Virus record (IMG/VR): IMGVR_UViG_3300037606_000123
Coordinates: 32,001-96,000 of that record
Direction: 5' to 3' (one strand)
From: a virus
DNA: 64,000 nt
Shown: in pieces, positions 1 to 64,000 of the stretch
How the letters are laid out: every line of letters begins with the position of its first letter
How positions within the stretch are numbered: the stretch's first letter is position 1
The notes under the pieces: generated by a model
Told to the model about the DNA's origin: nothing
What the model saw: the letters and a program-made list of their open reading frames with translations, nothing else
Database searches by the model: none
Program-made: the position numbers and the translations under genes

Positions 1-220
1 ACAGAATTATTACTTTTAAATTGAAATTTATATTTTTCATTTCATTAAATTATGTTTTCCTACTCATAAGGCTTTTCAGAATACTCCCCGTTTTTTAAGT
101 GTTTTCTGGTCTTCACTTTTTAAAATTATGTATTCATTAGATTACAAATAATTAATTTTACAAAACAAATATACATATAATATTTTAATAATAAAAACAA
201 TTATTAATATTTATTTTTTG

Positions 221-303
221 TACTCTTAGCAAGACTCGAACTTGCACTCTCTTGCGAGAACCGGGTTCTAAAGCCGGGGTGTCTACCATTCCACCATAAG
301 AGC
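221..303 (-). tRNA. trnL: tRNA-Leu(TAG)
   Basis: Minus strand GCTCTTA..TAAGAGT-A acceptor, D-loop GGTAGAC, loop TT-TAG-AA, long variable arm, T-loop GTTCGAGTC. Confidence 0.9.
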
Positions 304-394
304 ATTTGGGTAGAACCAAACGCGTTTTGTCTACCGAGACCTTGTCGTTAAATTATTACTAACCAGAGCGAAACAAGACACAGTTTTAATATTG

Positions 395-468
395 TAGTGC
401 TAACAGGACTCGAACCTGTGACATTCTCGGTATCAGCGAGATACTCTAACCAACTGAGTTATAGCACT
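395..468 (-). tRNA. trnI: tRNA-Ile(GAT)
   Basis: AGTGCTA/TAGCACT acceptor, TCTCG-CTGATAC-CGAGA anticodon arm, ACAGG-TTCGAGT-CCTGT T-arm. Confidence 0.93.
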
Positions 469-604
469 ATGTATTAGAGATTTGGTATTTTAGCACTCTA
501 ATGTTAAAAGTAATACCTTAACTTTTGCTACCATTCATCATGTTTCAGATCATGCAATGGTTGTTATTTTATTATCTGAGTCAAATAACAAACTTCTGAT
601 AGGT

Positions 605-727
605 TGTTGTTGATAGGATTCGAACCTATAATAGTACCATACTCTTTGTATCAAAACAAATACACAGATTTGAACTGTGATAATCAGTCTCTTAGACCGA
701 CCTGTCTACCAGTTTCAGCACAACAAC
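605..727 (-). tRNA. Atypical 123-nt tRNA-Leu(AAG)-like gene with expanded variable region and a second T-arm-like hairpin
   Basis: GTTGTTG/CAACAAC acceptor, Leu-type D-arm, TCGGT-CTAAGAG-ACTGA anticodon arm, three extra hairpins, ATAGG-TTCGAAT-CCTAT T-arm. Confidence 0.7.
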
Positions 728-814
728 GATTTATTAGTCTATCCTAATAGTCATTAGAATTCATTTTCACCTTAAAGTGGAACATCTAATCAACACACTC
801 GTTTTTTTATTTTG

Positions 815-903
815 TTGTATTGACAAGATTCGAACTTGCATAATGTCTGTCCTCAGTATCAAAACCTACTAACAAACCGCGTCACCAATTGCACCACAAT
901 ACA
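815..903 (-). tRNA. tRNA-like gene with a 23-nt anticodon loop (16-nt insertion); Thr(AGT) or Leu(GAG) depending on register
   Basis: TGTATTG/CAATACA acceptor, GTTTG/CAGAC anticodon stem around 23 nt, GCAAG-TTCGAAT-CTTGT T-arm. Confidence 0.65.
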
Positions 904-953
904 AAGAACAATAGTTTTTTGTTCTATTTTACCATTCATTAAATATTCTATTG

Positions 954-1261
954 TACACCAGACGGGACTTGAACCCGTACGCCTTTTAGGGGCAAGGGAT
1001 TTTCATACCACTATAGTTTTCACTACCAACGGACTGTTGTTTGTGGTCTGGACTATCTCTCAATCATGTCGTATAAATACGATTTAGACCACTCCCGTTT
1101 AGTCTCTACACGTTCACCACTATTTTCATAGTTTAGCTTCGCTCGGGATTGCCATTTTAAAGGGTTCCCCGAATTTGAGAGTGTATGCATTTATATCTTT
1201 TCAAATATAACGCTCAATTTTTATTTAAGTCCCTCATGTCTACCAATTCCATCACCGGTGC
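954..1261 (-). tRNA. trnL: tRNA-Leu(TAA) interrupted by a group I intron
   Basis: 5' exon GCACCGG..AGGGACTT, 3' exon AAAATCCCT..GTTCAAGTCCCGTCTGGTGTA; joining restores loop CT-TAA-AA. Confidence 0.93.
1004..1226 (-). mobile_element. Group I intron (223 nt, trnL-UAA type, no ORF)
   Basis: Inserted after U34, ends in G; core motifs CTCAAATTCGGGGAA, GGCAATCCCGAGC, GTAGAGACT, GATAGTCC resemble the cyanobacterial/plastid trnL intron. Confidence 0.9.
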
Positions 1262-1369
1262 ATTTGTTATAAACTATCCTCAAATACTTCACGGTTTATT
1301 ATCCGTTTCATTATATTGTGTCCTATAACATTTTTTATTTAATCCAATACGTCAAAGATCGTTTATCTT

Positions 1370-1600
1370 TTAATCTTTATAGTTCTTTAATTTACAACAA
1401 CGAGCATCATTAAATGAGATGTTATTTTTTCTTGCAAAATTAGAACGCACTCTATCAGAATTGTTATAACCATCTTCTGCATAAACTAATGCTTCTTTGG
1501 TTCTGTTTGCATCTGATGCTACAAACATTGTTTGTTTTACTTTACTTCTGTCTAAAATATCTAATAATTTACAGACAGGTATAATATTTGCAATACTCAT
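1370..1600 (-). CDS. Hypothetical protein (76 aa) heading the left tRNA cluster
   Basis: ORF with A-rich upstream region and TATATTTG box at 1626-1633. Confidence 0.6.
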   Translation of the reverse strand: MSIANIIPVCKLLDILDRSKVKQTMFVASDANRTKEALVYAEDGYNNSDRVRSNFARKNNISFNDARCCKLKNYKD

Positions 1601-1675
1601 ATTTTATTTTATTTATTTTATAAAACAAATATAAGTATTTTTTTTTAATTATAAAAGCATTTAAAAAATAATAAT

Positions 1676-1712
1676 AAAAAAAAATTGGACTCATATTTCT
1701 ATGGTCCAATTT
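1676..1712 (-). terminator. Intrinsic terminator (attenuator) upstream of the left tRNA cluster
   Basis: Minus strand AAATTGGAC-CATA-GAAA-TATG-A-GTCCAATTT followed by a T run. Confidence 0.8.
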
Positions 1713-1734
1713 AATTTATATTTTTTAAATAAAT

Positions 1735-1815
1735 TTAACCCATAGTTTTTTTAGTACATAATAAAATTGTGCACATGCTAATTGTAAGGGTTAATATTTT
1801 ATTTATATTTTTCAT
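1735..1815 (-). promoter_or_regulatory. Leader peptide MKNINKILTLTISMCTILLCTKKTMG (26 aa), putative attenuator
   Basis: Read manually; rich in Leu/Ile/Thr codons; CTATGG at its 3' end is complementary to CCATAG in the terminator 5' arm. Confidence 0.7.
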
Positions 1816-1914
1816 AATAGTTATATGTTATATATATGTAAAAGTTTACTCTTCTTTTTAATATTATTTGAAAAATATATAATATATAATATAAATTATA
1901 AATGCATAATTATA

Positions 1915-2484
1915 ATGTCTAAATATATTTTTAATAAATTAATAAACAACAATGTTAAAATAACAAATACAGTAACTGGTGATATATCATTCTTATCACC
2001 AGATAAGAATGTTTCGTTATTAAATAAACATATAAATAATATAAATACATATATTATTGAAATTTCTACTAGTAGTGATAATAAAAAAATGTATGATAAA
2101 ATAATTATTCCATATAATGAAATAGATTTATTATCATCTGTACCGACATTTGTTGCAACAACACCCGAAGATTTTATTACTGAATTAAATACAAAATATT
2201 TTTTTGTAGTAGTTAACATTTCAATTGATTCTATTTCAGTTAATACAGGACATCTTAGAGTACCTAATATAATTAGGACTAATGGTATAGGTATTATTAA
2301 TAGTATAGTGTATGATTTTACTGTTGCTAATGTTGGAAATTTAAATGGTTTTATTCTAAATAATATTATAAAACCTGGAGAATCTCTTAGTTTCGAAGCT
2401 GGTGCTATAAATAACTATTATGCAAGTAATATTATTGTATATGATGGAACAGATACAGAATTGATAATTATATATAACAATTAA
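1915..2484 (+). CDS. Hypothetical virion-associated protein (start revised to MSKYIF)
   Basis: Beta-rich composition; first gene of a co-oriented fibre-like cassette. Confidence 0.6.
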   Translation: MSKYIFNKLINNNVKITNTVTGDISFLSPDKNVSLLNKHINNINTYIIEISTSSDNKKMYDKIIIPYNEIDLLSSVPTFVATTPEDFITELNTKYFFVVVNISIDSISVNTGHLRVPNIIRTNGIGIINSIVYDFTVANVGNLNGFILNNIIKPGESLSFEAGAINNYYASNIIVYDGTDTELIIIYNN

Positions 2485-2487
2485 ATT

Positions 2488-2895
2488 ATGAGCACAAATA
2501 TATCTATAAAATTAAATAAGGGGTTTATAGCAGTTGAAAATTATGATGCATTACCATCTGTTGTTACTAATATTAATGGACATTATTGGGTTATTGCTAG
2601 TCAAGGAATAGCCTGGTTACCGTATTCAGTAGGTGGTACATATCACCCAAAAGGTATTTATTTTTCTGATGGTTTCACATGGACACATATAGATACACCG
2701 TTTCAAGCAACACAAGGAGAAGTAAATATTGGATTGAATGATGACAAATTTTTAACACCTTCAACATTCAATGAGTCTGCATTAATAAAGTCTAAAGTGA
2801 ATATAGCAACAAATCAAATTTTTTTAATTGATCAAGCTGCAATATTAATAAAAAATCAACGAATATTTGTTGATTTTTTAACAAAAATACAATAA
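2488..2895 (+). CDS. Hypothetical tail-fibre-associated protein
   Basis: Tight operon spacing; G/W-rich N-terminal part. Confidence 0.55.
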   Translation: MSTNISIKLNKGFIAVENYDALPSVVTNINGHYWVIASQGIAWLPYSVGGTYHPKGIYFSDGFTWTHIDTPFQATQGEVNIGLNDDKFLTPSTFNESALIKSKVNIATNQIFLIDQAAILIKNQRIFVDFLTKIQ

Positions 2896-2985
2896 ATAAA
2901 TAAATAATATTTGTTGATTTTATAACATAAACGCATTAAATAAATAATATATAAATATACAAATAATAAATAAACAAATAAATAA

Positions 2986-3192
2986 ATGCCAACAATAGAA
3001 GAAGCAATTATAAATTTAACCACAGAAACAACGGCATTATTAGATGCAGTTAATATTTCAAAATTAACGATAGAGTCTAATATTGCTGCAGCTGTTTTAG
3101 TTTCAACAAATGCTGCAATCGAACCATTGTTTGTTGTATCAACTAATCTTATAAATACACAAGCATTACTTGTAACGTTTATTAGTTTATAA
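2986..3192 (+). CDS. Small helical tail-fibre cassette protein
   Basis: N-terminus (LTTETTALLDAVN) resembles that of the next gene (LTTATTLLTNAVA). Confidence 0.6.
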   Translation: MPTIEEAIINLTTETTALLDAVNISKLTIESNIAAAVLVSTNAAIEPLFVVSTNLINTQALLVTFISL

Positions 3193-3210
3193 AAAATAAA
3201 TAAAATAAAT

Positions 3211-3810
3211 ATGTCAACTACAGAACAATTATTAGCAGATTTAACCACAGCAACAACTTTATTAACAAATGCAGTTGCCGTACAACAAATAGCAGTAAAT
3301 GATGCAGTTTCACAATTTGCTTCTGTAATTAATAAAGTTAATACAGAATTGAATTATGTAGATAATACATCAGATGCAAACAAATCTGTTAGTAATGCAA
3401 CAACAGAAGCATTATCTTTTAAACAGAACACACTTGTGTCTGGCGTAAACATAAGTACGGTCAACGGTTTATCTATATTAGAAGGTCAACCATTAGTAAT
3501 AGAAAGAAGTGCAACATCACTCGTAAGTCTTGAATACGATAATAGAGATACTTTAAGATTAGAACCTTTGTTACCAAGCATATTAGATGATTCTGTTGTT
3601 GTTGAAGGTATTGGTTTATTAATGTTTGTGACAACACAGCTTGAACCAGATGATGATGAAACATGTTTTACGTCATTGATAGGACAATGGTTATTATCTG
3701 TTCCTGCACCAGATTTATTAGACGCTTGGGCAACCGATGAAAGACATTTTAACGATGAACTTGACGAAGATGAAGTAACAAGATTATCAACAAGTTTTGT
3801 TGGTTTATAA
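3211..3810 (+). CDS. Tail-fibre cassette protein (199 aa)
   Basis: N-terminal coiled segment then a fibre-like KQNTLVSGVNISTVNG motif. Confidence 0.6.
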   Translation: MSTTEQLLADLTTATTLLTNAVAVQQIAVNDAVSQFASVINKVNTELNYVDNTSDANKSVSNATTEALSFKQNTLVSGVNISTVNGLSILEGQPLVIERSATSLVSLEYDNRDTLRLEPLLPSILDDSVVVEGIGLLMFVTTQLEPDDDETCFTSLIGQWLLSVPAPDLLDAWATDERHFNDELDEDEVTRLSTSFVGL

Positions 3811-3833
3811 AAAAAAAATATAAAAATATAAAA

Positions 3834-5915
3834 ATGAGATTATCAACAAGAAGATTATTAACAGCAGTTAAATCGGGATTAGTCCTTGGTCCAGAATTAG
3901 AAACAAGGTTGTTAGATGCAGGTGTTAAATCTGGATTTTTAGAAGCACTTTCAATGCGTAGTGAAACTAAAAGTTTGGCTGCTAATCCGGTAGCAATAAC
4001 GGCTATTGTAGCAAGTCCGATAGCAACAGATTCAGTTTTTGGAGCAGCTAGTATAAATAATTCAACAGCTGCACAAGCAATGGCTGCTAGTCCTGTAGCA
4101 ATGCTTAATGTAACGCTTAACTTGCCAACTTTAACTAAAATTATAAACAATCAGGTGGCGTGGAATATATACTTACAAAGCCCTTATGCTGTAGATAATA
4201 TCGGTTATGCTGCTGCTGTTTTTGCTGGATTAAATTTAATAACATATCCAGATAGAACTTTTGTATTTGCAGACACTGTAGCAATGGCACAAATCATAGC
4301 TAGTACTAATGCAATTAGATCTGTTATTGAAGATGATGATTTAGTTTTAAGAACATCAGTCAATAGTATTGGTATGGAGTTAGTAGCTACAAATGCAACC
4401 GCTTTAAGTTATATAACAAATTCTCAAAGAGGTATGAGTGCTTGTGCAAACAGTGCTATAGCTATGTTTGAATTATCTTCAAAGTCATTGGCTATAGTTG
4501 CTATATCTAATAGTAAAATAGCAGTAGATACAATATATGCTAATAGTGTTGCAAGAGCTTCTTACAAAGCAAGTGCATTCTTTGTAGCAAATTTAAAAAA
4601 CACAATTGCAAACCTAGCAGGAATTAACCCATTGTCCTTTCCAACAATTGACGATATTATAAATAATAATATTGCATTAACTGCGGTTAACGCAAATGAA
4701 GGTGCATCAGAAGCATTATCTTCAAGTAGTGCTGCAATGCTAACATTAGGGACAAGTGCTAATCTTTCTATTGTAACAGGTAATACAGTTATTATGGCAG
4801 CCTTGGCAAGTAATAATACTGCAATGGTTAATATAGCTACAAGTACAAACTTTGCACTTGTGAAAGGCAATGCAGTAATAATGACTGCTCTTGCAGGTAA
4901 TTCAGCAGGCGTAACAGCGTTATCTACCCACGCTAATTTAACACTTGCCATTAATGACCCTATTGGAATGGCTAAATTATCAGCTAATTCTATATCAGTT
5001 GGAATCTTAGTAGGAGCTACTTCAACAGTTGGAGTAAGAGATATTATATTTAACTCTGAAACAGCGATGGTATCAGTGTCTAACAATACTGTATCAATCA
5101 ATGCTATTAATGCAAACGCTACAAGATGGACGGAATTTAAAGAAAGCCCTTATTATGAAGACAATGCTTTTGCAATAACTTATAATCTTGCAGGTATAAC
5201 TCTTATAATGTCAACTTTTACTCAAATGATAGCTAAAGCATCAGCTTTAACATTAGTAAATGCAAACGCAGGAGCATCAGAAGTACTAGCAACTAATTCA
5301 GATGCAATGCTTACCCTTGCTACAAGTGCAAACTTTGGTATAGTAGTTGGAAATAGTTTAATTATGACAGGATTCGTTACAAATGCAGCAGCACTTACAG
5401 CGCTTGGAGGACATTCAAATATTAATGTAGCAATAGGAAATGCTGTAGCAATTGGATTAATAGTTAATTCAGCACCAGCAATGGCAAGTTATGTTGCAAA
5501 TAATACAATCCTTGCATCACTGTTTGCTAGTTCAGTAGCTAAAACAGCTATATTTACTTCTACTGTAACAGTAGCAGCATTAGCTGCATCAGCATCAGCT
5601 GTTACATATTTGAAATCTATCCAAACATTATTATTATCATCAACTACCCCAACAGCTGGGAATTGGGTTTCATTTGGAACTGGAGTACCAGCTAAAATAT
5701 TAATGGTAACTTACAGACAACAGGGAATTGGTGCAATTGAAACACCAATTAGATTCCGTTCCCCAGAGGGTCCACAATTAAGTATGGTAGGTACAGCAGC
5801 AATTGGTGATCAGATTGGTAGAACACATATTGGTGCTTATAGTAACTTAGAATTTAATACTACTGCTATTAGTGCAATCACAGGATCAGGTATTGGTTAC
5901 ATAAGCATGCTATAA
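3834..5915 (+). CDS. Ala-rich repetitive 693-aa protein, putative virion/fibre protein
   Basis: Three related modules containing (F/L)AG(L/I) plus many short amphipathic Ala-rich repeats. Confidence 0.7.
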   Translation: MRLSTRRLLTAVKSGLVLGPELETRLLDAGVKSGFLEALSMRSETKSLAANPVAITAIVASPIATDSVFGAASINNSTAAQAMAASPVAMLNVTLNLPTLTKIINNQVAWNIYLQSPYAVDNIGYAAAVFAGLNLITYPDRTFVFADTVAMAQIIASTNAIRSVIEDDDLVLRTSVNSIGMELVATNATALSYITNSQRGMSACANSAIAMFELSSKSLAIVAISNSKIAVDTIYANSVARASYKASAFFVANLKNTIANLAGINPLSFPTIDDIINNNIALTAVNANEGASEALSSSSAAMLTLGTSANLSIVTGNTVIMAALASNNTAMVNIATSTNFALVKGNAVIMTALAGNSAGVTALSTHANLTLAINDPIGMAKLSANSISVGILVGATSTVGVRDIIFNSETAMVSVSNNTVSINAINANATRWTEFKESPYYEDNAFAITYNLAGITLIMSTFTQMIAKASALTLVNANAGASEVLATNSDAMLTLATSANFGIVVGNSLIMTGFVTNAAALTALGGHSNINVAIGNAVAIGLIVNSAPAMASYVANNTILASLFASSVAKTAIFTSTVTVAALAASASAVTYLKSIQTLLLSSTTPTAGNWVSFGTGVPAKILMVTYRQQGIGAIETPIRFRSPEGPQLSMVGTAAIGDQIGRTHIGAYSNLEFNTTAISAITGSGIGYISML

Positions 5916-5949
5916 TTATAATTTAAAATACAGAATTATTGATCTTTAA

Positions 5950-5989
5950 ATAAACACATCAAATAAAATATTTTATTTGATGTGTTTAT
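5950..5989. terminator. 40-bp perfect palindrome, probable terminator hairpin
   Basis: ATAAACACATCAAATAAAAT|ATTTTATTTGATGTGTTTAT. Confidence 0.6.
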
Positions 5990-6098
5990 ATTTATGTACT
6001 CATAAAACAATTACAGTATTTTATTATAATTGTTAAAAAAAATATAAATAATATTTAATATATAATATTATAATAAGAAAAAATTAACTAATAACAAC

Positions 6099-6662
6099 AT
6101 GGCATTACCACATTTTAATACCGTATTATCACATAATACAAATGCTGAACCTATTTATAAAGCATTATTTGAATTAACATTTGATTTACCTCCAGTTTTA
6201 GGTCGTTCTATAACTGATGTACAATTGATGTTAGAGAATGCTCGAAATATAATGTTACCATTAACACCAGATATTGAAGTACAAGTACAACGTTTTAAAT
6301 TTAGTACAAGAGCTTATGTAACATTACCATCAGAAACACATATTGCTGATTTATCTATCAATTTTAATTTAAATGAAAATGATAGAAACGCAGTATTTGT
6401 ATGGAATATATTAAAATCATGGTACGATTTAGCATGGAATTCACAAACAGGTGAAACACATACTAAAACAGAAATGGTTGGAAATATTATAGTAAATCAC
6501 CATAATAAAAAAGGACAAGTTATTAGACGTGTTACTTATCGTAATGTACAAATTGTTGGTGTAAGTGAAATCGAATTAAATTGGGACTCTCCAACAGACA
6601 TATTAGAATGTTCTGGTAAATTTATCGCAGATTACTGGGAAGATTTATATATTGATCAATAA
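6099..6662 (+). CDS. Tail tube protein (T4 gp19-like)
   Basis: Size and motifs EPIYKALFELTF, WNILKSWYDL, ELNWDS, FIADYWED are typical of myovirus tube proteins. Confidence 0.75.
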   Translation: MALPHFNTVLSHNTNAEPIYKALFELTFDLPPVLGRSITDVQLMLENARNIMLPLTPDIEVQVQRFKFSTRAYVTLPSETHIADLSINFNLNENDRNAVFVWNILKSWYDLAWNSQTGETHTKTEMVGNIIVNHHNKKGQVIRRVTYRNVQIVGVSEIELNWDSPTDILECSGKFIADYWEDLYIDQ

Positions 6663-6733
6663 TCAGCAATATATTTTCTTAAACAAATTTAAATAAAAAG
6701 GTATAATAATAAAATGTTATACCTTTTTTATTT

Positions 6734-8287
6734 ATGTTAAAATTAGAAATACAAAATATATTAAATATATTTATAAATAGTGGTAAAAAAATAAGTACAA
6801 GATTGACATATGATTTTTGGATAAAAAATTATCCATTAATTTATGATGAAATGATTGAGTATAACGCTATTAATAATTTAAAATGTAGTAATCTATCAGA
6901 AATTATATATTGTGTACTACATGATATTACAGTTAAACCAAAATGTAATGTATGTGGTATAAATATAACTAATTATAAAAATTTTAATTTAGGTTATGTT
7001 AAAACATGTTCTAAGAAATGTACTAATTCAGATCCAGATAAAATAAAAAAAGCATTAAAAAAATATAAAGAAACATGTATTGAAAAGTATGGTGTTGAAA
7101 ATATTTCACAATTAGATAGTATACAGAAGAAAAAAGAAGAAACGATGTTATTTAATTATGGTGTTAAATATAACAGTCAACGTACAGAAGTAAAACATAG
7201 TATTTCTGAACATATAACAAAAGTTAATATAAATAAAAATAAGTTAATGAGATTTAATTTATTATCAGTGTTAAAAAATATTGATATTGTAAATTTATAT
7301 AATGATAAAAATAGGTATTTAACAGATTTGTCATGTTTATCATGTAATAATATTTTTAGTATATCACAACATTTAGCACAAGTTAGAAATAAATCAAATC
7401 ATATTATATGTACAATTTGTAATCCTATATTGAAATATACATCTAAAGGTGAAATTGAATTATACGAATTTATAAAACAAAATTATGCAGGTAAAATTAT
7501 AACCAATAGTAGATCTATTATTGGTCCATTAGAATTAGATATTTATTTACCTGAATTAAATTTAGCATTTGAATTTAATGGGTTATATTGGCATTCTGAA
7601 ATGGAAAAAGATAAAAAATATCATTTAAATAAAACTAAATTATGTAATGAAAAAAATATTCAATTAATACATATTTATGAGGATGATTGGTTATATAAAG
7701 AATCTATTATTAAAAGTAGGTTAAAGAATCTTTTATATAAATCAAAACGTATATATGGAAGAATATGTGAAATTCGTACAGTATCTACTATTGAGCGCAA
7801 ATTATTTTTAAATAATAATCATATACAAGGTGATTGTATATCGAAATATAATATTGGATTATATTTTAATAATGAACTAATTTCTATGATGACATTTGGA
7901 AAATCTAGATTTACAGAAAATTTAGAATTATTAAGATTTTGTAATAAATTAAATACGACAATTATTGGTGGTGCAAGTAAATTATTTAAATATTTTACAA
8001 ATAATTTTAAATATGATAATATAATATCGTATGCTGATAAAAGTTGGTCTAATGGAAATTTATATAAACAATTAGGATTTGATTATTTAAATGATACAAA
8101 TCCTAATTATTATTGGATTGTTAATGGAATTAAATCAAATCGGTTTAATTGGCAAAAACATAAATTGGTTAAAATGGGGTATGATAAAAACAAAACAGAA
8201 ATACAAATTATGCATGATTTAGGGTATTATCGTTTATATGATTCTGGTTCACAAATATGGGAATATAAAAAAGAGATTCAAATTTGA
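6734..8287 (+). CDS. Putative free-standing homing endonuclease (Zn-binding CxxC motifs, Vsr/PD-(D/E)XK-like domain, C-terminal Hef-like domain)
   Basis: ELDIYLPELNLAFEFNGLYWH, LIHIYEDDW, FLNNNHIQG, ELLRFCNK, SYADKSWSNG. Confidence 0.7.
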   Translation: MLKLEIQNILNIFINSGKKISTRLTYDFWIKNYPLIYDEMIEYNAINNLKCSNLSEIIYCVLHDITVKPKCNVCGINITNYKNFNLGYVKTCSKKCTNSDPDKIKKALKKYKETCIEKYGVENISQLDSIQKKKEETMLFNYGVKYNSQRTEVKHSISEHITKVNINKNKLMRFNLLSVLKNIDIVNLYNDKNRYLTDLSCLSCNNIFSISQHLAQVRNKSNHIICTICNPILKYTSKGEIELYEFIKQNYAGKIITNSRSIIGPLELDIYLPELNLAFEFNGLYWHSEMEKDKKYHLNKTKLCNEKNIQLIHIYEDDWLYKESIIKSRLKNLLYKSKRIYGRICEIRTVSTIERKLFLNNNHIQGDCISKYNIGLYFNNELISMMTFGKSRFTENLELLRFCNKLNTTIIGGASKLFKYFTNNFKYDNIISYADKSWSNGNLYKQLGFDYLNDTNPNYYWIVNGIKSNRFNWQKHKLVKMGYDKNKTEIQIMHDLGYYRLYDSGSQIWEYKKEIQI

Positions 8288-8298
8288 ATCTCTTTTTT
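8267..8298. terminator. Bidirectional terminator between convergent genes
   Basis: Perfect palindrome AAAAAAGAGATTCAAA|TTTGAATCTCTTTTTT. Confidence 0.75.
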
Positions 8299-8304
8299 TA
8301 TTAA

Positions 8305-8547
8305 TTATTTTTTAAATTTATTCATAAAAGAACCGGCATTAAAATTACCGATACCGGAAGATGATTGTGATTTTTTATGTTCTTCTTCTTGTTTTTTTCT
8401 TTGTGATGCTAATTCATCATTACGTTTATTTAGACGTTCAACAAATGCTTCAAATTTCCAATATGGTAATTTTTCAATAACATCTATTTGTTGATGTGTT
8501 TGCATTAGAAATTCAAATTCGTTGTCTAATATATTGCTTAAAGGCAT
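8305..8547 (-). CDS. Baseplate hub assembly protein (T4 gp51-like)
   Basis: FLMQTHQQIDVIEKLPYWKFEAFVERL resembles the LM..H...I..M..WE motif; follows the gp26-like gene. Confidence 0.55.
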   Translation of the reverse strand: MPLSNILDNEFEFLMQTHQQIDVIEKLPYWKFEAFVERLNKRNDELASQRKKQEEEHKKSQSSSGIGNFNAGSFMNKFKK

Positions 8548-9523
8548 TTGGAACAATGAAAAGAGCTCTTGGACCGTTGGGAAAGGAAAAGGGTACTTTC
8601 ATCTCCTTTCCGCATTTGTTGCAATTAGTTTTTACGCTATCAACACCAAATCCCATTAAATCTATTGTATCATAAATAAATTCAAAAACTTCATTATTTA
8701 TTTTTGTAAAGTTATATTCTTCTTGTTCTAATTGTTCTATACTTAAACGTTTAACACCTAAACCAGCTTTTATATAACCGATACATTGCATAAATGTTAC
8801 ATTAGGTAATTTTTTACCTTGTGATTTATTTGTTACATAGAATATATAAGTATTAATATCTTCTGTTAAACCTATTGTTGGAGGTGCTAATTTATAATCA
8901 ATATCACCACCATTAATAGTTAAAGGAAATTTATATATTCTATCAATATTATCAAAAAATTCAGCAATATCTTCATTTTCTTCTTTATAAATATAATTAG
9001 CTGGAATTAATTCTACTAATTGTTCATCATTACTATTATTACAATCACAGTTAATTACTTTTTCATTTTTTCTACCATGTTTAGCACTAATTTTAGATAT
9101 TATTATAATTAGTGTATTTCTATCACCGTCTTGTAAATCTTTATATGATCCTAATAGCCCATCAATATTTTGAAATTTAACACAAGATGATAATAATTCA
9201 TTTAATTTTAATTGAACATCATATGGGTGTTCTTCATTAATAACAGCGAAAGCTTGAATTTCTTTTGTTGTTGTTGGTCTAACAAATATGCGTGTTCCAA
9301 TTTTATAAAATTTACCATAAGGTAAATCTTCTAAAGGTATGTTTTGCCATTCATCATTTAATTCAATTTTATCAACTTTTTGTCGTGTATTATTACCAAA
9401 ACTTTCAATATTTGAATTTTCATTAATATGTGTTGTTTGTCTTTCTGTATTAGAAATAAAATCCATTAAATGATCTTCTTTATTTTTGTCTTCATTATTT
9501 TTGTTTTCTATATTATCTGACAT
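8513..9523 (-). CDS. Baseplate hub subunit (T4 gp26-like)
   Basis: VRPTTTKEI, two Cys-pair motifs (CDC, CNKC), KLAPPTIG, C-terminal F-rich end. Confidence 0.6.
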   Translation of the reverse strand: MSDNIENKNNEDKNKEDHLMDFISNTERQTTHINENSNIESFGNNTRQKVDKIELNDEWQNIPLEDLPYGKFYKIGTRIFVRPTTTKEIQAFAVINEEHPYDVQLKLNELLSSCVKFQNIDGLLGSYKDLQDGDRNTLIIIISKISAKHGRKNEKVINCDCNNSNDEQLVELIPANYIYKEENEDIAEFFDNIDRIYKFPLTINGGDIDYKLAPPTIGLTEDINTYIFYVTNKSQGKKLPNVTFMQCIGYIKAGLGVKRLSIEQLEQEEYNFTKINNEVFEFIYDTIDLMGFGVDSVKTNCNKCGKEMKVPFSFPNGPRALFIVPNAFKQYIRQRI

Positions 9524-9600
9524 GCTTTATTAATATTTTTTTATTATAATTTATATATTTTATAAATGTCTTTACCTATTTTTAATTAGATAATAAAAAA

Positions 9601-9681
9601 AAACCACAGAGTAGCGAATTCTGTGGTTTCTATAGCCGAAACTATACCCGGTCCTAATCGTGAGACATACGCCTCGGGTTC
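9601..9681 (+). ncRNA. Structured intergenic element resembling 23S rRNA H69/H70 in permuted order; its first hairpin also forms a minus-strand terminator
   Basis: GTAGCGAA loop at 9611-9618 in a 10-bp stem; GCCGAAACTATACCCGGTCCTAA at 9635-9657. Confidence 0.55.
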
Positions 9682-9695
9682 TTAAAATAATATAA

Positions 9696-10514
9696 TTATA
9701 TTATTTTTATATCTATTTTATTTGTAATAAAAGGATTTAATTTATTTGTTGTAACTAAATTCAAATATAATTCAGGTTTATAAATACTAACATATTCTTC
9801 AATTTTTTGTTTTAACCATGGTATAGTATTGATTAAATATTTTTGTAACCATATATTTATATTTTTACATTCTTCAATATTTGCATCTTCATCATCATAA
9901 AAATTAGAAACTTTATATTTATCTAATATTATTGGTTCAAATTTACTATCTTCTATTTTATATCCGATAATATTTTGTAATATACAATTCATTTTTTTTT
10001 CACTTGTTGTGCCTACAGAATTGATTACCGTAGGATCATTAACAAAAATAAAATCGGTTAATTTAATATTATGTTTATCAAGATTATCTTTCAATTTATT
10101 TAATATTTTTTTGTGTGCTTTTTTATTACCTCTTGCAGTTAAAATATTAATAATATCTTTTGTTCCGGATAAATGTATAATATTATTAATATAAACAAAT
10201 AAATTTTCTGTTTGTTTATCAATTAAATCGTTATCATTATATTCTCTTAATGATAATCCAATATCAATCATTTCAATACTTTTAATTCTTTGTATTTTTA
10301 CAAACAATTCATTTGGTAACCATCCACTAAAACCGTTATATGTAAAATAATGATTATCATTTTTGTAATTACCACTTAATATTAAATATCCATCATTAGG
10401 TTTAATACGTAATATTGGTTTACTTGGATTTTTTTTATCAACAATCCACCATTTACTATTTGTATTCCATAATGTATAATCAGCATCAAACCAATGTATT
10501 ATTTCATTTTTCAT
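9696..10514 (-). CDS. HAD-superfamily phosphatase-like protein
   Basis: N-terminal WFDADYTLW, ILTARG, FYDDED motifs. Confidence 0.65.
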   Translation of the reverse strand: MKNEIIHWFDADYTLWNTNSKWWIVDKKNPSKPILRIKPNDGYLILSGNYKNDNHYFTYNGFSGWLPNELFVKIQRIKSIEMIDIGLSLREYNDNDLIDKQTENLFVYINNIIHLSGTKDIINILTARGNKKAHKKILNKLKDNLDKHNIKLTDFIFVNDPTVINSVGTTSEKKMNCILQNIIGYKIEDSKFEPIILDKYKVSNFYDDEDANIEECKNINIWLQKYLINTIPWLKQKIEEYVSIYKPELYLNLVTTNKLNPFITNKIDIKII

Positions 10515-10855
10515 ATTTTTTCAATTGGAAAATCACCTTTTATTTTTATACCTTTAAATGTTCCATCTTTAAACACACCATTATTCCATGTACCTTTAAA
10601 TGTTCCGTTTAAAAATATACCACCATTCCAAATACCAGATCTAAAATCACCAGTTTCAAATATACCCCATTCCCATACACCCCAATAAAAAACACCAGAT
10701 TTCCAATGTAATAAATTGTTTTTTATTTCAATACATACATCATCTAATTCACATGTTAATAACCAATTAAAATTAGATGTATATAAATACTGTTCTATTA
10801 ATTTAGAAGATGTTAAATGTAAACTTTCCGTTTTAAGTTCTAAAAATCTTTGCAT
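10511..10855 (-). CDS. Hypothetical protein with GxW/GxF pentapeptide-like repeats
   Basis: GVWEWGIFETGDFRSGIWNGGIFLNGTFKGTWNNG. Confidence 0.7.
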   Translation of the reverse strand: MQRFLELKTESLHLTSSKLIEQYLYTSNFNWLLTCELDDVCIEIKNNLLHWKSGVFYWGVWEWGIFETGDFRSGIWNGGIFLNGTFKGTWNNGVFKDGTFKGIKIKGDFPIEKI

Positions 10856-10868
10856 ATTAAATTATATA

Positions 10869-11333
10869 TTAAAATAATGATTCAATACTAGAACCATATA
10901 CTAATTGATCAAAGGATTGTTCAAAAATTATATTAACCGGTATTTCACCTTTATTTGCATTGTAAAACATATTAGCCATTTGTTGTATACTAAAACCTGA
11001 TAATAATTTTATATTTACACCGTAAGCAATAAAAAATTCCATTTGTGGATTATCGATAGCAAATAAATATAATTCTCTTATATCTGATTTTATTTTCTTT
11101 GTTGGAATAGAAGGATTCTTTTTTATGCGTAGGTCTTTAGTTATAATACCATACGACTGTCCCATTATACCTTTTCCTTGTCCCTGTTGCGCCCCAAATG
11201 TTTTTTTGGCAATTAGTGCAGCTCCTTTACCATGACGTCCCTCAGGGTTCGAACCAAATACAAATATTTGATTTGATTCTAATTTATTTAAATGTCCGGT
11301 ATATGTTTTTCTTTTATTCATACATATATTCAA
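10869..11333 (-). CDS. A1S_2505-family (macrodomain-like) phage protein
   Basis: IFVFGSNPEGRHGKGAA and GQSYGIIT motifs. Confidence 0.7.
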   Translation of the reverse strand: MNICMNKRKTYTGHLNKLESNQIFVFGSNPEGRHGKGAALIAKKTFGAQQGQGKGIMGQSYGIITKDLRIKKNPSIPTKKIKSDIRELYLFAIDNPQMEFFIAYGVNIKLLSGFSIQQMANMFYNANKGEIPVNIIFEQSFDQLVYGSSIESLF

Positions 11334-11776
11334 TTTTGTAAATAATCATATACATCTATCCAATTTTTAAATTTATCAGATCCAAAATGAATTAATTCAC
11401 CAGTGAATTTATCTTGACCACGACCAAAATTGTGATCATCAATTAAATAATCACCAATTAATAATGATTTATTAGAACATATAATTAGTTTTTCTATCCA
11501 TTCTTCACCAACATTATTTTTTATCCAATATGCTTTTTCTGTATAACATAATAAATTTTTAAAACTTGGTGCTGTTAAAAACCAAATATCATATTTAGAT
11601 TGTAATAGTTTAATAGTTTCAATACTATCTTTAATAATTTCCAATTCCATAAAAAAACCATATTGTGATTGTGGATATGGTTGTTCAGGTGTTTTAATTT
11701 TATATTTACTATATGCTTTTTCAACATCCGCTAAAACTCCATCAATATCTATGTATAATATTTTTTTATCTATCAT
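11330..11776 (-). CDS. 5'(3')-deoxyribonucleotidase (NT5C-like HAD)
   Basis: LYIDIDGVLAD, FLTAP, EKAYWI, GDYLIDD. Confidence 0.85.
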   Translation of the reverse strand: MIDKKILYIDIDGVLADVEKAYSKYKIKTPEQPYPQSQYGFFMELEIIKDSIETIKLLQSKYDIWFLTAPSFKNLLCYTEKAYWIKNNVGEEWIEKLIICSNKSLLIGDYLIDDHNFGRGQDKFTGELIHFGSDKFKNWIDVYDYLQN

Positions 11777-11806
11777 ATTTATTATAAGTGAAATTTTATA
11801 AAATGT

Positions 11807-12523
11807 TTAATTTTTCATTATAAATTTAACATAATGTATAGTTTCAGAAATATTTGGAATATTATTACCGGCTAATTGTACATTACCAGGTCCGGCATTA
11901 TATGCAGCAAATGTTAAATCCCATCGTTTATATTTTTTATATAAATAATCTATATAAAATGTACCAATTAATATGTTTTGTTTATTTTTATCTAAATGAT
12001 CTATATTACCATTTTTAGTAACATAACGTTTTTTAATTGCAGTAAATGTTTTTGGCATAACTTGCATATAACCATTTGCACCCATATGTGATTTAGCGTT
12101 AGGATTATATTTACTTTCTTGCCATATCAATCTATAAATATATTTTAATGGAATAGAATATTTTTTTGACATTTTATGAATTAACATTATATCATCTTTA
12201 TTAATTTTTTCAGGTATTAATATTTTACCATGTTTAAAAGCTAAATACCTATAATAATCACCATCTTGTTTTAATGAATCTAATTCAATTAAATCAAATA
12301 ATAATGAATCATTAACATAATGAATAGAATCATTATTAAATGTTAAATCATTAATAGTTAAATTTAAATCTGTGATTTTATTATCACGAAATTTATAACC
12401 ATATAACCAACTACTACTAATAGAAATTAATAACATTGGTATAATGATATATTTTTTTTTTGATTTTGTATTAAAAATATATGTAAAATAAATACGTTCA
12501 ATAAATCTTTTAATGTTTTTCAT
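11807..12523 (-). CDS. Lytic transglycosylase (SLT domain) with N-terminal membrane anchor
   Basis: IWQESKYNPNAKS, GANGYMQVMP, AAYNAGPG; hydrophobic segment near the N-terminus. Confidence 0.85.
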   Translation of the reverse strand: MKNIKRFIERIYFTYIFNTKSKKKYIIIPMLLISISSSWLYGYKFRDNKITDLNLTINDLTFNNDSIHYVNDSLLFDLIELDSLKQDGDYYRYLAFKHGKILIPEKINKDDIMLIHKMSKKYSIPLKYIYRLIWQESKYNPNAKSHMGANGYMQVMPKTFTAIKKRYVTKNGNIDHLDKNKQNILIGTFYIDYLYKKYKRWDLTFAAYNAGPGNVQLAGNNIPNISETIHYVKFIMKN

Positions 12524-12532
12524 AATTATTAA

Positions 12533-12958
12533 TTAAAATGGACAATCGTTGTTTAGTTCTGTAATTATTTTAGTATTACATTCAACCCAAAATTGATATG
12601 GTTTACCTGTTTCATCTAAGGTAAATTTTAAATATGAATTATATTTTTTAGTGTTTTCGCTATTAGTTAATATTTGAATATTTGTAATACAATAACCTAA
12701 AATTTCATCAATGCGATCAATATGAAAACTTGTTTTAGATCTACCTTTACCAAAAATATAATTTGTTTCTATTGCAAATTTTTTAAATTCATTAAATGTT
12801 AATGTAAATTCTTTACCTCTACGTTTTGCATTTGTTTTTAAATTTTGAAATGATGATTGTATAGGATTATTTTCTCTATACTTACGACTAATACATTTAT
12901 AACACATCGTTCTATTTTTAACTTTAGTATTACAACAATATTTTGTTTTACATTTCAT
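12533..12958 (-). CDS. HNH-like endonuclease
   Basis: AKRRGKEFTL and HIDRIDEILGYCITNIQILTNSEN. Confidence 0.65.
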   Translation of the reverse strand: MKCKTKYCCNTKVKNRTMCYKCISRKYRENNPIQSSFQNLKTNAKRRGKEFTLTFNEFKKFAIETNYIFGKGRSKTSFHIDRIDEILGYCITNIQILTNSENTKKYNSYLKFTLDETGKPYQFWVECNTKIITELNNDCPF

Positions 12959-13145
12959 AATGCAAATATAATAATAATAAATTAAAAAATAGCAAAATTT
13001 GGTAATATTCTTGTACTACCATATTTCAAAACACATATCTCAAATTTTTGTAGCATGTGTATTACTTTTTATTTATATAGAAATAAAAAACCGACTAAAA
13101 TACGTTTAGCCGGTTTATCTATGAATGTTAAAACATTCGTGCCAC

Positions 13146-13540
13146 GGTGGAGGTGGAGGGATTCGAACCCCCGTTTTTATAAGAAAATTCATTATTTTCT
13201 ACATGTTTATTTATCTTATTCACAAGATAACAAAATATTTATTTTTTGTTATAACAAACATTTTATTCAATTTTAAAGTTTGAATAAAAAACAACTTTTT
13301 GTTTACTGATTGGTTAATCCTTTCGGATCGACTTAAGCTGTTGCTAATTCAAAAGCTGTCTCAGTTACTACAGCTGTAGAAGAAACTTCTACTGAACCAC
13401 CTAAGTCAGAAACTAATTTGTTAAAAGAAGTTTCGTTTTTAAAGTTTGCATTTATTTTTTAGTACTTTATTTAAGTGTATTTACAAAAACACTACATGCT
13501 TATATTGATCATACATTACAAATCAAATCCAAACACCCCC
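13146..13540 (-). ncRNA. ssrA: tmRNA; tag ORF 13449-13333 encodes ANFKNETSFNKLVSDLGGSVEVSSTAVVTETAFELATA
   Basis: 5' GGGGGTG pairs with 3' CACCTCC-A with G3.U70; T-arm GGGGG-TTCGAAT-CCCTC; resume context ATAAAT-GCA. Confidence 0.9.
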
Positions 13541-13612
13541 ATAAATCAAAGAACATATATTTCTATTACAAATATATAAATTATATATTAAAAATAAAAA
13601 TATGTTTAATTT

Positions 13613-14224
13613 TTATTTTATTTTATCAATTGCACCATATGTAATTGCATCTTTAGCTTTCATCCAATTATCACGTTCAGCATCTTTTAAAACTTTTTTA
13701 TATGAAACACCTGTATGTTTAGCTATAATTTCAATTAAATCATGTTTTATACTTTGCATTTCATTATTATAAATAGCAATATCAGTTGCTTGTGAAAAAT
13801 GCATTCCACCTAATGGTTGATGCATCATCATTTTACTATTAGGTAAAATAAATCGATTTCCTTTTTCACCACAAATAGCTAATATAAATGCCATACTTGC
13901 AGCTAATCCTACAACACATGTATACACAGGACAATCAATCATTTGAATTGTATCATAAATAGCTAAACCATCATAAACAGATCCACCTGGACTATTAATA
14001 TACAACCAAATTGGTTCAGATTTATCAGAATTATTATCTAAAAATAATAGTTGTGCTATTATTGTATTTGCAATAAAATCATCTATCTCTTCACCTAAAA
14101 AAATAATTCTATCTTGCATTAATCTATCAAACACTGATAATATTTGCATATTAGAATTACTCTCTTCAATAACCATTGGTGTAAAACTTTTTGGTTTTTT
14201 AAATACTGATGAAACTTTTGTCAT
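13613..14224 (-). CDS. clpP: ClpP protease subunit
   Basis: DRIIFLG, YINSPGGSV, GLAASM, MMHQPLGG, ERDNWM. Confidence 0.95.
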   Translation of the reverse strand: MTKVSSVFKKPKSFTPMVIEESNSNMQILSVFDRLMQDRIIFLGEEIDDFIANTIIAQLLFLDNNSDKSEPIWLYINSPGGSVYDGLAIYDTIQMIDCPVYTCVVGLAASMAFILAICGEKGNRFILPNSKMMMHQPLGGMHFSQATDIAIYNNEMQSIKHDLIEIIAKHTGVSYKKVLKDAERDNWMKAKDAITYGAIDKIK

Positions 14225-14279
14225 ATTTTATAAAATATTTTTTATTTATATGTATAAATATATAACTTGTTTATAAAAA

Positions 14280-14311
14280 AAAAAACACTATAATTAATTA
14301 TAGTGTTTTTT
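14280..14311. terminator. Palindromic terminator
   Basis: AAAAAACACTATAATT|AATTATAGTGTTTTTT. Confidence 0.7.
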
Positions 14312-14336
14312 ATAAAAAAAAAAAATAAGAATATGA

Positions 14337-15227
14337 CTATAATACCATTGTTGGCTTATATCCGTATTTAATTTTTAAATCTTCTTGCATTGGACATAAT
14401 TCATTCCAAGAAAAATATTGTCCTGGAATTTCTTCTAACTCAATTAAAATGTTTTTTACAACATCGTCTTCAAATTCTTCATCTTCAAATTCTTCATCAT
14501 AATAATATTTTTCATCACGAGAAAAATATTCTACTTCATCAGTTGCATCATCTTCAACATTACTATTAGTATTATCGTAAATCATTGCAACAGTTCCAAC
14601 ACCACCTGTTATAATTCGCAAATTACCGTTTACACCTTCAACATAAATAAGATCACCCAATTTTGGAATTAATACTGAACCAACTGGTTCATTACTTGAT
14701 TGTTTTGAAATTTCATTATTTATAATATCATCAACAAAAATTTCTAGTTGTGTTTTGGTTTTATATTTACCTAAATTTGGTGCATCAAAATTAATACTGT
14801 TAATAATTTTTTCAAAATCAAAATCATCTTCTGGTGTTTCAAATTTAGATTCTAACTGATCAAAATTAATACTGTTGTTAATTTTTTCAAAATAAGAATC
14901 ATCTAAAGTTGCTTCTGGTGCAATATTAAATTGTTTCATTTTTGTTGGATATAGTGTTGCAAAATTAATACTGTTTTCTTTAATCATTGCAGCTTCAAAA
15001 ATCGCACGACCAGTATGAATATCAAATTTAGTTTCCACTATATTTGTTTTTTGAATTGAATCTGGTAATGAATCTAATTCAACAACTTTTACATTATCTG
15101 TTTTAATATTAAGATTTTTAATAACATCATTGAATGGTGCTGTTGGATCCATACATTCAATAATTTTTTTATCGTTATCGTAAATTGCATACGACGTAGT
15201 ATTTTTTAATGTTATTACTGTTATCAT
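14337..15227 (-). CDS. Hypothetical acidic protein with a short internal repeat
   Basis: FEKINNSINFD / FEKIINSINFD repeat; TATATTTG box upstream. Confidence 0.7.
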   Translation of the reverse strand: MITVITLKNTTSYAIYDNDKKIIECMDPTAPFNDVIKNLNIKTDNVKVVELDSLPDSIQKTNIVETKFDIHTGRAIFEAAMIKENSINFATLYPTKMKQFNIAPEATLDDSYFEKINNSINFDQLESKFETPEDDFDFEKIINSINFDAPNLGKYKTKTQLEIFVDDIINNEISKQSSNEPVGSVLIPKLGDLIYVEGVNGNLRIITGGVGTVAMIYDNTNSNVEDDATDEVEYFSRDEKYYYDEEFEDEEFEDDVVKNILIELEEIPGQYFSWNELCPMQEDLKIKYGYKPTMVL

Positions 15228-15337
15228 GTTTAATTATTTAATTATTTAATTATTTATACAAATATAACAATAATTTTTAATAAACAAAAAATAATATATA
15301 ATTATTCAATATATAATAAAAAAGAATAACATTAAAT

Positions 15338-15694
15338 ATGAAATTACAAATAAACGGTTTTGATATTGAAATAAACACAGATGAAGCAAATATCACAATG
15401 AAAGTAATGGATGCTAATGGAAAAGAATTATCAAATAACACTTTCACACAATCAATGGAACAAACAGATGATGTTATTGATGTAGATATGCCAGAAACAG
15501 ATGAAATAGCTGATGAAGTTGTTGAAGATGAAATAGCTGATGATGTTGTCGAAGATGATGTTGTTGAAGATGATGTTGTTGAAGATGATGAAGTTGAAGA
15601 TGATGAAGTTGAAGATGATGAAGTTGTTGAAGACGAAGTTGGTGAATCTTTTATATTAAATTTTGAAGATTTTAAAAAACAATTAAATAAATAA
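15338..15694 (+). CDS. Highly acidic low-complexity protein
   Basis: (V)EDD(E/V) tandem repeats; followed by terminator AAAGTCCAG..CTGGACTTT. Confidence 0.75.
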   Translation: MKLQINGFDIEINTDEANITMKVMDANGKELSNNTFTQSMEQTDDVIDVDMPETDEIADEVVEDEIADDVVEDDVVEDDVVEDDEVEDDEVEDDEVVEDEVGESFILNFEDFKKQLNK

Positions 15695-15726
15695 AAAAAA
15701 GTCCAGTTTAACTGGACTTTTTTATT

Positions 15727-15888
15727 TTAAGAATTTTGTAATTCTATTGCGTCAGCAAGTTTTAATAATGTTGGTAAATCTTCAAATGATTTTGCAACTA
15801 AACCTAATAACTCTTTATTATGATTTTTTTTAGTAACTTTTACTAAAGCTTTTTCTGATGCTGTTTTTTTAACTATTAATTGATTCAT
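15727..15888 (-). CDS. Small hypothetical protein MNQLIVKK...ELQNS (53 aa), absent from the ORF track
   Basis: Read manually; sits directly downstream of kptA. Confidence 0.55.
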   Translation of the reverse strand: MNQLIVKKTASEKALVKVTKKNHNKELLGLVAKSFEDLPTLLKLADAIELQNS

Positions 15889-15899
15889 ATTTTATTTAT

Positions 15900-16442
15900 T
15901 TATTTATTTAAAAATTGATTTTCTACGTCTGGTGTTAAATAAACATTATTATCTGATAAATATAATTTTCCTTTATTAGATAAATAATTTTTAACATCCA
16001 TTGTAATTATAACTCCTGTTGATTTATTTTTTATTGCTTTTTGATTCGCTCTAAATTGAGCCAATTCAAGATTTGTAGTCCAATGTACATGTTGTCTGTT
16101 ACCTGCTCTTAAACTTGATAAAATGATTAAATCATGTGCTTTCTGATCGGTTCCATGATATAACAAAAATGTTTTTTGTATCGATGTAATTTGAGATAGT
16201 TTTTTGTTTATTGCAACATTTGATGAATGACCTTGATTTGCACATATTAATGTTTCATCATCATTAAAACTAAATCTTTTTTTATCGTTTGTTTCAACTA
16301 TATTTTTTAAATCAATTAATGTAATATTAAAATGATTTAAAATACTATCAACACACATCCAACCATCAGAATTTAATTTTAAAGGTGTTGGATCATGTCT
16401 TAATAATTTACTTAATGTTCTTGATATTTTATCTAAATTCAT
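15900..16442 (-). CDS. kptA: RNA 2'-phosphotransferase Tpt1/KptA
   Basis: SRTLSKLLRH, DKKRFS, ANQGHS, LYHGT, RQHVHW. Confidence 0.88.
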   Translation of the reverse strand: MNLDKISRTLSKLLRHDPTPLKLNSDGWMCVDSILNHFNITLIDLKNIVETNDKKRFSFNDDETLICANQGHSSNVAINKKLSQITSIQKTFLLYHGTDQKAHDLIILSSLRAGNRQHVHWTTNLELAQFRANQKAIKNKSTGVIITMDVKNYLSNKGKLYLSDNNVYLTPDVENQFLNK

Positions 16443-16461
16443 ATTACAATAATATAAATAA

Positions 16462-16941
16462 TTATTCACTTATAAAATATTTTAATACTAACATATTTTC
16501 TAATGTTATATTATCTGGTAATTGATCTAATTCAATTTTATTGAATTCAACAGTTGTTTTCATTTGTAAATTTTTATTATATTTAGAAATCTGTATGTCA
16601 CGTTCTTCAATTATATTAGTATAATTTTTTTTTAATAAATTAATATCAATAAGCCATTGTTCATCTGTTTCATCAATATCGTAACCATTATTTGAATTTA
16701 TTAATGGATTATTTGATGCATCACGTTTAGTATATTTATCACATAAGAATATTCTTTTTTTATCATATTCTTCAAATTCATCTGATGGTTTAACCGAATT
16801 AACCAATTCATTTATTGCATCATCTAAAATAACAATATTTTTAGATATTGTAAATGTAAGTTTTACACCTTCTAGTTTTTTTAATGATTCTAAATTACTT
16901 TTTAAAGCATCTGATAATATAAATAAGTCTATATTTTTCAT
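16462..16941 (-). CDS. Hypothetical protein
   Basis: Intact ORF in operon. Confidence 0.65.
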   Translation of the reverse strand: MKNIDLFILSDALKSNLESLKKLEGVKLTFTISKNIVILDDAINELVNSVKPSDEFEEYDKKRIFLCDKYTKRDASNNPLINSNNGYDIDETDEQWLIDINLLKKNYTNIIEERDIQISKYNKNLQMKTTVEFNKIELDQLPDNITLENMLVLKYFISE

Positions 16942-16988
16942 TCTTTTATGTTATAGTTTTTAATTTATATCATATAAATTAAAAAAGT

Positions 16989-17609
16989 TTAATTTAAAAA
17001 AATGTCTGTATGTGATAGTGTATCAAAGTGACCATTAAAATTATCAAACATTTCTGTTGAATAAAATAAAAACCATCTACTATTATTTTCTATAGCATCA
17101 AAAACTTGTAATAACAACATTTTTTTATTTTTTGCTTTCAATGCGTTTTCTATAGCATATGTATGTTGTAGTGTTAAATAGTTTTTGAATTTATCAAATT
17201 TATCTTGTAGCTGATTTGGCATTTTAACTTTATCATCTATTTCTACATTAATAAGTGATAATGTATCTAACATTAATGTTTTAATTAATTTTTTACTATC
17301 TTCAAATGATATTTTTTGACCCTTTTCTAATATATCTTCAATTAATTTTGTCATGTTATCTAAAAATGTATCGATATAGTAATAATATAATTCAGTTTTT
17401 AAATCATTATCAAATTCATTTAATTTAGATTCAAATTTTATTGCTTTTAATGTAACTAATACATTATGATTTTTAATATTATAATTACCACCACCTAAAT
17501 TAGAAAGAAACACATCTGTTAAACCTTCTCGCAATTTTACATTATTAAAAATCCAAGTTGTTAATATTGCACCAATACCAACTATAATTTCTTGTAACCC
17601 AAAAGTCAT
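16989..17609 (-). CDS. Hypothetical protein with N-terminal hydrophobic helix
   Basis: EIIVGIGAILTTWIF followed by a helical region. Confidence 0.65.
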   Translation of the reverse strand: MTFGLQEIIVGIGAILTTWIFNNVKLREGLTDVFLSNLGGGNYNIKNHNVLVTLKAIKFESKLNEFDNDLKTELYYYYIDTFLDNMTKLIEDILEKGQKISFEDSKKLIKTLMLDTLSLINVEIDDKVKMPNQLQDKFDKFKNYLTLQHTYAIENALKAKNKKMLLLQVFDAIENNSRWFLFYSTEMFDNFNGHFDTLSHTDIFLN

Positions 17610-17657
17610 AATATATACATTAATTTTTATAATTTATATATAAAAAATTAAAAACAA

Positions 17658-17810
17658 TTATGAAATAAACACATGACTTGTTTCAGATCCACCACCAATA
17701 TAATCATAATTTGGTCCGTCTAATGAATACGCATCTATATTACCACCAATAACACCAACTGGTAATTCTATAATAAAATTATCAGATGCAAATAATATAT
17801 CATCAATCAT
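17658..17810 (-). CDS. Small hypothetical protein MIDDILFASDN...HVFIS (50 aa), absent from the ORF track
   Basis: Read manually; follows the 700-aa structural gene. Confidence 0.5.
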   Translation of the reverse strand: MIDDILFASDNFIIELPVGVIGGNIDAYSLDGPNYDYIGGGSETSHVFIS

Positions 17811-17826
17811 ATTTATTTTTTATTTT

Positions 17827-19973
<2,147 letters not shown>

Positions 19974-20804
19974 TTATAATTTTATTATTTTTATTATTAC
20001 ATTTATTCTACTAACAGTATCAGCACTTATAACATTAAATGCTATTACATCATATATGTTTAATGCTGTTGTCCATGTACTAAGATTATTATTATTATTA
20101 ATTTGTTGTGAAATTAATTTTGGTAATTGTGTCCCTGCTATTGTATTTGCTACTGTTGGAATATTATAAGATGTACCTCTCCATATATCAATTTCACAAT
20201 TTCCAACAGTATTACCGATTATATCCCAACCTATAATAATTGCATCATATGGTAAAATTAAATATCCTTTTATACCAGGTGTTATAACAGATCCAGCACC
20301 ATCAACAGTTAAACCAAATGTTGAAACTAGTTCTTGAGATGGTTCTAAAAATTTAATTTTACAAATAAATCCAGTTGATGGATAACTCGAATTAACTATT
20401 ACGATTGGTTGAATATTAAAAGTAAAATATGTTGTATTATCAATTATACTTAAAATTTTATATTTAATCCATTTATTAGAATTTGATGCATCTTGTATTA
20501 ATATTATATTATTTTTTTGCATTTTATTGAATAAAAAATTACATACAAAAGAATTTATATCTGTAGTATGTATATATAATATTGTAGCTTGTGTCATATT
20601 ACTATTATTTACTCTAAATGTATTTATAGATGGATTGCTTAATGTACTTCCATCATATAACCATGTACCAATATTTAATAAATCAACAAATAAATCATCA
20701 ATAAAATCTTTATTCACAGCATCTAATTGATTTACAGGTGTTGCAAGATTTTTGATATTGTTTTGATTTAAATTTAAATGTGTTCTAACTTTTTTTTCTG
20801 CCAT
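19974..20804 (-). CDS. Tail-fibre-associated structural protein
   Basis: IKNLATPVNQLDAVNK motif; C-terminal LTVDGAGSVITPG module. Confidence 0.6.
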   Translation of the reverse strand: MAEKKVRTHLNLNQNNIKNLATPVNQLDAVNKDFIDDLFVDLLNIGTWLYDGSTLSNPSINTFRVNNSNMTQATILYIHTTDINSFVCNFLFNKMQKNNIILIQDASNSNKWIKYKILSIIDNTTYFTFNIQPIVIVNSSYPSTGFICKIKFLEPSQELVSTFGLTVDGAGSVITPGIKGYLILPYDAIIIGWDIIGNTVGNCEIDIWRGTSYNIPTVANTIAGTQLPKLISQQINNNNNLSTWTTALNIYDVIAFNVISADTVSRINVIIKIIKL

Positions 20805-20823
20805 ACATACATTATATAATATT

Positions 20824-22065
20824 TTATACTGGTTGTCCTATATTTCCAATAACAACAGCGATAACATTTATATTTGAACCGTTTGCAGTAATAGTAACAG
20901 TATTAACAGTTGTATTTACAATTGTAACTATATATTCTTCAAATGTTGAAGCATCATATACTGTTACAGATACATTACGTGTATTAAAATTATGTGTAAT
21001 TATTTGAGCACCCGCCATATCACCAATAGTTATAGCACTTGTTGCAACTTTACTTACATAATTACCTATTGTTAATTGATTAGAACCGTTTTTTGTAATT
21101 GTATTTGTATCTACTAAAACATTTAAACCTGTTCCTGTTGTTTGAATAGCACCAGTAGCATTTAAATTTACACCAATAGAATCTGGATTTACTGTTATTG
21201 AATTATCTGCTGCAACAACGTCAATAGTATTACCAGTTTTAGTTAAACCAAAACCACCAATAATTGTACCTGTTGCAGAAAATTGTGTAAATATTAAATC
21301 GTTTGTACCAACTACATCATTAGTTTGATTATTCGTACATGTCCAACCAGTATCAGCATTTATTGTACCTTCTTCTACAAACATAAAAGCGGATGCAACA
21401 TTATCTCCAATTTTAAAATCTAATGCTCTTGTCCAAGCTCCAGCATTTGCTAAGTAAATACCATCTTGTGTAGTTGTAGTTTGACCTGTTAGTAATACTC
21501 TATCATTTGCTAATAATGTAACACCATCTATTGTTAATAAACCACTTAATGCACTGTTTGATAATCCTATTACACGAACAGAATTTTTAACTTTTAATCC
21601 TTGCGCTACAGCATCAACATATGCTTTATTTGCACCATCGGTATTATTTATTGGTGTATCATTAATTGTTATTTTATTAATGATAGTATTACCATCAACA
21701 TCTCTAAGCATTAATGTTGATGCTGTAGCTGATTCTGTCGCGTTGTTTAATTTTGCTTTATCTGCTGCTGACATTGATCCTGCTGCAACTATTGTAGCTG
21801 GATCTAAAGATACTGTTGCAATACCATCAACATCAACAGTTACAGCAATACCGCCACCACCAGCAATAACATTTATTATATCTCCACCATAAGACCAGAC
21901 AGGACCTACAATATTAATACAAACACCAATTTGTAATTTTACAGTATCAAAGTATATTTGACCCAATTTCGGTGTTAATGGTGATGTAGCTGAATTTTCT
22001 ACCCTTGCTTTTAAAAGTTCATTTTGATTTAAATTTATATCAACTTTATAATTTCTTTGTGCCAT
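20824..22065 (-). CDS. Fibre/decoration-like structural protein
   Basis: DGANKAYVD, VKNSVRV, IDGVTLLANDRVLLTGQT..DGIY, FMFVEEG. Confidence 0.65.
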   Translation of the reverse strand: MAQRNYKVDINLNQNELLKARVENSATSPLTPKLGQIYFDTVKLQIGVCINIVGPVWSYGGDIINVIAGGGGIAVTVDVDGIATVSLDPATIVAAGSMSAADKAKLNNATESATASTLMLRDVDGNTIINKITINDTPINNTDGANKAYVDAVAQGLKVKNSVRVIGLSNSALSGLLTIDGVTLLANDRVLLTGQTTTTQDGIYLANAGAWTRALDFKIGDNVASAFMFVEEGTINADTGWTCTNNQTNDVVGTNDLIFTQFSATGTIIGGFGLTKTGNTIDVVAADNSITVNPDSIGVNLNATGAIQTTGTGLNVLVDTNTITKNGSNQLTIGNYVSKVATSAITIGDMAGAQIITHNFNTRNVSVTVYDASTFEEYIVTIVNTTVNTVTITANGSNINVIAVVIGNIGQPV

Positions 22066-22104
22066 AAATAAATAATATATTTTTTATTATATATATTATT
22101 TATT

Positions 22105-22362
22105 TTAAGAGATAATTGCAATACCTTCAACTGGATTATTAAATATTATTTGTAATTGCATATTATTAATATAATTTATTTCTCCCTCAATAGTTTTATT
22201 GTTTATATCATAAATTATAACATTTACATGTTTATTTAATAAGTGTGTGATATTCCAAGTTGTTAATGGGAATGGTTGAGTATATGTAAAAGACAAATTA
22301 AAATCTAATTTATCTTTTGATATAGATTGATTTTTAATTTGTTTACCTTTAATTATACTCAT
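22105..22362 (-). CDS. Small structural protein
   Basis: WNITHLLNK-VNVIIYD motif also seen at the end of the adjacent gene (ITHNFNTRNVSVTVYD). Confidence 0.6.
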   Translation of the reverse strand: MSIIKGKQIKNQSISKDKLDFNLSFTYTQPFPLTTWNITHLLNKHVNVIIYDINNKTIEGEINYINNMQLQIIFNNPVEGIAIIS

Positions 22363-22378
22363 AAATTATATATGAAAA

Positions 22379-22969
22379 TTATTTTGTAATTATATATTTA
22401 GACCAAAATTCAACTGATTTTTTATATAATTCATGATTTAATTTTACCCCATTACCTCCCTCTTTTTTACCTAATGCATTTCTGAAAATTGTTATCGGTG
22501 GCATTGGGTCTGGTTCTGATTCAGCACATCCTAAAATAGCAACAACACCCCATTCACAATCTTCACTTAATTCAAAATCAAATGTTTGTATTTCTGTATA
22601 ATATTCATTTAATAATTGTTTATACGTGTATAATACAAATACTAAATAATTTGCTTTTGGTTTTTTAAAATATTTTGGTAATTCTAACCATTCAGATAGT
22701 ACTGGTAATTCATTTGGTGTTCTTGAAGAATACCCTGTACGTAAAAACATATGTTGATCTATTGAACGTTCAATAACTCCTTGTTTTATTTCATTAAATT
22801 TATTTTCTATAATTAAATATTTACAATGATCATCTGGTGAATCAATTAAAATATGATCTGCATAATTAATATCTTTTAATAACAAAGTAGAAATATCTTC
22901 TGTTATTTTTGTACCAACAAATGATACATTAAATTGTCTTTTTACAAAATTCGTATATTCAATTATCAT
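22379..22969 (-). CDS. Hypothetical protein
   Basis: Intact ORF; C-terminal PMPPITIFRNALG..GGNG motif. Confidence 0.7.
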   Translation of the reverse strand: MIIEYTNFVKRQFNVSFVGTKITEDISTLLLKDINYADHILIDSPDDHCKYLIIENKFNEIKQGVIERSIDQHMFLRTGYSSRTPNELPVLSEWLELPKYFKKPKANYLVFVLYTYKQLLNEYYTEIQTFDFELSEDCEWGVVAILGCAESEPDPMPPITIFRNALGKKEGGNGVKLNHELYKKSVEFWSKYIITK

Positions 22970-23393
22970 AATTAAAATTTATATTTTTTATATATTCGTA
23001 TAATATTGTCCAATCAGTTTCTGCATTAAATCCAGCTTTATCTTCTAATAATAAATTAAAATATATTTTTTTATTATAACAGCCTAAAGAATCATTATGA
23101 ATATCTAAATTTTCATTTGCATATTTAAAAATAATACTGTCTTTTTTAAAAAAAGATAAATATTTTGTTATTTCTGATGGGTGTGAACATGTATAAATAA
23201 TCAATACTATATCTTTACGTGTAGATAAATATTGTAATACTTCTTTTGAATTTGATATATATTCAGTAGGTAATCCATTTTTATTATAATTACCATACAC
23301 AATAGTATTATGTATATCTACAGCAATATATATTTTATCCCATTTTTTATCCTGAGCACTTAAATGCACTCTATGTAACGCGTCTATAAGCAT
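22959..23393 (-). CDS. HAD-like hydrolase
   Basis: IYIAVDIHNTI, IIYTCS, LLEDKAGF. Confidence 0.6.
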   Translation of the reverse strand: MLIDALHRVHLSAQDKKWDKIYIAVDIHNTIVYGNYNKNGLPTEYISNSKEVLQYLSTRKDIVLIIYTCSHPSEITKYLSFFKKDSIIFKYANENLDIHNDSLGCYNKKIYFNLLLEDKAGFNAETDWTILYEYIKNINFNYDN

Positions 23394-23400
23394 AATATAA

Positions 23401-23721
23401 TTATTTTTTAATTTTTATTGTAATATATTCTAATTCTGGATCATATTCTGAAACACCAACTATATAATTACCTTCATTTGTCATAATAATATCAGAAAAA
23501 TGATATATTATATCTAATGTTTGAAATTCTATTGGTAATGTTTCATGAAAGTTATAATCATTTTTTGTGTAAATGTTTAAAATATCATATTCTATATTAC
23601 TAAAAATATCACATTTATATTGCTCTTTCAACCATTCTATAAATAAATTTTTTAATAATGTTTGATTCAATAATTGTACTACTTCCATAATTTTTAATTT
23701 AAAACTGTAAATTTTTGGCAT
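23401..23721 (-). CDS. Hypothetical protein
   Basis: Intact ORF in operon. Confidence 0.5.
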   Translation of the reverse strand: MPKIYSFKLKIMEVVQLLNQTLLKNLFIEWLKEQYKCDIFSNIEYDILNIYTKNDYNFHETLPIEFQTLDIIYHFSDIIMTNEGNYIVGVSEYDPELEYITIKIKK

Positions 23722-24707
23722 CTGATTTTGCCACCTGCATGAACTAAAGCAGCTAGATCATCTTTGTGAATTCTAACTTCTACAACCAATTCTTCGCAAT
23801 AATCAGTTGCCTGTGGTTTTGTCCAAACAGATAATCCAAATGAATTTTCATTATCATTATTGAAATCAGCATGACATTCATATTCTTGACCTTTTAAGTA
23901 TTGAAATTGAAAGTTAAATTTACTATAACGATCACTTCTAATACCTTTAAATCCATAAACATAATTACCTTTAACTACATATAAACCAGTCTTTTTAATA
24001 GCTTCTAATTTATAATCACCATTCATATATAACCAACTATTATTATTCAATCTTAATTTATGTTCAATAATAAAAGATTCAGATAACTTTTGATATTTTG
24101 ATATACAACCCCAATAAACATAATCTTTATGTTCAATTATAAACGATTCAGATAATTTTTGAAAACATGATATACGATCCCAAGAAACTTTATCTTTATG
24201 TTCTGTAATAAAAGATTCAGATAATTTTTGATTACTTGATATACGATCCCAATTAACTTTATCTTTAAATTCAATAATAAAAGATTCTGATAATTTCTGA
24301 TAATATGATATACAATCCCAATAAACTTTATCTTTATGTTCTGATATGAATGATTCTGATAATTTCTGATTATATGATATATAATTCCAATCAACATAAT
24401 CTTTATGTTCAGTAATGAATGATTCTGATAACTTTTGATAATATGATATACAAGTCCAATCAACTTTATCTTTAAATTCAGTAATAAAAGATTCTGATAA
24501 CTTTTGATACATCGATATATGATTCCAATATAATTTATTTAAGTCAATTTTATTTGATTTTTTGAATATTGATAATAATTCTGGATATTGATTTAAAACG
24601 TTATAATTAATATTTTTTTTAATTAATTTATCATATAAAACTTTCTTTAAATCTTTCGATTTTGTTTTAATATTCAATAATTCAATAATTTGTTCTGTTG
24701 TTCTCAT
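23694..24707 (-). CDS. Repeat protein with about 7 copies of a 23-aa W-xx-IS-xx-QKLSESFI unit plus a C-terminal globular domain
   Basis: 69-bp tandem repeats at about 24058-24535. Confidence 0.85.
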   Translation of the reverse strand: MRTTEQIIELLNIKTKSKDLKKVLYDKLIKKNINYNVLNQYPELLSIFKKSNKIDLNKLYWNHISMYQKLSESFITEFKDKVDWTCISYYQKLSESFITEHKDYVDWNYISYNQKLSESFISEHKDKVYWDCISYYQKLSESFIIEFKDKVNWDRISSNQKLSESFITEHKDKVSWDRISCFQKLSESFIIEHKDYVYWGCISKYQKLSESFIIEHKLRLNNNSWLYMNGDYKLEAIKKTGLYVVKGNYVYGFKGIRSDRYSKFNFQFQYLKGQEYECHADFNNDNENSFGLSVWTKPQATDYCEELVVEVRIHKDDLAALVHAGGKIRCQKFTVLN

Positions 24708-24763
24708 ATTTTAATAATATATAATAATAGAACAAAAATATAAATAATAAACAACAAATAAAA

Positions 24764-25780
24764 ATGTATAGAAGTATAAATGAATTTTTCTTTTCAAAAC
24801 ATTATATGTATGATGCAAATAATAGATTTAATTTAAGAATAAAAAACGCAAAGATTTTAAATAGTTTTCAAGATCCAATTAAGGCAGATTTAAGATTAAA
24901 AAAGGCATTATATTATTATGCATTAGAATTATTAGATAAATCATCTATTGCAATACAACCGATTGCTATTGCTTTTGGTAATATATATTTTAGAGAAAAC
25001 AGTAGATTACAAGCGGCAGAAATTGAAATTGATAATATTGTTAAAGGTAATGTTTATGTAGCAGTTATAAAAGAGCAAACCGTTGTAACATTATTATTAA
25101 TGCCATTAACAATTAGTAATGAAGATATAGCTAAAAAAATATATGATCATGATGGAACAACAATTAAACAGTTGCGTGATATGGATTTTAAAGAATTATC
25201 TTTTAATGATAAAAAACGCAAAACTATAGTTATAGATTTAGATATGTCTGATGTTGATTTTATGAATTTATATCCGGTTGTAACATTAAAAAATAATAAA
25301 ATAACTACAGCTAGTGGTTTATCCAAAATTGAATTAGATGAGATAACAAATAAGAAAGAGGTTAAAAAAGAACGAACATTTTCTATTAATGCAATACCGC
25401 AAGAATTTAAAGCATTAGTACCAAATAAAGAGTTTGTTATTTATGAAGGTATGGAAATATATGTACCATATCCAGATGGACCAAAGAAAAAGAAAATAAG
25501 AAAATTGATTATAGATGAGACTGGAACAAGTCGTAAATTTTCATTAGAATTTGAAAATACACTTAAACCAATGATATTAGATTTAAATACAACATTTATT
25601 ATATCACCAAAAATGTCTAATGATGTTTATAAAAAATTATTAATAGGTTTTAATTTAGATGAAAACACTGAATTAGATTTTCAAGGACCTATAACTAAAT
25701 TTAATTTTTATAAACTTGGTAAAGGTGGTTCTAAAGTAAATAAACTTGGAGTTATAATAGATCCAAAGATGTATTTTTAA
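24764..25780 (+). CDS. Hypothetical protein
   Basis: Intact 338-aa ORF. Confidence 0.7.
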   Translation: MYRSINEFFFSKHYMYDANNRFNLRIKNAKILNSFQDPIKADLRLKKALYYYALELLDKSSIAIQPIAIAFGNIYFRENSRLQAAEIEIDNIVKGNVYVAVIKEQTVVTLLLMPLTISNEDIAKKIYDHDGTTIKQLRDMDFKELSFNDKKRKTIVIDLDMSDVDFMNLYPVVTLKNNKITTASGLSKIELDEITNKKEVKKERTFSINAIPQEFKALVPNKEFVIYEGMEIYVPYPDGPKKKKIRKLIIDETGTSRKFSLEFENTLKPMILDLNTTFIISPKMSNDVYKKLLIGFNLDENTELDFQGPITKFNFYKLGKGGSKVNKLGVIIDPKMYF

Positions 25781-26894
25781 TTATTAATTCGTTTAGTGAT
25801 TGTATAAATATTGTTTTAACTTTAACATATGCATATTCAGGAATTATAATACTATCATGTATTGTAATTATAGGTAAATTATTATATTCAGCTAAAACAT
25901 TAGGAATTAATTTATTAAAAATAAAATTAGATTCAATTCTTTGTAATTTATGTGCAATAATTTTATAATTTTTATTTTGTTTTTTATATGCACAGATCCA
26001 TTCATAGACATCAGGATATAAATTATTAAATAATATGTTCCAATAATTTTTAGACATGTTACGACCAAATAATACTGAATAAATATTTACTTTAACTTCT
26101 TTTCTATCTTTACCACTTATATCTTTTATTTTATCATATATAACACCAGTCATAACATCTGTATCAAATCCATTAAATTTAATGAATCCATTTTGTCTCA
26201 TTAATAAATATAAAAAAAACGGCTGCGAATTAGTAATATCAATTTCTTTTATTTTATCTTTTCCAAAAGTTAAAAAATTATTTCTAATATCTTTTTTTAA
26301 TATTGTGTAATTTGTATGAAATCTACCATAATTATCAAAACTATAATAAATATCTTTAATAGCAATTTTATTACATGCATTTAAATTCATTAAATGTGCT
26401 TTATCATTTATATCTATATTATTATCTATCCACTGTTTAGCCCCAACAATATTTAAATCCATTTTATATAAATCTTTAATTAATTTATTTTTCAATGTAT
26501 CTGAAATTAAATTATTAGCTATATTTAATTGTATCGTTTTATCATATAATTTTTTTGGTACATCTACAGTAATTGATAAATACCCGTTTCTTTTTGTTTT
26601 TTCTGTTAATTTATAACATTTAGATTTAATGCCAGAACTATAATTCTTAAATAAGTAAATAAAATTATATTCCATTAAATATTCGATATACTTAACATAT
26701 GAATTACCATATAAAGATTTCAAAACACGAGAATTTAATTTCATATTATCTTTATTAAAACATATATATCTATTCAAAAACATATCAATAATATTTATCA
26801 TATTAATAGTTTTTAATCTTGTCTCTTTATAATTAATATACTTTTTAGTATAAATATCTTTTAAAATAGGACTAATATATTTTAAATTTTGCAT
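25752..26894 (-). CDS. Family-A polymerase palm/fingers-like protein without exonuclease domains
   Basis: DNYGRFHT, EIDITNSQP (motif A), KEVKVNIYSVLFG (motif B), TIHDSI (motif C). Confidence 0.6.
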   Translation of the reverse strand: MQNLKYISPILKDIYTKKYINYKETRLKTINMINIIDMFLNRYICFNKDNMKLNSRVLKSLYGNSYVKYIEYLMEYNFIYLFKNYSSGIKSKCYKLTEKTKRNGYLSITVDVPKKLYDKTIQLNIANNLISDTLKNKLIKDLYKMDLNIVGAKQWIDNNIDINDKAHLMNLNACNKIAIKDIYYSFDNYGRFHTNYTILKKDIRNNFLTFGKDKIKEIDITNSQPFFLYLLMRQNGFIKFNGFDTDVMTGVIYDKIKDISGKDRKEVKVNIYSVLFGRNMSKNYWNILFNNLYPDVYEWICAYKKQNKNYKIIAHKLQRIESNFIFNKLIPNVLAEYNNLPIITIHDSIIIPEYAYVKVKTIFIQSLNELIIKNTSLDLL

Positions 26895-27118
26895 ACAACT
26901 ATTAGTATAAATATTAATAAAAGTTTAAAAAATGATTTTTAATATTTATAATATTTTAATTATTTTTACTTATATATCATATGTGTCCACTTTATTTTCA
27001 AGGAAAATTAAACTTTTTTATTTAATACAATATAATAATGTTATTATTTTTTAGTTTTTATTTTTTTAATTCAAATAATTTATTATCTTTGTAATGTTCA
27101 ATTAATAAATATAAAAAA

Positions 27119-28201
27119 ATGTCACAAAAAATTTCACAAAAAGATATAGTGTTTGATTTTTTAAAAACTGTATCACCAACACAATCATCTTTATCTGTAT
27201 GGGAAGAGTTTGAAACAGCTAATCCAGGGTTTAATAAAAAAAATTATAGTTTTTATAGAAATCAAGCAATAAATGATGGGATATATGTACAAGTTAAAAA
27301 AAGACTTGTAACTGATATAAATACATTAAAAGTATTTAACGAAAAAGAATTAGTTGTTAAAACAATTAATCTTGATACTATTGATCCTGCAAAATTTAAA
27401 GCAATACCAACAGGTACACCATTTGATAAAATTGCATCTAAGCGTTTAGGAATAATGCCTGGAACTGCATATATGATTACAGGTGAATCTGGTGCAGGTA
27501 AAACAACTGTATCTACAAATATTGCAGATTATTTAAAAGAAAACAATGAAGGATATACTGCGGGATTTATTTCAGGTGAAATGGATGAAAATGATTGGAC
27601 AGAAGAATGTTTAGACAATCCAAGATTAGCTGATTTAGAAACTGTATTTTTATTAGATTATTTAGATGCTTCAAATTATGTTGAAATTTTAGTTGAAAGT
27701 TTATCAAAATGGAATTTTGTAATTCTTGATTCGTTTGAAGTTGTAATTGATCAATTAAAAGATATAAAAGGTTGGACTGCAAAAAAAGCAGAAGCAGAAT
27801 TAATTAATATGCTCAGAAAAGCAGCAGCAGAATCTAATTGTACAGTTCTTGCAATTCAACAATATACAAAAGGTGGTACATTTGTTGGGTCTAATAAAAT
27901 CAAACACTTATTAACAGGAATGATTTTTGTTAGATTTGATAAACACGGAGATCGTTATATCGAATTTGTTAAAAACCGTCGAGGTGGACATATGATAGGA
28001 AAACATATGTATTTTACTAAAAATAAAGAAACAGGTAGAATTGAATTTGATGATTTACGATTTGAAAATGATGCAGCTTTAGTATCTTTTAATCAAGATG
28101 AAGCTACAAAAATTCAAGAAGAAGTTGGTATCTTTGATGATTTAATTATGTTACAAGCAGAAGCGGCACAAAAACGTAGAGAAGAATTATTAGCAATTTA
28201 A
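27119..28201 (+). CDS. RadA/Sms-like RecA-family ATPase
   Basis: ITGESGAGKTT, ISGEM, VILDSF, TKGGTFVGSNKIKH, KNRRG. Confidence 0.8.
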   Translation: MSQKISQKDIVFDFLKTVSPTQSSLSVWEEFETANPGFNKKNYSFYRNQAINDGIYVQVKKRLVTDINTLKVFNEKELVVKTINLDTIDPAKFKAIPTGTPFDKIASKRLGIMPGTAYMITGESGAGKTTVSTNIADYLKENNEGYTAGFISGEMDENDWTEECLDNPRLADLETVFLLDYLDASNYVEILVESLSKWNFVILDSFEVVIDQLKDIKGWTAKKAEAELINMLRKAAAESNCTVLAIQQYTKGGTFVGSNKIKHLLTGMIFVRFDKHGDRYIEFVKNRRGGHMIGKHMYFTKNKETGRIEFDDLRFENDAALVSFNQDEATKIQEEVGIFDDLIMLQAEAAQKRREELLAI

Positions 28202-28242
28202 AAATAATTAATAAAATATTTTTTTTATTAAAAAAGAATTAC

Positions 28243-28250
28243 TATATTTG
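28243..28250 (+). promoter_or_regulatory. Bacteroidota-type -7 promoter box TAnnTTTG (also + 27084, 61185, 63005; - 166, 1626, 12963, 13569, 15259)
   Basis: Recurs in intergenic DNA just upstream of co-oriented genes. Confidence 0.7.
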
Positions 28251-28287
28251 TTAAACAATATAAATAAATAATTATATAAATAATATT

Positions 28288-29427
28288 ATGGCACAATCAA
28301 AATTAAATAGTACAAACGTTTCACAAGAACAGTATAATGAATTTAAAGAAAAAGCATTAAATCATTCGATTGTTAGACGTGTTATTTCATTCAAGGATTT
28401 AACATTAATAAGCGATAGTATTATCGAGTATAGTGGTGTGCAATTTCAAATGACAGAAAATGCATTTAAATCATTAGTGAAAATATTAGGTTTATCTAAT
28501 GGTGTAATGGAAACAATTACAAAACAATTAGGTGAATCAGTAACAAATAAATTGTTATCAATGATGAAAGTTGCAATGAGTAGCGATACATCAAAAAATA
28601 CAATTTGTATTTTAGTAGATAAAAAAACAAGTAAAATAGTTGGATTTAGTAAATCAGCTCAATCAATTTTATCAAACAACGCATATTTTACATTGTTTGA
28701 ACAAACAATGAATAACCATACAGGAATGCACATTAAAAATATGGGTATTACTGAAAATGGAAATATTGAAATTTCTGTTTTAAATGACAATTGGGAATTT
28801 AATGTTGGGGGATTGAGTGATGAATATTTTAAATCTGGTTTAGTATTTATTAATACACCAGATTCAACAATTATTAATCCATTTAACGAACGTCTAGTTT
28901 GTACTAATGGTATGGTTGTTTCTGATAATGGTTTGTCATTAATCCTTAAAAATGGAGATGCAAATTCTATAAGTGGTTTCTTTGATGCTGTTCGTAATTT
29001 AAGTGGTACAATTAATTTTGAAAAAGAATTTAAAAATCGTATCATTAAAATGATGGACACAAAAGCATCATACGGCGAAGTTCTTAGTGTTAGAAAAAAT
29101 GTTGAATACCACGTTTCAAATATTAGTCACCCTGATGTAAGAGCAAGCGTAGAACAATTTATTCCAACACAATATATTCATCGTTCATTTTTAGATCAAA
29201 AAGTGGATATTTATAAAATTGATAGTAAGAATTATGCGAAAATTAACACGATGTTAACGGTTTGGGATTTAGTAAATAGATTGACAGATTTATCATCACA
29301 TCCTGTTAAATACGGTTTTGAACTACAACACGGAAATAGTTCTATTTTTGAATTACAAAAAGCGGCTGGTAATTTATCATTTAAAAAGCAATACGATTTA
29401 GAATGTGCGGTTAAACAAATTTTCTAA
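28288..29427 (+). CDS. DUF932-like protein
   Basis: RLVCTNGM signature. Confidence 0.6.
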   Translation: MAQSKLNSTNVSQEQYNEFKEKALNHSIVRRVISFKDLTLISDSIIEYSGVQFQMTENAFKSLVKILGLSNGVMETITKQLGESVTNKLLSMMKVAMSSDTSKNTICILVDKKTSKIVGFSKSAQSILSNNAYFTLFEQTMNNHTGMHIKNMGITENGNIEISVLNDNWEFNVGGLSDEYFKSGLVFINTPDSTIINPFNERLVCTNGMVVSDNGLSLILKNGDANSISGFFDAVRNLSGTINFEKEFKNRIIKMMDTKASYGEVLSVRKNVEYHVSNISHPDVRASVEQFIPTQYIHRSFLDQKVDIYKIDSKNYAKINTMLTVWDLVNRLTDLSSHPVKYGFELQHGNSSIFELQKAAGNLSFKKQYDLECAVKQIF

Positions 29428-29510
29428 ATATTATTAGTTGAACAATTAAACCTATTAAGAAATTAATAGGTTTTTTTTATATATATAATATATAAAAAAA
29501 ACGTAATAAT

Positions 29511-30218
29511 ATGCATCAAAAAAATTTAACACCAATACAAGATGGTGAAATTGTTAAATTACAAAAACCTTTAAATAATACATTTTCTGATCATGTTAAA
29601 AATAATGATGGAATTGTATTGGCCACATGCGATAATTGTAAAGCTGAAAATGTTAATATTGAAGATCACATATGTAAAACATTAGTTACATTACCTAATC
29701 CATCAGATATGGTTACAACTATAGAAAATTTTAAAAAAATAATAAAAGAAAATATGTTTACAACAAGAAAAGAATTTATTAATTCATTAAATGAAAATTC
29801 AAACAATACAGAATTAAAAACATTAGAAGACAATATGTATTTTGTGATTAAATCATCGGAATTACGAATTACTAAAAATTCATATAATGATGGTGAAACT
29901 GGTGAAACTACACACAGTGATACTGGTTTAGAAAAAAAACAATATAAAAACGTACAAGAAATTTTAGATCAAATAGATAGTCGTCTTACAAGTGATAGTT
30001 TAACTATTATGGATGATAGAATTATTTGTAGTTATTTAGGTGGAATGTCTGATGATAATAATTATGTTGCAACTGATTCATTAAAATACAATCAATGGAA
30101 AAATGATGAATTAGAATTGTACACATTTGATTATGATATAGTTATTGAAATTGTAGTTAAAACTAATTATACATCTCAAGATTTATCTAATTTATTAGGT
30201 ATTGCAAATTATGATTAA
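29511..30218 (+). CDS. Hypothetical protein with internal capsid-targeting-like motifs
   Basis: MVTTIENFKKIIKEN-MFTTRKEFINSLNEN. Confidence 0.7.
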   Translation: MHQKNLTPIQDGEIVKLQKPLNNTFSDHVKNNDGIVLATCDNCKAENVNIEDHICKTLVTLPNPSDMVTTIENFKKIIKENMFTTRKEFINSLNENSNNTELKTLEDNMYFVIKSSELRITKNSYNDGETGETTHSDTGLEKKQYKNVQEILDQIDSRLTSDSLTIMDDRIICSYLGGMSDDNNYVATDSLKYNQWKNDELELYTFDYDIVIEIVVKTNYTSQDLSNLLGIANYD

Positions 30219-30236
30219 TAAATAAATAAATTAGAT

Positions 30237-30890
30237 ATGAAAGAATATATATTTTTAAGATATGCAAATCAACCTAATCCACAAGTTACTGAGGTATTGG
30301 TAAATAGTATAGTTAAACAAGGTGCAAAACCTTTTTTTACATCATTACCTGGTGTTATGATTACATCGTTTAAAAGTGATTTAACTGAAAGTGAAATACG
30401 TGGAAAATTAGATATTTTAGATATTTTATATGATATAGTAGAAAAGAAAAATATTGTTGTAGATAGTCCTACAAGTACTAATACAACAACAACAAATAGT
30501 AAAGAAGAATTACAACGTGAAATGGATGCAGCAGTAGAATCTGAAGATTATGAAAAAGCTGCAACATTAAGAAATAAGATTGAGCAATTATATGGTCCAA
30601 ATGAATCATTAATTTTAAATTTTAATTTTTTTAAATACCTTAAAGAAAATATGTCAACAGAATTATCAGTTGAACGTAAGATTGAAATATTAGCTGAATT
30701 ATCTGAATGGTCTGGTGGTTATGATCCAACAGAAATGTCGTTTGATCCTAATTATAGTGATGATAGTGATGATAATGAAACACTTAATCAATACATTGAA
30801 AATTATATTTTACAAGATGAAGTAGAATTAGTTACAGATTGGTTTGTTGATTTACAGAATGGTGCTGATGATATAAAAAAATATCAATAA
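30237..30890 (+). CDS. Protein with UvrB/UvrC (UVR) coiled-coil motif
   Basis: LQREMDAAVESEDYEKAATLRNKI. Confidence 0.7.
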   Translation: MKEYIFLRYANQPNPQVTEVLVNSIVKQGAKPFFTSLPGVMITSFKSDLTESEIRGKLDILDILYDIVEKKNIVVDSPTSTNTTTTNSKEELQREMDAAVESEDYEKAATLRNKIEQLYGPNESLILNFNFFKYLKENMSTELSVERKIEILAELSEWSGGYDPTEMSFDPNYSDDSDDNETLNQYIENYILQDEVELVTDWFVDLQNGADDIKKYQ

Positions 30891-30892
30891 TT

Positions 30893-31648
30893 ATGATAAC
30901 AAATATTAATGAGTTTAAAGTATACTTAAATGAAAATGTTGATATGTCAACATTTTCAATCATACAAAGAAGTGATGGAATAATATCTAAATATGGTCAA
31001 GAAAATAATTTAGATATAGATGATTGTATTGAAAATTTAATATATTATAATATTATATCTGATAATTATACAGAAGACGAATTACGTATATTATTAAATA
31101 ATTTAAAATTAAATCAAACACACACATTTGGTTCTAGATGGACACAAACAGAAGTCACAAAAACACATTCTAATGATACATTATTAGAAAATGTACGTAT
31201 TCCACAAGAAGTTGAATTAAAGTTTGGTGTGAAGTATAAAAACATCAATTGGAATGATTTAAATCTTATTAATGTTGGTGTCTATGGTGATACTGTATTT
31301 TACGGTATTCAAATACCAGGGGAGAATAATAAATACAATAAAGGAATTATTGTTGATCTTAAAAATGAAGATGAATTAAATCGTATTGATATAATGATGG
31401 ATTTTAATTTACAAGGTTTAGGATTAGGATATAAAATTTATAAAAAAATTATAGAACAAACTGGACACATTTATTCATTATTTAATAAAAGAGTTAATGA
31501 TGATGCTATTCCTAAAATTTGGGAAAAATTAAAAAACGATTCTGATATTGAAGTACATTCAAACAAAGATGGTGAAATAGCAATTTGGAAAAACATGAAT
31601 GATAATGAATTAAAAAATAATTTAATTTCTAAAATAAATAACAAATAA
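30893..31648 (+). CDS. Putative internal head protein with GNAT-like segment
   Basis: N-terminal MITNINEFKVYLNE; LQGLGLGYKIY. Confidence 0.65.
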   Translation: MITNINEFKVYLNENVDMSTFSIIQRSDGIISKYGQENNLDIDDCIENLIYYNIISDNYTEDELRILLNNLKLNQTHTFGSRWTQTEVTKTHSNDTLLENVRIPQEVELKFGVKYKNINWNDLNLINVGVYGDTVFYGIQIPGENNKYNKGIIVDLKNEDELNRIDIMMDFNLQGLGLGYKIYKKIIEQTGHIYSLFNKRVNDDAIPKIWEKLKNDSDIEVHSNKDGEIAIWKNMNDNELKNNLISKINNK

Positions 31649-31733
31649 TTTTTATATTAAATTAATTATTAATATCTTTGTAAAGAATTTAATAAAGGAG
31701 TAAACTTTTTTAATATATAACAATATAATAAAC

Positions 31734-31811
31734 ATGAAAAGAATTTTAAACATACAAGCAGTTATAGGTCAAGCCGGGAGAAATCTACCGACTCAGAATT
31801 TGTATTGTTAA
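31734..31811 (+). promoter_or_regulatory. Leader peptide MKRILNIQAVIGQAGRNLPTQNLYC (25 aa), putative attenuator
   Basis: Read manually; GACTCAG (31790-31796) is complementary to the terminator 5' arm CTGAGTC (31840-31846). Confidence 0.75.
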
Positions 31812-31834
31812 TTTTTAAATATTTAACTACTACT

Positions 31835-31867
31835 AAAACCTGAGTCAATTTGATTCAGGTTTTTTTT
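31835..31867 (+). terminator. Attenuator terminator before tRNA-Gly/Ile/Ala
   Basis: AAAACCTGAGTC-AATTT-GATTCAGGTTTT plus further T, 9 nt before tRNA-Gly. Confidence 0.85.
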
Positions 31868-31876
31868 ATTTATAAT

Positions 31877-31947
31877 GCAAGATATAGCTTAATGATAAAG
31901 CGCCACACTTCCAATGTGGAGACGGAGTTTGATTCTCATATTTTGCT
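31877..31947 (+). tRNA. trnG: tRNA-Gly(TCC), atypical acceptor/T stems
   Basis: CCACA-CTTCCAA-TGTGG anticodon arm; GCAAGATA/TATTTTGC can form 8 bp; weak T-stem. Confidence 0.75.
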
Positions 31948-31961
31948 CTAAATTATAATAT

Positions 31962-32033
31962 GCACCATTAATTCAATGGTAGAGTAAATGTCTTATATAC
32001 ATTCGGTCATAGGTTCGATTCCTATATGGTGCA
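31962..32033 (+). tRNA. trnI: tRNA-Ile(TAT)
   Basis: GCACCAT/ATGGTGC acceptor, AATGT-CTTATAT-ACATT, ATAGG-TTCGATT-CCTAT. Confidence 0.9.
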
Positions 32034-32049
32034 CAAATAAAAAAATAAC

Positions 32050-32122
32050 GGGTTGATGTTGAAGATGGCTATCATAACGGTTTTGCAAATCGTTGTCCTG
32101 GGTTCAAGTCCCAGTCGATCCA
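32050..32122 (+). tRNA. trnA: tRNA-Ala(TGC)
   Basis: ACGGT-TTTGCAA-ATCGT; G3.U70 in GGGTTGA/TCGATCC. Confidence 0.88.
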
Positions 32123-32170
32123 AAATGTTTTTATTATTTAATATATAATAAAAACAAATATAAATTAAAC

Positions 32171-32563
32171 ATGAATCAAAGATATTTTAAAATAACAGCA
32201 AATGATGTAAATGACGCAAAACAATTAAAAACAATATTACTAACAAAAAAGTTTTATCCAGAAACAACATCAACACCACCATTACCAGCAACAGTAACTG
32301 GAGGGTTTGATTACAGAAAATTGTTTCTTGTTATAGAAATTCAAAATGATGGTATTATTGTATTGACTAGATCAGAATATACTGTTGCACAATTTAATGT
32401 AAATGTAATACCAACATTAGATTGGACAACAAGATATAATTTATCTTTAGCACCAACAATTACATCATTACCAGAATATACAGAATATCGTAATGGTAAA
32501 AATACAACAACTTCAATACATGCGTTTTTAAACTATGATTACACTTTAACAAATAATAAATAA
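32171..32563 (+). CDS. Hypothetical protein (start revised to MNQRYF)
   Basis: The track start overlaps tRNA-Ala; ATG at 32171 has an A-rich context. Confidence 0.65.
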   Translation: MNQRYFKITANDVNDAKQLKTILLTKKFYPETTSTPPLPATVTGGFDYRKLFLVIEIQNDGIIVLTRSEYTVAQFNVNVIPTLDWTTRYNLSLAPTITSLPEYTEYRNGKNTTTSIHAFLNYDYTLTNNK

Positions 32564-32568
32564 TTAAA

Positions 32569-32625
32569 ATGAAAAAAACAAATAAATACCAGCAAAATAA
32601 CTTACAACAATTATATAATTGTTGA
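32569..32625 (+). promoter_or_regulatory. Gln-rich leader peptide MKKTNKYQQNNLQQLYNC (18 aa), putative attenuator
   Basis: CAG CAA..CAA CAA codons; TTGACAGA (32622-32629) is complementary to TCTGTTAA (32658-32665). Confidence 0.82.
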
Positions 32626-32652
32626 CAGAAATTGTATTATTAAAATTTTTAC

Positions 32653-32686
32653 AAAAGTCTGTTAATATTAATTAACAGACTTTTTT
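32653..32686 (+). terminator. Attenuator terminator directly before tRNA-Gln
   Basis: AAAAGTCTGTTAAT-ATTA-ATTAACAGACTTTTTT. Confidence 0.88.
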
Positions 32687-32688
32687 AT

Positions 32689-32760
32689 TGTCCTATAGTG
32701 AAATTGGCATCACACGTCCCTTTGAAGGATGTATTTCAGGTTCGAATCCTGATTGGACAA
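32689..32760 (+). tRNA. trnQ: tRNA-Gln(TTG)
   Basis: TGTCCTA/TTGGACA, CGTCC-CTTTGAA-GGATG, TCAGG-TTCGAAT-CCTGA. Confidence 0.92.
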
Positions 32761-32784
32761 CAACAAAAACACTAAAACACTAAA

Positions 32785-33081
32785 ATGAAATTAATTAAAA
32801 CAAATAAAAATAATAATTTATATGAAATTGTATATTATTATATTCTAAGAAAAAATATTTATATTTTTACAGATAAACCAAATGATTTAATGATAATGCG
32901 AAAACATAAAGTAAGTTGTAATTATGATGAATTATCTTCATTATATACATTAACTAGTTTTGATAGTAGTAATAATTTAATAATCATAGACACAAATTTA
33001 ATTGATGCTATAGATAGATATAAAGAAGCATTTAGATTATCATTAAGTATTAAAAATATTTATAGTATAAAAACACAATAA
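32785..33081 (+). CDS. Hypothetical protein
   Basis: Intact ORF after tRNA-Gln. Confidence 0.55.
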   Translation: MKLIKTNKNNNLYEIVYYYILRKNIYIFTDKPNDLMIMRKHKVSCNYDELSSLYTLTSFDSSNNLIIIDTNLIDAIDRYKEAFRLSLSIKNIYSIKTQ

Positions 33082-33133
33082 TTTTTTATTATTCATATTA
33101 TAACCATATTATTGTATAAATAAAAAAATTATT

Positions 33134-33571
33134 ATGTTTGAATCAGAAATGTTTAAAAGTATATTAAAAAATATACCTAATATTATTGCAGAAGAAATAA
33201 AAAAAATAGATATTGAAGTTGAATTAAATAAATTAAAAGATTTATATAATTCAACAACAAAAGAAACTTCGAAAGAAGAACCAAAAGAAACATCTAAAAC
33301 AGAAGAAAAAACAAATGTAATTGTTACTGAACCTGATGATTTAGGTAAATATGAAATTATATGTGAAATGCCTGGTATTTCTAAAAAAAATATAAGTGTT
33401 CAATTGAATAAAGGTGTTTTAAGTATTGATGCAGAACAAAACATTAAAAAATTCAATTATGAATTTATTGTTAATGATAATAAAATTTTACATGTTGAAT
33501 TAAAATTAGGTATTTTAACAATTAAACTTCAAGAAATGTGTGCTACAATTGTTAATGTTGTAATTAATTAA
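33134..33571 (+). CDS. Small heat-shock protein (Hsp20-like)
   Basis: EMPGISKKNISVQL..GVLSI and LKLGILTIKL. Confidence 0.7.
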   Translation: MFESEMFKSILKNIPNIIAEEIKKIDIEVELNKLKDLYNSTTKETSKEEPKETSKTEEKTNVIVTEPDDLGKYEIICEMPGISKKNISVQLNKGVLSIDAEQNIKKFNYEFIVNDNKILHVELKLGILTIKLQEMCATIVNVVIN

Positions 33572-33578
33572 TTAATTA

Positions 33579-34133
33579 ATGAAAAAATTTGTTATTTTTG
33601 ATTTAGAAGCTACATGTTATGATAATCGTACAGATGAAAAAAAACCTGATGATTTTGTAAATGAAATTATAGAAATTGGTGCCGTTAAACTAGATGTGAC
33701 AGGAAAAGAAATTGATCGGTTTAGTAAATTTGCACAACCTACATCATTTCCAACACTTTCTAAATTCTGTACAGAATTAACAACCATAACACAAGAAGAT
33801 ATTGATGGTGCTGATAATTTAAAATTTATATTACAAGAATTTATGAATTGGTGTCATAATTGTACATTAATTAGTTGGGGACATTATGATAAAAAACAAT
33901 TATCGAATGACCTTCTTAGTAACGGTTTGAAATATTATTTAGATCATTTAGATGATCATCATTCTTTAAAGCATTTACATGCTAAATGGAATAATTTAAA
34001 ACAAAAGAGTGGTATTGGTATGTCAAAAGCATTACAAATGGAAGGGTTTAAATTAGATGGAACACACCATAGAGGTATTGATGATGCAATAAACATCACA
34101 AAAATTTTTAAAAAATATATACACAAATTTTAA
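33579..34133 (+). CDS. DEDDh 3'-5' exonuclease (ERI-1/KapD-like)
   Basis: IFDLEATC, EIIEIGAV, SWGHYD, HHRGIDDA. Confidence 0.88.
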   Translation: MKKFVIFDLEATCYDNRTDEKKPDDFVNEIIEIGAVKLDVTGKEIDRFSKFAQPTSFPTLSKFCTELTTITQEDIDGADNLKFILQEFMNWCHNCTLISWGHYDKKQLSNDLLSNGLKYYLDHLDDHHSLKHLHAKWNNLKQKSGIGMSKALQMEGFKLDGTHHRGIDDAINITKIFKKYIHKF

Positions 34134-34146
34134 ATTACTATAAATA

Positions 34147-35007
34147 TTGAATAGTATGGAAAATATAACATGTTTAAAACATAAACCCTATGATAATTTT
34201 AAGGTGTACCATCCAGATGGCACATTAATGTTTTTTTGTTCACATAGAAAAGTTAATTGGTATGTTAAAAATAATTTAGGTATTTTTTTAAATGATAAAG
34301 AATTAAAATTAACTTTTATACCTGGTGGATATGGTGATCCAATATCAATATTAAAAGGTAGAAGTAATGCTTGTGTTGTTAATAATTCAATTAACGATTT
34401 AACTAAACACCACGTTGTTCCTACACAATTTAGAAAACATTTCAAATTAAAATATAAAGATAAAAATTCATTTGATTTATGTGTTTTAAATAGAAAAATA
34501 CATGATGAATATGAATTACATGCAAATGAATTTAAAGATATATTATTAACTGATATTATTAATATTGATGATATTGATATTAATATATCATGGTATACAG
34601 CAAAAACAATTTATAATACAATAATAAAACATTTTGATAAAATTCCACCGTCAAAACAAGTATATTTACAATTGAAATTTGATGGTTTATGTGATAAATA
34701 TAACTTTGATATTGATAAATTTAAAAATGAATTTTCTCCATATAGTACAAATAATAATAAAAAAATAATAAAACAAGTAGGGACAGAAAATTTAATTGTA
34801 CTTTGGAAATTACATTTTTTAAAATATGCTCAACCTAAATTTTTACCGGATTGGTGGAAACCTAATTTATTAAAAATTATTAATAGAACAACCAGTAAAA
34901 ATATATGTAAAACAGAATTAAAAGAAATTGACATGGTAAAAAATAAAAAATTATTTAAATTAATATTAAAATATAACTTAGATGAAATCGCCAGTTTATA
35001 CATATAA
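34147..35007 (+). CDS. HNH-like nuclease resembling the EXD2 C-terminal domain
   Basis: PDGTLMFFCSHRKVNWY, NACVV, TKHHVVPTQFRKHF, HDEYE. Confidence 0.55.
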   Translation: MNSMENITCLKHKPYDNFKVYHPDGTLMFFCSHRKVNWYVKNNLGIFLNDKELKLTFIPGGYGDPISILKGRSNACVVNNSINDLTKHHVVPTQFRKHFKLKYKDKNSFDLCVLNRKIHDEYELHANEFKDILLTDIINIDDIDINISWYTAKTIYNTIIKHFDKIPPSKQVYLQLKFDGLCDKYNFDIDKFKNEFSPYSTNNNKKIIKQVGTENLIVLWKLHFLKYAQPKFLPDWWKPNLLKIINRTTSKNICKTELKEIDMVKNKKLFKLILKYNLDEIASLYI

Positions 35008-35434
35008 AAAAGCAAATTACACGTACAATATACATGATACTTATACAGCAGGTATTATGTTAGAGGGGTGGGAAGTTAAAGCATTAGATTATCATAATGG
35101 TGATATTAATGTTAGTTATTGTACATTTAAAGGTAAAAACTTTATTTTATGTAATTGTATTATAAAACCAGATATTAAGCATGTGATTGATATTAAAACT
35201 ATTTCAGATAAACAAGTACAAGAAAGAAAATTATTATTAAATAAATCTGAAATTATAAAAATTAAATCTAAAATACAAATAAAAGGTTATACATGTATAC
35301 CATTAAAATTATATAGAAACAATAATGGGTTATGGAAATTAGATATTGCTTTAGTTACTGGAAAATCTAATTATGATAAAAGAAACACATTAAAAGAAAA
35401 AGATATTAAAAGAGATATAGATCGTAACATTTAA
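34982..35434 (+). CDS. smpB: SsrA-binding protein SmpB
   Basis: KKANYTY, TAGIMLEGWEVK, RKLLLNKSEI, GYTCIPLKLY, GKSNYDKR. Confidence 0.93.
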   Translation: MKSPVYTYKKANYTYNIHDTYTAGIMLEGWEVKALDYHNGDINVSYCTFKGKNFILCNCIIKPDIKHVIDIKTISDKQVQERKLLLNKSEIIKIKSKIQIKGYTCIPLKLYRNNNGLWKLDIALVTGKSNYDKRNTLKEKDIKRDIDRNI

Positions 35435-35463
35435 ACATTCAATTATTTTTTTGTATATATTTT

Positions 35464-36051
35464 ATGAAAGAATTAATTTTAAACGCTATCAATTTTTTAA
35501 ATATTAGTAACCCTAGTAATTTTTTACCATATCACAATATAGATCATTTATGGATGGTTTATAATTATTGTCAAAAAATTACTGATATGATTAATAATTC
35601 AGATGTAAAAGAAACTGAGTTATTTATTGCTGCGTTATTTCATGATTATAATCATAGTGGTGGAAAATTGACAGATAATTTTAATATAGATAATGCTATA
35701 GAGGGCGTTACATTATTTCATAAAGCACATCCCGAATTTGATTTGAATTATGTTTCTTATTTAATTAAATGTACAGAATATCCATATTCTGTGTTAGATA
35801 TAGATTTAACAATAGAAGCTAAAATTTTAAGGGATGCTGATTTGTCATATGTTTTTGAATATATAAGTATAGTAAAATTATATTGTGGTTTAAGAAAAGA
35901 ATTTAATCAAACGTTAATATTATTTTTAAATAATCAATTTAATTTTTTAAGTAATATTAATTTTTATATTCCGGAATTCCAAAATTTATGGAAAGGTGGA
36001 ATACAAGAACTAAGATTACTAGAATTAGAAGAATTAAAAGCACATGTATAA
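35464..36051 (+). CDS. HD-domain phosphohydrolase
   Basis: PYHNIDH, AALFHDYNH, ILRDADL. Confidence 0.8.
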   Translation: MKELILNAINFLNISNPSNFLPYHNIDHLWMVYNYCQKITDMINNSDVKETELFIAALFHDYNHSGGKLTDNFNIDNAIEGVTLFHKAHPEFDLNYVSYLIKCTEYPYSVLDIDLTIEAKILRDADLSYVFEYISIVKLYCGLRKEFNQTLILFLNNQFNFLSNINFYIPEFQNLWKGGIQELRLLELEELKAHV

Positions 36052-36376
36052 TTTATATTTAATTTATGCAGAGATTGAATCTATAGGACAATGGAAAGTG
36101 GGTTTATCTAAGCATCCAAATAAACGTATAAATGAACTACGAACAGCTAATCCAAATATAGTTGGTATTTCAGCTTTATATGAAATATATGAACGTGATG
36201 TTGCATATAAAACAGAAGCACTATTAAAAAAATTTTTGTTACCATTTAAAATTGCTGGTGAATGGGTTAATATAATGGCATTAAGTCCATTATTATTTTT
36301 AGAATACTGTGAAAAATATGAACAAATAGCAAAAACATTAATACAAATAAAAAAAAATAAAAAATACATTTATTAA
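36044..36376 (+). CDS. GIY-YIG-like (T5orf172-type) nuclease
   Basis: LYLI..WKVGLSKHPNKRINEL, E..LK, GEW. Confidence 0.7.
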   Translation: MYNLYLIYAEIESIGQWKVGLSKHPNKRINELRTANPNIVGISALYEIYERDVAYKTEALLKKFLLPFKIAGEWVNIMALSPLLFLEYCEKYEQIAKTLIQIKKNKKYIY

Positions 36377-36380
36377 AAAT

Positions 36381-36878
36381 ATGGAAATAAAATTAAAACC
36401 AACTGATATAATAGAAAGATTTCTATGGGATAAATATGAATATTTTTGTTTAGAAGAAAAATCTAATTTAGAAATAGCAAATATTATTAAATTGAATGAA
36501 GAATTTATTATATCAGAAAATGATGCATTTGTTATTGGTTTAATAAATGTTATTTATACACCAGAAGTTATTTATAAATTTAAACAATTTTTATTAGGTT
36601 TATTATCTAATAAGAGTTTTGAATTTGAAGATACAGCTGATAATAGAAAAAAATTATTTATTAATCCACAATTATTTGTACAATCTATAAATACATTTAA
36701 AAACAAAATACCAAAAAATTGGACATCAACTGATATTGAATTTAATAATTTATGTTTACAATTACCAGAAAAATATACACAATTTATTGAAAATTTAGAA
36801 AAATTAGATATATTATTAATACAAGATTTTCCGTGTGTAAAATGCGCACAAGTAAAAAAAATTATAAATAGATTATAA
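36381..36878 (+). CDS. Hypothetical protein
   Basis: Intact ORF followed by a palindromic terminator at 36881-36908. Confidence 0.65.
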   Translation: MEIKLKPTDIIERFLWDKYEYFCLEEKSNLEIANIIKLNEEFIISENDAFVIGLINVIYTPEVIYKFKQFLLGLLSNKSFEFEDTADNRKKLFINPQLFVQSINTFKNKIPKNWTSTDIEFNNLCLQLPEKYTQFIENLEKLDILLIQDFPCVKCAQVKKIINRL

Positions 36879-36947
36879 ATAAAAAGAAGAGTTTAAACTC
36901 TTCTTTTTAGTTTATAAAACTTTTTTAAAAATATTCATATAAATAGT

Positions 36948-37181
36948 ATGTATGTTGAAATAGTTGAAATTTTAGGTGATGTTGAAATAGTTGAAAATAA
37001 AATAGGTAAAGCTATTTTATTTAGTATTATGGATAATGAATACAATTTTAATTGTATTTTATATATTGGACAAATGTTACCTTTTGTTACATTGCATGAT
37101 AATGATAAAAAATATAATGATAATGATATTTTAAATTTAATTTTAAACAAGTATAAACTAGAAGAATTAAAAAAATTATGA
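36948..37181 (+). CDS. Hypothetical protein
   Basis: ATGA overlap with the next gene. Confidence 0.55.
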   Translation: MYVEIVEILGDVEIVENKIGKAILFSIMDNEYNFNCILYIGQMLPFVTLHDNDKKYNDNDILNLILNKYKLEELKKL

Positions 37182-37477
37182 TAATAAAAGAATGGTGGTT
37201 TAAAAATTACAAATCGTATGGAAATGTAACACAAAGAATAAAATTAAATGATGAAGGTGAACTAATATTATTAGTTGGTGCTAACGGTAACGGTAAATGT
37301 GTCGAAAAAAATACAGCAATAGATATACATATTGTTGATTTAGTATTGACAATAGAATTAATTAATTATTTGGAGACAACGGATAAGGGAAATAAAATAT
37401 TACAATATATAAAAGAAACTAATAATATTTTATATGACCGAATATACCAATTTAAGAAGAAAGAACTCAAAGTTTAA
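37178..37477 (+). CDS. sbcC: gp46/SbcC (Rad50-like) ATPase N-fragment fused to split-intein N part
   Basis: FKNYKSYG, Walker A GANGNGK then CVEKNT (intein block A, Cys at 37298). Confidence 0.8.
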   Translation: MIIKEWWFKNYKSYGNVTQRIKLNDEGELILLVGANGNGKCVEKNTAIDIHIVDLVLTIELINYLETTDKGNKILQYIKETNNILYDRIYQFKKKELKV

Positions 37478-38732
37478 ATATTTAAAAAAATTCTTTGAAT
37501 TCTTTAAAGACTATGAAAATTTAATAGTATCATATGAAATATTATTAAATGATGTTAATATTACATTATTAAATTTTCAGAAAAACATTTTAAAAAAATA
37601 TAATATGGTTGCATGTGGTAAACCAACTAAATTATTTTGGTTACAACGTGGATATACGTTAGATGAATCTATTGTGCGTTGTAATGAGTATAAAGTTGTA
37701 AAAGATAAAACAAAATCACCAATGAATATTAATTTTTGGTTGAATAAAGGATTTAGCGAAGAAGATGCTAAATTTAAAATAAAATCACAAAGAAAATTAA
37801 ATATTGAATATTGGTTGAATAAAGGATTTAGTGAAGAAGATGCAAAGTTGTATGTAAGAGAATTTCAACTAGAACAAAATAATAAATATGTAAAGAAAAG
37901 AAAAAATAATCCAGATAAATATAATGCAGTTTCTGAAACACAATTAAAATATTGGTTGAATAAAGGATTTAGTGAAGAAGAAGGAAAAATTAAATTAAAA
38001 GAACGACAAAGAACATTTAGTAAAGATATATGTATTAAAAAATATGGTGATGAATTAGGTTTAATTAAATGGAAAGAACGACAAGATAAATGGATAAATT
38101 CTTTAATATTGTCTGATTATGATTTATCATCAAAAAAATCAGTTACAACTAAATATAAAATAAATAACTATAATATTGATAAATTAATAGATTCATATAC
38201 ATTAATAAATAAAGAATTATTTAAAGAATTATTTAAAAAATGTAAAAATATAGAAGAATTTGTAACCGATTATTCAAATCATTTTAATAATAATAATTTA
38301 GATGAAATTTCTTTATATAATATAATTAAACCAATACAAAATTTAACTATATTATCAACATATTATAATACAGACAATAAACATATATTATCATTAATAA
38401 TACCAAAAATTACTAGAATAAAAAGCAGATATTCATATATTTCTTGGTTTAATGGACATATTTGTAGAAGTGATAGTGAATATATTATTGCAAATTATTT
38501 ATTTAAAAACAATATAAATTATGTATATGAAAAATATTATAAAAATTCTAATAAAAGATGTGATTTTTATTTAACTGATTATAATTTATATGTAGAATTT
38601 TTTGGAATGACACATTCATATAAAACAAAAATTGATTTTTTGAATATAAATAATATTAATTATTTATCTGATAGAAATCGAAAAAAATTAATAGAAAAAA
38701 TTGATAATTATGTTAACAATACAAATAAATGA
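37434..38732 (+). CDS. Free-standing endonuclease inside the fractured intein
   Basis: (Y/F)WLNKGFSEE repeats; C-terminal RSDSEYIIANYL..CDFYL..YVEFFG nuclease motif. Confidence 0.7.
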   Translation: MTEYTNLRRKNSKFKYLKKFFEFFKDYENLIVSYEILLNDVNITLLNFQKNILKKYNMVACGKPTKLFWLQRGYTLDESIVRCNEYKVVKDKTKSPMNINFWLNKGFSEEDAKFKIKSQRKLNIEYWLNKGFSEEDAKLYVREFQLEQNNKYVKKRKNNPDKYNAVSETQLKYWLNKGFSEEEGKIKLKERQRTFSKDICIKKYGDELGLIKWKERQDKWINSLILSDYDLSSKKSVTTKYKINNYNIDKLIDSYTLINKELFKELFKKCKNIEEFVTDYSNHFNNNNLDEISLYNIIKPIQNLTILSTYYNTDNKHILSLIIPKITRIKSRYSYISWFNGHICRSDSEYIIANYLFKNNINYVYEKYYKNSNKRCDFYLTDYNLYVEFFGMTHSYKTKIDFLNINNINYLSDRNRKKLIEKIDNYVNNTNK

Positions 38733-40620
38733 TTTATTAGAATTATCAAAATATACAAATATTTTGAAATCTGAAATACAAACAATGACACCAGCGGGAT
38801 TAAAAAAGATTTTTGCTGTGGATATAACAGCAAAAAATAGTAAAATTTTAAATATAAAAACAAGTAAACATGAATTATCGTGTTCACCTGACCATTTGAT
38901 TAAATCAAATAACGAATGGATAAAAGTTAAAGATTTGAAAATAGATCAAGAGATAGATACTAAATATGGCACTTATAATATTTTAAGTATATCTGAATTA
39001 GATTATACTGATGATTTATTGGATTTACATGTAGATACAAATGAATATTATACAAATGATATTTTAAGTCATAATTCAAGTTTAATTTCAAGTTTAGATT
39101 TAGCTTGTTACGGGGAAGAATTGAATAAACGTGGTAAAAGATTATCTAAAGGTAATTTTCCTAATAGAATTAATGGTGACATGGAAGTAGGTGTTATATT
39201 TAATACAGATCAAGAATTATATATAACACGAAAAATGGTGAATTTATCAGCACCAGTTAAAACAAATTTGGTTATCGATAAAATTCCATATAATAAAGCA
39301 AATAAAATTGAAGATAAGATTGTAGAAAAAATTGGATTTGATTTTAAAACATATAAAAGTTTTATTTCAATGAATGTGAATAATTTTAAAAATTTTATTT
39401 CATTAACACCAGAAGAAAAAAGAATTTTATTGGATAAATTATTTAACTTAGAACAAATAAATGAATTAAATAAAATCCTTAAAGAATTACAAAAAACAAA
39501 TTCTCGTGATATTACTTCTTTAAAATCACAAATCGATGTTTATCTTGAAAATATATCTGAATTACAATCAACAGTTGATGCAGTTTTAGAAAAAAATAAA
39601 AATAATAATTATACAAGATTAAGTGAAATTAGTAAATTATTAATTGAACATAAATCAACATTTTTAATTTTAGAAAATTTAAAAGATTCTATTCAAGAAG
39701 AATTAGATATATTTTCTAATGGTATTAATAAATTAAAAACAAAAAAAATAAATATTAACAGAGATATAATTGATATTGAAACAAAAATAGAATTATATAG
39801 TGGTGGTAAATGTCCAACATGTTTACACGATTTATCAAATGAATTAAATTTATTGCCTGAATTACAGGAAGTTTTAAATAAAACAAAAGAAGTATTAAAT
39901 AAAACAAACACAAAAATAAATGATGCAACTATAGAATTACAAAATTGTACAACAACACATAGAAAAGCTATCACAGATTTACAATTATTAACACAACAAG
40001 TAAATTTATTACAACAAGAACAAAAGTCTCTTAAAAGTGATAAAAACAATAACATAGAAGATTTTAAACTTAATATAAAATCATTAGAAACTAAAAAAGA
40101 AGTAAAAGAAGTTGAATATTTAGAAATTCAAAAATTAAAATATGTTTATGATATATTAACACCAATTTGGGGTGAACAAGGTATTAAAAGAGATATTATA
40201 GATTCTATTATAGATCCATTAAATGAATTTATAGAAGAAGATTTAATTCATTTAAAAACAAGATTTAGAGTACAATTAGATAATAATTTTGATGCACATA
40301 TTTATGAATGGAATGAAGAAATTGATACTGATACTTTAAGTGTTGGTGAAGAAAAGAAAATCAATTTAATTATTATGTTAGCATACATAAAAATGTTAAG
40401 AATGAAACGAAATATAAATGTTTTATTTTTAGATGAAGTATTTGCATCAATTGATATGCAAGGTATTGAAGACATATTAATTTTATTTAAGAAATTTGCA
40501 AATGAAAGAAAAATTAATATATTTTTAGTGCATCATTCAGAATTAAATGAATACTTCTTTGATAGAATATTATACATCAAAAAAAATACTTTTTCTTACA
40601 TAGAAGAAAAAATTATTTAA
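38710..40620 (+). CDS. sbcC: Split-intein C part fused to gp46/SbcC C-fragment
   Basis: CSPDHLI (block B), LLDLHV..YYTNDILSHN|SS (ends 39075); zinc hook CPTC; LSVGEEKK; Walker B FLDEVF; VHH. Confidence 0.85.
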   Translation: MLTIQINDLLELSKYTNILKSEIQTMTPAGLKKIFAVDITAKNSKILNIKTSKHELSCSPDHLIKSNNEWIKVKDLKIDQEIDTKYGTYNILSISELDYTDDLLDLHVDTNEYYTNDILSHNSSLISSLDLACYGEELNKRGKRLSKGNFPNRINGDMEVGVIFNTDQELYITRKMVNLSAPVKTNLVIDKIPYNKANKIEDKIVEKIGFDFKTYKSFISMNVNNFKNFISLTPEEKRILLDKLFNLEQINELNKILKELQKTNSRDITSLKSQIDVYLENISELQSTVDAVLEKNKNNNYTRLSEISKLLIEHKSTFLILENLKDSIQEELDIFSNGINKLKTKKININRDIIDIETKIELYSGGKCPTCLHDLSNELNLLPELQEVLNKTKEVLNKTNTKINDATIELQNCTTTHRKAITDLQLLTQQVNLLQQEQKSLKSDKNNNIEDFKLNIKSLETKKEVKEVEYLEIQKLKYVYDILTPIWGEQGIKRDIIDSIIDPLNEFIEEDLIHLKTRFRVQLDNNFDAHIYEWNEEIDTDTLSVGEEKKINLIIMLAYIKMLRMKRNINVLFLDEVFASIDMQGIEDILILFKKFANERKINIFLVHHSELNEYFFDRILYIKKNTFSYIEEKII

Positions 40621-41120
40621 ACATAAAATATAGTTAATAAATCATCAGGTTCTAATATATATGGAGCAGTTCCTAACCATGTTAAAGTTAAAGCATTTAT
40701 ATTAAAACTATAATCATCTAAATCTATAATTATACCATTTACAGTAATATATGATATATCATTAATTTGAACTGGTATAATCATAGTATGATTAATACCA
40801 ATAGTTGTTGTTATTAATGGAAATATATTAACACGTAATATATTCAATGCTGTTGGTGTATTAGAATTATTAATATTATTTTGTAACATTAATAATGCAT
40901 CTCTTAATAATATATGTGCACCTCTAGCTTCTACACTATTACTAAATTTTAATATTATTGTTTCACTTTCTGCATTTTGTTTAATATAAATACTACTATC
41001 AGTAATAGATAATGTACAACTAGGATTTCTAATTAAATACACAATAGCACCGATATTATTTCTAATTTTTAAAATAATATCAGTACTAATTGGAACTATA
41101 AAATTTACTTTATTAAACAT
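40617..41120 (-). CDS. Hypothetical structural protein
   Basis: C-terminal ITVNGI..YSF..LTW..LEPDDLLTIFY motif. Confidence 0.6.
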   Translation of the reverse strand: MFNKVNFIVPISTDIILKIRNNIGAIVYLIRNPSCTLSITDSSIYIKQNAESETIILKFSNSVEARGAHILLRDALLMLQNNINNSNTPTALNILRVNIFPLITTTIGINHTMIIPVQINDISYITVNGIIIDLDDYSFNINALTLTWLGTAPYILEPDDLLTIFYV

Positions 41121-41122
41121 TA

Positions 41123-42484
41123 TTATGACGCGGTTAATGTTATTATTCTTGTTGTTGTATTTCCAGCTAAATCAGAAACAATAAATGTTACAATATATGG
41201 TCCGAACGTAGAAATAATTGCAACCGGTGCAGATAAAATATCTACAAAACTTACAGATAAATTTGATAATGATATTGGTCCATCTATATCATCAATAATA
41301 CTTAATATACATAATACTTTAGCATCATTATATGTAAAATTATTTAAATAATCAGCTAAAACAATTGTAATTTCATCTATTACAACACTATTAGTAAATG
41401 TAATAACAGGTGGTGTAATATCTATAATATTTAATTGTGCATCAATAGTAATCATATTTGTAGATGTATTACCAGCAATATCACTAATTGAAATATATGC
41501 ATTAAATGTTCCTACATTTATTATATTTGGAATTATTGTTGTACCTTGTTTAAATACAATATTATTTATTAAGATTGCAATATTACCATCTGTTAAATCT
41601 GTTGCATTTAATAATGCGTAATCTATAAAATCTTGTTTAGTAAATACTTGTCCTGGATATAAAACTAAATCAATTGTAATTTGGTCTAAAACAACATCTA
41701 CTGTATAATTAATTACAGGTGGTAATATATCAGCAGCTTTTGGTAATAATCTATTAATTGGATCTAATAATAACCAATTAATTGCAGATAATGCTTGTAA
41801 CGCATGGTATTCAGATATAAAATCTAATACAATATTATTTGCTGATGCATCATCAATAACTAATCTATTTTGTCCTGGTATTTTAGAAACATTAATTATA
41901 TCAGCTAAATTAGTTGTTCCTGACAATTCATTATCTGAATTGTAATATGCTAATATTTGTGATGTTGTTTGATTGTATGTTTGTATATCATTGAATTCTA
42001 AATTATTTAAATATAATAATGCAGATATATCATTTAAATAATCATTATCCATAGCTCCAACTAAAATTTCTAATTGTACATTACAATTTGGATTTGGATT
42101 ATCTAAAACAATTGTTGGTATTGGATTAGATGATGTACCAGTTAAAACTAAAATAGTTGTAAAAGATCCTTTTGCATCTGAACTTGATTCATATTTCCAT
42201 TTTAAAAAATTAGTACGTGTTGATGTTGCAGCAGATGAATATGTTGGTACTACTGCTAAAAATGTTGGTTTTATACCTAACATAGAAAAAGATAAAACGT
42301 ATTCTTCTTGTCCAGCTGGAACTTGAATACTTAATCGTTGATATTGTTTGTAATCAATTTTAACATTACATAAGGGTAATGAACTAATTGTATTTGCTCC
42401 ACTTACAACATTAATTTTATTACCAAAAAAACGTATAAATTTTGTAACTGGCCCAAATATTGGACTTGATGAGAATATTGTCAT
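41123..42484 (-). CDS. Structural protein with C-terminal Ig-like repeats
   Basis: DILPPVI/DITPPVI and SDIAGN/SDLAGN repeats. Confidence 0.7.
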   Translation of the reverse strand: MTIFSSSPIFGPVTKFIRFFGNKINVVSGANTISSLPLCNVKIDYKQYQRLSIQVPAGQEEYVLSFSMLGIKPTFLAVVPTYSSAATSTRTNFLKWKYESSSDAKGSFTTILVLTGTSSNPIPTIVLDNPNPNCNVQLEILVGAMDNDYLNDISALLYLNNLEFNDIQTYNQTTSQILAYYNSDNELSGTTNLADIINVSKIPGQNRLVIDDASANNIVLDFISEYHALQALSAINWLLLDPINRLLPKAADILPPVINYTVDVVLDQITIDLVLYPGQVFTKQDFIDYALLNATDLTDGNIAILINNIVFKQGTTIIPNIINVGTFNAYISISDIAGNTSTNMITIDAQLNIIDITPPVITFTNSVVIDEITIVLADYLNNFTYNDAKVLCILSIIDDIDGPISLSNLSVSFVDILSAPVAIISTFGPYIVTFIVSDLAGNTTTRIITLTAS

Positions 42485-42526
42485 AATTTTTAATAATAAA
42501 AATGTATTTTAATTATATATAATAAT

Positions 42527-44776
42527 ATGACAAGTAACTTTTCTATTAACCATGTATTTGAATCAGATTTACATATTAATATAACTATAAATGATGGTAT
42601 ATTTACAACATTCGGTCAAACATTTATAATACAACATAACCCATCAATACAATTATTAAAAAATTTAATATCTTGGGATCATGTAGTATTAAATACTAGT
42701 TTAACAAATTATTTTGAAATTGAATATAGATCGAGTTTTGATACAATTACATGGACACCATGGGTAAACATGCCAAATGATTTTAATAACTTTTTAGATC
42801 CTAATACATTTGGTAATGTTTGGTTACAAGTAAAATATAAATATATTTCAGATAATACTGGAGTATCTATAGAATTAAAAGAATTAAATATTAATGGTAT
42901 AAGAACAGTTAATGAAATATTTGAACCAACTATTATTACACCTGGTGATGTTGTAACTTATACCAATCAAGACACATATAAAGTTTTTTCTTTAAATGAT
43001 TTTGAATTATTTTTACAAGATAATAATCCACAAGATTTAAATATAGCTATTAGATATACACAAACACAAGGTAGATATTGGAGTGATTGGGTTCCATTAA
43101 ATAGTGAAAATTTACAAAAGTTAAAATTTGAAAGATTAAAATTTGTAAATTTTCAATTTTCATTTCAAAATATAGGAAATGTAAATGTAAATTTATATGA
43201 TTTAGAATTAATAGGTGAATTTCAAAATGTTACAGCTAATTATGCAACAATTGCAAGAATGGGATTAAAAACACAATGTAATCCATTAGCAACAACATCT
43301 GCACCAACATGTGATGCAGAATTAAGAGCAAGTAATAATAATTGTGTTCCATGTTCTCAAGCATTAACACCATGGAATACAGACATTAGTGTATGTAATC
43401 CATGTAATAATTTTGTACAAATTAATGATAAATCATTATGGCAAAATCAAATAAAATTATATGCAGAACTAAATGATTTTATTAATCAAGTAAATTCGTG
43501 GAAAGTGACATATTTATTAACAGATGCTGATGGTAAAGGAATAGATCATTTATTACATGAACAACAAATACATAATGTTATTTCTAAAAAAGATATTAAT
43601 GTAATTATACCTAATAATCAATTTCCTGTTGATACTTTATATTTTTCTGGTTTAGATTTAGATTTAATACAGTCATTTGAAATACATATAACTAAAGAGT
43701 CATTTAAAAAAGTATTTGGTGTTGAATTTAGACCAAGTAAACGTGATGTTGTTTACATTTGTGACATTAATCAATTATGGGAAGTTGAACAGATGTTTCC
43801 GAAACGCGGTTTTATGAATGCAGAAACTTACTATAGAGTATTAATGAAAAAATACAGTGATAGAAAATCTAGACAATTTGCTAAAACAACTGAAGGTGAA
43901 GAAGCTAAATTATTTGTTGATGAACTTACAAAATATACAACATTAGATGTTTTATTTGATATTGATGTAAATGCAGAAGTTAAAAAGGTTACTAAAGATT
44001 TATTACCAATGGATATAGATAATCCATCGCAACAATATACAGAAAAAACAATTATGAATTTACGCACAAGTATACACAATAAAGTAAGTATTTTAGATAA
44101 TGAAATATGGAACGCAACATTAACAGTTGCAAAAAATGTATATGAAATGCCTGTAAAAAGTAGAAATTTAAAATTGGTTGAATATGTAAGTACAGATCAA
44201 ACAATGAATATTGCTGATAACCGTGCATTTACAATGTGGTTTAAAACACAAGAATACGATCCGACATATGATTGGACATTATTAAGCAATTATGATTATA
44301 GTAATAATACTGGATATAAAATAAATATTTTTTCAGGTGCATTGACATATCAATATAATAATAATGCATATTCAATACCTGTTGCATCGATGTTACCAAA
44401 TACATGGTATGTTATATTAGTTAATATGGATCAAGTTAAAAATAAATTAGAATTAGCTGTATATACAAGACAAAATGAAATTGGTAGAGATTTAACTAAT
44501 TCACAATTAGTATTATTTAATAAAATGATATTTGATATTATACCAGACGAATATACACACGATTCTAATTTATTTGTTGGTGGTTGTGATACATTTATAT
44601 CAACTGGTAATACAAAAAAATGGTATTTAACAAATATCCGTATTTGGAATGATGTTATTGAAAAAACTAAACGTACTATAGTTTTAAATGAAAATGTTGT
44701 TAATGACGCACAATTAACAATTATAGTTGATAATGCAGAAAGAGATTTTAGTTTACCTAAATACGGTAATTTTTAA
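42527..44776 (+). CDS. Virion protein; neck (gp14-like) central segment and C-terminal LamG-like domain
   Basis: EIHITKESFKKVF..RPSKRDVVY..QLWEV; FTMWFK..WYVILV..NIRIWN. Confidence 0.55.
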   Translation: MTSNFSINHVFESDLHINITINDGIFTTFGQTFIIQHNPSIQLLKNLISWDHVVLNTSLTNYFEIEYRSSFDTITWTPWVNMPNDFNNFLDPNTFGNVWLQVKYKYISDNTGVSIELKELNINGIRTVNEIFEPTIITPGDVVTYTNQDTYKVFSLNDFELFLQDNNPQDLNIAIRYTQTQGRYWSDWVPLNSENLQKLKFERLKFVNFQFSFQNIGNVNVNLYDLELIGEFQNVTANYATIARMGLKTQCNPLATTSAPTCDAELRASNNNCVPCSQALTPWNTDISVCNPCNNFVQINDKSLWQNQIKLYAELNDFINQVNSWKVTYLLTDADGKGIDHLLHEQQIHNVISKKDINVIIPNNQFPVDTLYFSGLDLDLIQSFEIHITKESFKKVFGVEFRPSKRDVVYICDINQLWEVEQMFPKRGFMNAETYYRVLMKKYSDRKSRQFAKTTEGEEAKLFVDELTKYTTLDVLFDIDVNAEVKKVTKDLLPMDIDNPSQQYTEKTIMNLRTSIHNKVSILDNEIWNATLTVAKNVYEMPVKSRNLKLVEYVSTDQTMNIADNRAFTMWFKTQEYDPTYDWTLLSNYDYSNNTGYKINIFSGALTYQYNNNAYSIPVASMLPNTWYVILVNMDQVKNKLELAVYTRQNEIGRDLTNSQLVLFNKMIFDIIPDEYTHDSNLFVGGCDTFISTGNTKKWYLTNIRIWNDVIEKTKRTIVLNENVVNDAQLTIIVDNAERDFSLPKYGNF

Positions 44777-45093
44777 ATATTACCAAATTCATTATTATCA
44801 AATTTAATATCTGCTAATAATGTTGTTAAATCTGTTTTTAATACTGATGTTAATTGTTTAGATAATGCTTTACCCCATTCTTCAGATATTTTTTTCCATA
44901 AATTTTTCTTGAATTCTTCTTCATCAAAATCTTTACTAGGTTTATTTGCTTTAGAATATTTATCTAATTCAGTTAACGCTTTGAAAATACCAGCATTTTC
45001 ATTTGTTAAAAGTTTTAAAATATTACTTTCCATTTTTGAAATACGTGATGTTACTTTTGTTTCAAATGAAATTTGATTTTGTGATTTAGCCAT
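44773..45093 (-). CDS. Hypothetical helical protein
   Basis: Intact ORF. Confidence 0.6.
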   Translation of the reverse strand: MAKSQNQISFETKVTSRISKMESNILKLLTNENAGIFKALTELDKYSKANKPSKDFDEEEFKKNLWKKISEEWGKALSKQLTSVLKTDLTTLLADIKFDNNEFGNI

Positions 45094-45095
45094 AA

Positions 45096-45647
45096 TTAAA
45101 ATAATGAATAATGTTGTTTAAATAAATCAATAGAGTATCTTGAAATTAAATCATAAATTATAATATTTTTTAATTCATTTATATGAATTATTATATTATT
45201 TTCTTTCATATTTAATTTTTCAATATCTAAAGGTACATGTTCTTCATAGTCATATGACATTAAAGGTAATATACATATATGATATGATGCAACATTACCT
45301 TTGTTTAAAAATATTGGTGCTAATATATCTAATTTTGTATTATCTGAAATTTTTAAACCGTATTCAGATAATAACCCACGTTTTAAAGCATCCACAGGTG
45401 TTTCATTTTTTTCTATAAGTGTAGACATTACATTAATAAATTTATCTATTTCAGGTCTTTTAATATTAAATGGTGGTATATTTTCGTATCTTAATAATAT
45501 TTGATTTTTTTCAACTAAATATGGAATACATACAACCATGTCTTGTTCTTGAATAGCTGTATATCCAGCTATATCTAATACTTGTAAATGACCTGCATCA
45601 AATGTTACTTTTGTTTCTTTCTTTTCTATGTTACTTAATAATTGCAT
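45096..45647 (-). CDS. Degenerate Nudix-like protein
   Basis: ETPVDALKRGLLSEYGL, a partial Nudix box. Confidence 0.5.
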   Translation of the reverse strand: MQLLSNIEKKETKVTFDAGHLQVLDIAGYTAIQEQDMVVCIPYLVEKNQILLRYENIPPFNIKRPEIDKFINVMSTLIEKNETPVDALKRGLLSEYGLKISDNTKLDILAPIFLNKGNVASYHICILPLMSYDYEEHVPLDIEKLNMKENNIIIHINELKNIIIYDLISRYSIDLFKQHYSLF

Positions 45648-45664
45648 GTTTTATATATGTATTT

Positions 45665-46021
45665 TTATTTAATCCAAATATCATTACTATCACCAAAATC
45701 ATATAATGATTCTAAATAATCATTGAATAAATCTGTAAAATTACCATCAAAACTATATTCTTGAAAAGTATCTTCTGGAATTGTACCATCTGCTAACTGT
45801 TTTAAAAAATCGAAATTATCAACAATTTCTTCTAATTCATATTTTACTGAATCATCTATTTTATTAATTAATCTTTTTAATTGATTAATTATAATATTAC
45901 AAATTGTAATTACTTGTGCTTCATCATCAAAATCTTCACCTCTCAAATGTTGTTTTATATCTAAATGGTATTTCCAATTTCTTTCATTAATTTGTCGAAA
46001 TTCATTAATTGTTGTAATCAT
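45665..46021 (-). CDS. Putative internal head protein
   Basis: N-terminal MITTINEFRQINE. Confidence 0.65.
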   Translation of the reverse strand: MITTINEFRQINERNWKYHLDIKQHLRGEDFDDEAQVITICNIIINQLKRLINKIDDSVKYELEEIVDNFDFLKQLADGTIPEDTFQEYSFDGNFTDLFNDYLESLYDFGDSNDIWIK

Positions 46022-46040
46022 GTTTTTTATTTTTTTGTTT

Positions 46041-46847
46041 TTATTTTATTTTTTCAAAATACCAATTGAACCAGTAGTATGTTGGTTTTTTTATTATATG
46101 TGTATTATTTTCTAATTTGAATTTAATAATATCATTATCTGAATATATTACTTCAATTATATTATTTTCAAAAACTGTTTTTAATTGACCAAGTTCATTA
46201 AAAACATTTACTTCTTTCATAATTGTTTTATATATACCTGGTTTAATTTTAAACCAGTTTAAAATATGGTTCCATATTTTACCAGTAATTCTAATACGAT
46301 CTTCTATTTTTAATTTTTCAATTTCAGTACAAATAAATTTCGGTTTTAATTCTAAACCAAATTTTTCAAATTTACCAAATATTTCAGCTTCACCAATATT
46401 AAATTTTATATAAAGATTAAAACCTATTCCGATATTTAATGGAACCATTTTTAAAATAGTTAATTTATCTATTTCAATTTCTTGAACACTATTTTTACCA
46501 TTTACATATGCTTGAATACCATCTGGAAATAAATATTGTGTTAATGCATTTACATAATACCACTGTTGTAATGAATTTTTTTTATCATAACCATAAACTG
46601 ATCCACCACGTTGCGCACTCCAACTAGATAAAGGAACACCATTTAAATGAAATGTACCTATTGATGTAATATCACCATGCATTAATGTAACATCAGCATC
46701 CGGATCTATATCTGGATTTAACCAATCTGGAACATCTATCATATCATTACAATTGTTATATTGTATATTCGTTCCACCCGTTGATGAACCATCTAATACA
46801 GGATTAAAAAATTCAAATACTTGTTCACGATTACATAAATATTTCAT
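46041..46847 (-). CDS. Hypothetical protein
   Basis: Intact 268-aa ORF. Confidence 0.65.
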   Translation of the reverse strand: MKYLCNREQVFEFFNPVLDGSSTGGTNIQYNNCNDMIDVPDWLNPDIDPDADVTLMHGDITSIGTFHLNGVPLSSWSAQRGGSVYGYDKKNSLQQWYYVNALTQYLFPDGIQAYVNGKNSVQEIEIDKLTILKMVPLNIGIGFNLYIKFNIGEAEIFGKFEKFGLELKPKFICTEIEKLKIEDRIRITGKIWNHILNWFKIKPGIYKTIMKEVNVFNELGQLKTVFENNIIEVIYSDNDIIKFKLENNTHIIKKPTYYWFNWYFEKIK

Positions 46848-46969
46848 ATTAATTATATATATTAATTTTTATGATTTATATTTTTTATATGTTATTTTTT
46901 ATATGTATATTTGTATTTCTAAACAATATATTATTTTATTGTAAAAAATATAAACCAATTAATATAAAG

Positions 46970-47191
46970 ATGGCAACAAAATCAAAACACAGAAAAAATC
47001 ACAAAGAGAAATTAGCAAAACGTAATACACGAATAGCAAATGAAAAAAAGATTCAAAATAAACGTATGCAAGAATACGTTAAACAATTAATGGCTGAACA
47101 AACGAATGAAAAATTAACGAGTGTAGCTGAAACAACTGATCTTTCTTTCACAACAGATACAGAAAACCCAACAGATGAAACCAATATTTAA
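46970..47191 (+). CDS. Small protein with basic N-half and acidic tail (start revised to MATKSK)
   Basis: K/R-rich first 35 aa. Confidence 0.6.
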   Translation: MATKSKHRKNHKEKLAKRNTRIANEKKIQNKRMQEYVKQLMAEQTNEKLTSVAETTDLSFTTDTENPTDETNI

Positions 47192-47732
47192 TAATATTCA
47201 AAATAAAAAACTTGACACAGTAGATGGTGTCAAGTTTTTTTCTCGTTCTAGTGCCGTTGTAGCGCACATTTGGATAAAACAAGGTACAAGTACATTTGTT
47301 CTAATTGGTCAACGTGGTAACTCTGGTGATCAACCTTTTAAATTTAATATGCCATGTGGTTATATGGATTGGAATGAAACATTAGAAGAAGCATTATTTA
47401 GAGAAGTGTGGGAAGAATGTGGTTTAGATTTAAAAAACTTAATATTTGATAATAAAGTGTTGTTTAAAGCTATTGATCAACCATGGTCTGTTAATACAGA
47501 TCCAAAAGAAAATAGAGAAAATATTTCTTTTCATTGTGGATTATTAATTGATATTGAAGATAAAACATTACCAGAATTATCTTTAGATAATATGGAACCA
47601 GATGAAGTATTAGGTATTAATTTTTGGGATTTAAATGTTGCTAAACGTATGAAAACATATGATTGGGCATTTAATCATAATGAAAGATTAATAGATTTTG
47701 AAAATTATTTAGAATCTAAATTTATATTATAA
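47175..47732 (+). CDS. Nudix hydrolase
   Basis: PCGYMDWNETLEEALFREVWEECGL Nudix box. Confidence 0.88.
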   Translation: MKPIFNNIQNKKLDTVDGVKFFSRSSAVVAHIWIKQGTSTFVLIGQRGNSGDQPFKFNMPCGYMDWNETLEEALFREVWEECGLDLKNLIFDNKVLFKAIDQPWSVNTDPKENRENISFHCGLLIDIEDKTLPELSLDNMEPDEVLGINFWDLNVAKRMKTYDWAFNHNERLIDFENYLESKFIL

Positions 47733-47754
47733 AAAAAGAGAATTAATTAATTAA

Positions 47755-48486
47755 TTAATCCTCTTTTTTATTTTTATTTTTTTGATATTCTTGTTCAACT
47801 ATATTTTTTTTCGTTTCTTCTTCTTTTTTTAATTGTTCTTGTTTTGCATGTATTAAATCTGTTAATTTAGACATATCAACAATTACGCGTTTATCAGCAT
47901 CATCTATTTTTTCTTCTGTTTGTTTAACAATTTTTTCTTCTTCATTTTCAAATCCATATAATTCAGCATATATTTTCCAGTAACTTTCACATTTATTTAA
48001 ATGTTCATCTAACACTTTCATATTAGCTCTTAATTCTTGTTGTGCTTTATTAACAGAATCAAACATTTCTTTACTCATATCACCACCATCAATTGATTCT
48101 TGTAATCTTAATAAATTTGATTCTGATATACTTAACATTAATAAAATTCTAGAATATTTTAATATGTCATTTTGTTTTAAATCTTTTAAACGTGGTGAAT
48201 CTAATAAACTTAAACTTTTAACATAAGTTAAAACAATATTATTTACAGATTGTTCTGCAAATTCTTTATGGTTTTTCATTTCATCAATATAATCAATATA
48301 TTTAATACTGTTACTATTGTCAGGAAAATCACCAATTTTCGGAAATAAATCATTTGTATTTAATTGTACAGGATCAGATTTTATTAATTCTTTTAAATTT
48401 GCTAATTTGCTTTTTGTTGTATCTAATGCAGATTTTTTAGAATTATTTAAATTATCGGGTTTTAAAATATCATCTATATTTGGCAT
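47755..48486 (-). CDS. Hypothetical coiled-coil protein
   Basis: Intact ORF. Confidence 0.65.
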   Translation of the reverse strand: MPNIDDILKPDNLNNSKKSALDTTKSKLANLKELIKSDPVQLNTNDLFPKIGDFPDNSNSIKYIDYIDEMKNHKEFAEQSVNNIVLTYVKSLSLLDSPRLKDLKQNDILKYSRILLMLSISESNLLRLQESIDGGDMSKEMFDSVNKAQQELRANMKVLDEHLNKCESYWKIYAELYGFENEEEKIVKQTEEKIDDADKRVIVDMSKLTDLIHAKQEQLKKEEETKKNIVEQEYQKNKNKKED

Positions 48487-48487
48487 T

Positions 48488-49777
48488 TTATTTCTTTTTT
48501 ACTAATTTTTTCTTATCATTATTTTCATCACCAAATAATGAATCTACTTCTGGATATGCATAACCTTTATTATCTTCTTCCCATTTTATATTTGGATAGT
48601 CTTTCAAATCTTTTAAGTTATATGAATATTTATTTAATTTGTTATTATAATTTAATTGTGTTTCAATTTTCAATTCAATTTTGCGTACTAATGTATTTAA
48701 ATGGTCTAACGCAATATTATTAATAATACCGATTTCTTTTTTATGTTTTCTTTGAAAATTAGAAAGTATAATTTTAAATACATATTCAATTTTTGAATGT
48801 TTATTTATATAATCTAATGTTGTTTCATTTTTTATTAATGCTTGATTAATTCTAAATTTATCACTATTGAAAAATTCTGGAACAGTAAAAATGAAATCAA
48901 TTATATTAATTTCATACTTTTGAATATACATATTAAATAATTTTGATATTAAATTTATATAAATCACTTCTCTTGTTGTACCAGAAATATCTAATTCATC
49001 TATATCAATACTTAATAACCATTGCATAAAATTAAATAATAATATAGAATATACATCAGAATATTCAGAATCAACTTTTAATTGCATTTTATTATAAATA
49101 GGATTTAATATCTCTAATGTTGATTCTTTATTTGATTTAATAAAGCGTATTATTATTTTTTCTAAGTTCTGTTGAAAACTATCTTTTTTTAAGAATGAGT
49201 TTTTTGCAAATGGATTTAATAATTTATAAAAAAATTCAGTGAAGTTTGTATTCTTTAAAAATAGTTTTGTGTCTTGTTCAGACGTGTTTAGGAAATACGT
49301 TATGGCTTTTAATTGTTTATCTGATAGTTTACCATTATAAATAATTGGTAGCGTTTCAACGCCAAATAAATCAGCATAAATTTTTAACTCTTCAATATCA
49401 TAACTGTATTTTTTACCATACTTACATATTGTTGTTAATATTAAATTATTTTTTGGAATTCTTTCATATTTAATATGTGCTGGTTGTTCATCAGGGAAAT
49501 ATTCAAAACAAAAATACATATTTGGTCTTAATAAATCTGTAACTTCATCAGGTAATGATAACAAATATGCCCAAGCATATTTATAATATTTTTGCATCGC
49601 TAAATCTACTAAATTTATAGGGTTTTGATTTATATTTTTTGGTCGTATTAACCAGTTACCATTTACATAATTAATCCATATTTTGGATCCTTGTACGTCT
49701 TCATATATAATGATTTCTTCATTAGAGATAAGTTCAATAAACTTATCAGGTTCAATTTGATTGTTTCTTATTAACAT
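48488..49777 (-). CDS. RNA-ligase-fold-like protein with motif I Lys absent
   Basis: YEDVQGS in place of EKxDGS; FCFEYF; ETLPIIYNG; EKIIIR. Confidence 0.45.
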   Translation of the reverse strand: MLIRNNQIEPDKFIELISNEEIIIYEDVQGSKIWINYVNGNWLIRPKNINQNPINLVDLAMQKYYKYAWAYLLSLPDEVTDLLRPNMYFCFEYFPDEQPAHIKYERIPKNNLILTTICKYGKKYSYDIEELKIYADLFGVETLPIIYNGKLSDKQLKAITYFLNTSEQDTKLFLKNTNFTEFFYKLLNPFAKNSFLKKDSFQQNLEKIIIRFIKSNKESTLEILNPIYNKMQLKVDSEYSDVYSILLFNFMQWLLSIDIDELDISGTTREVIYINLISKLFNMYIQKYEINIIDFIFTVPEFFNSDKFRINQALIKNETTLDYINKHSKIEYVFKIILSNFQRKHKKEIGIINNIALDHLNTLVRKIELKIETQLNYNNKLNKYSYNLKDLKDYPNIKWEEDNKGYAYPEVDSLFGDENNDKKKLVKKK

Positions 49778-49821
49778 GTTAGAATTTTTGTTTTTATTCT
49801 GTTATTTAATATATATAGTAT

Positions 49822-50067
49822 ATGAATATCGCTTCTATTAAAGATTATACAGAAAATTATTGGTACCGTGGATTTAAAAAAATGTATATTAAAGAATATT
49901 CAAATAACAAAATTTTATTTTCTAATAATGATATTATAAAAATTGAAAATAGTGATATATATTTAAATAATAAATTAATATGTTCTGATCCAGATATAAC
50001 AATAGAACAGTTCTTAGAATTATATAAATATATTTTAATAAAAAAAGGATATAAATTTACAGACTAA
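49822..50067 (+). CDS. Hypothetical protein
   Basis: Stop overlaps the next start. Confidence 0.55.
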   Translation: MNIASIKDYTENYWYRGFKKMYIKEYSNNKILFSNNDIIKIENSDIYLNNKLICSDPDITIEQFLELYKYILIKKGYKFTD

Positions 50068-50450
50068 TGATAACTAATATAAATGAATTCAAAAAAAATA
50101 ATAAAGAAGCAACATACGACAATTTAGCTGATGATATTACTATTATAAATAAAGAAACATTAGAACCGATTAACTCCGACGAATATGAAATTGATCAAAT
50201 AATAGATATTATTACAGATCAAGAAGAAATTAAAAAATTTGAAGGTGCATCAAATATTTCAAAAACAGATTTAACATATAAAACAGTTGATAGAAATGAT
50301 ATATTGTGGATTACTGTTATGTTAAAATCACGTAATAACTCATCAGCATATCCGTTGGGAGAACTTGGGGTTGTTAAAGTGAAGGTTCTTCAAACATTTT
50401 ATGGTTTAAATAAATTAAAACAATTAAAAACAACAGATAAAATTTATTAA
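50067..50450 (+). CDS. Hypothetical protein with MITNINEF N-terminus
   Basis: Shared N-terminal motif. Confidence 0.65.
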   Translation: MITNINEFKKNNKEATYDNLADDITIINKETLEPINSDEYEIDQIIDIITDQEEIKKFEGASNISKTDLTYKTVDRNDILWITVMLKSRNNSSAYPLGELGVVKVKVLQTFYGLNKLKQLKTTDKIY

Positions 50451-50479
50451 ACATATTTTAATTTAATTGTAATATAATT

Positions 50480-51196
50480 ATGAATTATAATTATATTGGG
50501 ATTGATACATCACTAAGTTCTACAGGCTTATACATTTGTTTAAAAGATGGTAGCGAACATTATTACAACTATCGTAATACCGATAAATTAACTAAATGGC
50601 ATAAAATTTTAGATTTCATAAATTATTTTGATTATCAAAATATTAAATTAGATAATTATTCTGATACAGAAATAGCAAAAATCATTCAATATAATAAAGT
50701 TACAGATCAAATGGTTACAGATATTTTAAAACATTGCATACCACAAGAAACAAAAATAATAACAGAAGGGTATTCGTATTCTTCTTCAAATACATCATCA
50801 TTAATTGATTTAATTTCTTATGCTACTTTATTAAGAAATAAATTAATCCAATTAGATTTTAATGATTTTATAATTAAATCACCGTCAACATTAAAATTAG
50901 ATTGTTGTAAATCAACATATATTCCAATAGAAAAAATTATTGGTGGAAAAAAACCAAGGATAGAATTAATTTACAGAAATGATGAAGGTATTGCAGGTGG
51001 TAAATTTACAAAACGTGAAATGTTAAAATCGATATTTGATCACCCAAATGTTAATGTATATATACAAAAAATATTAGATTTTCACATTGTTGATCTACTA
51101 AAAATGAAAAACATACCGAAACCTATTGATGATGTTGTTGATGCTGTTTGGTTAGCATGGACAGAAATATTAGTAAATGAAAACCTTATCAATTGA
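50480..51196 (+). CDS. RuvC-like Holliday junction resolvase
   Basis: IGIDTSLSSTG, ITEGYSY, SPSTLK, DDVVDA. Confidence 0.75.
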   Translation: MNYNYIGIDTSLSSTGLYICLKDGSEHYYNYRNTDKLTKWHKILDFINYFDYQNIKLDNYSDTEIAKIIQYNKVTDQMVTDILKHCIPQETKIITEGYSYSSSNTSSLIDLISYATLLRNKLIQLDFNDFIIKSPSTLKLDCCKSTYIPIEKIIGGKKPRIELIYRNDEGIAGGKFTKREMLKSIFDHPNVNVYIQKILDFHIVDLLKMKNIPKPIDDVVDAVWLAWTEILVNENLIN

Positions 51197-51222
51197 TGAG
51201 GTTTTTTTAATATATAACTTTA

Positions 51223-52419
51223 ATGATTACAACTATAAATGATTTTAAAAATATAAATGAAGCATCAAAAAAGAAAACTGATGGTTTTGATTTATTTATT
51301 ATAGATACACAAAAAGAAAATAATAAAATGTTTAATGATGATAATTTAAAATCATTAAATAATTATAGTAAAGATTTTTCAAGAGTATTTCAATTATGGA
51401 ATAGTACAAACACATCAAAACCAAGTTATGAATTTAATAACCAAGTTAAATTTTATAGTACACAACAAGGTAGAAAATTATCATTAACAGATGTTTCATT
51501 ATTATTTCATAAACCACAACAAGAAAATATTATAAATAGAATTAAAAATATACCAGATGATTATGAAATGTTCGAAACAATTCATAATGAAATTTGGTTT
51601 TATTTAGGTTTTGATAAATGGTTTTTATTAACAACAGAATTAGTTAAATTATTTAAAACATTTAAAAAACAAAACCGTAAAATTATTATTACAGGTGTAA
51701 AAAAATCATGTAATTTAATTTATCATATAATGCGAAAAATGGAAATTGATGTAGAATATAATTTTGAATTTATTTTTGATGGTACACCAAGTGTATTAAA
51801 AGAATCTAAAAACATGTCAGGTGAAATTGAATATATTAAAAATCATTTAGATCATAATCGAGGACAAGATGATTATCATATGGATATGGTATTAGATGAT
51901 AATGTATTAGCATATGTTGATTATTCATTATATCGCGGTAAATTACATATTAAAATGATTGAAACTGTAATTAAAAATAAAGGTTATGGTTTAATGTTAA
52001 TGAGAGAACTTGCAAAAGATTATGGTTATGAAAATATAGAACGAAATCAATTAACACCAGATGGAATGAAAATGCGTAAAAAATTAGATGATGAATTTAA
52101 TTTTGATTATGAAAAACATATAAAAAATCAAAATAAACATATAAAAGCAGACGTAATTAAAGATATAAGAATAAAAAATTCTATAGTAGCAGATTTTTTA
52201 AGTGATATATTATTATTAGGTTCTGATGAAACATGGAAAAAATGGTTGAAACGTTCAGATTATAATGATATAAATAATAAATTAGTATTAGATTTTAACT
52301 TAGATTTTAATGATATTAGTGATATATCTACATGGATTAAAAATTCACCGACTAATAACAATGATATATTACAAGATGTACCATATAATATTAAAAATGA
52401 TTTAAATAAATTATTATGA
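51223..52419 (+). CDS. Putative internal head protein, two-domain, with GNAT-like segment
   Basis: MITTINDFKNINE; IKMIETVIKNKGYGLMLM. Confidence 0.6.
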   Translation: MITTINDFKNINEASKKKTDGFDLFIIDTQKENNKMFNDDNLKSLNNYSKDFSRVFQLWNSTNTSKPSYEFNNQVKFYSTQQGRKLSLTDVSLLFHKPQQENIINRIKNIPDDYEMFETIHNEIWFYLGFDKWFLLTTELVKLFKTFKKQNRKIIITGVKKSCNLIYHIMRKMEIDVEYNFEFIFDGTPSVLKESKNMSGEIEYIKNHLDHNRGQDDYHMDMVLDDNVLAYVDYSLYRGKLHIKMIETVIKNKGYGLMLMRELAKDYGYENIERNQLTPDGMKMRKKLDDEFNFDYEKHIKNQNKHIKADVIKDIRIKNSIVADFLSDILLLGSDETWKKWLKRSDYNDINNKLVLDFNLDFNDISDISTWIKNSPTNNNDILQDVPYNIKNDLNKLL

Positions 52420-52928
52420 TAACAAATATTTTAAATTTTAAAATATTTGAATCTGGTTTAAATAATGTTAAAATATATAATTCAGATGAATTTTATGAAT
52501 ACATTTCTACTAATGGACCACAAAAAACATTTGATCCTAGATTTTTACGTAAAAATGATGGTGGTAAAAAGGCATTTAAATATTACGAATATCAAGATTA
52601 TAGTTCAATGTATGTAAATGTTGATAATACTATATTTTTTGGAATATTTGAAAATGATATAATGGTTGGACTTTCAAGAATTTATTTAAATGATATAAAT
52701 AAATCAAAAAATATTTGGTGGTTAACTTATTTATGTATTGATCCAATATATGAAGGTAAAGGATATGCTACACAATTAGCTGATTATATATTTAAATATT
52801 TTAAACAAAACAATTATACATTTGAAACATCTTCTTATACTGAACAAGGATTTATTAAATTAAAACCATTATTTAATCGTTTAGCATTAAAATATAATGT
52901 TACATTTATAGATAAAGAAAAATTCTAA
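52416..52928 (+). CDS. GNAT acetyltransferase with capsid-targeting-like N-terminus
   Basis: MITNILNFKIFES; LCIDPIYEGKGYATQL. Confidence 0.8.
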   Translation: MITNILNFKIFESGLNNVKIYNSDEFYEYISTNGPQKTFDPRFLRKNDGGKKAFKYYEYQDYSSMYVNVDNTIFFGIFENDIMVGLSRIYLNDINKSKNIWWLTYLCIDPIYEGKGYATQLADYIFKYFKQNNYTFETSSYTEQGFIKLKPLFNRLALKYNVTFIDKEKF

Positions 52929-53021
52929 AAATATTTTTTTAATATTAAACTTTTTATACAATATTTCATATAATATGTATCAATATAATGAATAAAAAGA
53001 ATAAAAAGAATTTAAAAAATT

Positions 53022-54038
53022 ATGGAAGATGTATTTAATTTAGAAGGATCGGGGTCCAATTCATATTTGAATGACACGAAAAAAACAGATGATGGTTTAT
53101 TAAGACCAAAATTAGAAGAGGGTAAAGATGGAAAAAGAGAATTAGTAGTTCGTATTTTACCAAATTTATCAAGAGAGGGTAAAATCGGCTCAACAGCAAT
53201 GGAAAAGCATATACATTATGCAAACTTCAAAAACAATCCTGAATTACAGGGATATTTTGATTGTTTAAAAAATGCAAATATAGCAAAAGATTGTCCTTTA
53301 TGTAAAACATATTGGAATTTGAAAAATTCTAAAAATCCAGCAGATGATGATAAAGCAAAATTAATTAATCGTTCAACAAAATATTATGCTTATGCATATG
53401 TTGTTGAAGATACACAAGTACCAGAAAATGAAGGTAAAATTTTTATTTTTCCGTTTGGATATAAGATTTTCCAAAAAATCAAAATGAAAGCTGAAAGCAC
53501 ACGTAAACCAGTTAAAGTTGAAGATTTAATTTATGGTGCAAATTTGAATTTAGTTATTCAAGAAGTTGGTGGTTATTATAACTACGATGCTTCTGAATTT
53601 GAATCTCCTGAACCAATTGAATTTAATGGTAAACAATTAGTTGTTGCTGCTGATGGATCAATTTCAAAAGAAGAAAAAACTAGAGTGTTTGAATTCTTAT
53701 TATCAAGAGAACACGATTTAGAATCATTTATGCCATCAGATTGGACAGCTGAACAATATGATAAAGTGGATAAAATTGTTGCATTGTTATCAGGTGTAAG
53801 TTATTCAGGTACAAGTTCATCAGCACCAACAGAAAAAGTTAGTACTACATTAACAAGTGCATCAGTATTTGATGATGATGATGATGATGATGATGAACCA
53901 GAAGTTGTTGCTGAAAAAGCACCTCGAAAAAAAGTTGCAAAAATTGTAGACGAAGATGAAGATGAAGATACTGTAACAACAGTAAAAGCAGCAAAGAAAA
54001 AAGCTGCAGCTTTTTTCTTTGATTCCGAAGAAGATTAA
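53022..54038 (+). CDS. Single-stranded DNA-binding protein (T4 gp32-like)
   Basis: VRILP, DC..CPLC, KYYAY, YGANLNL, NYDASEF, acidic C-tail. Confidence 0.85.
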   Translation: MEDVFNLEGSGSNSYLNDTKKTDDGLLRPKLEEGKDGKRELVVRILPNLSREGKIGSTAMEKHIHYANFKNNPELQGYFDCLKNANIAKDCPLCKTYWNLKNSKNPADDDKAKLINRSTKYYAYAYVVEDTQVPENEGKIFIFPFGYKIFQKIKMKAESTRKPVKVEDLIYGANLNLVIQEVGGYYNYDASEFESPEPIEFNGKQLVVAADGSISKEEKTRVFEFLLSREHDLESFMPSDWTAEQYDKVDKIVALLSGVSYSGTSSSAPTEKVSTTLTSASVFDDDDDDDDEPEVVAEKAPRKKVAKIVDEDEDEDTVTTVKAAKKKAAAFFFDSEED

Positions 54039-54059
54039 TATAATTTTTTAATATAATTA

Positions 54060-54095
54060 AAAAAAAAGAGTATTCATATGAATACTCTTTTTTTT
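54060..54095. terminator. Bidirectional palindromic terminator
   Basis: A8-GAGTATTCAT|ATGAATACTC-T8. Confidence 0.8.
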
Positions 54096-54107
54096 ATTAT
54101 AAAAATT

Positions 54108-55493
54108 TTATTGATTTATTTGTTTATTAAATTTTTTAGAACGAATTCCAACTAATTCACCAGATAAATATCTTGGATCATCTTTATCAATTCTATATAC
54201 GATACCATTACAATCTTTAGTGACAATTTTATTTTTTGCAATTCCAACTAATTCACCAGATAAAAATCTTGGATCGTTTATATCTACTTGAAAATTATTT
54301 TCATCTTTATCTTTAACAATAATTTTATTTTTTGCAATTCCAACTAATTCACCAGATAAGTATCTTGGATCATCTTTATCAATTCTATCTACAATACCAT
54401 TACAATCTTTAACTGAAACTTTACCGGTAGCAATTCCAACTAATTCACCAGATAAAAATCTTGGATCGTTTACATCTACTTGAAAATTATTTCCATCTTT
54501 ATCTTTAACAACAACTTTATTTTTAGTAAATGTAATTAATTCACCATTTTTAAATCTTTCATCATTTTTATCAACATGATATATATTTCCATCTTTATCT
54601 TTCACACCTATTTTATTTTTTGAAAAACAATAAAAATTATCAGTTTTATAAAATGGATCATCTTTATCAACATAATATATATTACCATCAATATCTTTAA
54701 TATTCATTTTACCTGTTGATACCGCAACTAGTTCACCAGATAAATATCTTGGATCTGTTATATCTACTTGATAAAATTTACCATCTTTATCTTTTACAGA
54801 AATTTTACCTACAGTAATTGGAATTAATTCACCAGATAAATATCTTGGATCTGTTATATCTACTTGATAATTGTTTCCATATTTATCTTTAACTTGAACT
54901 TTACCTACAGCAATTGGAATTAATTCTCCAGATAAATATCTTGGATTTGTTATATCTACCTGTAATGTATTTCCGTCTTTATCTTTTACGACAACTTTAT
55001 CAGTCATAATAAACTTTAATTCTCCAGATAAATATCTTGGATCTGTTATATCTACTTGACAATTATTTCCATCTTTGTCTTTTACAGTTACTTTATCAGT
55101 AGCAATAAATTTTAATTCACCAGATAAATATCTTGGATCTATTTTATCAATAAAATAATTATTTCCAATGTTATCTTTAACTATAACTTTACCCTTATTA
55201 TTAATAGTTCCACCTAATATAATATTATATGTATCTTTTCTTAAAACAAAGTCATCATTTACTAATTCTAGTTCTTTATTTAACATATCTATTTTATTAT
55301 CAAAAATATGTAATATTTCTTTTTTAAAATTTTCTTTTCCGTGTTTTTTAATAGATAATTTTAATTTTTTACCACTACCCAGATAATTATCATTTATATT
55401 ATCTGTTATATGACATCCAATATAAATTTTATTATTAATTAGATTTATTGTTTGATAAATTATATATTTTAACTCGTTTTGTGTATTGTTCAT
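54108..55493 (-). CDS. GIY-YIG homing endonuclease with 11 C-terminal 32-aa repeats (start revised to MNNTQ)
   Basis: YIIYQT..KIYIGCH..YLGSG; KVxVKDKDG..DPRYLSGEL repeats. Confidence 0.85.
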   Translation of the reverse strand: MNNTQNELKYIIYQTINLINNKIYIGCHITDNINDNYLGSGKKLKLSIKKHGKENFKKEILHIFDNKIDMLNKELELVNDDFVLRKDTYNIILGGTINNKGKVIVKDNIGNNYFIDKIDPRYLSGELKFIATDKVTVKDKDGNNCQVDITDPRYLSGELKFIMTDKVVVKDKDGNTLQVDITNPRYLSGELIPIAVGKVQVKDKYGNNYQVDITDPRYLSGELIPITVGKISVKDKDGKFYQVDITDPRYLSGELVAVSTGKMNIKDIDGNIYYVDKDDPFYKTDNFYCFSKNKIGVKDKDGNIYHVDKNDERFKNGELITFTKNKVVVKDKDGNNFQVDVNDPRFLSGELVGIATGKVSVKDCNGIVDRIDKDDPRYLSGELVGIAKNKIIVKDKDENNFQVDINDPRFLSGELVGIAKNKIVTKDCNGIVYRIDKDDPRYLSGELVGIRSKKFNKQINQ

Positions 55494-55519
55494 AATATAT
55501 ATATTAATAATAAAAAGTG

Positions 55520-55561
55520 AAAAAAGCTGCAGCATTTTTTGAAGACGAAGACGAAGATTAA
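55520..55561 (+). pseudogene. Displaced copy of the SSB 3' end (KAAAFFEDEDED*)
   Basis: AAAAAGCTGCAGC..GAAGATTAA matches 53998-54038. Confidence 0.75.
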
Positions 55562-55675
55562 TTTTCACAGTTTTTTTTTTTTTTTTTTAAAACCTCATTA
55601 TAATATAATGAGGTTTTTTATTTTAAACATATTAATAAATTAAACGTATAAATATAAATATAAATAAAAACAAAT

Positions 55676-56674
55676 ATGGAAAATATTTTAAATAAATCAT
55701 ATAAACGAAAAAATGATGTTAATTCAGATATATTTACAGCATTAAGTATTGATAACGATTTTGTTATTTTTTCTAATGGTGCTAAATGTAAAATTGCAAC
55801 ATTAATGACAGATTTTGTTGTGTCTGATAATAATTTTGAAAATGTATCAGAATCTGTTAATTTAGAACTTAATCCTGATACATTTTTTGATACACCATTA
55901 AACACAAATGATCCGGTTTATGATCAATTAGATCAAGCTGTAATAACACCTGGACAACAAACACATTCACAAAAATTACGCAATAGTGTATCATTAGACG
56001 AATCTGTTCCAAATAAACCATTACAAATAAACGCTATAAATAAAAATGGTTTAAATTTAGGTAATGATGATAATAATGATTTAAATAATAATACACAAAA
56101 TTCAACATATAATGAAAATAGATTACCGGAATGGGATGTTTTTGATCGTGTTAAAAAATCAGAAGAAATTGATTTTGAATTAACATTTAAAATAAAATTA
56201 CCAAAAGCACAAAAAATTGATGCATTGAATGATATGTTTGAAACATCATTTATAAATTATTTAGCAAAACAATACATTAAAGATAATGTTATTAATAATA
56301 CAATTGATTTACAATTAACAATTAAAGATGCAATTGAAAAATGGGTTGATGATAGTATTTATGGAAATAAAAAAACCACTACTAAAAAAACACGTAAACC
56401 TATAGTTAAAACTGAAGTTAAAACTGAAGTTGATGATAATATAAATACACAACTAGATAGTACAAATACATCAGATTTTTTTAATAATATACAACAACCT
56501 ATATGGGATGGCGATTTAAAAAAAATAATATTAATTAATACACAAGAACAATATATTGCTGTACAAAAACAATTAAATATATTAAGAGAAAATAATCCCG
56601 ATTCTATAGATATTGATAGATATGAGGATTTAATGTTAATTTATGATGAACAAATAAAAGATATAAAAAAATAA
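55676..56674 (+). CDS. Hypothetical protein
   Basis: Intact 332-aa ORF. Confidence 0.7.
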   Translation: MENILNKSYKRKNDVNSDIFTALSIDNDFVIFSNGAKCKIATLMTDFVVSDNNFENVSESVNLELNPDTFFDTPLNTNDPVYDQLDQAVITPGQQTHSQKLRNSVSLDESVPNKPLQINAINKNGLNLGNDDNNDLNNNTQNSTYNENRLPEWDVFDRVKKSEEIDFELTFKIKLPKAQKIDALNDMFETSFINYLAKQYIKDNVINNTIDLQLTIKDAIEKWVDDSIYGNKKTTTKKTRKPIVKTEVKTEVDDNINTQLDSTNTSDFFNNIQQPIWDGDLKKIILINTQEQYIAVQKQLNILRENNPDSIDIDRYEDLMLIYDEQIKDIKK

Positions 56675-56678
56675 AAAT

Positions 56679-57074
56679 ATGAAAATTGATTTACTATACA
56701 TAAAAGAATCTAAAAGAATTATTGATACATATGATGAACTAATTGAATATGTAAATAGTATTTATACTATATTAGATAATAATAAAAATATATTATTAGA
56801 TATTCAAAAAGATATTTATAATATTGATAATGATAACAAAGAAACAAAATTAGTAAGCTTAGAAAAATTACAAGAATGTATTTTAGAATACGATAAAGAA
56901 ATAATAAAAATTCAAAAAGAATTAAATCCATATCTTACTAAAATAGAAAAAGTAAAAAAAGATAGTGTTTTATTATATAAAACCATTAAAGAAAACTATC
57001 CAGGTGTATCTGATACAGATTTACAAATACAAATACAAACACAAATAAAAGAATTAAAAAAAGAGGAATTATAA
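56679..57074 (+). CDS. Hypothetical coiled-coil protein
   Basis: Intact ORF ending in a palindromic terminator at 57056-57087. Confidence 0.65.
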   Translation: MKIDLLYIKESKRIIDTYDELIEYVNSIYTILDNNKNILLDIQKDIYNIDNDNKETKLVSLEKLQECILEYDKEIIKIQKELNPYLTKIEKVKKDSVLLYKTIKENYPGVSDTDLQIQIQTQIKELKKEEL

Positions 57075-57086
57075 TTCCTCTTTTTT

Positions 57087-60000
57087 TTAATCAAAAAACC
57101 CATTTATAACTGAATACGTTTTAACTGTTTTATGTGTTGTAGCATAACCAGAATGCCAATATACTTCAACAGTAAAATGTGGATCTACATTTGTATTAAT
57201 TGTTATTGATGTAGATCCAGCTGTATACATGTAATCACGAGCTATTTGTATATTTTGTAATGATTCTAAATTAGATATTTCCCAATTTACTGTAAACCCT
57301 GGTTCATTTCCAACGATAGTATTACTTATACATTTCCATATTTTATTATTATTATAAACAAAAACACCAACATTATATGTTAAATTTTCATCCCATACAT
57401 TAACATCAAATGTACGTATAACATATTCAAACCATTCAATAGTTTCAGCACTAAAAAATTCTACACTAATATCATATGAATTAGACCCCATTGTTGTTGG
57501 TTGTAAATAACCACTGACTTTAAAATCTACAGGTGATGCATATTCTTCAACTCTGAAATTTTTTGTCATATATGTTTCGTGTTTTAAATTAAAATTTTGT
57601 GGCATAACATACTTACCATTAATATCTAATATTTTTGTTCCGAAAGGAATAATATTTTCAGTTAACCATTTTTTTAAACCAAGTAATTTAATTTTCACTT
57701 CTTCTAATGAATATGCATTTATAAAATTACCATCAATATCTGTTATTTTATAATTTAAAGAGAATAAATTTGTTTTTCTAAATCCTTCATTACGTAAATT
57801 TTCGTATGCTAAATTTGAATATTCCCAACCGTCAATAGATTTATCAAGAATATTTAATAATTCCATATTTAATAACTGCCCAAATTTTGAACTTTCTGGA
57901 TTAATGTTTTGAAAATATTCTGTAAACGTAAGATCATTATATCCAAAAAAATTAATTGCATGAATAACGCTTTTATAATTAGATAAATTATTAAAAATTT
58001 CTGGATATATTTCTATTAATTCTTTTCTTTTTCTATTTAAAAATATCCAATCAATACCTTTTTCACTAATGTCAACATCTTTAAAAATATAAATATCTTG
58101 TAATTTTAAAATATTTAAATTTTTATTATTTAAATTTATTTTATGTCTTTCATCTTCACTTTCACTTTCACCGTAAACATCAAAATATGCAATAACTTTT
58201 GGTACAATATTTAATTGTAAATTGAAACGTCTATTTGATACTATTGCATTACCAGATATATCATAATATGGTGCTATTGGTGAAGCTACTACTTTTACAG
58301 ATGTTTCTGGAAGTACATCTGTATTAAATATAATTTTATGCATTTGTACTTCTTTAATCATATATTTTTTACCACTATTTAACATTGTAGCAATTTTTAA
58401 TCCATCTGAATTTGTGTCAGTTGCTATAAATTGAACAATTTGACCTGGATTAAAACCTAAAAATAAAAAATTAAATGTAGTTGTTGGAGATTGTAATTCT
58501 AAATAATTATCATTAAACACCCATAAATCGTCAGTTAAATTTATATTTGTTGTTACATCATATTTAATATTTTCAATCATTTCCATATAAACACGGGCTT
58601 TATTCCAACCTTCAATTTCTGCATTATACCCTATAAATAATTGTAAAGGATCAGGTTCAATTCCAGCATTAACGTTATCATCGGTAAATGGTAATTTATA
58701 TTTAATTTCATTAAATACAGTTTGTTGTTTAACTGGGTTATTTACATCATTTAAAATAGTATTTGGTTTATCAATTAATTTTAATGTTATTTCACCATCC
58801 GGACCACATAACGGCATAATACCATTATAAGTCGGAAAAAATTCTGATACTGGTTTTAATTGATTACCTGTAAAATCATAAAAGAAAAAATCATTTATTT
58901 CTGTGTCTTTCCATGTAAAATTAATATTACATTCTAAATCATTTTCACTAAAACCATATTTAGGAAATCTTATAAAATAATCTGAAATTATATTTAAATC
59001 AAAAACTGGTAATCCTTGTTGCCAAAATGCACCTTGATATGATAATGAAATAATTTCATTATCTAAACTAATAATATTATATGATTTATTTTGTGGAACT
59101 TTAATAGCTCCAGATATAGATATTTTTTGTCCTGTAGAATAATAATCTAAAAAATTATAAACACCAGCATTACATCTTATTTCATTTCCACTTATAATTG
59201 AACCTATACTATTTGTAGTATGATTAGTTTCGTATACAGATAAATCACCAGATTTAGGAATATATCCGATATTATATTTTATATCTAATATTTTTTCTGT
59301 ATCTAATAAATTAAAATGTATTTTATTTGCAGTATTAGAAACTAATATTCCTAATGTTCTTAATATTGCTTGATATGTATTTATCCATTTTGTTACTGTT
59401 ATTATATCATTTGTATCAAATGTGACAATATAATTATTATCGTTTATATTTAATAATAATTGTGATTTTATATTATTAAATTCTATATCTTTATATTGTA
59501 CATAAAAAATTGTATTATCACCAAAATTTAATTCAACAAATACTGGAACATTTGGGTAATCACATGTAATATTTAAAGTATCACCTAATACTGTTGTATT
59601 TGTTTGTGAAATATTAATACCAATACTTGCTAATACTGTAGAATAAACTGTAATAAAATCACCAATTGTGTTATTAATATCAGTATCAAAATCAACATCG
59701 TATGTAATACCATTAATTCTAAGATTTAAACCAAATGCATCAATTGAATTAAATATTATATTACGGTTATATAATGTACTATCAGAAAGAATATTATCTT
59801 CTATCGTTAATGCTTCTTTAACAAATAATGGATAAATTGTATATTGATTAATTAATACTGGATAATTTGTTATAATATTACTAGAATTAATTACATTTAC
59901 ATTAATTGATGTATATGTTTCAACATAATCAGAAATTATATGCAATTCATCAGTTTCTGTAATATACTCTAATCTATTTCCACCTGGTAAATTTAATAAT

Positions 60001-61130
60001 TCATCTTTATATTTATTTACAATTGTCCAATATGTTAATGGTAATGAATATGTATTATTATTATCTAATACTATATCTTGTTCTATTGTAAATATATTTG
60101 TTGCTAAATAAATATAACAATCAATAATTTGTACACCAACTGACGTATTTACAGTTATTGTATTTGTTAATTTATCAAGACCAATTATTGTATACTGTAT
60201 TAAATTCGATAATAATAATGGCGTTGTCTTTATTTGTGCTTGTATGGTATCACCAATTTTTAAAAATGATGGTATATATGGTATATTTATATTGGACACA
60301 CCAGAACCACCAAAATCAACTACACCGTCAACTAATTGTATATTAGTTGTTCTCAATTCTATATCAATTTTTAATTTGTCACCTATTGTTGGAGCAAACA
60401 ATGCTGGTGATAATTTAATAAAATCTCTTGTATAATCATTACAAACTGTATCTATAGTATAAATACCACTATTTTCAGAATTAGTAATATATGATATTTT
60501 TTTATTATTGTATATTTTTGCAGTTAATCCAGTTTCATTCCATAATGGTTCTGCTGGTAAACCTGTTAAACTTTGTTGCACCTCAATAATATTTACCGGT
60601 ACAATCATTGCAGTTGTTGCTATAAATGGTGCTAATGTAATATTGTTTGTTGTATCTGTCCAAACTAATATTTTACCGTTTTGTACACCTAAAACCTTTC
60701 TAACTTGTAAGTTACCATTTATAGTGTTAAAATCAGTGTTATGATAACCATTTAAACCAGTAATATAACACCACATACCCGGATAAAAATATTTTTCTAT
60801 ATTATCGGCATAAATCCATTTAGTATTATAATTAGAATTTTCATTAACTAATTCAATATTATTTATAATTAATTCAGTTGCATCATATTTTGGATATGTT
60901 CTAAATCCATTCGTATTAAATACTTGAAATTTTTCTAAATGTGTTTGAAGTGAATTATTTGAACCTGGCACTTTTTCAAACATATAAATACCTTGTGTTT
61001 TATATGTATCTGTTGAATTTTTATCGAAATATATTTTTCCATTCCACATGTTTAAATCAGAATCAAAATTTAAATTCATTGGATTACCTTCTTTATTGAA
61101 AAACAATAAGTCTTTTACTTGTAATGTCAT
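57087..61130 (-). CDS. Large virion structural protein (baseplate-wedge-like, 1347 aa)
   Basis: YKSVIHAINFFGY resembles wedge/P2 gpI-type motifs; beta-rich. Confidence 0.55.
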   Translation of the reverse strand: MTLQVKDLLFFNKEGNPMNLNFDSDLNMWNGKIYFDKNSTDTYKTQGIYMFEKVPGSNNSLQTHLEKFQVFNTNGFRTYPKYDATELIINNIELVNENSNYNTKWIYADNIEKYFYPGMWCYITGLNGYHNTDFNTINGNLQVRKVLGVQNGKILVWTDTTNNITLAPFIATTAMIVPVNIIEVQQSLTGLPAEPLWNETGLTAKIYNNKKISYITNSENSGIYTIDTVCNDYTRDFIKLSPALFAPTIGDKLKIDIELRTTNIQLVDGVVDFGGSGVSNINIPYIPSFLKIGDTIQAQIKTTPLLLSNLIQYTIIGLDKLTNTITVNTSVGVQIIDCYIYLATNIFTIEQDIVLDNNNTYSLPLTYWTIVNKYKDELLNLPGGNRLEYITETDELHIISDYVETYTSINVNVINSSNIITNYPVLINQYTIYPLFVKEALTIEDNILSDSTLYNRNIIFNSIDAFGLNLRINGITYDVDFDTDINNTIGDFITVYSTVLASIGINISQTNTTVLGDTLNITCDYPNVPVFVELNFGDNTIFYVQYKDIEFNNIKSQLLLNINDNNYIVTFDTNDIITVTKWINTYQAILRTLGILVSNTANKIHFNLLDTEKILDIKYNIGYIPKSGDLSVYETNHTTNSIGSIISGNEIRCNAGVYNFLDYYSTGQKISISGAIKVPQNKSYNIISLDNEIISLSYQGAFWQQGLPVFDLNIISDYFIRFPKYGFSENDLECNINFTWKDTEINDFFFYDFTGNQLKPVSEFFPTYNGIMPLCGPDGEITLKLIDKPNTILNDVNNPVKQQTVFNEIKYKLPFTDDNVNAGIEPDPLQLFIGYNAEIEGWNKARVYMEMIENIKYDVTTNINLTDDLWVFNDNYLELQSPTTTFNFLFLGFNPGQIVQFIATDTNSDGLKIATMLNSGKKYMIKEVQMHKIIFNTDVLPETSVKVVASPIAPYYDISGNAIVSNRRFNLQLNIVPKVIAYFDVYGESESEDERHKINLNNKNLNILKLQDIYIFKDVDISEKGIDWIFLNRKRKELIEIYPEIFNNLSNYKSVIHAINFFGYNDLTFTEYFQNINPESSKFGQLLNMELLNILDKSIDGWEYSNLAYENLRNEGFRKTNLFSLNYKITDIDGNFINAYSLEEVKIKLLGLKKWLTENIIPFGTKILDINGKYVMPQNFNLKHETYMTKNFRVEEYASPVDFKVSGYLQPTTMGSNSYDISVEFFSAETIEWFEYVIRTFDVNVWDENLTYNVGVFVYNNNKIWKCISNTIVGNEPGFTVNWEISNLESLQNIQIARDYMYTAGSTSITINTNVDPHFTVEVYWHSGYATTHKTVKTYSVINGFFD

Positions 61131-61196
61131 AAAATATATATTAAAGAATTAAACTTTTGTATATAATCTTTATAAAATTATTATTATATTTGTAAT

Positions 61197-61661
61197 ATGA
61201 AATTAATAAATCACAAAACGTATTTAGAAATGGCTGATAAGTTATCTAACATTTCAAAATGTGCAAAACATAAAGTTGGCGCTTTAATCGTTAAAGATGG
61301 TAGAATTGTTAGTAATGGTGTAAATGGTACACCAAGTGGTTTTACTAATTGTTGTGATAAATTCCATGATAGTGATTTACATATTGAACCAAAACGTACG
61401 GAACATAGAGAGTGGGCAGAAATTTATGAAATACATGCAGAGATGAATGCTATCTTGTTTGCAGGTAAAAAAGGGGTAAGATTAGAAAACGCTACACTTT
61501 ATTGTAATTTAGAACCATGTTTTAATTGTTTAAAACATGCAATAACTGTAGGTATTAAAACAATATACTATTCTAAAAAACATAAATCAAATATAGAATC
61601 AGAAGAAGCACTTAATTTAATAAATAAATTAAACATAAAAATTATCCATATTGAAATTTGA
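61197..61661 (+). CDS. dCMP deaminase
   Basis: KVGALIVKDGRIVSNGVNGTP, HAEMNA, PCFNC. Confidence 0.9.
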   Translation: MKLINHKTYLEMADKLSNISKCAKHKVGALIVKDGRIVSNGVNGTPSGFTNCCDKFHDSDLHIEPKRTEHREWAEIYEIHAEMNAILFAGKKGVRLENATLYCNLEPCFNCLKHAITVGIKTIYYSKKHKSNIESEEALNLINKLNIKIIHIEI

Positions 61662-62182
61662 AAACATTACACATTAATTTTTGGGCCGGACCGGGCACAG
61701 GAAAATCAACAATTGCCGCAGCTATTTTTGCAAACTTAAAATGGTTAGATAAAGATTGTGAATTAATTAGTGAGTACGCTAAAGATATGGTTTGGGAAGA
61801 ATCATTTAAAAAATTAACAAATCAGATTTATATTTTTAGTAAACAACACAAAAAACATTTTGTATTAGACGGTAAAGTTGATTATGTTATTACAGATTCA
61901 GCAATACCATTAACATGTATTTATGATAATGATACAAAATATTTAAAAGAATTAGTATTATCAGAATTTAATAAGTTTAATAATTTAAACATTTTATTAA
62001 AACGCACAAAAAAATATAATACGAACGGACGGACACAAACCTTTGATGAAGCTATTAGTGTTGATAATAAGATACTAAACTTTATGAAAAATTGCCATAT
62101 ACCATATTATGAATTAGACGCAACACCCGATTGTGTACAACAAATAATGGATATAATAAAAAATACCAAACCTATGATTTGA
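61658..62182 (+). CDS. NadR/AAA_28-like nucleotide kinase (TTG start)
   Basis: AGPGTGKST, SEYAK, ITDSA, GRTQT. Confidence 0.75.
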   Translation: MKTLHINFWAGPGTGKSTIAAAIFANLKWLDKDCELISEYAKDMVWEESFKKLTNQIYIFSKQHKKHFVLDGKVDYVITDSAIPLTCIYDNDTKYLKELVLSEFNKFNNLNILLKRTKKYNTNGRTQTFDEAISVDNKILNFMKNCHIPYYELDATPDCVQQIMDIIKNTKPMI

Positions 62183-62997
62183 ATAAAATTACAGTTGAAG
62201 AAATTCAAGAAAAATTAAAATATTTTGATGATCCAAAATTTATTTTTAATGCAGAAGAACACGTTTATCGATATGATAATAAAAGAATATTTGGAGTTAC
62301 ATCATTTTTAGAAAGATTTATAAAACAATTTGATTCAGATTTTTGGTCAAAGAAAAAAGCAGAACAAGCTGGTATAACACAAGAAGAAATGTTAGCCCAA
62401 TGGGATGCAAAACGAGATAGATCGTGTGATTTAGGACATTGTGTTCATGATTACATTGAAAAATTTTATATGGAAGGTTCTGAATTATTAACAGAAGATG
62501 TTGAAGCTAATGAAAGAATTGTAAAATTTCATACAATATATGAAAGTAAATTAAAATCACTAACACCAATAGGTTCAGAAATTAGAGTATTTTCTAAAAA
62601 ATGGGGTATAGCAGGAACATTAGATCAGTTATATTTATATGAAGGATCAGTTATTATTGGTGACTGGAAAACAAATAAAGAAATTAAAACAGATAAATCA
62701 TATTGTTTCAATAAATTATTACCACCATTTCAAAATTATAAAGATAATGAATTAAATAAATATTCATTACAAATATCTTTATATAGACTATTATTAGAAG
62801 AAGCTGGAATACATACCGATTATGGTTTTATTTGTCATATTCCTGGAAAAGGCGATGCAGCTATTTATAAATTAAAAGATTTTAGAGCAGAATTAAAAAC
62901 ATATTTTAATCATATGTTTTTAAATGATATTGAATTAACAGATGCAATAGAATTAAAAAAATTAAGTAAAGAAATAAAATTATCAAAAGTTTGGTAA
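62179..62997 (+). CDS. PD-(D/E)XK (Cas4-like) exonuclease (start revised to TTG 62179)
   Basis: GVTSFL, G..VHDYIE, AGTLDQL, IGDWKTN, YSLQISLY. Confidence 0.82.
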   Translation: MNKITVEEIQEKLKYFDDPKFIFNAEEHVYRYDNKRIFGVTSFLERFIKQFDSDFWSKKKAEQAGITQEEMLAQWDAKRDRSCDLGHCVHDYIEKFYMEGSELLTEDVEANERIVKFHTIYESKLKSLTPIGSEIRVFSKKWGIAGTLDQLYLYEGSVIIGDWKTNKEIKTDKSYCFNKLLPPFQNYKDNELNKYSLQISLYRLLLEEAGIHTDYGFICHIPGKGDAAIYKLKDFRAELKTYFNHMFLNDIELTDAIELKKLSKEIKLSKVW

Positions 62998-63016
62998 TTT
63001 TTATTATATTTGTATT

Positions 63017-63592
63017 ATGAATAAAATTATATTTGTTGAAGGTGCTCGCAACGTTGGAAAAACGTTTCTTTTAGATAAATTAGATAATGATTACATTATT
63101 TATAAATTTCCATTCAGTCAATATTTTAATGAATTACATACATACAATATTAATGAAGAAAAACAAAAATTAAATTCAGACCCAAAGTTATTCTTTTTAA
63201 CTTTGGGTTATGATATTACAATACTTGATTTAGCATCCAAAGGACTTCTTAAACAAGATTTATTTGTAGATAGAGGTATTATATCAGATTTAGTATTTGG
63301 AATACAAGCAGGACGTATAAATAAAGAATTTGCTATTGTTGTATTAAAATGGATCATTGAAAATTATGGTGATGTTTTTAAAATATTATATATTACAGCA
63401 GATAATAAAACAGATGAACGCGCTAAAGATGATTGGAATCATTATGATAAATCATTATCAAATGAAATATTTTTTAATTTAATAAAAGATATTAATGTTT
63501 TTCCATATTATTTTAATAACGATTTTAATAATGAATCAATTATTAGATTTAAAAAATGTGTTTCTAATATAACAACGGATATTATTTTTTAA
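63017..63592 (+). CDS. Nucleoside monophosphate kinase-like protein
   Basis: VEGARNVGKT, FVDRG. Confidence 0.7.
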   Translation: MNKIIFVEGARNVGKTFLLDKLDNDYIIYKFPFSQYFNELHTYNINEEKQKLNSDPKLFFLTLGYDITILDLASKGLLKQDLFVDRGIISDLVFGIQAGRINKEFAIVVLKWIIENYGDVFKILYITADNKTDERAKDDWNHYDKSLSNEIFFNLIKDINVFPYYFNNDFNNESIIRFKKCVSNITTDIIF

Positions 63593-63594
63593 AA

Positions 63595-63975
63595 TTAATT
63601 ACTAATCCATTTTTTACCATTCCAATATGACCAATCAACATTACCTGGAACCCATTCCATATCAATTTCAATATTTAATTTATCAATATTATCATATTTT
63701 TTTACTACTGTATTAATAATCCAATCATTTAATGCTTTTATATCAAAAGGATTTGAATCACCTAAAACTATTGCAAGTTTTAATTCTTTTTTATTATAAT
63801 AAGTGTTTCCATATTCACCATTACACATTAAATGTAATGCTTCCGCAAATTTTTGTAATCGTTTCATATCAATAATGCTATCAAAAGTAATAATATTATT
63901 TTCATTAATAGAATCTATTGATTCATAATGTGTTATTTTTTTATTATTTTTAAATTTATTAATAGTTGTTATCAT
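63595..63975 (-). CDS. Putative internal head protein
   Basis: N-terminal MITTINKFKN..SINE. Confidence 0.65.
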   Translation of the reverse strand: MITTINKFKNNKKITHYESIDSINENNIITFDSIIDMKRLQKFAEALHLMCNGEYGNTYYNKKELKLAIVLGDSNPFDIKALNDWIINTVVKKYDNIDKLNIEIDMEWVPGNVDWSYWNGKKWISN

Positions 63976-64000
63976 AATATTATATATTATTTTTATTTAA

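Follow-up and report, generated by a model that had tools for sequence, protein, structure and literature searches.

Candidate leader-peptide transcription attenuators preceding the tRNA genes of a huge phage

tRNA units and their upstream regions

The analysed window is a stretch of 64,000 nt (positions 32,001 to 96,000) of the IMG/VR record IMGVR_UViG_3300037606_000123, which represents a huge phage with a GC content of 24%. The tRNA genes of the window are arranged in three units, one on the minus strand and two on the plus strand (Table 1). The first-pass annotation proposed that all tRNA units share a common layout, and this holds for all three units of the window: each is preceded by a short ORF (18–26 codons), followed by a strong hairpin and U-tract terminator, with 22, 23, and 27 nt between the stop codon and the terminator stem in units 1, 2, and 3, respectively. 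In unit 1 the layout is present, but the leader and the terminator were located at 1682–1815, outside the originally quoted span of 221–1261.

Table 1. Features of the three tRNA units (coordinates within the window).
Feature	Position	Strand	Remarks
Promoter-like motif, unit 1	1829..1846	-	AACTTTT, 0-5 nt, ATATATA; motif search; just upstream of leader 1; putative function
Leader ORF 1	1735..1815	-	26 codons + stop; Leu (4), Thr (5), Ile (4)
Predicted antiterminator strand, unit 1	1730..1745	-	overlaps stop codon of leader 1
Intrinsic terminator, unit 1	1672..1712	-	stem-loop 1712-1682 + T run
76-aa ORF	1370..1600	-	between terminator 1 and tRNAs; preceded by TAnnTTTG box near 1626-1634
tRNA cluster 1	220..1261	-	five tRNA genes
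tRNA-Leu(UAA)	953-1261	-	contains 223-nt group I intron
Odd tRNA	814-903	-	
Odd Leu(AAG)-like tRNA	605-727	-	
tRNA-Ile(GAU)	394-468	-	
tRNA-Leu(UAG)	220-303	-	
Promoter-like region, unit 2	31674..31719	+	read from sequence and motif search; putative function
TAnnTTTG box, unit 2	31674-31681	+	Bacteroidetes-type
AACTTTT...ATATATA motif, unit 2	31703-31719	+	
Leader ORF 2	31734..31811	+	25 codons + stop
Predicted antiterminator strand, unit 2	31789..31797	+	core GACTCAG; ends 14 nt short of stop codon end
Intrinsic terminator, unit 2	31835..31869	+	13-bp stem 31835-31863 + T run
tRNA-Gly(UCC), tRNA-Ile(UAU), tRNA-Ala(UGC)	31877..32122	+	
Leader ORF 3	32569..32625	+	18 codons + stop; starts 5 nt past stop of 130-aa ORF
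Predicted switch region, unit 3	32605..32630	+	hairpin overlapping antiterminator strand
Intrinsic terminator, unit 3	32653..32688	+	14-bp stem 32653-32684 + T run
tRNA-Gln(UUG)	32689..32761	+	

The terminator of unit 1, a 13-bp stem with a single bulge (-12.9 kcal/mol) and a downstream run of nine T, was detected by folding, having been overlooked by simple terminator scanners. It lies 420 nt from the tRNA genes, and the intervening 76-aa ORF has no Pfam match and is not homologous to the 67-aa ORF occupying the same position in the related phage L004. Since this ORF and the TAnnTTTG box separate the terminator from the tRNA genes, the latter may escape the attenuator, and the box could act as an internal promoter bypassing it. 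Leu, Thr, and Ile account for 13 of the 25 codons of leader 1 (P=0.005).

The promoter-like region of unit 2 resembles those preceding homologous leaders in L001 and L011. Codons 7–15 of leader 2 (31752–31778) include two ATA, two Gly, two Ala, and two CAA codons, and the terminator ends 13 nt before tRNA-Gly. In leader 3, Gln codons occupy positions 8, 9, 13, and 14 (4 Gln in 17 codons, P=0.001), and only 4 nt separate the end of the terminator from tRNA-Gln. A 98-aa ORF lies 24 nt downstream of tRNA-Gln, a distance that leaves no room for a separate promoter.

The proposed match between leader codons and downstream tRNAs is significant within the window for units 1 and 3, but not for unit 2 taken alone, where Ile, Gly, and Ala make up 7 of 24 codons (P=0.15). 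If the Gln tRNA located further downstream is counted, 10 of the 24 codons are cognate (P=0.02), including 8 of 9 in the nine-codon core. The codon-match statistics from the window alone are modest, whereas the covariation in related phages is clearly positive.

Covariation of leaders and tRNA sets in related phages

The covariation of leader codons with tRNA identity in related jumbo phages, defined beforehand as a check of the proposal, is present and strong. A total of 33 leaders, a first set of 21 and a held-out set of 12, were collected from eight phages (genomes or contigs), among them the Bacteroidetes "Mahaphages" of 634 and 642 kb. In LR756502.1, LR745206.1, and three phages from IMG/VR, the multi-tRNA clusters inspected in this respect have the same cassette: a short ORF, an interval of 18–34 nt, and a strong terminator, followed by the tRNA cluster.

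The leaders form seven families: Glu/Tyr; Ile(UAU)/Gly/Ala; Pro/Asp; Gln; Phe/His/Lys/Trp; Ser/Arg; and Asn/Leu/Thr/Val/Ile. By composition and position, leader 1 fits the last of these, which is represented in L004, L012, L020, and L143. Homologues of leader 2 stand before Ile(UAU)/Gly/Ala clusters in L001, L011, L134, L139, and L142, and homologues of leader 3 with Gln runs precede tRNA-Gln arrays in L002, L005, and L144. In the first set of 21, all seven families show an excess of the amino acids carried by their own tRNAs (binomial P from 6e-3 to 6e-16), and the true pairing of leaders with tRNA sets ranks best among the 5040 permutations. In the held-out test, composition alone pointed to the correct tRNA set for 10 of 12 leaders (P=2e-7), and one of the two misassignments was due to a wrong ORF being chosen automatically. 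Since leaders of one family share descent, these data amount to about seven independent comparisons rather than 33.

Differences within families follow the tRNA content as well. Leader 2 of the window has three Gln codons and a downstream tRNA-Gln, while neither feature accompanies the homologous leaders of L001 and L011. ATA accounts for 8/11 Ile codons ahead of Ile(UAU) genes versus 2/11 ahead of Ile(GAU) genes (Fisher P=0.03). Leader codons predicted a Trp(CCA) gene, which was then located in a gap of L003, and AGT codons in the leaders of L003 and L010 predicted Ser(GCU), which was likewise located. Strict wobble-level codon matching is weak for several leaders.

These data bear on a first alternative, namely that the elements are ordinary operon-end terminators located beside fortuitous short ORFs or beside small independent genes for an sRNA or a micropeptide; leaky read-through would then yield the tRNAs, and nothing would be sensed. 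ORFs of 18–26 codons are indeed common in DNA of such low GC content, the contig contains about 25 terminators of a similar kind, mostly at gene ends, and leader 2 considered separately is not significantly matched. However, seven families with compositions that track the tRNA sets across eight genomes cannot be accounted for in this way, nor can the differences within families or the co-variation of the antiterminators described below. This alternative is already strongly disfavoured, and we consider it highly improbable.

The start codon, the open reading frame, and the position of the stop codon are conserved in the 33 relatives, and the stop codon is located 18–34 nt from the terminator in all units. 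No Shine–Dalgarno sequences were found at the leaders, as expected for a Bacteroidetes-type host, so that the putative translation of the leaders draws no support from such signals. The conservation of the ORF is relevant to a second alternative, in which the leader is not translated but serves as an RNA sensor to which tRNAs bind directly via its codons. Such sensors are exemplified by T-box riboswitches, untranslated leaders which bind uncharged tRNA directly and carry conserved Stem I and T-box motifs. The phage units would share with them the monitoring of tRNA status through a terminator/antiterminator switch, and the correspondence of codons with downstream anticodons could suggest something like a multi-specifier T-box. 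Nevertheless, Rfam scans of both regions with E-values up to 10 revealed no T-box and no other riboswitch family, conserved Stem I or T-box sequences were not seen, and every unit retains an ATG, an open frame, and a fixed spacing between its stop codon and the terminator. Moreover, the control codons occur in runs of several amino acids, as in multivalent leader peptides. An RNA sensor is therefore very unlikely, and translated leaders remain the preferred reading.

Antiterminator pairing and geometry

As the first-pass annotation stated, a segment near the 3' end of each ORF is complementary to the 5' arm of the terminator, and in all three units of the window the pairing exceeds that of shuffled sequences. 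In unit 1, the segment can form two 6-bp helices with the arm (-10.3 kcal/mol versus a shuffle mean of -3.1, p=0.002). The complementarity in unit 2 is -12.2 kcal/mol (p=0.007), is equalled by just one of 17 terminator arms from other families, and appears as a paired antiterminator in the minimum-energy fold of the nascent RNA. In unit 3 the corresponding value is -9.3 kcal/mol (p=0.027), and all 17 arms from other families pair less strongly; here the antiterminator strand (32620–32630) spans the stop codon.

Across the phages, antiterminator pairing is stronger than in shuffles, both in a group of 20 units (combined P=1e-10) and in another 11 (combined P=6e-6). The leader's own terminator arm is preferred over those of other families in 7/7 families, the mean advantage being 3.0 kcal/mol (Wilcoxon P=8e-5), and compensatory changes were observed, a leader GAGGG being accompanied by an arm CCCTC and a leader TTCGGG by an arm CCCGAA. 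Like the layout and the codon/tRNA covariation, this covariation of antiterminator and terminator is shown computationally, by comparison of nucleotide sequences.

In all families, the terminator-complementary strand either lies 3–39 nt before the end of the stop codon or overlaps the stop codon. Since it is located within the ORF or across its end, a ribosome at the stop codon would mask the antiterminator, while a ribosome stalled upstream would leave it free. By prediction, antiterminator pairing excludes the terminator, and the ribosome position decides between the two. The terminators are thermodynamically more stable than the antiterminators, so the switch would depend on kinetics. In addition, hairpins comparable to helix 1:2 of the trp leader, which covers control codons, were predicted in units 1 and 3: folding of the nascent RNA of unit 1 indicated that the antiterminator segment can alternatively pair with the control-codon region, and in unit 3 a hairpin at 32605–32624, overlapped by the antiterminator strand, pairs the second pair of Gln codons with the end of the ORF.

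One could also imagine that translation of the leader matters through a different readout, such as RNA processing, stability, or access of Rho, or with the opposite sign, fast translation promoting read-through in a feed-forward manner, without antitermination induced by stalling. The dominance of the terminators and the possible internal promoter of unit 1 would be compatible with this, and the geometry is the sole argument for the direction of the response. On the other hand, the position of the complementary strand at the end of the ORF in all families is the classical arrangement, and its co-variation with its own terminator is hard to explain unless the pairing is used. Such readouts appear unlikely.

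Proposed mechanism

The ORF, control codons, terminator, and antiterminator of the trp/his-type layout suggested by the first-pass annotation are all recovered by prediction, and the three elements are, in our assessment with good confidence, ribosome-mediated (leader-peptide) transcription attenuators ahead of phage tRNA genes. The phage tRNAs are probably made only while ribosomes decode the cognate codons slowly, under control of the trp-operon style. Leader translation, stalling, and the direction of the response are the parts of this model that we infer.

Transcription would start at a promoter 30–60 nt upstream of the leader, except for unit 3, the transcript of which would be supplied by unit 2, and a ribosome would translate the short leader. 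With the aminoacyl-tRNAs that read the control codons in ample supply, the ribosome would reach the stop codon and cover the antiterminator strand located there, allowing the terminator hairpin 22–27 nt downstream to form, and RNA polymerase would stop before the tRNA genes. When one cognate tRNA is scarce, the ribosome would stall at the control codons, in units 1 and 3 additionally opening the hairpin in which the end of the ORF is sequestered. The antiterminator strand, now accessible, would pair with the 5' arm of the terminator, and the polymerase would read through into the tRNA genes. The outcome would be negative feedback on the supply of exactly those tRNAs that are encoded downstream. 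Units 2 and 3 would operate in series on one transcript, with the Gln codons of leader 2 serving the tRNA-Gln located behind unit 3.

Candidate triggers are host defence, mismatched codon usage, and starvation; a mismatch between the codon usage of this 24% GC phage and the tRNA pool of its host would explain the design just as well as would anticodon nucleases such as PrrC, or PARIS. More tentatively, and with considerable doubt, one could hypothesise a distributed, codon-resolved homeostat of the tRNA pool, in which about seven leader sensors, some of them serial, each gauge the speed at which ribosomes decode one subset of codons and release the matching tRNA genes (in relatives, together with a synthetase gene) and allow the phage to replace tRNAs lost to host anticodon nucleases or host shut-off. 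If so, the system would be a built-in sensor for counter-defence as well as a codon-usage fix.

Comparison with known regulatory systems

Leader-peptide attenuators are well known from amino-acid biosynthesis (trpL, hisL, leuL, pheL, and the multivalent thrL and ilvL). The phage units share with the trpL/hisL type a short leader ORF rich in the sensed codons and a terminator before the regulated genes, as well as an upstream antiterminator strand that a ribosome located at the ORF end would mask. Several of the phage leaders would, like thrL and ilvL, sense more than one amino acid. While the classical attenuators regulate biosynthetic enzymes, the phage units would regulate tRNA genes, so that the loop closes on tRNA supply itself; they also differ in residing in a huge phage of a Bacteroidetes-type host and in dividing the tRNA repertoire among several sensors, two of which are serial. 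The usual cargo of attenuators, genes for amino-acid biosynthesis or synthetases, was not encountered behind the leaders of the window, its place being taken by tRNA genes. The novelty lies in this substitution, the identity of the cargo being no requirement of the mechanism. We found no published description of leader-peptide attenuation controlling tRNA genes.

A functionally related system is the pheST attenuator of E. coli with its pheM leader, which senses charged tRNA via leader translation and controls an aminoacyl-tRNA synthetase, that is, a component of the translation apparatus, as proposed here. In L002 and L005, a gene for a class I Glu/Gln-type aminoacyl-tRNA synthetase lies directly behind the Gln leader and the tRNA-Gln array, and this links the phage design to the known attenuation of synthetase genes. 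However, pheST controls only the synthetase, while in the phage units tRNA genes are the first cargo and, in the window, the only recognisable one.

Supernumerary tRNA genes that are switched on when translation is impaired, as proposed here, are also known from the trn operon of Anabaena sp. PCC 7120, in which a long array of tRNA genes is induced by translational stress (PMC8421152, PMC10272220). Its control is exerted at the promoter, where direct repeats are bound by the repressor TrcR (PMC8421152, PMC10272220), and neither of these papers mentions a leader peptide, attenuation, or a terminator for this operon.

Solitary tRNA genes and upstream motifs

The claim that every tRNA unit is gated in this way is true of the window but not of the contig, since no leader or terminator was found at the solitary tRNA-Thr(UGU), Cys(GCA), and Met(CAU) genes located 2–3 kb to the left of the window. 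Solitary tRNA genes in the relatives likewise lack the cassette.

Within the 64-kb window, the strict AACTTTT-ATATATA motif is present only upstream of leaders 1 and 2 (0.2 occurrences expected by chance). In relatives, this motif or its looser form precedes just some of the leaders; the looser form, with AAC or ACT before the T run, was found upstream of seven leaders and elsewhere too. As a negative control, about 100 occurrences of the motif in unrelated metagenome sequences were inspected, and a short ORF with a terminator and tRNA genes was found next to one of them; this single cassette proved to be another Ser/Arg leader.

Phage and tRNA genes

The contig carrying the window is an IMG/VR virus sequence of 123 kb with a G+C content of 24%, estimated to represent about one third of a genome. 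At the DNA level, its relatives in the phage collection gave only tRNA-sized matches, to huge uncultured phages including LR745206.1 (634 kb) and LR756502.1 (642 kb). Phage genomes of 634 and 642 kb were the largest known in 2020 and belong to the Mahaphage clade, for which Bacteroidetes hosts were predicted (Al-Shayeb et al. 2020, PMC7162821). The genes of the window lack Shine-Dalgarno sequences and its transcription units have TAnnTTTG boxes upstream, in keeping with a Bacteroidetes-type host. No close relatives were found with a neighbouring 251-aa protein or with exact patterns from terminator 2 and two of the tRNAs, and therefore all comparisons are made with distant relatives.

The tRNA genes, located by ARAGORN and Rfam, form three units. 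The intron in the anticodon loop of tRNA-Leu(UAA) is an arrangement familiar from cyanobacteria and plastids.

Features of the window and of DNA stretches from related phages (L handles)
Feature	Position	Strand	Remarks
DUF805 RNA motif	53-121	minus	RF03081, 70.8 bits (cut-off 51.1); directly 3' of tRNA-Leu(UAG)
tRNA cluster 1 (unit 1)	220-1261	minus	Leu(UAA) with group I intron, two irregular tRNAs, Ile(GAU), Leu(UAG)
Irregular tRNA	605-727	minus	Anticodon loop CT-AAG-AG by eye, which would give Leu(AAG); about 50 extra nt in variable region; ARAGORN call differs (Gln with intron)
Irregular tRNA	814-903	minus	Unassignable, or Thr(AGU) carrying a 16-nt insert
tRNA-Leu(UAA)	953-1261	minus	Anticodon loop split by 223-nt group I intron (RF00028, 72 bits, 1028-1236)
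Terminator 1	1712-1682	minus	Bulged 13-bp stem, then nine T
Leader 1	1735-1815	minus	26 codons
tmRNA	13145-13540	minus	RF00023, 73 bits; own terminator 13116-13088
Leader 2	31734-31811	plus	25 codons
Terminator 2	31835-31863	plus	Ends 13 nt ahead of tRNA-Gly
Gly(UCC), Ile(UAU), Ala(UGC) (unit 2)	31877-32122	plus	ARAGORN/Rfam
Leader 3	32569-32625	plus	18 codons
Terminator 3	32653-32684	plus	Ends 4 nt ahead of tRNA-Gln
Gln(UUG) (unit 3)	32689-32761	plus	ARAGORN/Rfam
T4-late-promoter-like TATAAATA	33116-33123	plus	10 nt ahead of next ORF
ORF	33134-33571	plus	Weak Hsp20/alpha-crystallin match
Synthetase gene	L002:2970-4568		PF00749, E=3e-100
Synthetase gene	L005:2899-3999		PF00749, E=3e-93
tRNA-Ser(GCU)	L003:4390-4476		Class II, GCT anticodon by eye; best Rfam score tRNA-Sec
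tRNA-Ser(GCU)	L010:3032-3116		Class II, GCT anticodon by eye; best Rfam score tRNA-Sec
Lone tRNA, CUA anticodon	L146:1133-1205		Possible amber suppressor; IMG/VR record G003, 385-kb relative

Leader ORFs and terminators in the window

The first-pass annotation had proposed that codon-matched leader-peptide attenuators gate the phage tRNA units. The layout on which this proposal was based, namely a short ORF, a complementary segment near its 3' end, and a terminator, was borne out at all three units, with the pairing at unit 1 being the least secure. The three ORFs start with ATG and end 22, 23, and 27 nt before the respective stems; the terminators of units 2 and 3 are strong hairpins followed by a U-tract, while that of unit 1, found by folding, was missed by simple terminator scanners because its stem has a bulge. 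A perfect TATAAT at 31871-31876 was rejected as a tRNA-Gly promoter, since transcription would start within the tRNA.

Leu/Thr/Ile codons account for 13 of 25 codons in leader 1 (P=0.005) and Gln codons for 4 of 17 in leader 3 (P=0.001). For leader 2 the fraction is 7/24 (Ile/Gly/Ala, P=0.15), or 10/24 (P=0.02) when the tRNA-Gln located further along that transcript is counted, and eight of nine codons in its core are cognate. DNA as AT-rich as this contains many short ORFs, and taken alone, the window provides moderate support only. A sorting of all terminators on the contig into gene-end and short-ORF-only classes was uninformative, since an RNA, or an ORF that lacks an ATG start, precedes several of them.

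The motif AACTTTT, 0-5 nt, ATATATA occurs within the window only ahead of leaders 1 and 2; a slightly looser form was found elsewhere on the contig and in relatives, and the motif is therefore probably a general promoter class. Units 2 and 3 lie in series, without any promoter-like element separating them; a 130-aa ORF ends 5 nt ahead of leader 3. The 98-aa ORF behind tRNA-Gln has no space for its own promoter and thus must likewise depend on read-through. In unit 1, a TAnnTTTG box and a 76-aa ORF lie between the terminator and the tRNAs, so that these tRNAs may have an independent promoter; this is the least clean of the three units. The 76-aa ORF is not homologous to the 67-aa ORF at the same position in a related phage (L004), and neither has a Pfam family.

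The cassette in related phages

That the layout exceeds chance is shown decisively by the relatives. Two tRNA-sized matches led to the DNA upstream of homologous tRNAs in LR745206.1 and LR756502.1; all tRNAs of both genomes were located and the clusters were then scanned for the cassette. In LR745206.1, a 16-codon ORF with seven Gln codons and a terminator directly precede three tRNA-Gln genes, and in LR756502.1 an ORF of 27 codons, of which three are ATA, three Gly, and two Ala, is followed by a terminator and Ile(UAU)/Gly(UCC)x2. The cassette, consisting of a short ORF, a gap of 18-34 nt, a strong terminator, and tRNAs, was present at the multi-tRNA clusters checked in these two genomes. Three more phage genomes were added through an exact-motif scan of IMG/VR followed by tRNA searches of whole records. 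A metagenome scan with the upstream motif matched almost exclusively unrelated AT-rich DNA and yielded one more contig, with a Ser/Arg leader; apart from this leader, its matches served solely as a negative control. The full collection comprised 33 distinct leaders, drawn from 8 genomes or contigs. The conservation of the cassette across the largest known Bacteroidetes phages makes it a clade-wide feature rather than a single-contig curiosity. No cassette accompanies the solitary tRNAs, which are Thr, Cys, and Met immediately to the left of the window and, in relatives, Met, Arg(UCU), and Cys.

Directly behind the Gln leader and tRNA-Gln array of the two Mahaphages LR745206.1 and LR756502.1 (stretches L002 and L005) lies a gene for a class I aminoacyl-tRNA synthetase of the Glu/Gln type. 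This position is consistent with charged-tRNA sensing, and the attenuator may gate tRNAs and synthetase alike.

The lone CUA tRNA of G003 agrees with reports of stop-codon recoding in Lak-type phages; the window's contig showed no tRNA with this anticodon.

Covariation of leader codons and tRNA identity

The first-pass annotation had named codon/anticodon covariation in related phages as a check, and the outcome was positive. Seven leader families can be distinguished, and their composition follows the downstream tRNAs: Glu/Tyr; Ile(UAU)/Gly/Ala; Pro/Asp (plus Gln); Gln; Phe/His/Lys/Trp; Ser/Arg; and Asn/Leu/Thr/Val/Ile. Against the composition of long ORFs of the window's contig, codons for the matching tRNA set were enriched in every family (P between 6e-3 and 6e-16), and the true assignment of leaders to tRNA sets scored highest among all 5040 permutations. 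For 12 leaders from genomes outside the set definition, composition alone pointed to the correct tRNA set in 10 cases (P=2e-7); for one of the two misassigned leaders, a wrong overlapping ORF had been taken.

Finer differences follow the same pattern. Leader 2, with three Gln codons, has a tRNA-Gln downstream, and both features are absent for its homologues in L001 and L011. In L019, Gln codons are retained by the Pro/Asp leader, and the tRNA-Gln genes sit within that cluster. ATA accounts for 8 of 11 Ile codons in leaders preceding Ile(UAU) versus 2 of 11 in those preceding Ile(GAU) (Fisher P=0.03). Leader codons also led to two predictions that proved correct: a seemingly empty gap of L003 holds a Trp(CCA) gene, and there are Ser(GCU) genes to go with the numerous AGT codons in Ser/Arg leaders. 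The latter tRNAs were missed by ARAGORN, and automatic tRNA counts for these phages are therefore too low.

Antiterminator pairing and proposed mechanism

The 3' part of the ORF pairs with its own terminator 5' arm in unit 2 through a perfect 7-bp core (-12.2 kcal/mol, p=0.007 versus shuffles), in unit 3 at -9.3 kcal/mol (p=0.027 versus shuffles), and in unit 1 through two 6-bp helices (-10.3 kcal/mol, p=0.002). For unit 1, a first duplex test revealed no special pairing, which appeared only with three more bases 5' of the stem included; its antiterminator is therefore the least secure of the three. When the nascent RNA of unit 2 was folded without the terminator 3' arm, the antiterminator helix was present in the minimum-energy structure, and in units 1 and 3 an extra hairpin joins the control-codon region to the ORF end. 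These predicted folds correspond to the classical 1:2 / 2:3 / 3:4 arrangement.

Pairing with the own arm was better than in shuffles across 20 units (Fisher-combined P=1e-10) and again in 11 further units (P=6e-6). It was also stronger, by 3.0 kcal/mol on average and in 7/7 families, than pairing with arms taken from the other families' terminators (Wilcoxon P=8e-5), and this antiterminator/terminator covariation backs the leader-peptide attenuation reading. The strands co-vary within families as well; in the Asn/Leu family, leader GAGGG occurs with arm CCCTC and leader TTCGGG with arm CCCGAA. The paired strand either stops 3-39 nt short of the stop codon's end or overlaps it, and the distance from stop to terminator is 18-34 nt throughout.

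The covariation in relatives supports the interpretation of the cassettes as ribosome-mediated attenuators in front of tRNA genes, although beyond the layout all mechanistic steps are inferred. An undelayed ribosome would reach the stop codon of the leader and occlude the antiterminator strand, allowing the terminator to form and leaving the tRNA genes untranscribed. When aminoacyl-tRNAs for the control codons are scarce, the ribosome would stall there, and the free antiterminator strand could capture the terminator 5' arm, so that the polymerase would read through to the tRNA genes. Host defences that cleave tRNAs, suggested as a trigger in the first-pass annotation, may be one cause of such scarcity. 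The net effect would be negative feedback on the tRNAs encoded downstream.

Comparison with known systems

By mechanism, the phage cassettes would be of the same type as the trp/his/thr attenuators, and the pheST synthetase attenuator is the nearest precedent in terms of cargo. The leaders are not T-boxes, and Rfam gave no backing for reading them as T-boxes or riboswitches. The usual view takes tRNA genes to be constitutive or under growth-rate control, and phage tRNAs to be simple supplements for codon usage. The nearest published inducible extra tRNA genes are those of the Anabaena trn operon, controlled by a promoter-bound repressor without a leader peptide (PMC8421152, PMC10272220), in contrast to the leader-peptide type proposed here. 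In full-text searches of openly accessible papers, no account of tRNA genes under leader-peptide control was found, and papers on Lak phages and huge phages (including PMC7162821) do not mention leaders, attenuation, or terminators. What would be new is a known regulatory mechanism applied to an unexpected gene class, tRNA genes, a candidate role proposed from sequence. If true, tRNA transcription would be set by feedback from the decoding speed of the tRNAs' own codons and would read out the tRNA pool directly and specifically. This would go some way towards explaining how unneeded tRNA synthesis is avoided by huge phages carrying dozens of tRNAs. It would also provide a testable link between phage tRNAs and the tRNA-targeting defences of the host, as well as compact, programmable sensor parts with specificity set by leader codons.

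Other features of the window

Beyond the DUF805 motif, several hundred bases carry no long ORF. The Hsp20/alpha-crystallin match of the ORF behind the T4-late-promoter-like sequence (E=8e-4) is just below the Pfam cut-off. The phage-encoded tmRNA specifies the tag peptide ETAFELATA.

Follow-up and report, generated by a model that had tools for sequence, protein, structure and literature searches.

Why phages carry tRNA genes is an old question, with codon supply weighed against escape from tRNA-cutting defences. How such genes are regulated has, to our knowledge, barely been studied. The locus described here raises the question of whether a phage can place a block of tRNA genes behind a leader that is read for the very codons those tRNAs serve. 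It lies near one end of the window, by which we mean the whole 64,000-nt stretch analyzed (bases 32001-96000 of a 123,031-bp virus record; G+C 23.8%), and consists of a short minus-strand ORF and an intrinsic terminator, here called unit L, followed by a conserved small protein gene and a tRNA cluster. A preliminary description of this DNA, made from the sequence alone, had read the arrangement as a leader attenuator. That reading gains support from relatives with compensatory changes, from tRNA-Cys and tRNA-Met genes further along the cluster, from two more units in the window (R1 and R2) and from two in Cellulophaga phage phi4:1.

Results

The phage genome and its transcription signals

DNA runs matching the phage were found in two salt-lake metagenomes only, one of which is possibly the source of the record; no RNA run was found to contain it. 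A Bacteroidota-type box, TAnnTTTG, mainly in the form TATATTTG, lies upstream of many genes in the phage genome, and most genes end in intrinsic terminators built of an A-tract, a hairpin and a T-tract. Most terminators in the genome are perfect palindromes of this build that read as terminators in either orientation; those of the three units ahead of tRNA genes scored on one strand only. The phage also encodes a tmRNA at 13145-13540 on the minus strand (73 bits; tag ETAFELATA), with a TATATTTG promoter at 13576 and a terminator at about 13090.

Unit L stands ahead of a tRNA cluster

Unit L (Table 1) sits in a divergent spacer, since plus-strand tail-fibre-like genes begin at 1915, on its far side. 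The 76-aa protein encoded behind it has relatives on four short metagenome contigs (L001-L004), where it always lies directly ahead of tRNA-Leu(UAA) and is followed by Leu, Met, Ile, Thr and Cys tRNAs. Members of the family are 76-77 aa long, share an invariant NNSDRVRS motif and a CC pair, and are always encoded after the promoter and ahead of the first tRNA-Leu. Searches of Pfam and PHROG gave no family for the 76-aa ORF, and its Atlas matches fall below the useful range.

The intron of tRNA-Leu(UAA) is placed after anticodon position U34, and the Rfam group I intron model gave it no score at E up to 1. The region of this tRNA is 66% identical to a stretch of the 735-kb uncultured phage LR756501, and within it positions 958-1056 share 78% identity with Agrobacterium phage Atu_ph07. 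In the aberrant tRNA at 814-903 on the minus strand, the insert sits in the anticodon loop, and the gene would read as Thr AGU if spliced. The one at 605-727, on the same strand, carries about 50 extra nt in the variable region; Rfam alignment gives it the anticodon AAG, and ARAGORN gives a different intron reading.

The preliminary description guessed that the cluster continues past the window edge, and it does, with tRNA-Thr(UGU), tRNA-Cys(GCA) and a CAU tRNA. Cys, Lys, Met, Asn and Ser tRNAs had been suggested as possible matches to the leader on that side; of these, Cys and Met were found, and Lys, Asn and Ser were absent. Ahead of the Thr(UGU), Cys and Met tRNAs stand another promoter and a weak T12 site. 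No strong minus-strand terminator was seen from 1684 to the window edge, and in L001 the tRNA cluster is continuous. Close to the edge, at 53-121 on the minus strand, a DUF805 RNA motif (RF03081, 70.8 bits) follows a TATATTTG promoter (166-173, same strand) and heads a long ORF-free stretch that extends beyond the edge.

Table 1. Features of unit L, the genes behind it, units R1 and R2, and the leader units of phi4:1. Positions are those of the window, except for phi4:1.
Feature	Position	Strand	Remarks
Unit L, whole element	1676-1847	-	One of three such units in the window
Upstream promoter-like block P1	1820-1847	-	AAACTTTT, 13 nt, ATATAAC, 4 nt to ATG; conserved; putative promoter
Unit L leader ORF	1735-1815	-	26 codons + TAA; ATGAAA start; open in L002 and L004
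Region 1, anti-antiterminator 5' strand	1788-1805	-	TAAATAAA ... TTAACCC; codons 4-10; in MFE and centroid folds
Region 2	1726-1745	-	CTATGGGTTAA + TTTATTTA; contains the stop codon; pairs with region 1 or the terminator 5' strand
Intrinsic terminator (regions 3:4)	1676-1712	-	A-tract, 13-bp bulged hairpin, GAAA loop, T9; -12.9 kcal/mol
Internal host-type promoter P2	1626-1633	-	TATATTTG; 25 nt ahead of the 76-aa ORF; kept in L001-L004
Conserved 76-aa protein	1370-1600	-	Between the candidate attenuator and the tRNAs; four relatives, 61-63% identity
tRNA-Leu(UAA)	1261-953	-	223-nt intron
tRNA-Thr(AGU)	903-814	-	16-nt insert
tRNA best read as Leu(AAG)	727-605	-	Long insert
tRNA-Ile(GAU)	468-394	-
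tRNA-Leu(UAG)	303-220	-
R1 promoters	31673-31729	+	Host-type TATCTTTG at 31673-31680; P1-type block AAACTTTT ... ATATAAT at 31702-31729
R1 leader ORF	31734-31811	+	25 codons; codons 7-15 IQAVIGQAG; antiterminator segment GACTCAG at 31790-31796
R1 terminator	31836-31867	+	12-bp hairpin + T8; -14.0 kcal/mol
R2 leader ORF	32569-32625	+	18 codons; Gln at positions 8, 9, 13 and 14; regions 1 + 2 at 32605-32629
R2 terminator	32653-32686	+	-13.5 kcal/mol; 3 nt ahead of tRNA-Gln(UUG) at 32689-32761
phi4:1 leader units	about 5201-5072 and 4262-4097	minus strand of locus

The leader codons match the tRNAs behind the unit

The leader ORF contains TTA three times, CTT once, ATT and ATA twice each, and five Thr codons (ACC once, ACA and ACT twice each); the numbers of TTA, CTT, ATT and Thr codons given in the preliminary description are correct for 1815-1735. 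Codons 7-21, ILTLTISMCTILLCT, form a run in which 14 of 15 are drawn from {I,L,T,M,C}. These are the amino acids of the tRNAs behind unit L, including the Thr, Cys and Met tRNAs beyond the window edge. Across six frames of the 123-kb genome, 15-codon windows with 14 codons from this set occur at three places, which corresponds to 6 of 91,866 stop-free windows. A cognate codon is present in the leader for seven of the eight downstream tRNAs; Leu(UAG) has none in the window leader, and CTA is present in the leader of L004.

A bare 26-codon ATG ORF in a spacer of 314 nt is not beyond chance, as one arises in 24% of shuffles, and a composition of at least 50% Ile+Leu+Thr is unremarkable (24 of 374 small ORFs in the genome). 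Judged from the sequences compared, it is through the codon run and its conservation in relatives, not as an ORF alone, that the unit L ORF is more than chance.

Putative promoter elements on either side of the terminator

No perfect TAnnTTTG box was seen ahead of the unit L ORF. What stands there is the block P1. It belongs to no recognised promoter type, and no other non-coding block of the three-phage alignment is as conserved. Lying 4 nt from the ATG, it would give a transcript with a very short or absent 5' UTR. A block of this type also precedes unit R1 and about eight other gene starts in the genome. The general form (AAACTTTT, 12-13 nt, an ATATAAT-like element, 3-4 nt, ATG) is found before about ten gene starts, with sites at 1847-1820 (-), 31702-31729 (+), 36917, 52947, 26926 (-) and 16990 (-) and, further along the genome on the window scale, at 67772 (-) and 73227. 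From this recurrence it is possible that the block represents a second promoter class giving nearly leaderless mRNAs. Boxes of the TATATTTG kind only 4 nt from an ATG also occur, at 12970, 61185 and 63005.

The preliminary description had noted a host-type box at 1626-1633, downstream of the terminator. We find it as TATATTTG on the minus strand (P2), 43 nt beyond the T-tract of unit L. It had cautioned that attenuation may for this reason control only an upstream promoter, and the caution holds, with P2 kept in four relatives: because P2 is downstream of the terminator, unit L can only modulate read-through from an upstream promoter. Most tRNA transcription may even bypass unit L, since both a promoter and a protein gene lie between its terminator and the tRNAs.

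The leader transcript has predicted, mutually exclusive pairings

The terminator hairpin of unit L (1712-1682) has 9+4 pairs with one bulged A and a GAAA loop, and the T9 tract lies at 1684-1676. Its build is the same as that of the gene-end terminators of the phage; a simple consensus scan missed it because of the bulge. In the predicted fold of the leader, a long hairpin of region 1 with region 2 is followed by the terminator, and none of 200 shuffles folds as well (z = -4.1). Region 2 comprises the end of the coding sequence with its stop codon and the 9 nt beyond it, and the whole 5' strand of the terminator is an alternative partner for it. A pairing of CTATGG with CCATAG had already been pointed out in the preliminary description. 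CTATGG (1745-1740) indeed complements the 5' strand of the GAAA-loop hairpin, and these 6 bp are the core of a longer antiterminator, weak in the window, where the duplex has 6 pairs and a second short helix (-8.9 kcal/mol; 10% of shuffles as good). In L004 it has 11 pairs and -12.1 kcal/mol (5 of 1000 shuffles as good), and in L002 it has an internal mismatch and -7.4 kcal/mol (21% of shuffles as good). The antiterminator pairing is thus present in all three phages, with the stop codon inside region 2.

To place a ribosome on the leader, we folded the transcript up to the terminator loop under a 30-nt ribosome mask. With no ribosome, region 1 holds region 2 and the capture of the terminator 5' strand is 0 kcal/mol. 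With the A-site at codons 5-14, capture reaches -8.2 kcal/mol, and with the ribosome at the stop codon it falls to between -1 and -2 kcal/mol. Within this model, the profile is the three-state behaviour of classical attenuators. The zero capture obtained at A-site codons 16-20 was rejected as evidence; it is probably an unphysical artefact, since the model draws the 1:2 hairpin around the ribosome.

Unit L is conserved where its flank is not

Two of the four contigs, L002 and L004, extend upstream, and both keep the ORF, the position of its stop, the terminator and both promoter blocks, the upstream block reading AAACTTTT ... ATATATAAC just before the ATG. The comparison of unit L comprises only three sequences (window, L002 and L004), from which the structure pairs were read directly, with the loop alignment gapped. 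The leader ORF has 25 codons in L002, through an in-frame 3-nt deletion, and 26 in L004. Across the codon run, four substitutions distinguish L002 from L004, all of them third-position and all synonymous. In the other two frames, stops occur in two or more of the three phages. The peptide core MCTILLCT is conserved; the part after the last Cys varies (KKTMG, GISIG, DFSMV).

The pairings are maintained as well. In the region 1:2 hairpin, a C-G pair is replaced by A-T in L004, a compensatory change, and L002 shows a register shift. The inner stem of the terminator, CATA/TATG, is re-paired as CTTTA/TAAAG in L002.

The far-side gene in L002 and L004 is an 89%-identical homologue of window 6099-6662. 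It differs from the gene beside unit L in the window, so the conservation is a property of unit L and not of its flank. The tail-fibre-like genes at 1915-5915 (+) are absent from L002 and L004, which on this comparison points to an inserted or swapped host-range cassette. No further relatives of unit L were found by protein- and pattern-based scans of viral and metagenome contigs.

Two further units precede tRNA genes in the window

R1 and R2 came to light while promoter boxes were being listed. Behind R1, tRNA-Gly(UCC), Ile(UAU) and Ala(UGC) lie at 31877-32122, 10 nt past the terminator, with Gln(UUG) further on; no promoter box was seen between the R1 terminator and tRNA-Gly(UCC). Windows of the R1 type, with 8 of 9 codons from {G,I,A,Q}, occur at 13 places genome-wide, and the R1 codons GGT and GCC are not read by the UCC and UGC anticodons under standard wobble. 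R2 begins 6 nt after the stop of the preceding gene and is nested within the operon that R1 would control. Windows of its type, with 4 Gln in 7 codons, occur at 31 places genome-wide. Pairing the leaders with the tRNA sets of the wrong units gave no enrichment.

The antiterminator duplex beats 98.8% of shuffles in R1 and 98.2% in R2. In the masked fold, antitermination is predicted with the A-site at codons 5-15 of R1 and 9-14 of R2, which is the matched-codon stretch, and there is none from the matched codons to the stop. Taken as a whole, R1 shows no unusual degree of structure (z = -1.7), and it has no 1:2 hairpin. In the whole genome, the terminators of L, R1 and R2 are the only strong ones with a mini-ORF ahead and tRNA genes behind; no long ORF ends at any of them, and the spacing from stop to hairpin in the three units is 22, 24 and 28 nt.

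The closest relative of the gene upstream of R1 (L007) has no tRNA cluster behind it, nor are there any tRNAs in L008, a relative of the 187-aa protein at 44%; R1 and R2 are therefore without a comparative test. Homologues were found neither for the divergent 189-aa gene nor for the 130-aa gene that lies between R1 and R2.

Leader units divide the tRNA array of a cultured phage

Cellulophaga phage phi4:1 (NC_021788; L006), an unrelated phage that is in culture, came up via its tRNA-Ile. Its array of 23 tRNAs is split into blocks by two units of leader ORF and terminator. In the first, a TATGTTTG box lies 4 nt from the ATG of an unannotated 22-codon ORF, codons 4-14 of which read QRLHLQELEQP and are followed by a terminator. 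Behind this leader come Pro, Glu, Gln, His, Leu(UAG), Leu(UAA) and Arg(ACG) tRNAs; all 11 codons of the run are cognate to them, and all 7 tRNAs are represented. With the amino-acid frequencies of the 123-kb genome, the QRLHEP set sums to 0.246, and 11 consecutive codons from it would be expected at about 2e-7 per position. The second unit has the same promoter repeat, an ORF annotated as gp075, and a terminator after it. Among the last 24 codons of gp075, 23 are for amino acids of the next tRNA block, Ala through Tyr. The annotated TTG start of this hypothetical gene is probably wrong.

No promoter box was seen behind the terminators of R1, R2 and the two phi4:1 units. Unit L alone has a host-type promoter and a protein gene behind its terminator.

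Discussion

A candidate ribosome-mediated attenuator

We consider it likely, on the sequence comparisons above, that unit L is a ribosome-mediated attenuator, by which slow reading of the matched codons lets more polymerases pass the terminator into the tRNA operon. From its anatomy and conservation, the match of codons to tRNAs and the predicted folds, we infer an active upstream promoter, translation of the ORF, stalling and read-through, which would work together as follows. Transcription would start at the conserved block just ahead of the ATG, and the 26-codon ORF would be translated at once. If codons 7-21 are read quickly, the ribosome would reach the stop codon and cover region 2, hairpin 1712-1682 would form and transcription would stop at the T9 tract. 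If no ribosome is loaded, region 1 would pair with region 2 and the terminator would form too. A ribosome stalled in the run, with the tRNAs scarce or damaged, would cover region 1 and leave region 2 to pair with the terminator 5' strand. Polymerase could then enter the 76-aa ORF and the Leu, Thr and Ile tRNA genes, with the further Thr, Cys and Met tRNAs behind them, and the shortage would be relieved. P2 (1633-1626) would provide a basal supply, to which the attenuator would add a conditional boost.

Alternative readings

The unit could instead be a plain insulator, in which the terminator stops stray or antisense transcription from the divergent tail-fibre region before it reaches TATATTTG and the ORF is incidental. 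The short distance from the T-tract to that promoter (43 nt) fits such a role, as do the A-tract/hairpin/T-tract build shared with ordinary gene-end terminators and the ease with which shuffling yields a 26-codon ORF (24%). We nevertheless regard it as unlikely. In both relatives the ORF still begins with ATGAAA and stops at the corresponding position, the deletion leaves the frame intact and the changes in the run are synonymous, and the run matches the tRNA set. The combination of ORF and terminator is also found ahead of two more tRNA blocks in the window and of two in phi4:1.

A trans-acting small non-coding RNA of about 140-190 nt, composed of hairpin 1805-1726 and the terminator hairpin and with the ORF untranslated, would account for a fold far more stable than that of shuffles (z = -4.1, 0 of 200), for the compensatory changes in both hairpins, and for C-terminal residues that change in step with the RNA pairing. 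Such hairpins are exactly what an attenuator requires, however, and R1, which has the same build, is not unusually structured. The ORF frame is moreover open in all three phages, whereas stops interrupt the other frames in two or more of them; the indel preserves the frame, and the changes in the run are third-position and synonymous. An untranslated RNA is for these reasons quite improbable.

The run also resembles what a hydrophobic peptide would show, which counts against the attenuator reading, and the encoded peptide does combine a positively charged N-terminus with an apolar core of 15 residues, two Cys among them, and the conserved MCTILLCT, but a stand-alone small hydrophobic or lipoprotein-like peptide gene (membrane or type I toxin-like) that is unrelated to the tRNAs seems very unlikely, given an apolar stretch short for a membrane helix, no conservation after the last Cys, no Pfam or PHROG family, and polar peptides in R1, R2 and the first phi4:1 unit, three units of the same build whose leaders each match the tRNAs behind them. 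The polar sister units and the unconserved peptide tail also led us to reject a lipoprotein signal or small toxin as the main reading.

Relation to known systems

Leader attenuators of enterobacteria include thrL (Thr/Ile), ilvL (Ile/Leu/Val), trpL, hisL, leuL and pheL. Like thrL and ilvL, unit L has a short leader ORF with a run of regulatory codons by which several amino acids would be sensed at once, a stop codon in region 2 and an intrinsic terminator ahead of the genes that it would regulate. Exclusive 1:2, 2:3 and 3:4 pairings are predicted for it, of which 2:3 is weak in the window, and the folds would give termination whether the leader goes untranslated or is translated unhindered. 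It differs from them in what lies downstream, which is the 76-aa protein and tRNA genes and not genes for biosynthesis, transport or synthetases. With tRNA genes as the regulated genes, the signal would be the decoding capacity for the codons that the products serve. The leader also lists up to five or more amino acids, with at least one codon per tRNA. The host of the phage is of the Bacteroidota type, a putative promoter element stands only 4 nt ahead of the ATG, and unit L has an internal promoter behind its terminator. The Rfam Trp, His, Leu, Thr and Phe leaders gave no match in the window at the gathering threshold or in 1-2600 at E up to 1.

T-box riboswitches bind uncharged tRNA through a specifier loop and the T-box sequence, without translation, and control synthetase, biosynthesis and transport genes, mainly in Firmicutes. 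They resemble the proposed attenuator in coupling tRNA status to read-through of an intrinsic terminator; the sensing element of unit L would be an ORF. A cmscan of 1-2600 at E up to 1 gave no T-box, and returned only the tRNAs, the DUF805 RNA and two chance hits.

We found no publication on leader-peptide control of tRNA genes, in a search that covered subscription journals thinly. A Phe-rich leader ahead of E. coli tRNA-Phe genes was rejected as a precedent, since there is no such ORF upstream of K-12 pheV.

Implications for phage tRNA genes

More broadly, we lean slightly towards the view that large phages of Bacteroidota-type hosts keep each tRNA block behind a 'checklist' leader for the codons its tRNAs serve, where slow decoding of the listed codons switches on just that block. 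Unit L would then be a two-tier version, in which a constitutive host-type promoter is joined by an attenuated boost from a phage-type promoter that starts almost at the ATG. Slow decoding could arise from a mismatch in codon usage or from host anticodon nucleases. The idea is directly testable, since Cellulophaga phage phi4:1 and its host are both in culture. If it is true, the phage measures decoding capacity and responds with the matching tRNAs, and classical attenuation would extend from amino-acid supply to tRNA supply. The arrangement would also offer a simple signature in the sequence by which such circuits could be found, and from which one could predict the tRNAs that a phage handles as a single functional block.

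Follow-up and report, generated by a model that had tools for sequence, protein, structure and literature searches.

A family of structured phage RNAs complementary to 23S rRNA around helix 69

The window analysed here, a 64,000-nt stretch of phage DNA, carries on its minus strand (9681–9595) what is predicted to be a single-copy structured RNA of ~87 nt, ending at its own intrinsic terminator. It is a member of a large family, absent from Rfam 15 and present on hundreds of contigs from uncultured aquatic phages, a conclusion that is well supported by sequence comparison. Taken together, the family, the strand on which it is read, and its complementarity to 23S rRNA can be put forward with high confidence. 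That it represents a phage small RNA, embedded in the 3′ end of a transcript and base-pairing with host 23S rRNA at helix 69/70 in the cell, is the favoured reading, with a probability of roughly 0.6.

The window comprises bases 32001–96000 of a 123,031-base IMG/VR virus record with an estimated completeness of 31%, and the one sequencing run listed as containing the stretch is of DNA from a salt-lake metagenome, probably the source sample; no RNA run is listed for it. The element stands out as a GC island (47.5% G+C across 9600–9679, with flanks of 10–29%) within AT-rich DNA of ~20–25% G+C overall, between two minus-strand genes, and begins 15 nt past the stop codon of the upstream one (Table 1). 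A 5′-nucleotidase-like gene and an SLT lysozyme gene are also found just upstream. The virus is a giant phage with a heavy investment in translation-related RNAs, and at 53–903, 13145–13540 and 31877–32761 the window holds at least seven tRNA genes, an odd tRNA-like gene, a tmRNA and a DUF805 RNA.

Table 1. Positions of the RNA element, its parts and the neighbouring features in the window
Feature	Position	Strand	Remarks
Upstream gene, 272-aa ORF with no assigned function	9696–10514	−	Synteny kept in loci L003–L008
Whole RNA element, ~87 nt	9595–9681	−	GC island; covariance model R1
P1 hairpin, GAGGC-GUAU-GUCUC	9662–9675	−	One G·U pair on the minus strand
Motif A, UUAGGACCG	9649–9657	−	Exact complement of 23S C1920–A1928
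P2 region, GGUAUAGUUUCGGCUAUA, stem UAUAG/CUAUA	9631–9648	−	Partial complement of 23S
P3, 10-bp terminator hairpin	9601–9629	−	9-nt loop AUUCGCUAC (9611–9619) is motif B
U-tract, nine U with the stem end	9595–9600	−	Completes the intrinsic terminator
Conserved TATAAAATATATAA box between terminator and baseplate gene, probable promoter	9551–9564	−	Present at all syntenic loci
Downstream gene, T4-type baseplate protein, 336 aa	8513–9523	−	Pfam PF12322, E 5.3e-06; 87 homologues

The target of motif A comprises the 3′ strand of helix 69 and four further bases. Within P2, UAUAGUU complements 23S 1912–1918, the loop of helix 69, and CGGC complements 1907–1910, while in motif B the bases UUCGCUAC complement G1930–A1937. 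Past its two leading bases, the family consensus TTAGGACCGGTAnTAGTTAnGGC agrees with the antisense of 23S 1907–1928, TTAGGACCGTTATAGTTACGGC, at ~20 of 22 positions in a manual comparison, and three members (L014, L367 and L077) are closer to the anti-23S sequence than the consensus is. The two complementary segments are separated, and follow each other in the same 5′-to-3′ order as their 23S targets. The 10-bp stem of P3 runs directly into a U-run (9595–9603) on the minus strand, the hallmark of an intrinsic terminator; a simple terminator scanner with a loop limit of 8 nt missed it, the P3 loop being 9 nt long.

The rRNA likeness had been noticed on the plus strand in an original prediction, which described a permuted mimic of helix 69 and loop 70. 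Its primary observations stand: GCCGAAACTATACCCGGTCCTAA at 9635–9657 aligns with 1907–1928 of the E. coli rrlH 23S in 20 of 23 columns with one gap, GTAGCGAA at 9611–9618 is the loop of a 10-bp hairpin formed by AAACCACAGA and TCTGTGGTTT (9601–9610 with 9620–9629), and the order is permuted, GTAGCGAA being 23S 1930–1937, which in 23S lies one base 3′ of the first segment. The outer ACCC/GGGT helix that it proposed (9676–9679 with 9646–9649) is present in the window but kept in the nearest relatives only; its inner GAG/CTC hairpin also exists, the conserved form in relatives being that of P1. The terminator had been treated as separate from the rRNA likeness, but both are parts of the same RNA, the terminator loop being itself one of the antisense segments.

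Within the window, the evidence for this likeness is weak. When the whole window was compared with 23S by BLAST, the island match had an E value of 6.6, and two equal-scoring matches lay inside ORFs; only 4 of 1000 shuffles of the island itself reached its 23S score. The two equal-scoring matches, short sense matches to 23S 2511–2573 (28987–29009 and 29293–29305), lie inside a 379-aa ORF (28288–29427) and were dismissed as chance, as were further matches to 23S or 16S elsewhere in the window, which fall inside ORFs or at chance level. The likeness is considered non-random because of comparative data, in which the rRNA-like bases are exactly the invariant ones. These data also sustain the proposed connection to helix 69/70, as it is conserved and the permuted two-part layout is common to the whole family.

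The family was reached through the 87 homologues of the baseplate protein, which led to contigs with the same gene order and thence to an intergenic alignment. Across the syntenic loci (baseplate identity 54–75%), UUAGGACCG and AUUCGCUAC each show at most one change against diverging stems and surrounding sequence, and the invariant 9-mers on the gene strand, TTAGGACCG and ATTCGCTAC, are exact reverse complements of the two rRNA-like pieces. An alignment-based scan added 55 further loci; the element is present beside baseplate genes of 54–59% identity and absent near those of 25–37%, and at two loci (L011 and L014) it is preceded by different genes. The exact 23-mer of the window had no match in viral contigs, and single-protein scans for relatives returned none. 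The pattern TTAGGACCG-N(27–57)-(G)AATTCGCTAC gave at least 120 matches in viral contigs and at least 120 in metagenome contigs, whereas in 185,579 species genomes the two-motif pattern was found on 4 MAG contigs only; assembled 23S was absent from these four motif-bearing MAGs. Among the matches listed there are 178 unique cores, mostly on contigs from freshwater or marine records. Most family members were thus collected with patterns fixing motif A, motif B or both, and in the window the covariance model R1 recovers the element at 71.1 bits (E 9.5e-12, 9595–9659, minus strand) with no second confident match.

Searches of known RNAs returned no relative. At gathering thresholds, Rfam 15 had nothing that matched the element, whether in the window or at eight loci of the family, and blastn of the window element and of type-1 and type-2 members (defined below) against cultured phages returned AT-rich flank matches or nothing. 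A permissive Rfam scan did propose RsaA of Staphylococcus, scoring 22.5 bits where the threshold is 50 (E 0.093) and on the wrong (plus) strand, which was rejected as chance; the sub-threshold match spans 9585–9709, and the RsaA consensus also has a hairpin loop that reads GAGUAGCGA. One paper has catalogued 10,006 candidate viral RNAs, including unnamed ones. In the accessible parts of the literature no account of a phage RNA with complementarity to helix 69 was found, and the unnamed candidates of the catalogue could include the motif.

Members of the family fall into two types. Type 1 (117 unique members among the matches listed, including that of the window) consists of P1, UUAGGACCG, P2, and P3 with a loop of the form (GA)AUUCGCUAC(UC), followed by the U-tract. 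Type 2 (57 unique members among the matches listed) has no U-tract, and instead has an extra covarying hairpin and a conserved 3′ tail with AAAGUGAGC, behind which a sigma-70-like promoter for the next gene is often found. The extra hairpin reads GGCGGCUGCUGCC and contains an invariant G·U pair; in a number of type-2 members (L069, L070, L074, L075 and others; alignment A5) motif A is seemingly enclosed by a helix, ACACC/GGUGU, on manual reading.

A search for homologues with covariation had been suggested as a check on the element, and it revealed, besides the size of the family, a covarying P3 stem around invariant rRNA-like bases. In P3, 94% of alignment cells are paired, with 210 double changes, a result reached by 0 of 500 shuffles, and slid controls have 46–62% of cells paired; the P3 loop is invariant while the stem covaries. 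RNAalifold, applied to a 17-member subfamily, returned P1, P2 and P3 and left UUAGGACC and the motif B loop unpaired. In relatives, P1 is a hairpin at the same place with another sequence, capped by GNRA loops (GAAA, GUAA) that occur on this strand only, as do its G·U pairs. P2 is more variable, in that its register differs among subfamilies, many members have no helix 69 stem, and the anti-loop bases are not always in a loop. Partition-function folds gave a probability of being unpaired of 0.94 for the motif B loop and of 0.49 for motif A, compared with 0.40 at other positions, so that motif A has only intermediate accessibility in these thermodynamic folds; the MFE fold of the window’s own member pairs GGAC with GUCU. 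The family therefore has a feature of trans-acting small RNAs, namely conserved segments outside helices that complement a target, the B loop being clearly unpaired and motif A intermediate.

Several features indicate which strand is transcribed. Among the matches listed, a U-tract lies 3′ of P3 on the strand that reads from motif A to motif B in 117 of 174 unique members, and the nearest upstream ORF is on the element’s strand in 93 of 112 type-1 and 42 of 53 type-2 cases (135 of 165 together); 152 of the 174 elements have no overlapping ORF. Counted by a symmetric rule, internal pairs of P3 that would be G·U on this strand outnumber those that would be A·C by 31 to 2. At one P2 position U·G is the commonest pair (11 of 17 sequences), and one pair in the extra type-2 hairpin is G·U in 23 of 23 sequences. 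Comparison of MFE on both strands gives type 1 no minus-strand advantage and favours the opposite strand for type 2, and the strand call accordingly rests on the wobble counts and not on MFE. On balance, the RNA appears to be the window’s minus strand, and hence a complement of rRNA rather than a mimic.

This bears directly on the proposal that a plus-strand RNA or DNA imitates helix 69 and loop 70 as a decoy for factors or toxins. The plus strand does resemble 23S 1907–1928 and 1930–1937, and the MFE values are no lower for the minus strand, or are lower on the opposite strand in type 2. An rRNA mimic would have the sense and the fold of rRNA; here the transcribed strand is the complement, as the U-tracts, the strand of the upstream gene and the wobble pairs, including the invariant G·U pairs, all indicate, and the helix-69-like stem is not conserved, P2 being re-registered and the stem lost in many members. 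As the complement of rRNA, the RNA cannot be a substrate or binding-site decoy for rRNA factors, which disposes of RluD, RlmH, RRF, release factors and rRNA-cleaving RNases as its clients. The permuted order also breaks the contiguous sites of such factors and of I-CeuI, which had been mentioned in the same connection; that enzyme needs contiguous 23S ~1911–1936, and the two halves are here 30 nt apart in reversed order. A plus-strand mimic is thus very improbable.

Complementarity to 23S extends beyond the bases used to collect the family. The 18 nt 3′ of motif A, fixed by no search pattern, have a mean local score of 6.75 against anti-23S 1903–1919, compared with 3.4 for the reversed target, 4.3 for the sense, 3.7 for the complemented-only sequence and 4.0 for shuffles, and a score of at least 8 is found in 26 of 117 type-1 sequences but in 0.5% of shuffles. 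For the window RNA, motif A plus P2 has its best duplex at 23S 1907–1928, with −30.9 kcal/mol, when the whole of 16S and 23S of E. coli is considered; the next-best site reaches −24.9 kcal/mol, and 0 of 100 shuffles reach −30.9. The best 23S site for motif B is the adjacent one (−14.3), with equally good sites on 16S.

Substitutions within the motifs are informative in the same respect, and were read in scans anchored on one motif only, with one motif fixed and the other read. Motif A is exact in 67 of 95 B-anchored elements. Its internal variants are UUAGGGCCG (A6>G opposite U1923; 14 elements in at least four sub-lineages, judged by eye), UUAGGAUCG (C7>U opposite G1922; 4 elements) and UUAGGACUG (C8>U opposite G1921; L011) only, and every one of them keeps a wobble pair with 23S; other single changes lie at the ends. 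In A-anchored elements, position 1 of motif B, which faces a mismatch at A1938, varies (G in 19 elements), UCGCUAC is conserved as the core, and C9>U variants retain a U·G1930 pair. This pattern, which amounts to about six independent events as judged by eye, is as expected from selection for pairing with an RNA reading CGGUCCUAA-G-GUAGCGA.

The substitution pattern is also central to weighing the possibility that the element is a protein-binding or structural terminator module, its rRNA complementarity being a relic of ancestry such as an old reverse capture of rDNA; a phage or host protein would then recognise the conserved loops, or these would lend stability to the 3′ end of the mRNA. A true terminator does occur in the 117 of 174 listed members with a U-tract, and motif A is only partly accessible, both of which would suit such a module. 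It would nonetheless have to account for why the rRNA-complementary bases are the invariant ones, why internal changes all preserve wobble pairing and why the sole loop position unable to pair with 23S is the one that varies; moreover, simple capture of rDNA cannot yield the permuted order. The element is also single-copy, occurring once in the 123-kb record and likewise once in each of five phage records of 234–391 kb (three of them at least 97% complete), unlike a generic terminator or repeat. A terminator module of this kind is unlikely. The several copies per genome typical of a dispersed repeat were not found, although three contigs (L155, L131 and L011) hold two. In L155 (6671–7570) and L131 (1559–2092) these are type-1 copies less than 1 kb apart, and one L155 copy follows the gene for the ribonucleotide reductase large subunit.

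What the wobble pattern reports is the partner’s sequence, ...CGGUCCUAA-G-GUAGCGA..., and not its identity, so that another RNA with the sequence of 23S 1907–1937 could in principle serve, for example a transcript of the host or of the phage, or a defence RNA that mimics rRNA or derives from it. The phage’s own 123 kb has no bipartite target besides the element itself, with single 8-mers at control frequency, and the occurrence of the family in very different phages fits a universal partner. Of 76 hits to the target 23-mer, spread over 46 of the 81 genomes sampled from one phylum, 75 are exact, and in this sample its copy numbers look like those of rrn operons. A partner other than 23S is decidedly improbable.

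The genomic setting suggests how the RNA may be produced. Between the terminator and the baseplate gene, the invariant alignment columns AATATAT-A (intergenic alignment A1, syntenic loci) map to 9559–9551, within the TATAAAATATATAA box. The box resembles TATAAATA, the T4 late promoter consensus, and by this likeness it is probably the baseplate gene’s own T4-late-type promoter. No conserved promoter of the element’s own was found upstream of it in the window’s clade; TAnnTTTG is present upstream in the window and L006 only, at about background frequency. The RNA is therefore probably the 3′ end of an upstream transcript, most likely that of the 272-aa gene, processed or not.

A GC-rich structured region that leads directly into a terminator and has a gene downstream could alternatively be a riboswitch or attenuator, in which an aptamer fused to the terminator controls the downstream baseplate gene. 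Such elements have a consistent class of downstream gene on the same strand, and mutually exclusive pairings. Here, the downstream genes are unrelated, and in 37 of 109 type-1 cases the nearest 3′ ORF runs on the other strand. The P3 stems vary freely beside fixed upstream motifs, and thus no conserved antiterminator pairing is possible, whereas the terminator loop, which expression platforms do not need, is invariant. With a late-promoter-like box between the terminator and the baseplate gene, and 57 listed members without a terminator, control of this type has very little likelihood. Nor was a conserved neighbouring protein partner found in the family; neighbours include ribonucleotide reductase, a HAD_SAK_2 protein and many unknowns.

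An unusual arrangement is seen in L011 (523–1445), where a full copy (566–629) follows an unrelated gene and a second copy (1376–1438), which has lost UUAGG, lies just before the baseplate gene. Between them is a reverse 247-aa ORF with a weak match to SegE GIY-YIG (E 0.0094, below the Pfam cut-off). The locus has the appearance of a cassette insertion, by which a new copy arrived and the old one was left to decay. It could also be read as a sign that the element acts at the DNA level, as a homing endonuclease target or landing pad, or as a recombination or packaging site, since the two copies flank the possible endonuclease and the second is incomplete. The helices, however, covary with strand-specific wobble pairs, no endonuclease was found near the element in the window or in most loci, and a new copy taking the place of an old one would also account for L011. 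A role as a DNA site is barely plausible.

The reading preferred here, that of an RNA pairing with 23S, can be set against what is known of the target. Helix 69 is a central inter-subunit bridge that contacts tRNAs, release factors and the recycling factor; it projects from the interface of the free 50S subunit and forms bridge B2a. Motif A with P2 would act as the antisense of 23S 1907–1928 and motif B as that of 1930–1937. As the arms follow the same 5′-to-3′ order as their targets, they would form two short helices, flanking G1929, rather than one long duplex. P2, a mirror hairpin of helix 69, would invite a loop–loop start. In the mature 50S subunit, 1920–1924 are paired in the helix 69 stem and 1930–1937 may be structured, so that binding may need unfolding or nascent rRNA; the RNA would pair in trans with host 23S on free 50S subunits or while it is nascent. 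As a possible outcome, steps that depend on helix 69, such as subunit joining, termination, recycling or 50S assembly, would be altered, or the site would be masked. The RNA could in this way be an RNA-only ribosome modulator, for instance an anti-association or assembly-blocking factor, or a shield against rRNA-cleaving defence toxins. The fuller proposal, that many aquatic phage lineages have a dedicated RNA that uses two short helices to grip helix 69/70 of the host 50S subunit, or of a precursor of it, is tentative.

Known systems offer parallels to different parts of this arrangement. Bacterial small RNAs derived from 3′ UTRs, of the CpxQ and SroC type, share the intrinsic terminator of their mRNA. 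The phage element resembles them as a short, single-copy RNA at a gene end, with conserved seeds outside covarying stems and a Rho-independent 3′ end. It differs in that its apparent partner is the universally conserved core of 23S in place of an mRNA, the loop of the terminator holds one of the seeds, and the seeds are permuted relative to a plain antisense. In the plasmid antisense RNAs CopA/CopT and RNA I/RNA II, pairing starts by loop–loop kissing; likewise, the loop region of P2 is complementary to the loop of helix 69, itself a hairpin, and motif A, a flanking single strand, could extend the duplex, but the phage element is encoded in trans, would target rRNA, and varies in P2 register by subfamily.

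The permuted topology has a counterpart in group II introns, where EBS2 and EBS1 pair with IBS2 and IBS1, as there too two separate segments pair with adjacent targets in the same 5′-to-3′ order. The element is only ~87 nt, however, with no intron or ribozyme domain and no intron match in Rfam. Short conserved stretches complementary to rRNA are also known from the calicivirus TURBS motif, which pairs with 18S rRNA, and from snoRNA guides, where they hold a ribosomal subunit or precursor. The phage element differs in its bacterial setting and large-subunit target, and direct reading of the 87-nt sequence of the window member found no box C (RUGAUGA), box D (CUGA), or H and ACA boxes; unlike TURBS, it is placed after a stop codon and before a terminator, which is no context for reinitiation. 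A synthetic antisense PNA against helix 69 shares the target and reportedly shows that the helix can, in principle, be reached by a complementary oligomer, although that oligomer is artificial, and the phage element is a natural, structured and bipartite RNA. In kind, the element is best described as a putative base-pairing small RNA that, together with its terminator, is part of a 3′ end; its apparent novelty lies in the rRNA core as target, the seed in the terminator loop, and the permuted bipartite layout.

We know of no class of virus–host interaction of this kind in bacteria, and, if the proposal is true, it would be the first bacterial case in which a virus targets rRNA directly by means of an RNA. 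An RNA of ~87 nt together with purified 50S subunits would also offer a simple handle on the accessibility and vulnerability of the helix 69 site. For phage genome annotation, a large and previously unannotated RNA family is added, and whether or not its target proves to be another, this is a new structured RNA, well supported and with hundreds of members.

Follow-up and report, generated by a model that had tools for sequence, protein, structure and literature searches.

Leader-peptide attenuators control amino-acid operons, as in the case of trpL, hisL, leuL and pheL and of the multivalent thrL and ilvL. The pheST attenuator of E. coli, with its pheM leader, is a cellular one that governs a synthetase in response to a single amino acid. 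T-box riboswitches work without an ORF, by direct binding of uncharged tRNA. To our knowledge, the regulation of phage tRNA genes, and the reason why they are kept, is largely unknown. The long array of tRNA genes in Anabaena sp. PCC 7120 was found to be inducible, via direct repeats that overlap with the -10 box, together with a putative repressor (PMC8421152). A full-text search, with most subscription journals outside its scope, revealed no published account of leader-peptide attenuation of tRNA genes. Here, we describe a phage locus that, with a probability of roughly 0.8, functions as a ribosome-mediated (leader-peptide) transcription attenuator gating a Gly(UCC)-Ile(UAU)-Ala(UGC) tRNA operon, as judged from sequence comparison and modelled RNA folds. 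The mechanism would be the classical leader-peptide one, while the regulated target and the control logic would be new.

The analysed stretch of 64,000 nucleotides (hereafter the window) corresponds to positions 32001-96000 within an IMG/VR virus record of 123 kb (G000), for which CheckV gives a completeness of 31%. The phage has a G+C content of ~23%, and the record contains 10 tRNA genes in addition to a tmRNA and an SmpB gene. Both halves of trans-translation are present in the phage: the tmRNA (13145-13540, minus strand) carries the tag ETAFELATA and is preceded by the same promoter motif as described below, while the SmpB protein is encoded at 34982-35434 on the plus strand (Pfam PF01668, E = 1.6e-39). 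A Shine-Dalgarno-like sequence is present in only 4 of the 114 long ORFs of the record. Start codons lie in A/T-rich surroundings, often with very short leaders, 5-14 nt downstream of a TATATAA motif, which suggests that the mRNAs are leaderless or near-leaderless. The paucity of Shine-Dalgarno sequences and the TAnnTTTG boxes found upstream of genes suggest a Bacteroidota-like host. Codons ATA (43.6 per 1000 codons), CAA, GCA and GGA are heavily used by the phage, hence its tRNAs serve a real demand; the leader contains both GCC and GGG, which the phage uses very rarely (1.1 and 2.1 per 1000 codons, respectively). Two runs, both salt-lake DNA metagenomes and one of them probably the origin of this DNA, matched positions 31650-32800 of the window, and no run recorded as RNA did so; in the leader, the two runs showed neither informative variants nor joints.

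The leader ORF (31734-31811, plus strand) consists of 25 codons and a TAA stop, with the ATG at 31734 and the TAA at 31809-31811, and encodes MKRILNIQAVIGQAGRNLPTQNLYC. It lacks a Shine-Dalgarno sequence, as is normal for this phage. Codons 7-15 (31752-31778) read ATA CAA GCA GTT ATA GGT CAA GCC GGG and form the putative regulatory block, corresponding to Ile(ATA) Gln Ala Val Ile(ATA) Gly Gln Ala Gly. Three tRNA genes follow on the same strand: tRNA-Gly(UCC) at 31877-31948 (Rfam tRNA, 50 bits), tRNA-Ile(UAU) at 31962-32034 (Rfam, 66.6 bits) and tRNA-Ala(UGC) at 32050-32122 (Rfam, 49.5 bits), each also called by ARAGORN. The first-pass annotation had described a leader ORF of 25 residues ahead of this trio, the same nine codons and a perfect 7-bp GACTCAG/CTGAGTC pairing downstream of them, all of which were recovered here. 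It had further matched the ATA, Ala and Gly codons of the leader to the trio. This holds at the level of amino acids; under strict wobble rules the three tRNAs read only the two ATA codons, GCA and GGG, while GGT and GCC match by amino acid only.

Seven of the 24 leader residues mirror the tRNA trio (10/24 when Gln is counted). In a simulation of random 24-codon peptides using phage codon usage, a 9-codon window with at least 8/9 I/Q/A/G residues arises with P = 4.3e-4, and one with at least 6 I/A/G residues with p = 0.017. The single-locus statistics are modest (p about 0.02 for the antiterminator helix described below and about 4e-4 for the codon match), being suggestive rather than compelling. 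The genes immediately on either side of the leader locus received no functional assignment from PHROGs or Pfam.

A strong intrinsic terminator separates the leader from the tRNA genes. This is a 13-bp hairpin (31835-31847 pairing with 31851-31863) followed by a T8 tract, with an energy of about -14 to -15 kcal/mol. The distance between the T-run and tRNA-Gly is only 9 nt, leaving no room for a separate promoter, and hence the tRNA trio can be made only by read-through of the terminator. Upstream of the leader, a conserved phage promoter-like motif (TAAACTTTTTTAATATATAAC, then TATAAT) is located at 31701-31729 on the plus strand. Relatives have the same motif in front of their leaders and in front of tRNA-Met genes without a leader; it is also found ahead of the tmRNA gene and of several protein genes, and a copy with 76% identity lies before a further small ORF (window position 1845, minus strand). 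A possible host-type (Bacteroidota-like) -7 box, TAnnTTTG (TATCTTTG), can be read at 31673-31680 on the plus strand; in relatives, a full TTTG-N19-TAnnTTTG occupies this position, with the phage promoter motif following 20-30 nt downstream. No other terminator was found between 31648 and 31835, therefore transcripts of the upstream operon either end at the hairpin or read through it. The hairpin thus also meets read-in transcripts, which is compatible with attenuation.

Four regions, all on the plus strand, can be distinguished in the leader RNA. In RNA that is not being translated, region 1 (31757-31769) is predicted to pair with 31798-31809 within a long 5' hairpin that extends from 31741 to 31824. 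Region 2, the putative antiterminator strand GACTCAG (31790-31796), is located 12 nt past codon 15 and 38 nt past the start of codon 7, and is complementary to 31840-31846. Its end lies 11 nt upstream of the stop codon, a spacing also seen in four homologous leaders (W01, W02, G001 and L082) and thus in 5/8 of the leader family described below. Region 3 is the terminator 5' arm (31835-31847), which includes CTGAGTC at 31840-31846, and region 4 (31851-31867) consists of the terminator 3' arm (31851-31863) together with the T8 tract (31860-31867).

RNA folding was used to follow these regions as the ribosome position changes. The untranslated leader RNA is predicted to form the long, imperfect 5' hairpin (31741-31824) and the terminator, with a fold energy of -10.6 kcal/mol for 31734-31834. 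For nascent RNA extending up to the terminator loop, the minimum-energy fold is the antiterminator GACUCAG:CUGAGUC (-13.5 kcal/mol for 31779-31849), its helix closing three inner helices. When a ribosome is masked with its A site at codons 7-15, the best nascent fold is again the antiterminator (31790-96:31840-46, -13.5 to -9.8 kcal/mol). When the mask is placed at the stop codon, the antiterminator is impossible and the terminator has no competitor. In silico, an antiterminator that excludes the terminator is hence freed by a stall and blocked by a ribosome at the stop, and the masked folds behave in the model like the trp attenuator. The terminator is thermodynamically stronger than the antiterminator (-17.0 versus -13.5 kcal/mol). 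Full-length RNA therefore favours the terminator, and the choice must be kinetic, as in classical attenuators. The best duplex between the leader and the terminator 5' arm has an energy of -12.2 kcal/mol, compared to -6.3 ± 1.7 kcal/mol for 300 dinucleotide shuffles (p = 0.017), with an antiterminator core of only 7 bp at this locus. RNAduplex proposed an alternative antiterminator in three relatives, GGCGCGGG, corresponding to the Gly-Ala-Gly codons. This pairing is weak (-8 kcal/mol) and missing from the G000 locus, and the segment 11 nt before the stop was therefore preferred.

A second unit is located directly downstream. Its leader ORF (32569-32625, plus strand) encodes MKKTNKYQQNNLQQLYNC, with four Gln in 17 codons (P = 1.2e-3 for at least 4 Gln of 17). 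Region 1 of this unit (CAACAATT, 32605-32612, plus strand) contains the CAA CAA codons 13-14 and pairs with 32617-32624, while region 2 (32620-32629, plus strand), itself overlapping the stop codon, forms a 10-bp antiterminator with the terminator arm at 32658-67. The terminator (32653-32686, plus strand) has a 14-bp stem and a T tract that ends 2 nt before tRNA-Gln(UUG) (32689-32761, plus strand, ARAGORN). As modelled, the arrangement is the textbook four-region attenuator layout. The leaders found before Gln arrays in relatives are MTTTQQIQQQQINQTD and MTTSFQQQQQQQINRTD. The Gln leader begins 5 nt past the stop of a 130-codon ORF (32171-32563) and has no promoter of its own directly upstream; given this short distance, it is probably reached by read-through from the first unit. 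Such read-through would provide a reason for the two CAA codons in the first leader. The segment that follows region 2, AGAA.TTGTATT.TTAA, is found in both units, and in the Gln unit it lies past the stop codon. The first-pass annotation had pointed out a likeness between the leader peptide ends, LYC* and LYNC*. The resemblance exists, but as the shared segment follows the Gln-unit stop codon, it is probably a likeness at the RNA level rather than a peptide motif.

A third unit is found on the minus strand, where a leader encoding MKNINKILTLTISMCTILLCTKKTMG (1815-1735) has the same promoter motif upstream. Its terminator (1712-1676, minus strand) lies upstream of Leu/Ile (then Thr/Cys/Met) tRNA genes, and 17 of the 25 leader residues (68%) are L, I, T, C or M (p = 5e-5). 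This is a weaker case: the antiterminator CTATGG:CCATAG is weak, and a 76-codon ORF separates the terminator from the tRNAs. A tRNA-Leu(UAA) gene at about 962-1262 (minus strand) is split by a group I intron in the anticodon loop (Rfam Intron_gpI at 1028-1236, 71.9 bits) and was not called by ARAGORN. Two odd tRNA-like genes of 123 and 89 nt are located at 605-727 and 815-903 on the same strand, one of which was given a two-base anticodon by ARAGORN. Just downstream of the minus-strand tRNA cluster, a match to the Rfam DUF805 RNA motif (RF03081, 70.8 bits) is found at 53-121, minus strand.

Relatives of the locus were reached via tRNA-anchored DNA matches and pattern scans; the flanking proteins (encoded at 30893-31648 and 32171-32563) had no matches in IMG/VR. 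Eight Ile/Gly leaders (G000, W01, W02, G001, G002, L066, L082 and L103) align from the ATG on. An open frame of 25-28 codons is kept in all eight, with the core N-I-x-(A/V)-x-I-x-G-x-G, and in each case the leader is followed by a terminator and then by Ile(UAU)/Gly tRNAs. Conservation of the leader in relatives, which the first-pass annotation had proposed as a check, is thus borne out in seven contigs besides G000. In close relatives, conservation extends to C-terminal tails, WLSYVM being one example.

The pairing between regions 2 and 3 was compared by script across these leaders, as MAFFT places the G000 terminator arms one base out of register with those of the other sequences. The pairs are GACTCAG:CTGAGTC in G000, TGGCTG:CAGTCA in W01, W02 and L082, AGACTG:CAGTCT in G001 and GACTG:CAGTC in L066. 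The position and complementarity of the antiterminator appear to be kept despite sequence change, within a set of only eight members and with helices of just 5-7 bp in the relatives. In G000, the terminator 3' arm, the third strand involved, has changed in step. The closest homologues have a weak helix (about -7.4 kcal/mol), one of whose 6 bp is a G-U pair. Separately, G001 and G002 (L027, L030) were found to contain, as the first gene behind the terminator and within the 100 nt that follow it, an Ile(UAU)-like tRNA with the anticodon loop CTTATAC and a long insertion. It was missed by ARAGORN and foretold by the leader.

To place the locus in a wider family, we used a detector that takes the longest ATG ORF of 12-60 codons ending no more than 80 nt before a hairpin and T-run, the hairpin itself lying no more than 140 nt before a tRNA. 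The detector is blind to tRNA identity. Besides G000, it was applied to four related phages, LR745206.1 and LR756502.1 (634 and 642 kb), reached by DNA matches, and two IMG/VR contigs (436 and 152 kb), reached by pattern scans, and yielded 25 units in the five genomes. The four related huge phages account for 23 of these, each consisting of a promoter, an ORF of 16-38 codons, a terminator and a tRNA array. The leader classes mirror their own arrays: His/Phe/Trp/Lys, Arg/Ser, Glu/Tyr, Ile/Gly, Asn/Leu/Val/Thr and Gln/Pro/Asp. For example, MTTNSTHKNFSKSHKWFSNQSFGTESVLSLN precedes a His/Phe/Trp/Lys array, MKTINNTSKSSSRSSSMSEIRLYS an Arg/Ser array, MNTITNIASYESYYEEGNLVRRNNYVVM a Glu/Tyr array, MTTMNLNMTMNLTLNVVNITLCNIRPTEGSDLFREIVM an Asn/Arg/Leu/Val/Ile/Thr array, MKTFKMNITQVNPQPQDQDPGRMANYVFTIS a Gln/Asp/Pro array and MKNLNNISIAVIGNGAGAIREWLSYGI an Ile(UAU)/Gly array, while MTTSFQQQQQQQINRTD precedes an array of four tRNA-Gln genes. 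Unrelated phage contigs display this design too, with leaders that differ, and 67-89% of the leader residues are mirrored in L042, L048 and L065. Many tRNA-rich phage contigs that share a tRNA-Gly 17-mer contain no leader/terminator unit under the detector criteria; the design is common, not universal. In LR756502.1 (L005), an ORF of ~208 codons is located between tRNA-Gly genes at 3213-3838, with the 17-nt direct repeat GGAAAACATTAAACCCG on either side, and resembles an insertion of the homing-endonuclease type into the tRNA array.

In each of the related genomes, the true leader-to-array pairing was found to rank top of all permutations (1/5040, 1/720, 1/120 and 1/120), both for amino acids and for wobble-readable codons; related units are homologous, and therefore not independent trials. 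The mirror is specific to the reading frame, with a score of 0.40 in frame compared to 0.19 and 0.15 in the other two frames. Complementarity between leader and terminator arm exceeds that of shuffles at p <= 0.05 in 12 of the 25 units, with 1.25 expected. The antiterminator of the Asn/Leu class reproduces the terminator 3' arm perfectly over 8-12 nt. The permutation test, the frame-specific mirror, the apparently kept complementarity and the masked folds all support the attenuator that the first-pass annotation had proposed. It is this comparative evidence that, at the level of sequence, would decide the case for attenuation; the locus alone would not.

We considered whether translation of the leader might regulate the tRNAs by another route, either through protection of the precursor from Rho or RNases, or through nascent-peptide arrest. 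tRNA precursors are untranslated and so exposed to Rho, the antiterminator helices are short in several units, and the conserved C-terminal tails could be arrest peptides. Neither route needs a strong intrinsic terminator after each leader, nor the complementarity to the terminator arm detected in 12/25 units, while competition between hairpins needs both. We therefore regard this explanation as unlikely. A further possibility, which we regard as distinctly unlikely, is that the small ORF, with a promoter and a terminator to itself, is a separate gene for a micro-protein that has its own function, the tRNAs being made by constitutive, leaky read-through. The promoter-ORF-terminator cassette is indeed self-contained, the same promoter precedes the small minus-strand ORF at 1815-1735, which looks hydrophobic, and the conservation of tails such as WLSYVM in close relatives would suit a functional peptide. 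However, such a gene leaves unexplained why seven leader classes mirror their own arrays, why leader sequences (e.g. those of the Gln leaders) diverge freely while composition is kept, and why the complementarity of an ORF segment to the terminator arm is maintained. Finally, the absence of another terminator between 31648 and 31835 and the modest single-locus statistics could be taken to mean that the hairpin merely terminates the upstream operon (29511-31648) and that the 25-codon ORF is a chance, untranslated frame, a scenario which the first-pass annotation had itself raised, but this is very improbable given the conserved promoter-like motif between operon and ORF, the frame kept open at 25-28 codons in eight diverged contigs (a 25-codon open frame being itself uncommon at 23% G+C), the frame-specific mirror, and the fact that a terminator 9 nt before a promoterless tRNA operon would silence that operon.

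What is shown here is the anatomy of the sequence, its statistics, its conservation in relatives and a switch in silico; where transcription begins, that the leader is translated, that ribosomes stall on it and which way the control runs are inferred. Transcription would start from the promoter-like motif at 31701-31729, or read in from the upstream operon, and a ribosome would translate the 25-codon leader. Fast decoding of codons 7-15 would bring the ribosome to the stop codon at 31809, where it would cover region 2 as well as the helices behind it. With region 2 covered, the terminator (31835-31867) would form and a transcript of ~135-140 nt would be released. If charged tRNA-Ile (for ATA), tRNA-Ala, tRNA-Gly or tRNA-Gln is scarce, the ribosome would instead stall within codons 7-15 and leave region 2 free to pair with the emerging terminator 5' arm, allowing the polymerase to enter the tRNA genes. 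In the absence of translation, region 1 would sequester the region-2 side, leading to termination. The outcome would be a feedback loop in which tRNA supply tracks demand. Starvation for amino acids, a condition that additional tRNA cannot cure, would trigger such a device just as well.

If this is correct, phages gauge decoding speed codon by codon and top up only those tRNAs that are scarce. This would connect phage tRNAs, in a testable way, with codon-usage mismatch and with tRNA-targeting host defences. The leaders could also serve as compact natural sensors of specific tRNA availability, reusable as reporters, and as an annotation aid that foretells downstream tRNAs, including odd ones missed by a tRNA finder. 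More tentatively, and with considerable doubt, one may imagine a genome-wide, demand-driven network of tRNA supply in which every phage tRNA unit is located behind its own codon-matched attenuator and the gates are chained, the first leader carrying the CAA codons of the downstream Gln unit. Together with tmRNA and SmpB, this network would sense codon-specific decoding failure, including that caused by tRNA depletion or cleavage by host defences, and would supply replacement tRNAs at the very moment of a host attack on the tRNA pool.

Comparison to known systems places the locus closest to classical attenuators. As in the Anabaena array, the nearest published case found of inducible extra tRNAs, a supernumerary tRNA set would be switched on under impaired translation, yet attenuat-, leader and terminator are all absent from the text of the paper describing that array (PMC8421152). 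In a permissive Rfam scan, positions 31600-32800 matched no T-box, cis-regulatory or leader family and gave only tRNAs and sub-threshold noise. The proposed antitermination is nonetheless keyed to tRNA status, as it is in T-box riboswitches, which tune tRNA-charging genes. With pheST, the locus would share a leader-peptide attenuator placed over a component of the translation apparatus and responding to charged tRNA. The likeness to amino-acid operon attenuators extends to the short ORF with regulatory codons, the predicted, mutually exclusive 1:2, 2:3 and 3:4 pairings and the intrinsic terminator before the regulated genes. As in those operons, the ribosome position would decide the outcome, and several amino acids would be sensed, as is the case for thr and ilvGMEDA. 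In contrast to them, the element is encoded by a phage and lacks a Shine-Dalgarno sequence, its 5' UTR is probably very short, and its targets would not be biosynthetic enzymes but the tRNAs that decode the regulatory codons. As the regulated genes are the tRNAs for the regulatory codons themselves, the loop would control tRNA supply, thus extending the trp attenuator paradigm from amino-acid supply to tRNA supply.

Follow-up and report, generated by a model that had tools for sequence, protein, structure and literature searches.

The window examined here is a stretch of 64,000 nucleotides, taken from positions 32,001 to 96,000 of the virus record IMGVR_UViG_3300037606_000123; all coordinates below are positions in the window, and all the features described lie on the plus strand. 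The source record is a 123-kb IMG/VR virus record, estimated to be 31% complete, with a G+C content of ~23%. It encodes a tmRNA and at least 11 tRNAs, and its phage proteins include an SbcC-like nuclease, homing endonucleases, a head decoration protein and a primase/helicase-like ATPase. The record is consistent with the standard genetic code, in that long ORFs (n = 127) end with TAA in 105 cases, with TGA in 18 and with TAG in 4. The genes have no Shine-Dalgarno sequences, and TAnnTTTG boxes are found 5′ of the tRNA operons. TAnnTTTG is the Bacteroidota-type −7 promoter element. Because of the promoter type and the missing Shine-Dalgarno sequences, it is inferred that the host is probably of the Bacteroidota type.

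Reading 5′ to 3′, the locus begins with a TAtcTTTG box (31673–31680), identified by reading the sequence 5′ of the first tRNA leader, which is the candidate promoter of the operon and the nearest promoter-like element upstream of the unit discussed below. Its role as a promoter is inferred from established knowledge of Bacteroidota promoters. The same kind of box (tatctttgta or tatatttgta) also occurs 5′ of the tRNA leaders in the phage genomes G001, G002, LR745206 and G003 and in contigs L242–L251. There follow a first, multivalent leader ORF (31734–31811; MKRILNIQAVIGQAGRNLPTQNLYC and a stop codon), which also contains three Gln codons, a terminator (31835–31863) ending 14 nt 5′ of tRNA-Gly, and three genes located by a tRNA search, tRNA-Gly(UCC), tRNA-Ile(UAU) and tRNA-Ala(UGC) (31877–32122). 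A conserved ORF of 130 amino acids (32171–32563) lies between this group and the second tRNA group. Its function is unassigned, and Pfam, PHROGs and Atlas gave no lead. It is followed by a Gln-rich leader ORF (32569–32625), an intrinsic terminator (32653–32684) and tRNA-Gln(UUG) (32689–32761; found by ARAGORN, Rfam score 59.5 bits). We refer to the leader, the terminator and the gene that they precede as the Gln unit.

The Gln leader encodes MKKTNKYQQNNLQQLYNC in 18 codons, starting at the ATG at 32569 and ending in TGA (32623–32625). An earlier note, made from sequence alone, had described a Gln-rich leader with CAG CAA and CAA CAA pairs, and this description held: CAG CAA is read at 32590–32595 (codons 8–9) and CAA CAA at 32605–32610 (codons 13–14). 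Four Gln among 17 leader codons is more than would be expected at the Gln frequency of this phage, which is 2.9% (P(≥4) = 1.2 × 10⁻³). The sequence context of the leader ATG scores at the 98.5th percentile among ATGs genome-wide and matches the median gene start. It thus resembles the starts of real genes and is a plausible start codon, while translation of the leader itself is inferred. A non-standard code reading the TGA of the leader as sense was considered and rejected, given that TGA ends 18 of the 127 long ORFs and that coding coverage is barely altered if it is read as sense.

The terminator consists of a 14-bp stem with an ATTA loop, followed by a T-tract (32681–32689), and has a calculated energy of −14.4 kcal/mol. 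The earlier note had placed a 14-bp terminator stem directly 5′ of tRNA-Gln(UUG), which is correct, and had the stem ending 2 nt before the tRNA, which is not: the stem ends 4 nt before it, and the T-tract extends to the first base of tRNA-Gln. A scan of 1.7 kb (31500–33200) for terminators found two sites, compared with 0.1 expected from shuffled sequences, and both are directly 5′ of tRNA genes. Over the whole 123-kb record, the only tRNAs with a terminator within 15 nt upstream are those of the two plus-strand tRNA units. A promoter scan found no usable promoter between the terminator and tRNA-Gln, so tRNA-Gln can only be made by readthrough of the hairpin. Two candidate promoters nearby were rejected. 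TTGACA at 32622–32627 could be read as a sigma-70 −35 box, except that there is no −10 box at 16–18 nt; this reading also fails in G003 and L251, which have GAATGG at the same place, matching their own terminators. A promoter inside the terminator (TTAACA...TATAGT) was discarded because its transcription start would fall inside the tRNA.

The leader and terminator are connected by two alternative pairings. The first is a hairpin (32605–32624) between segments 1 and 2, in which CAACAATT, formed by the last two Gln codons, pairs with AATTGTTG at the 3′ end of the ORF around an ATAT loop. It is present in both the MFE and centroid folds and is a prediction only; it did not feature in the earlier note. 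The second is an antiterminator, in which segment 2 (TGTTGACAGA, 32620–32629, spanning the TGA stop codon) pairs with 32658–32667, forming by folding a helix of 10 bp that includes two G-U pairs. The 5′ arm of the terminator (32653–32666) is shared with the antiterminator, so that the four segments can pair as 1:2, 2:3 or 3:4. The earlier note had proposed that a segment overlapping the stop codon pairs with the terminator stem. This also held, and the two sequences that it named, TTGACAGA (32622–32629) and TCTGTTAA (32658–32665), form the core of the 10-bp helix. The sequence anatomy is confirmed.

The antiterminator has an energy of −9.3 kcal/mol with its cognate terminator arm, compared with a mean of −1.8 kcal/mol for non-cognate arms (rank 1/11). 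It is short and AU-rich, and taken alone it stands out only modestly from shuffled sequences (p = 0.026). The Gln-unit antiterminator of LR745206 is, on its own, no better than shuffles (p = 0.45). The weight of the evidence for the antiterminator rests on covariation in relatives, and not on the helix in this single sequence.

The effect of a ribosome on these pairings was predicted by folding the RNA of the Gln unit up to the terminator loop, with the 3′ arm not yet transcribed, and with a ribosome assumed to mask −15 to +12 nt around the A site. When the mask is placed on a Gln codon, the fold contains the 32620–32629:32658–32667 pairing, with an energy of −10.6 to −11.6 kcal/mol. Moving the mask to the stop codon reduces the remaining structure to −0.5 kcal/mol. 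The earlier note had suggested a co-transcriptional folding prediction as a check, and the outcome fits the model: a stall at Gln gives the antiterminator, and a ribosome at the stop leaves almost no structure. In the absence of a ribosome, a shortened antiterminator forms beside the 1:2 hairpin, which makes it uncertain how the unit behaves without translation. In thermodynamic terms the antiterminator is weaker than the terminator, which means that the switch must be kinetic. In the trp attenuator the terminator likewise outweighs its antiterminator, and the switch is kinetic there too.

Relatives of the Gln unit were found in several ways. A blastn search of phage records matched LR745206, an uncultured phage of 635 kb, at 75% identity over the stretch that runs from the stop-codon region to the tRNA. 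Here tRNA-Gln(UUG) has the 5′ leader MTTTQQIQQQQINQTD followed by a stop codon, which is inside GATTGAC, and a terminator of different sequence. Pattern scans of IMG/VR and metagenomes, using a DNA pattern for the junction between terminator and tRNA, gave three further units. L096 has a Gln unit with the leader MTTFTQYQQQQQINQTD and a stop codon; L228 has a tRNA-Gln(CUG) unit with a leader beginning MSVQVQQNNQNNQ; and L087/G003, with the leader MKNNNTYQNILSQQYNIAEWN and a stop codon, is a syntenic relative of the source record. Most of the other tRNA-Gln genes found by the pattern are inside arrays and have no leader of their own. The Gln units in LR745206, L096 and L228 are independent examples outside the syntenic group. 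In L228 the antiterminator sits far within the ORF, where a ribosome that has reached the stop codon does not mask it, and the simple masking geometry is therefore not universal.

A search of IMG/VR using the flanking proteins yielded only one unrelated context without tRNAs, plus G003 again. Starting from the 130-aa ORF was more productive. It has 48% identity with its G003 ortholog, and 35 homologs were found, among which 10 contigs were examined. In nine of these 10, and in G003, a Gln unit lies directly 3′ of the homolog. The leaders in these contigs include MKNLNTYQQQQQQYNNC, MKKLNTYKQQQQQLYDC, MTLMSTYQQLQQQQFSD, MINNNTYQNILTQQQQYHC and MKNINTNQNQLQQQQFHC, each ending in a stop codon and followed by a terminator and tRNA-Gln(UUG). 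The source record, G003/L089, L242–L249 and L251 together provide 11 orthologous units (L250 is left out, for which see below). All 11 have an intact Gln-rich ORF, a terminator directly 5′ of tRNA-Gln, and a segment near the end of the ORF that pairs with the 5′ arm of the terminator; this segment lies across the stop codon in most of the units, though not in all. The conservation of the unit is thus shown, with the proviso that the 11 units are mutually related, and counts over them are not counts of independent events.

The leaders of the relatives contain 3–7 Gln per 17–26 codons, with 20–32 nt between stop codon and hairpin. In most of them the leader ATG is 3–13 nt 3′ of an upstream stop codon, implying that the unit acts inside an operon. 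Over the 11 leaders, 54 of the 206 codons (26%) are Gln codons, as against 2.6%–2.9% in genes, and the share of CAG among Gln codons is 33% in leaders compared with 7%–13% in genes (odds ratio 6, p = 2 × 10⁻⁷). Most of the orthologous units also have the 1:2 hairpin design, again as a prediction only, in which CAACAA(U) pairs with (A)UUGUUG. The leaders frequently end in Cys and a stop codon (TGT TGA), because UUGUUG is the pairing partner of CAACAA and also belongs to segment 2.

It could be argued that the small ORF encodes a functional micro-peptide, and that its richness in Gln stems from the function of the peptide. In support of this, the pattern MK...N..YQ and a C-terminal Cys recur in relatives. 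However, the length and sequence of the leader vary freely except for the Gln run, and the terminal Cys is explained at the RNA level. Moreover, the Gln leaders of LR745206 and L228, which are unrelated, have nothing but the Gln run and the position in common. A micro-peptide is consequently all but ruled out.

Covariation in both helices is shown by the alignments. In alignment A1 (four sequences), 100% of the cells in the terminator stem pair, and six of the 13 pairs are compensatory, with changes on both sides; the stems differ widely between units, yet always pair. Terminator covariation was counted on A1 and per sequence; alignment A4, an 11-sequence MAFFT alignment, has the 3′ arm out of register. 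For the antiterminator in A4, 86% of cells pair, compared with 19%–49% in slid controls, and five of the 10 pairs are compensatory. The antiterminator's covariation score, 0.335, was reached by none of 500 shuffles, for which the value is 0.188. Cognate antiterminator and terminator arms also beat permuted partners (p ~5 × 10⁻⁶). The changes are readily seen by comparing the segment at the end of the leader with the terminator 5′ arm. The source record has TTGACAGA and TCTGTTAA respectively, L243 has TTAACGG and CCGTTAA, L246 and L247 have TTGAATGG and CCGTTCAA, L251 and G003 have GAATGG and CCATTC, and L244 has GTGGATTT and AAATCCAC.

Masked folding gave the same result throughout the family. 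All 11 units have a Gln codon at which a stalled ribosome gives structures of −7 to −16 kcal/mol, with 8–12 nt of the terminator 5′ arm sequestered; when the ribosome is at the stop codon, only 0 to −2.6 kcal/mol remains. The proposal in the earlier note that a ribosome at the stop codon masks the antiterminator, and that a stall at Gln codons frees it, is supported by these predictions; that readthrough is regulated in this way remains inferred.

The one exception among the contigs is L250. It has only a terminator after its 130-aa ORF homolog, with no tRNA-Gln there and no Gln leader. Its tRNA-Gln sits instead in the first tRNA cluster, the leader of which contains QQ. The exception therefore fits the attenuator model.

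A rival explanation for the hairpin is that it is the ordinary terminator of the upstream ORF and operon, that the small ORF is fortuitous or untranslated, and that tRNA-Gln is made by constitutive leaky readthrough. Similar terminators are certainly common in this phage, with ~20 convincing A-tract/hairpin/T-tract terminators in 123 kb. The region is also AT- and CAA-rich, and the antiterminator alone is only modestly above chance. Against this stands the combination of features. In 20,000 dinucleotide-preserving shuffles of the 91-nt stretch comprising leader and spacer, not one combined four or more Gln codons and an antiterminator of at most −9 kcal/mol with an ATG ORF that has 12 or more codons and ends 15–35 nt 5′ of the hairpin. 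In addition, the ORF remains intact, Gln-rich and correctly spaced in 11 units, despite only ~45%–60% identity in the proteins flanking orthologous units; the antiterminator covaries; and the leader is missing where no tRNA-Gln follows. We therefore regard an ordinary terminator as very unlikely.

A further possibility is a switch in the RNA that needs no translation, such as a T-box-like element; the antiterminator would then be stabilized by uncharged tRNA-Gln, or by a protein, bound to the CAA-containing RNA. T-boxes do use antitermination to control genes related to translation, and the Gln unit does have alternative hairpins. However, a search of the unit for T-box features gave no Rfam match, either at the gathering score or at E values up to 5, and no other Rfam family matched at E values up to 5. 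The element is ~120 nt, which is too small for a T-box, and its Gln codons, rather than occupying a specifier loop, belong to a stem and are in frame with the ATG of an ORF. The position of the stop codon relative to segment 2 is conserved, which makes sense only if the ORF is translated. An RNA switch of this kind can be almost completely discounted.

The Gln unit is not an isolated case. In G001, G002, LR745206 and G003, nearly every tRNA block has a leader unit, and the leaders track the tRNAs behind them. Leaders with the motif H/F/W precede tRNAs for His, Phe and Trp; K precedes Lys; S/R precedes Arg and Ser; E/Y precedes Glu and Tyr; and PQPQDQD precedes Gln, Pro and Asp. In LR745206, eight leaders can be assigned to eight tRNA sets in 40,320 ways, and no other assignment scores as well as the true one. 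When 18 units from five genomes are taken together, cognate antiterminator pairings are better than non-cognate ones (p ≤ 1 × 10⁻⁵). The first attenuator in the window belongs to this pattern: its antiterminator (GACTCAG/CTGAGTC) has a cognate energy of −12.2 kcal/mol (rank 1/18), and the homologues of its leader in G003, L242–L251 and LR745206 follow their own tRNA sets.

These results also bear on a rival in which the attenuator is real, and senses glutamine or the charging of Gln-tRNA as a nutritional signal for the whole downstream transcript, with tRNA-Gln merely a passenger. The gated transcript would then include the ORFs from 32785 onward, those for an Hsp20-like protein and an RNase T-like exonuclease. 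No terminator is seen between tRNA-Gln and the downstream ORFs (up to 33200), so they would be co-regulated, and a leader-peptide sensor alone cannot tell low tRNA from low charging. However, the genes 3′ of tRNA-Gln differ among relatives, and the constant partner of the leader is therefore tRNA-Gln, which stays directly behind the terminator. L250, which has no tRNA-Gln downstream, also has no leader, and across phages the leader codons match the tRNA set behind. A nutritional signal is thus very improbable as the main function.

It is concluded that the Gln unit is likely to be a four-segment ribosome-mediated transcription attenuator of the trp/his/phe type that gates tRNA-Gln(UUG), with the reservation that the evidence is all computational. 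Because the unit has no promoter of its own, polymerase must come from at least 0.9 kb upstream. In the proposed mechanism, RNA polymerase would arrive from upstream, where the nearest promoter-like box is that at 31673, after transcribing both the first tRNA group and the 130-aa ORF, and a ribosome would start the 18-codon leader at its ATG, 5 nt past the upstream stop codon. When Gln-tRNA(Gln) is plentiful, the ribosome would reach the TGA and cover segment 2 (32620–32629), allowing the terminator (32653–32684) to form, and the terminated transcript would end where the T-tract meets the first base of tRNA-Gln. When CAG and CAA are decoded slowly, the ribosome would stall at codons 8–9 or 13–14, melting the 1:2 hairpin and leaving segment 2 free. 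Free segment 2 would pair with the 5′ arm of the terminator before the 3′ arm is made, giving readthrough and tRNA-Gln. The new tRNA-Gln would in turn speed up decoding of the sensor codons and so close a negative feedback loop.

On this model, tRNA-Gln is probably made in larger amounts only when ribosomes read Gln codons slowly. Regulated readthrough is inferred here, as are translation of the leader and the coupling of transcription to translation in the host. The model also presumes that the RNA polymerase transcribing the region obeys intrinsic terminators, and the identity of this polymerase is not established.

A bolder reading is that large phages of Bacteroidota-type hosts run a monitor of tRNA supply for each amino acid. 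Each tRNA gene or block would be placed behind its own codon-matched stall sensor, and a failing decoding capacity would switch on the matching tRNAs. Decoding might fail because of a mismatch in codon usage, or because of host anticodon nucleases or other tRNA-targeting defences. In the Gln sensors, the over-use of the rare codon CAG (see above) might tune the sensitivity. We put this forward as a speculation that, on present evidence, is possible but less likely than not.

The reason why phages carry tRNAs is debated, the main alternatives being codon compensation and escape from tRNA-targeting defences (PMC10264068, PMC11464382). If the attenuator model is true, phage tRNAs are expressed on demand, with the tRNA product relieving the stall that induced it, and a sensor of slowly read codons makes this debate testable. 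The small size of the Gln unit suits it to dissection, and it could possibly serve as a sensor of decoding speed.

Leader-peptide attenuation is textbook knowledge for amino-acid operons, and leader-peptide attenuators sensing a single amino acid are well described, for example pheL (PMC3082878) and the his leader (PMC4046918). In the full-text literature searched, we saw no account of tRNA genes, in cells or in phages, that are controlled by leader-peptide attenuation. The novelty here is therefore the application of a known kind of attenuation to a tRNA gene. The Rfam leader families (His_leader, Trp_leader, Leu_leader, Thr_leader and others) gave no match in 31600–32800 at E values up to 5.

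Several known systems are related to the Gln unit. The attenuators of aminoacyl-tRNA synthetases (pheST in gamma-proteobacteria; trpS and leuS in Streptomyces) likewise use leader-peptide attenuation to control a translation component for the same amino acid (PMC1262725). They gate the charging enzyme, whereas the Gln unit gates the tRNA gene itself. T-box riboswitches are also antitermination devices that report the state of one tRNA species and control genes for that amino acid; they differ in binding uncharged tRNA directly, with no need for translation. The nearest printed case of inducible tRNA genes is the trn operon of Anabaena sp. PCC 7120. This array is likewise an accessory tRNA set that is silent by default and turned on when translation is impaired (PMC8421152, PMC10272220), but it is controlled by the transcriptional repressor TrcR (PMC10272220), and not by a codon-specific leader peptide and a terminator.

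In its design, the Gln unit closely resembles trpL, hisL, pheL and leuL of E. coli and Salmonella. As in those leaders, there is a short ORF, translated in the known systems and inferred to be translated here, with a run of codons for one amino acid, segments that can pair as 1:2, 2:3 and 3:4, and an intrinsic terminator, and the position of the ribosome would choose between antiterminator and terminator. The Gln unit differs from them in being encoded by a phage and in lying inside an operon, 5 nt past another ORF, without its own promoter. It differs also in gating a tRNA and not a biosynthetic enzyme, and its product would therefore feed back directly on the sensor.

The Gln codons of the leader ORF in the Gln attenuator, which precedes tRNA-Gln(UUG), show a marked bias. 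Across the 11 orthologous Gln units (window, L089, L242-L249 and L251, the L numbers denoting other phage sequences or contigs used for comparison), CAG accounts for 18 of the 54 leader Gln codons. This rare codon is strongly over-represented in the leaders: elsewhere its share is 7% for the genome to which the window belongs and 13% for the ORFs of the relatives.

A conserved ORF of 130 aa (window 32171-32563, plus strand), which has 35 homologs, always separates the Gln attenuator from the Val/Gly/Ile/Ala tRNA group. Its function is unknown, and no lead was obtained from Pfam, PHROG or Atlas. A natural exception to the Gln-leader layout is provided by L250, an 85 kb contig (ENA ERZ27301260), where tRNA-Gln is relocated to the first tRNA cluster and no Gln leader is present downstream of the 130-aa ORF. 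The first leader of L250, that is, the leader ORF ahead of the first tRNA group, contains the sequence ...LVQGAGAQQAVG.... In the relatives L027, L090 and L246, the clusters are interrupted by ORFs for HNH or DUF559-type endonucleases, located between tRNA genes.

A third leader-like ORF in the window, MKNINKILTLTISMCTILLCTKKTMG*, is found on the minus strand within 1676-1815, and is accompanied by a hairpin (ATTGGAC/GTCCAAT) and a T-tract. The unit is followed by a promoter-like TAtaTTTG box, then by a short ORF of roughly 70-80 aa, and then by an intron-bearing tRNA. Because the box and the short ORF intervene before this tRNA, it is a less clean case.

The tRNA in question (within approximately 960-1261, minus strand) is split by a group I intron (Rfam RF00028, 1028-1236, minus strand, 71.9 bits, above the gathering score), which was detected only in a local Rfam scan and was absent from the whole-window scan at gathering score. 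The flanking exons resemble those of a tRNA-Leu(UAA). Two tRNA-like genes on the minus strand are both unusual: one (605-727, 40.8 bits) contains an insertion and spans 123 nt, and the other (815-903, 32.3 bits) has an anticodon that ARAGORN could not assign. A DUF805 RNA motif (RF03081, 53-121, minus strand, 70.8 bits in Rfam) adjoins this minus-strand tRNA cluster.

The phage also encodes a tmRNA (13145-13540, minus strand; Rfam 73.2 bits, also found by ARAGORN), for which ARAGORN gives the tag peptide ETAFELATA*. A tmRNA and the proposed stall-sensing leaders are carried on one genome.

Finally, a AATATATAA(C/G)AA motif is conserved approximately 8-15 nt 5′ of the leader ATG in promoter-bearing tRNA units, on the 3′ side of the TAnnTTTG box, a promoter-like element of the Bacteroidota −7 type. 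It occurs upstream of leaders in the window (31700-31733) and in L026, L027, L033, L089 and L096. The motif may represent a second, phage-specific promoter, or else a piece of the 5′ UTR.
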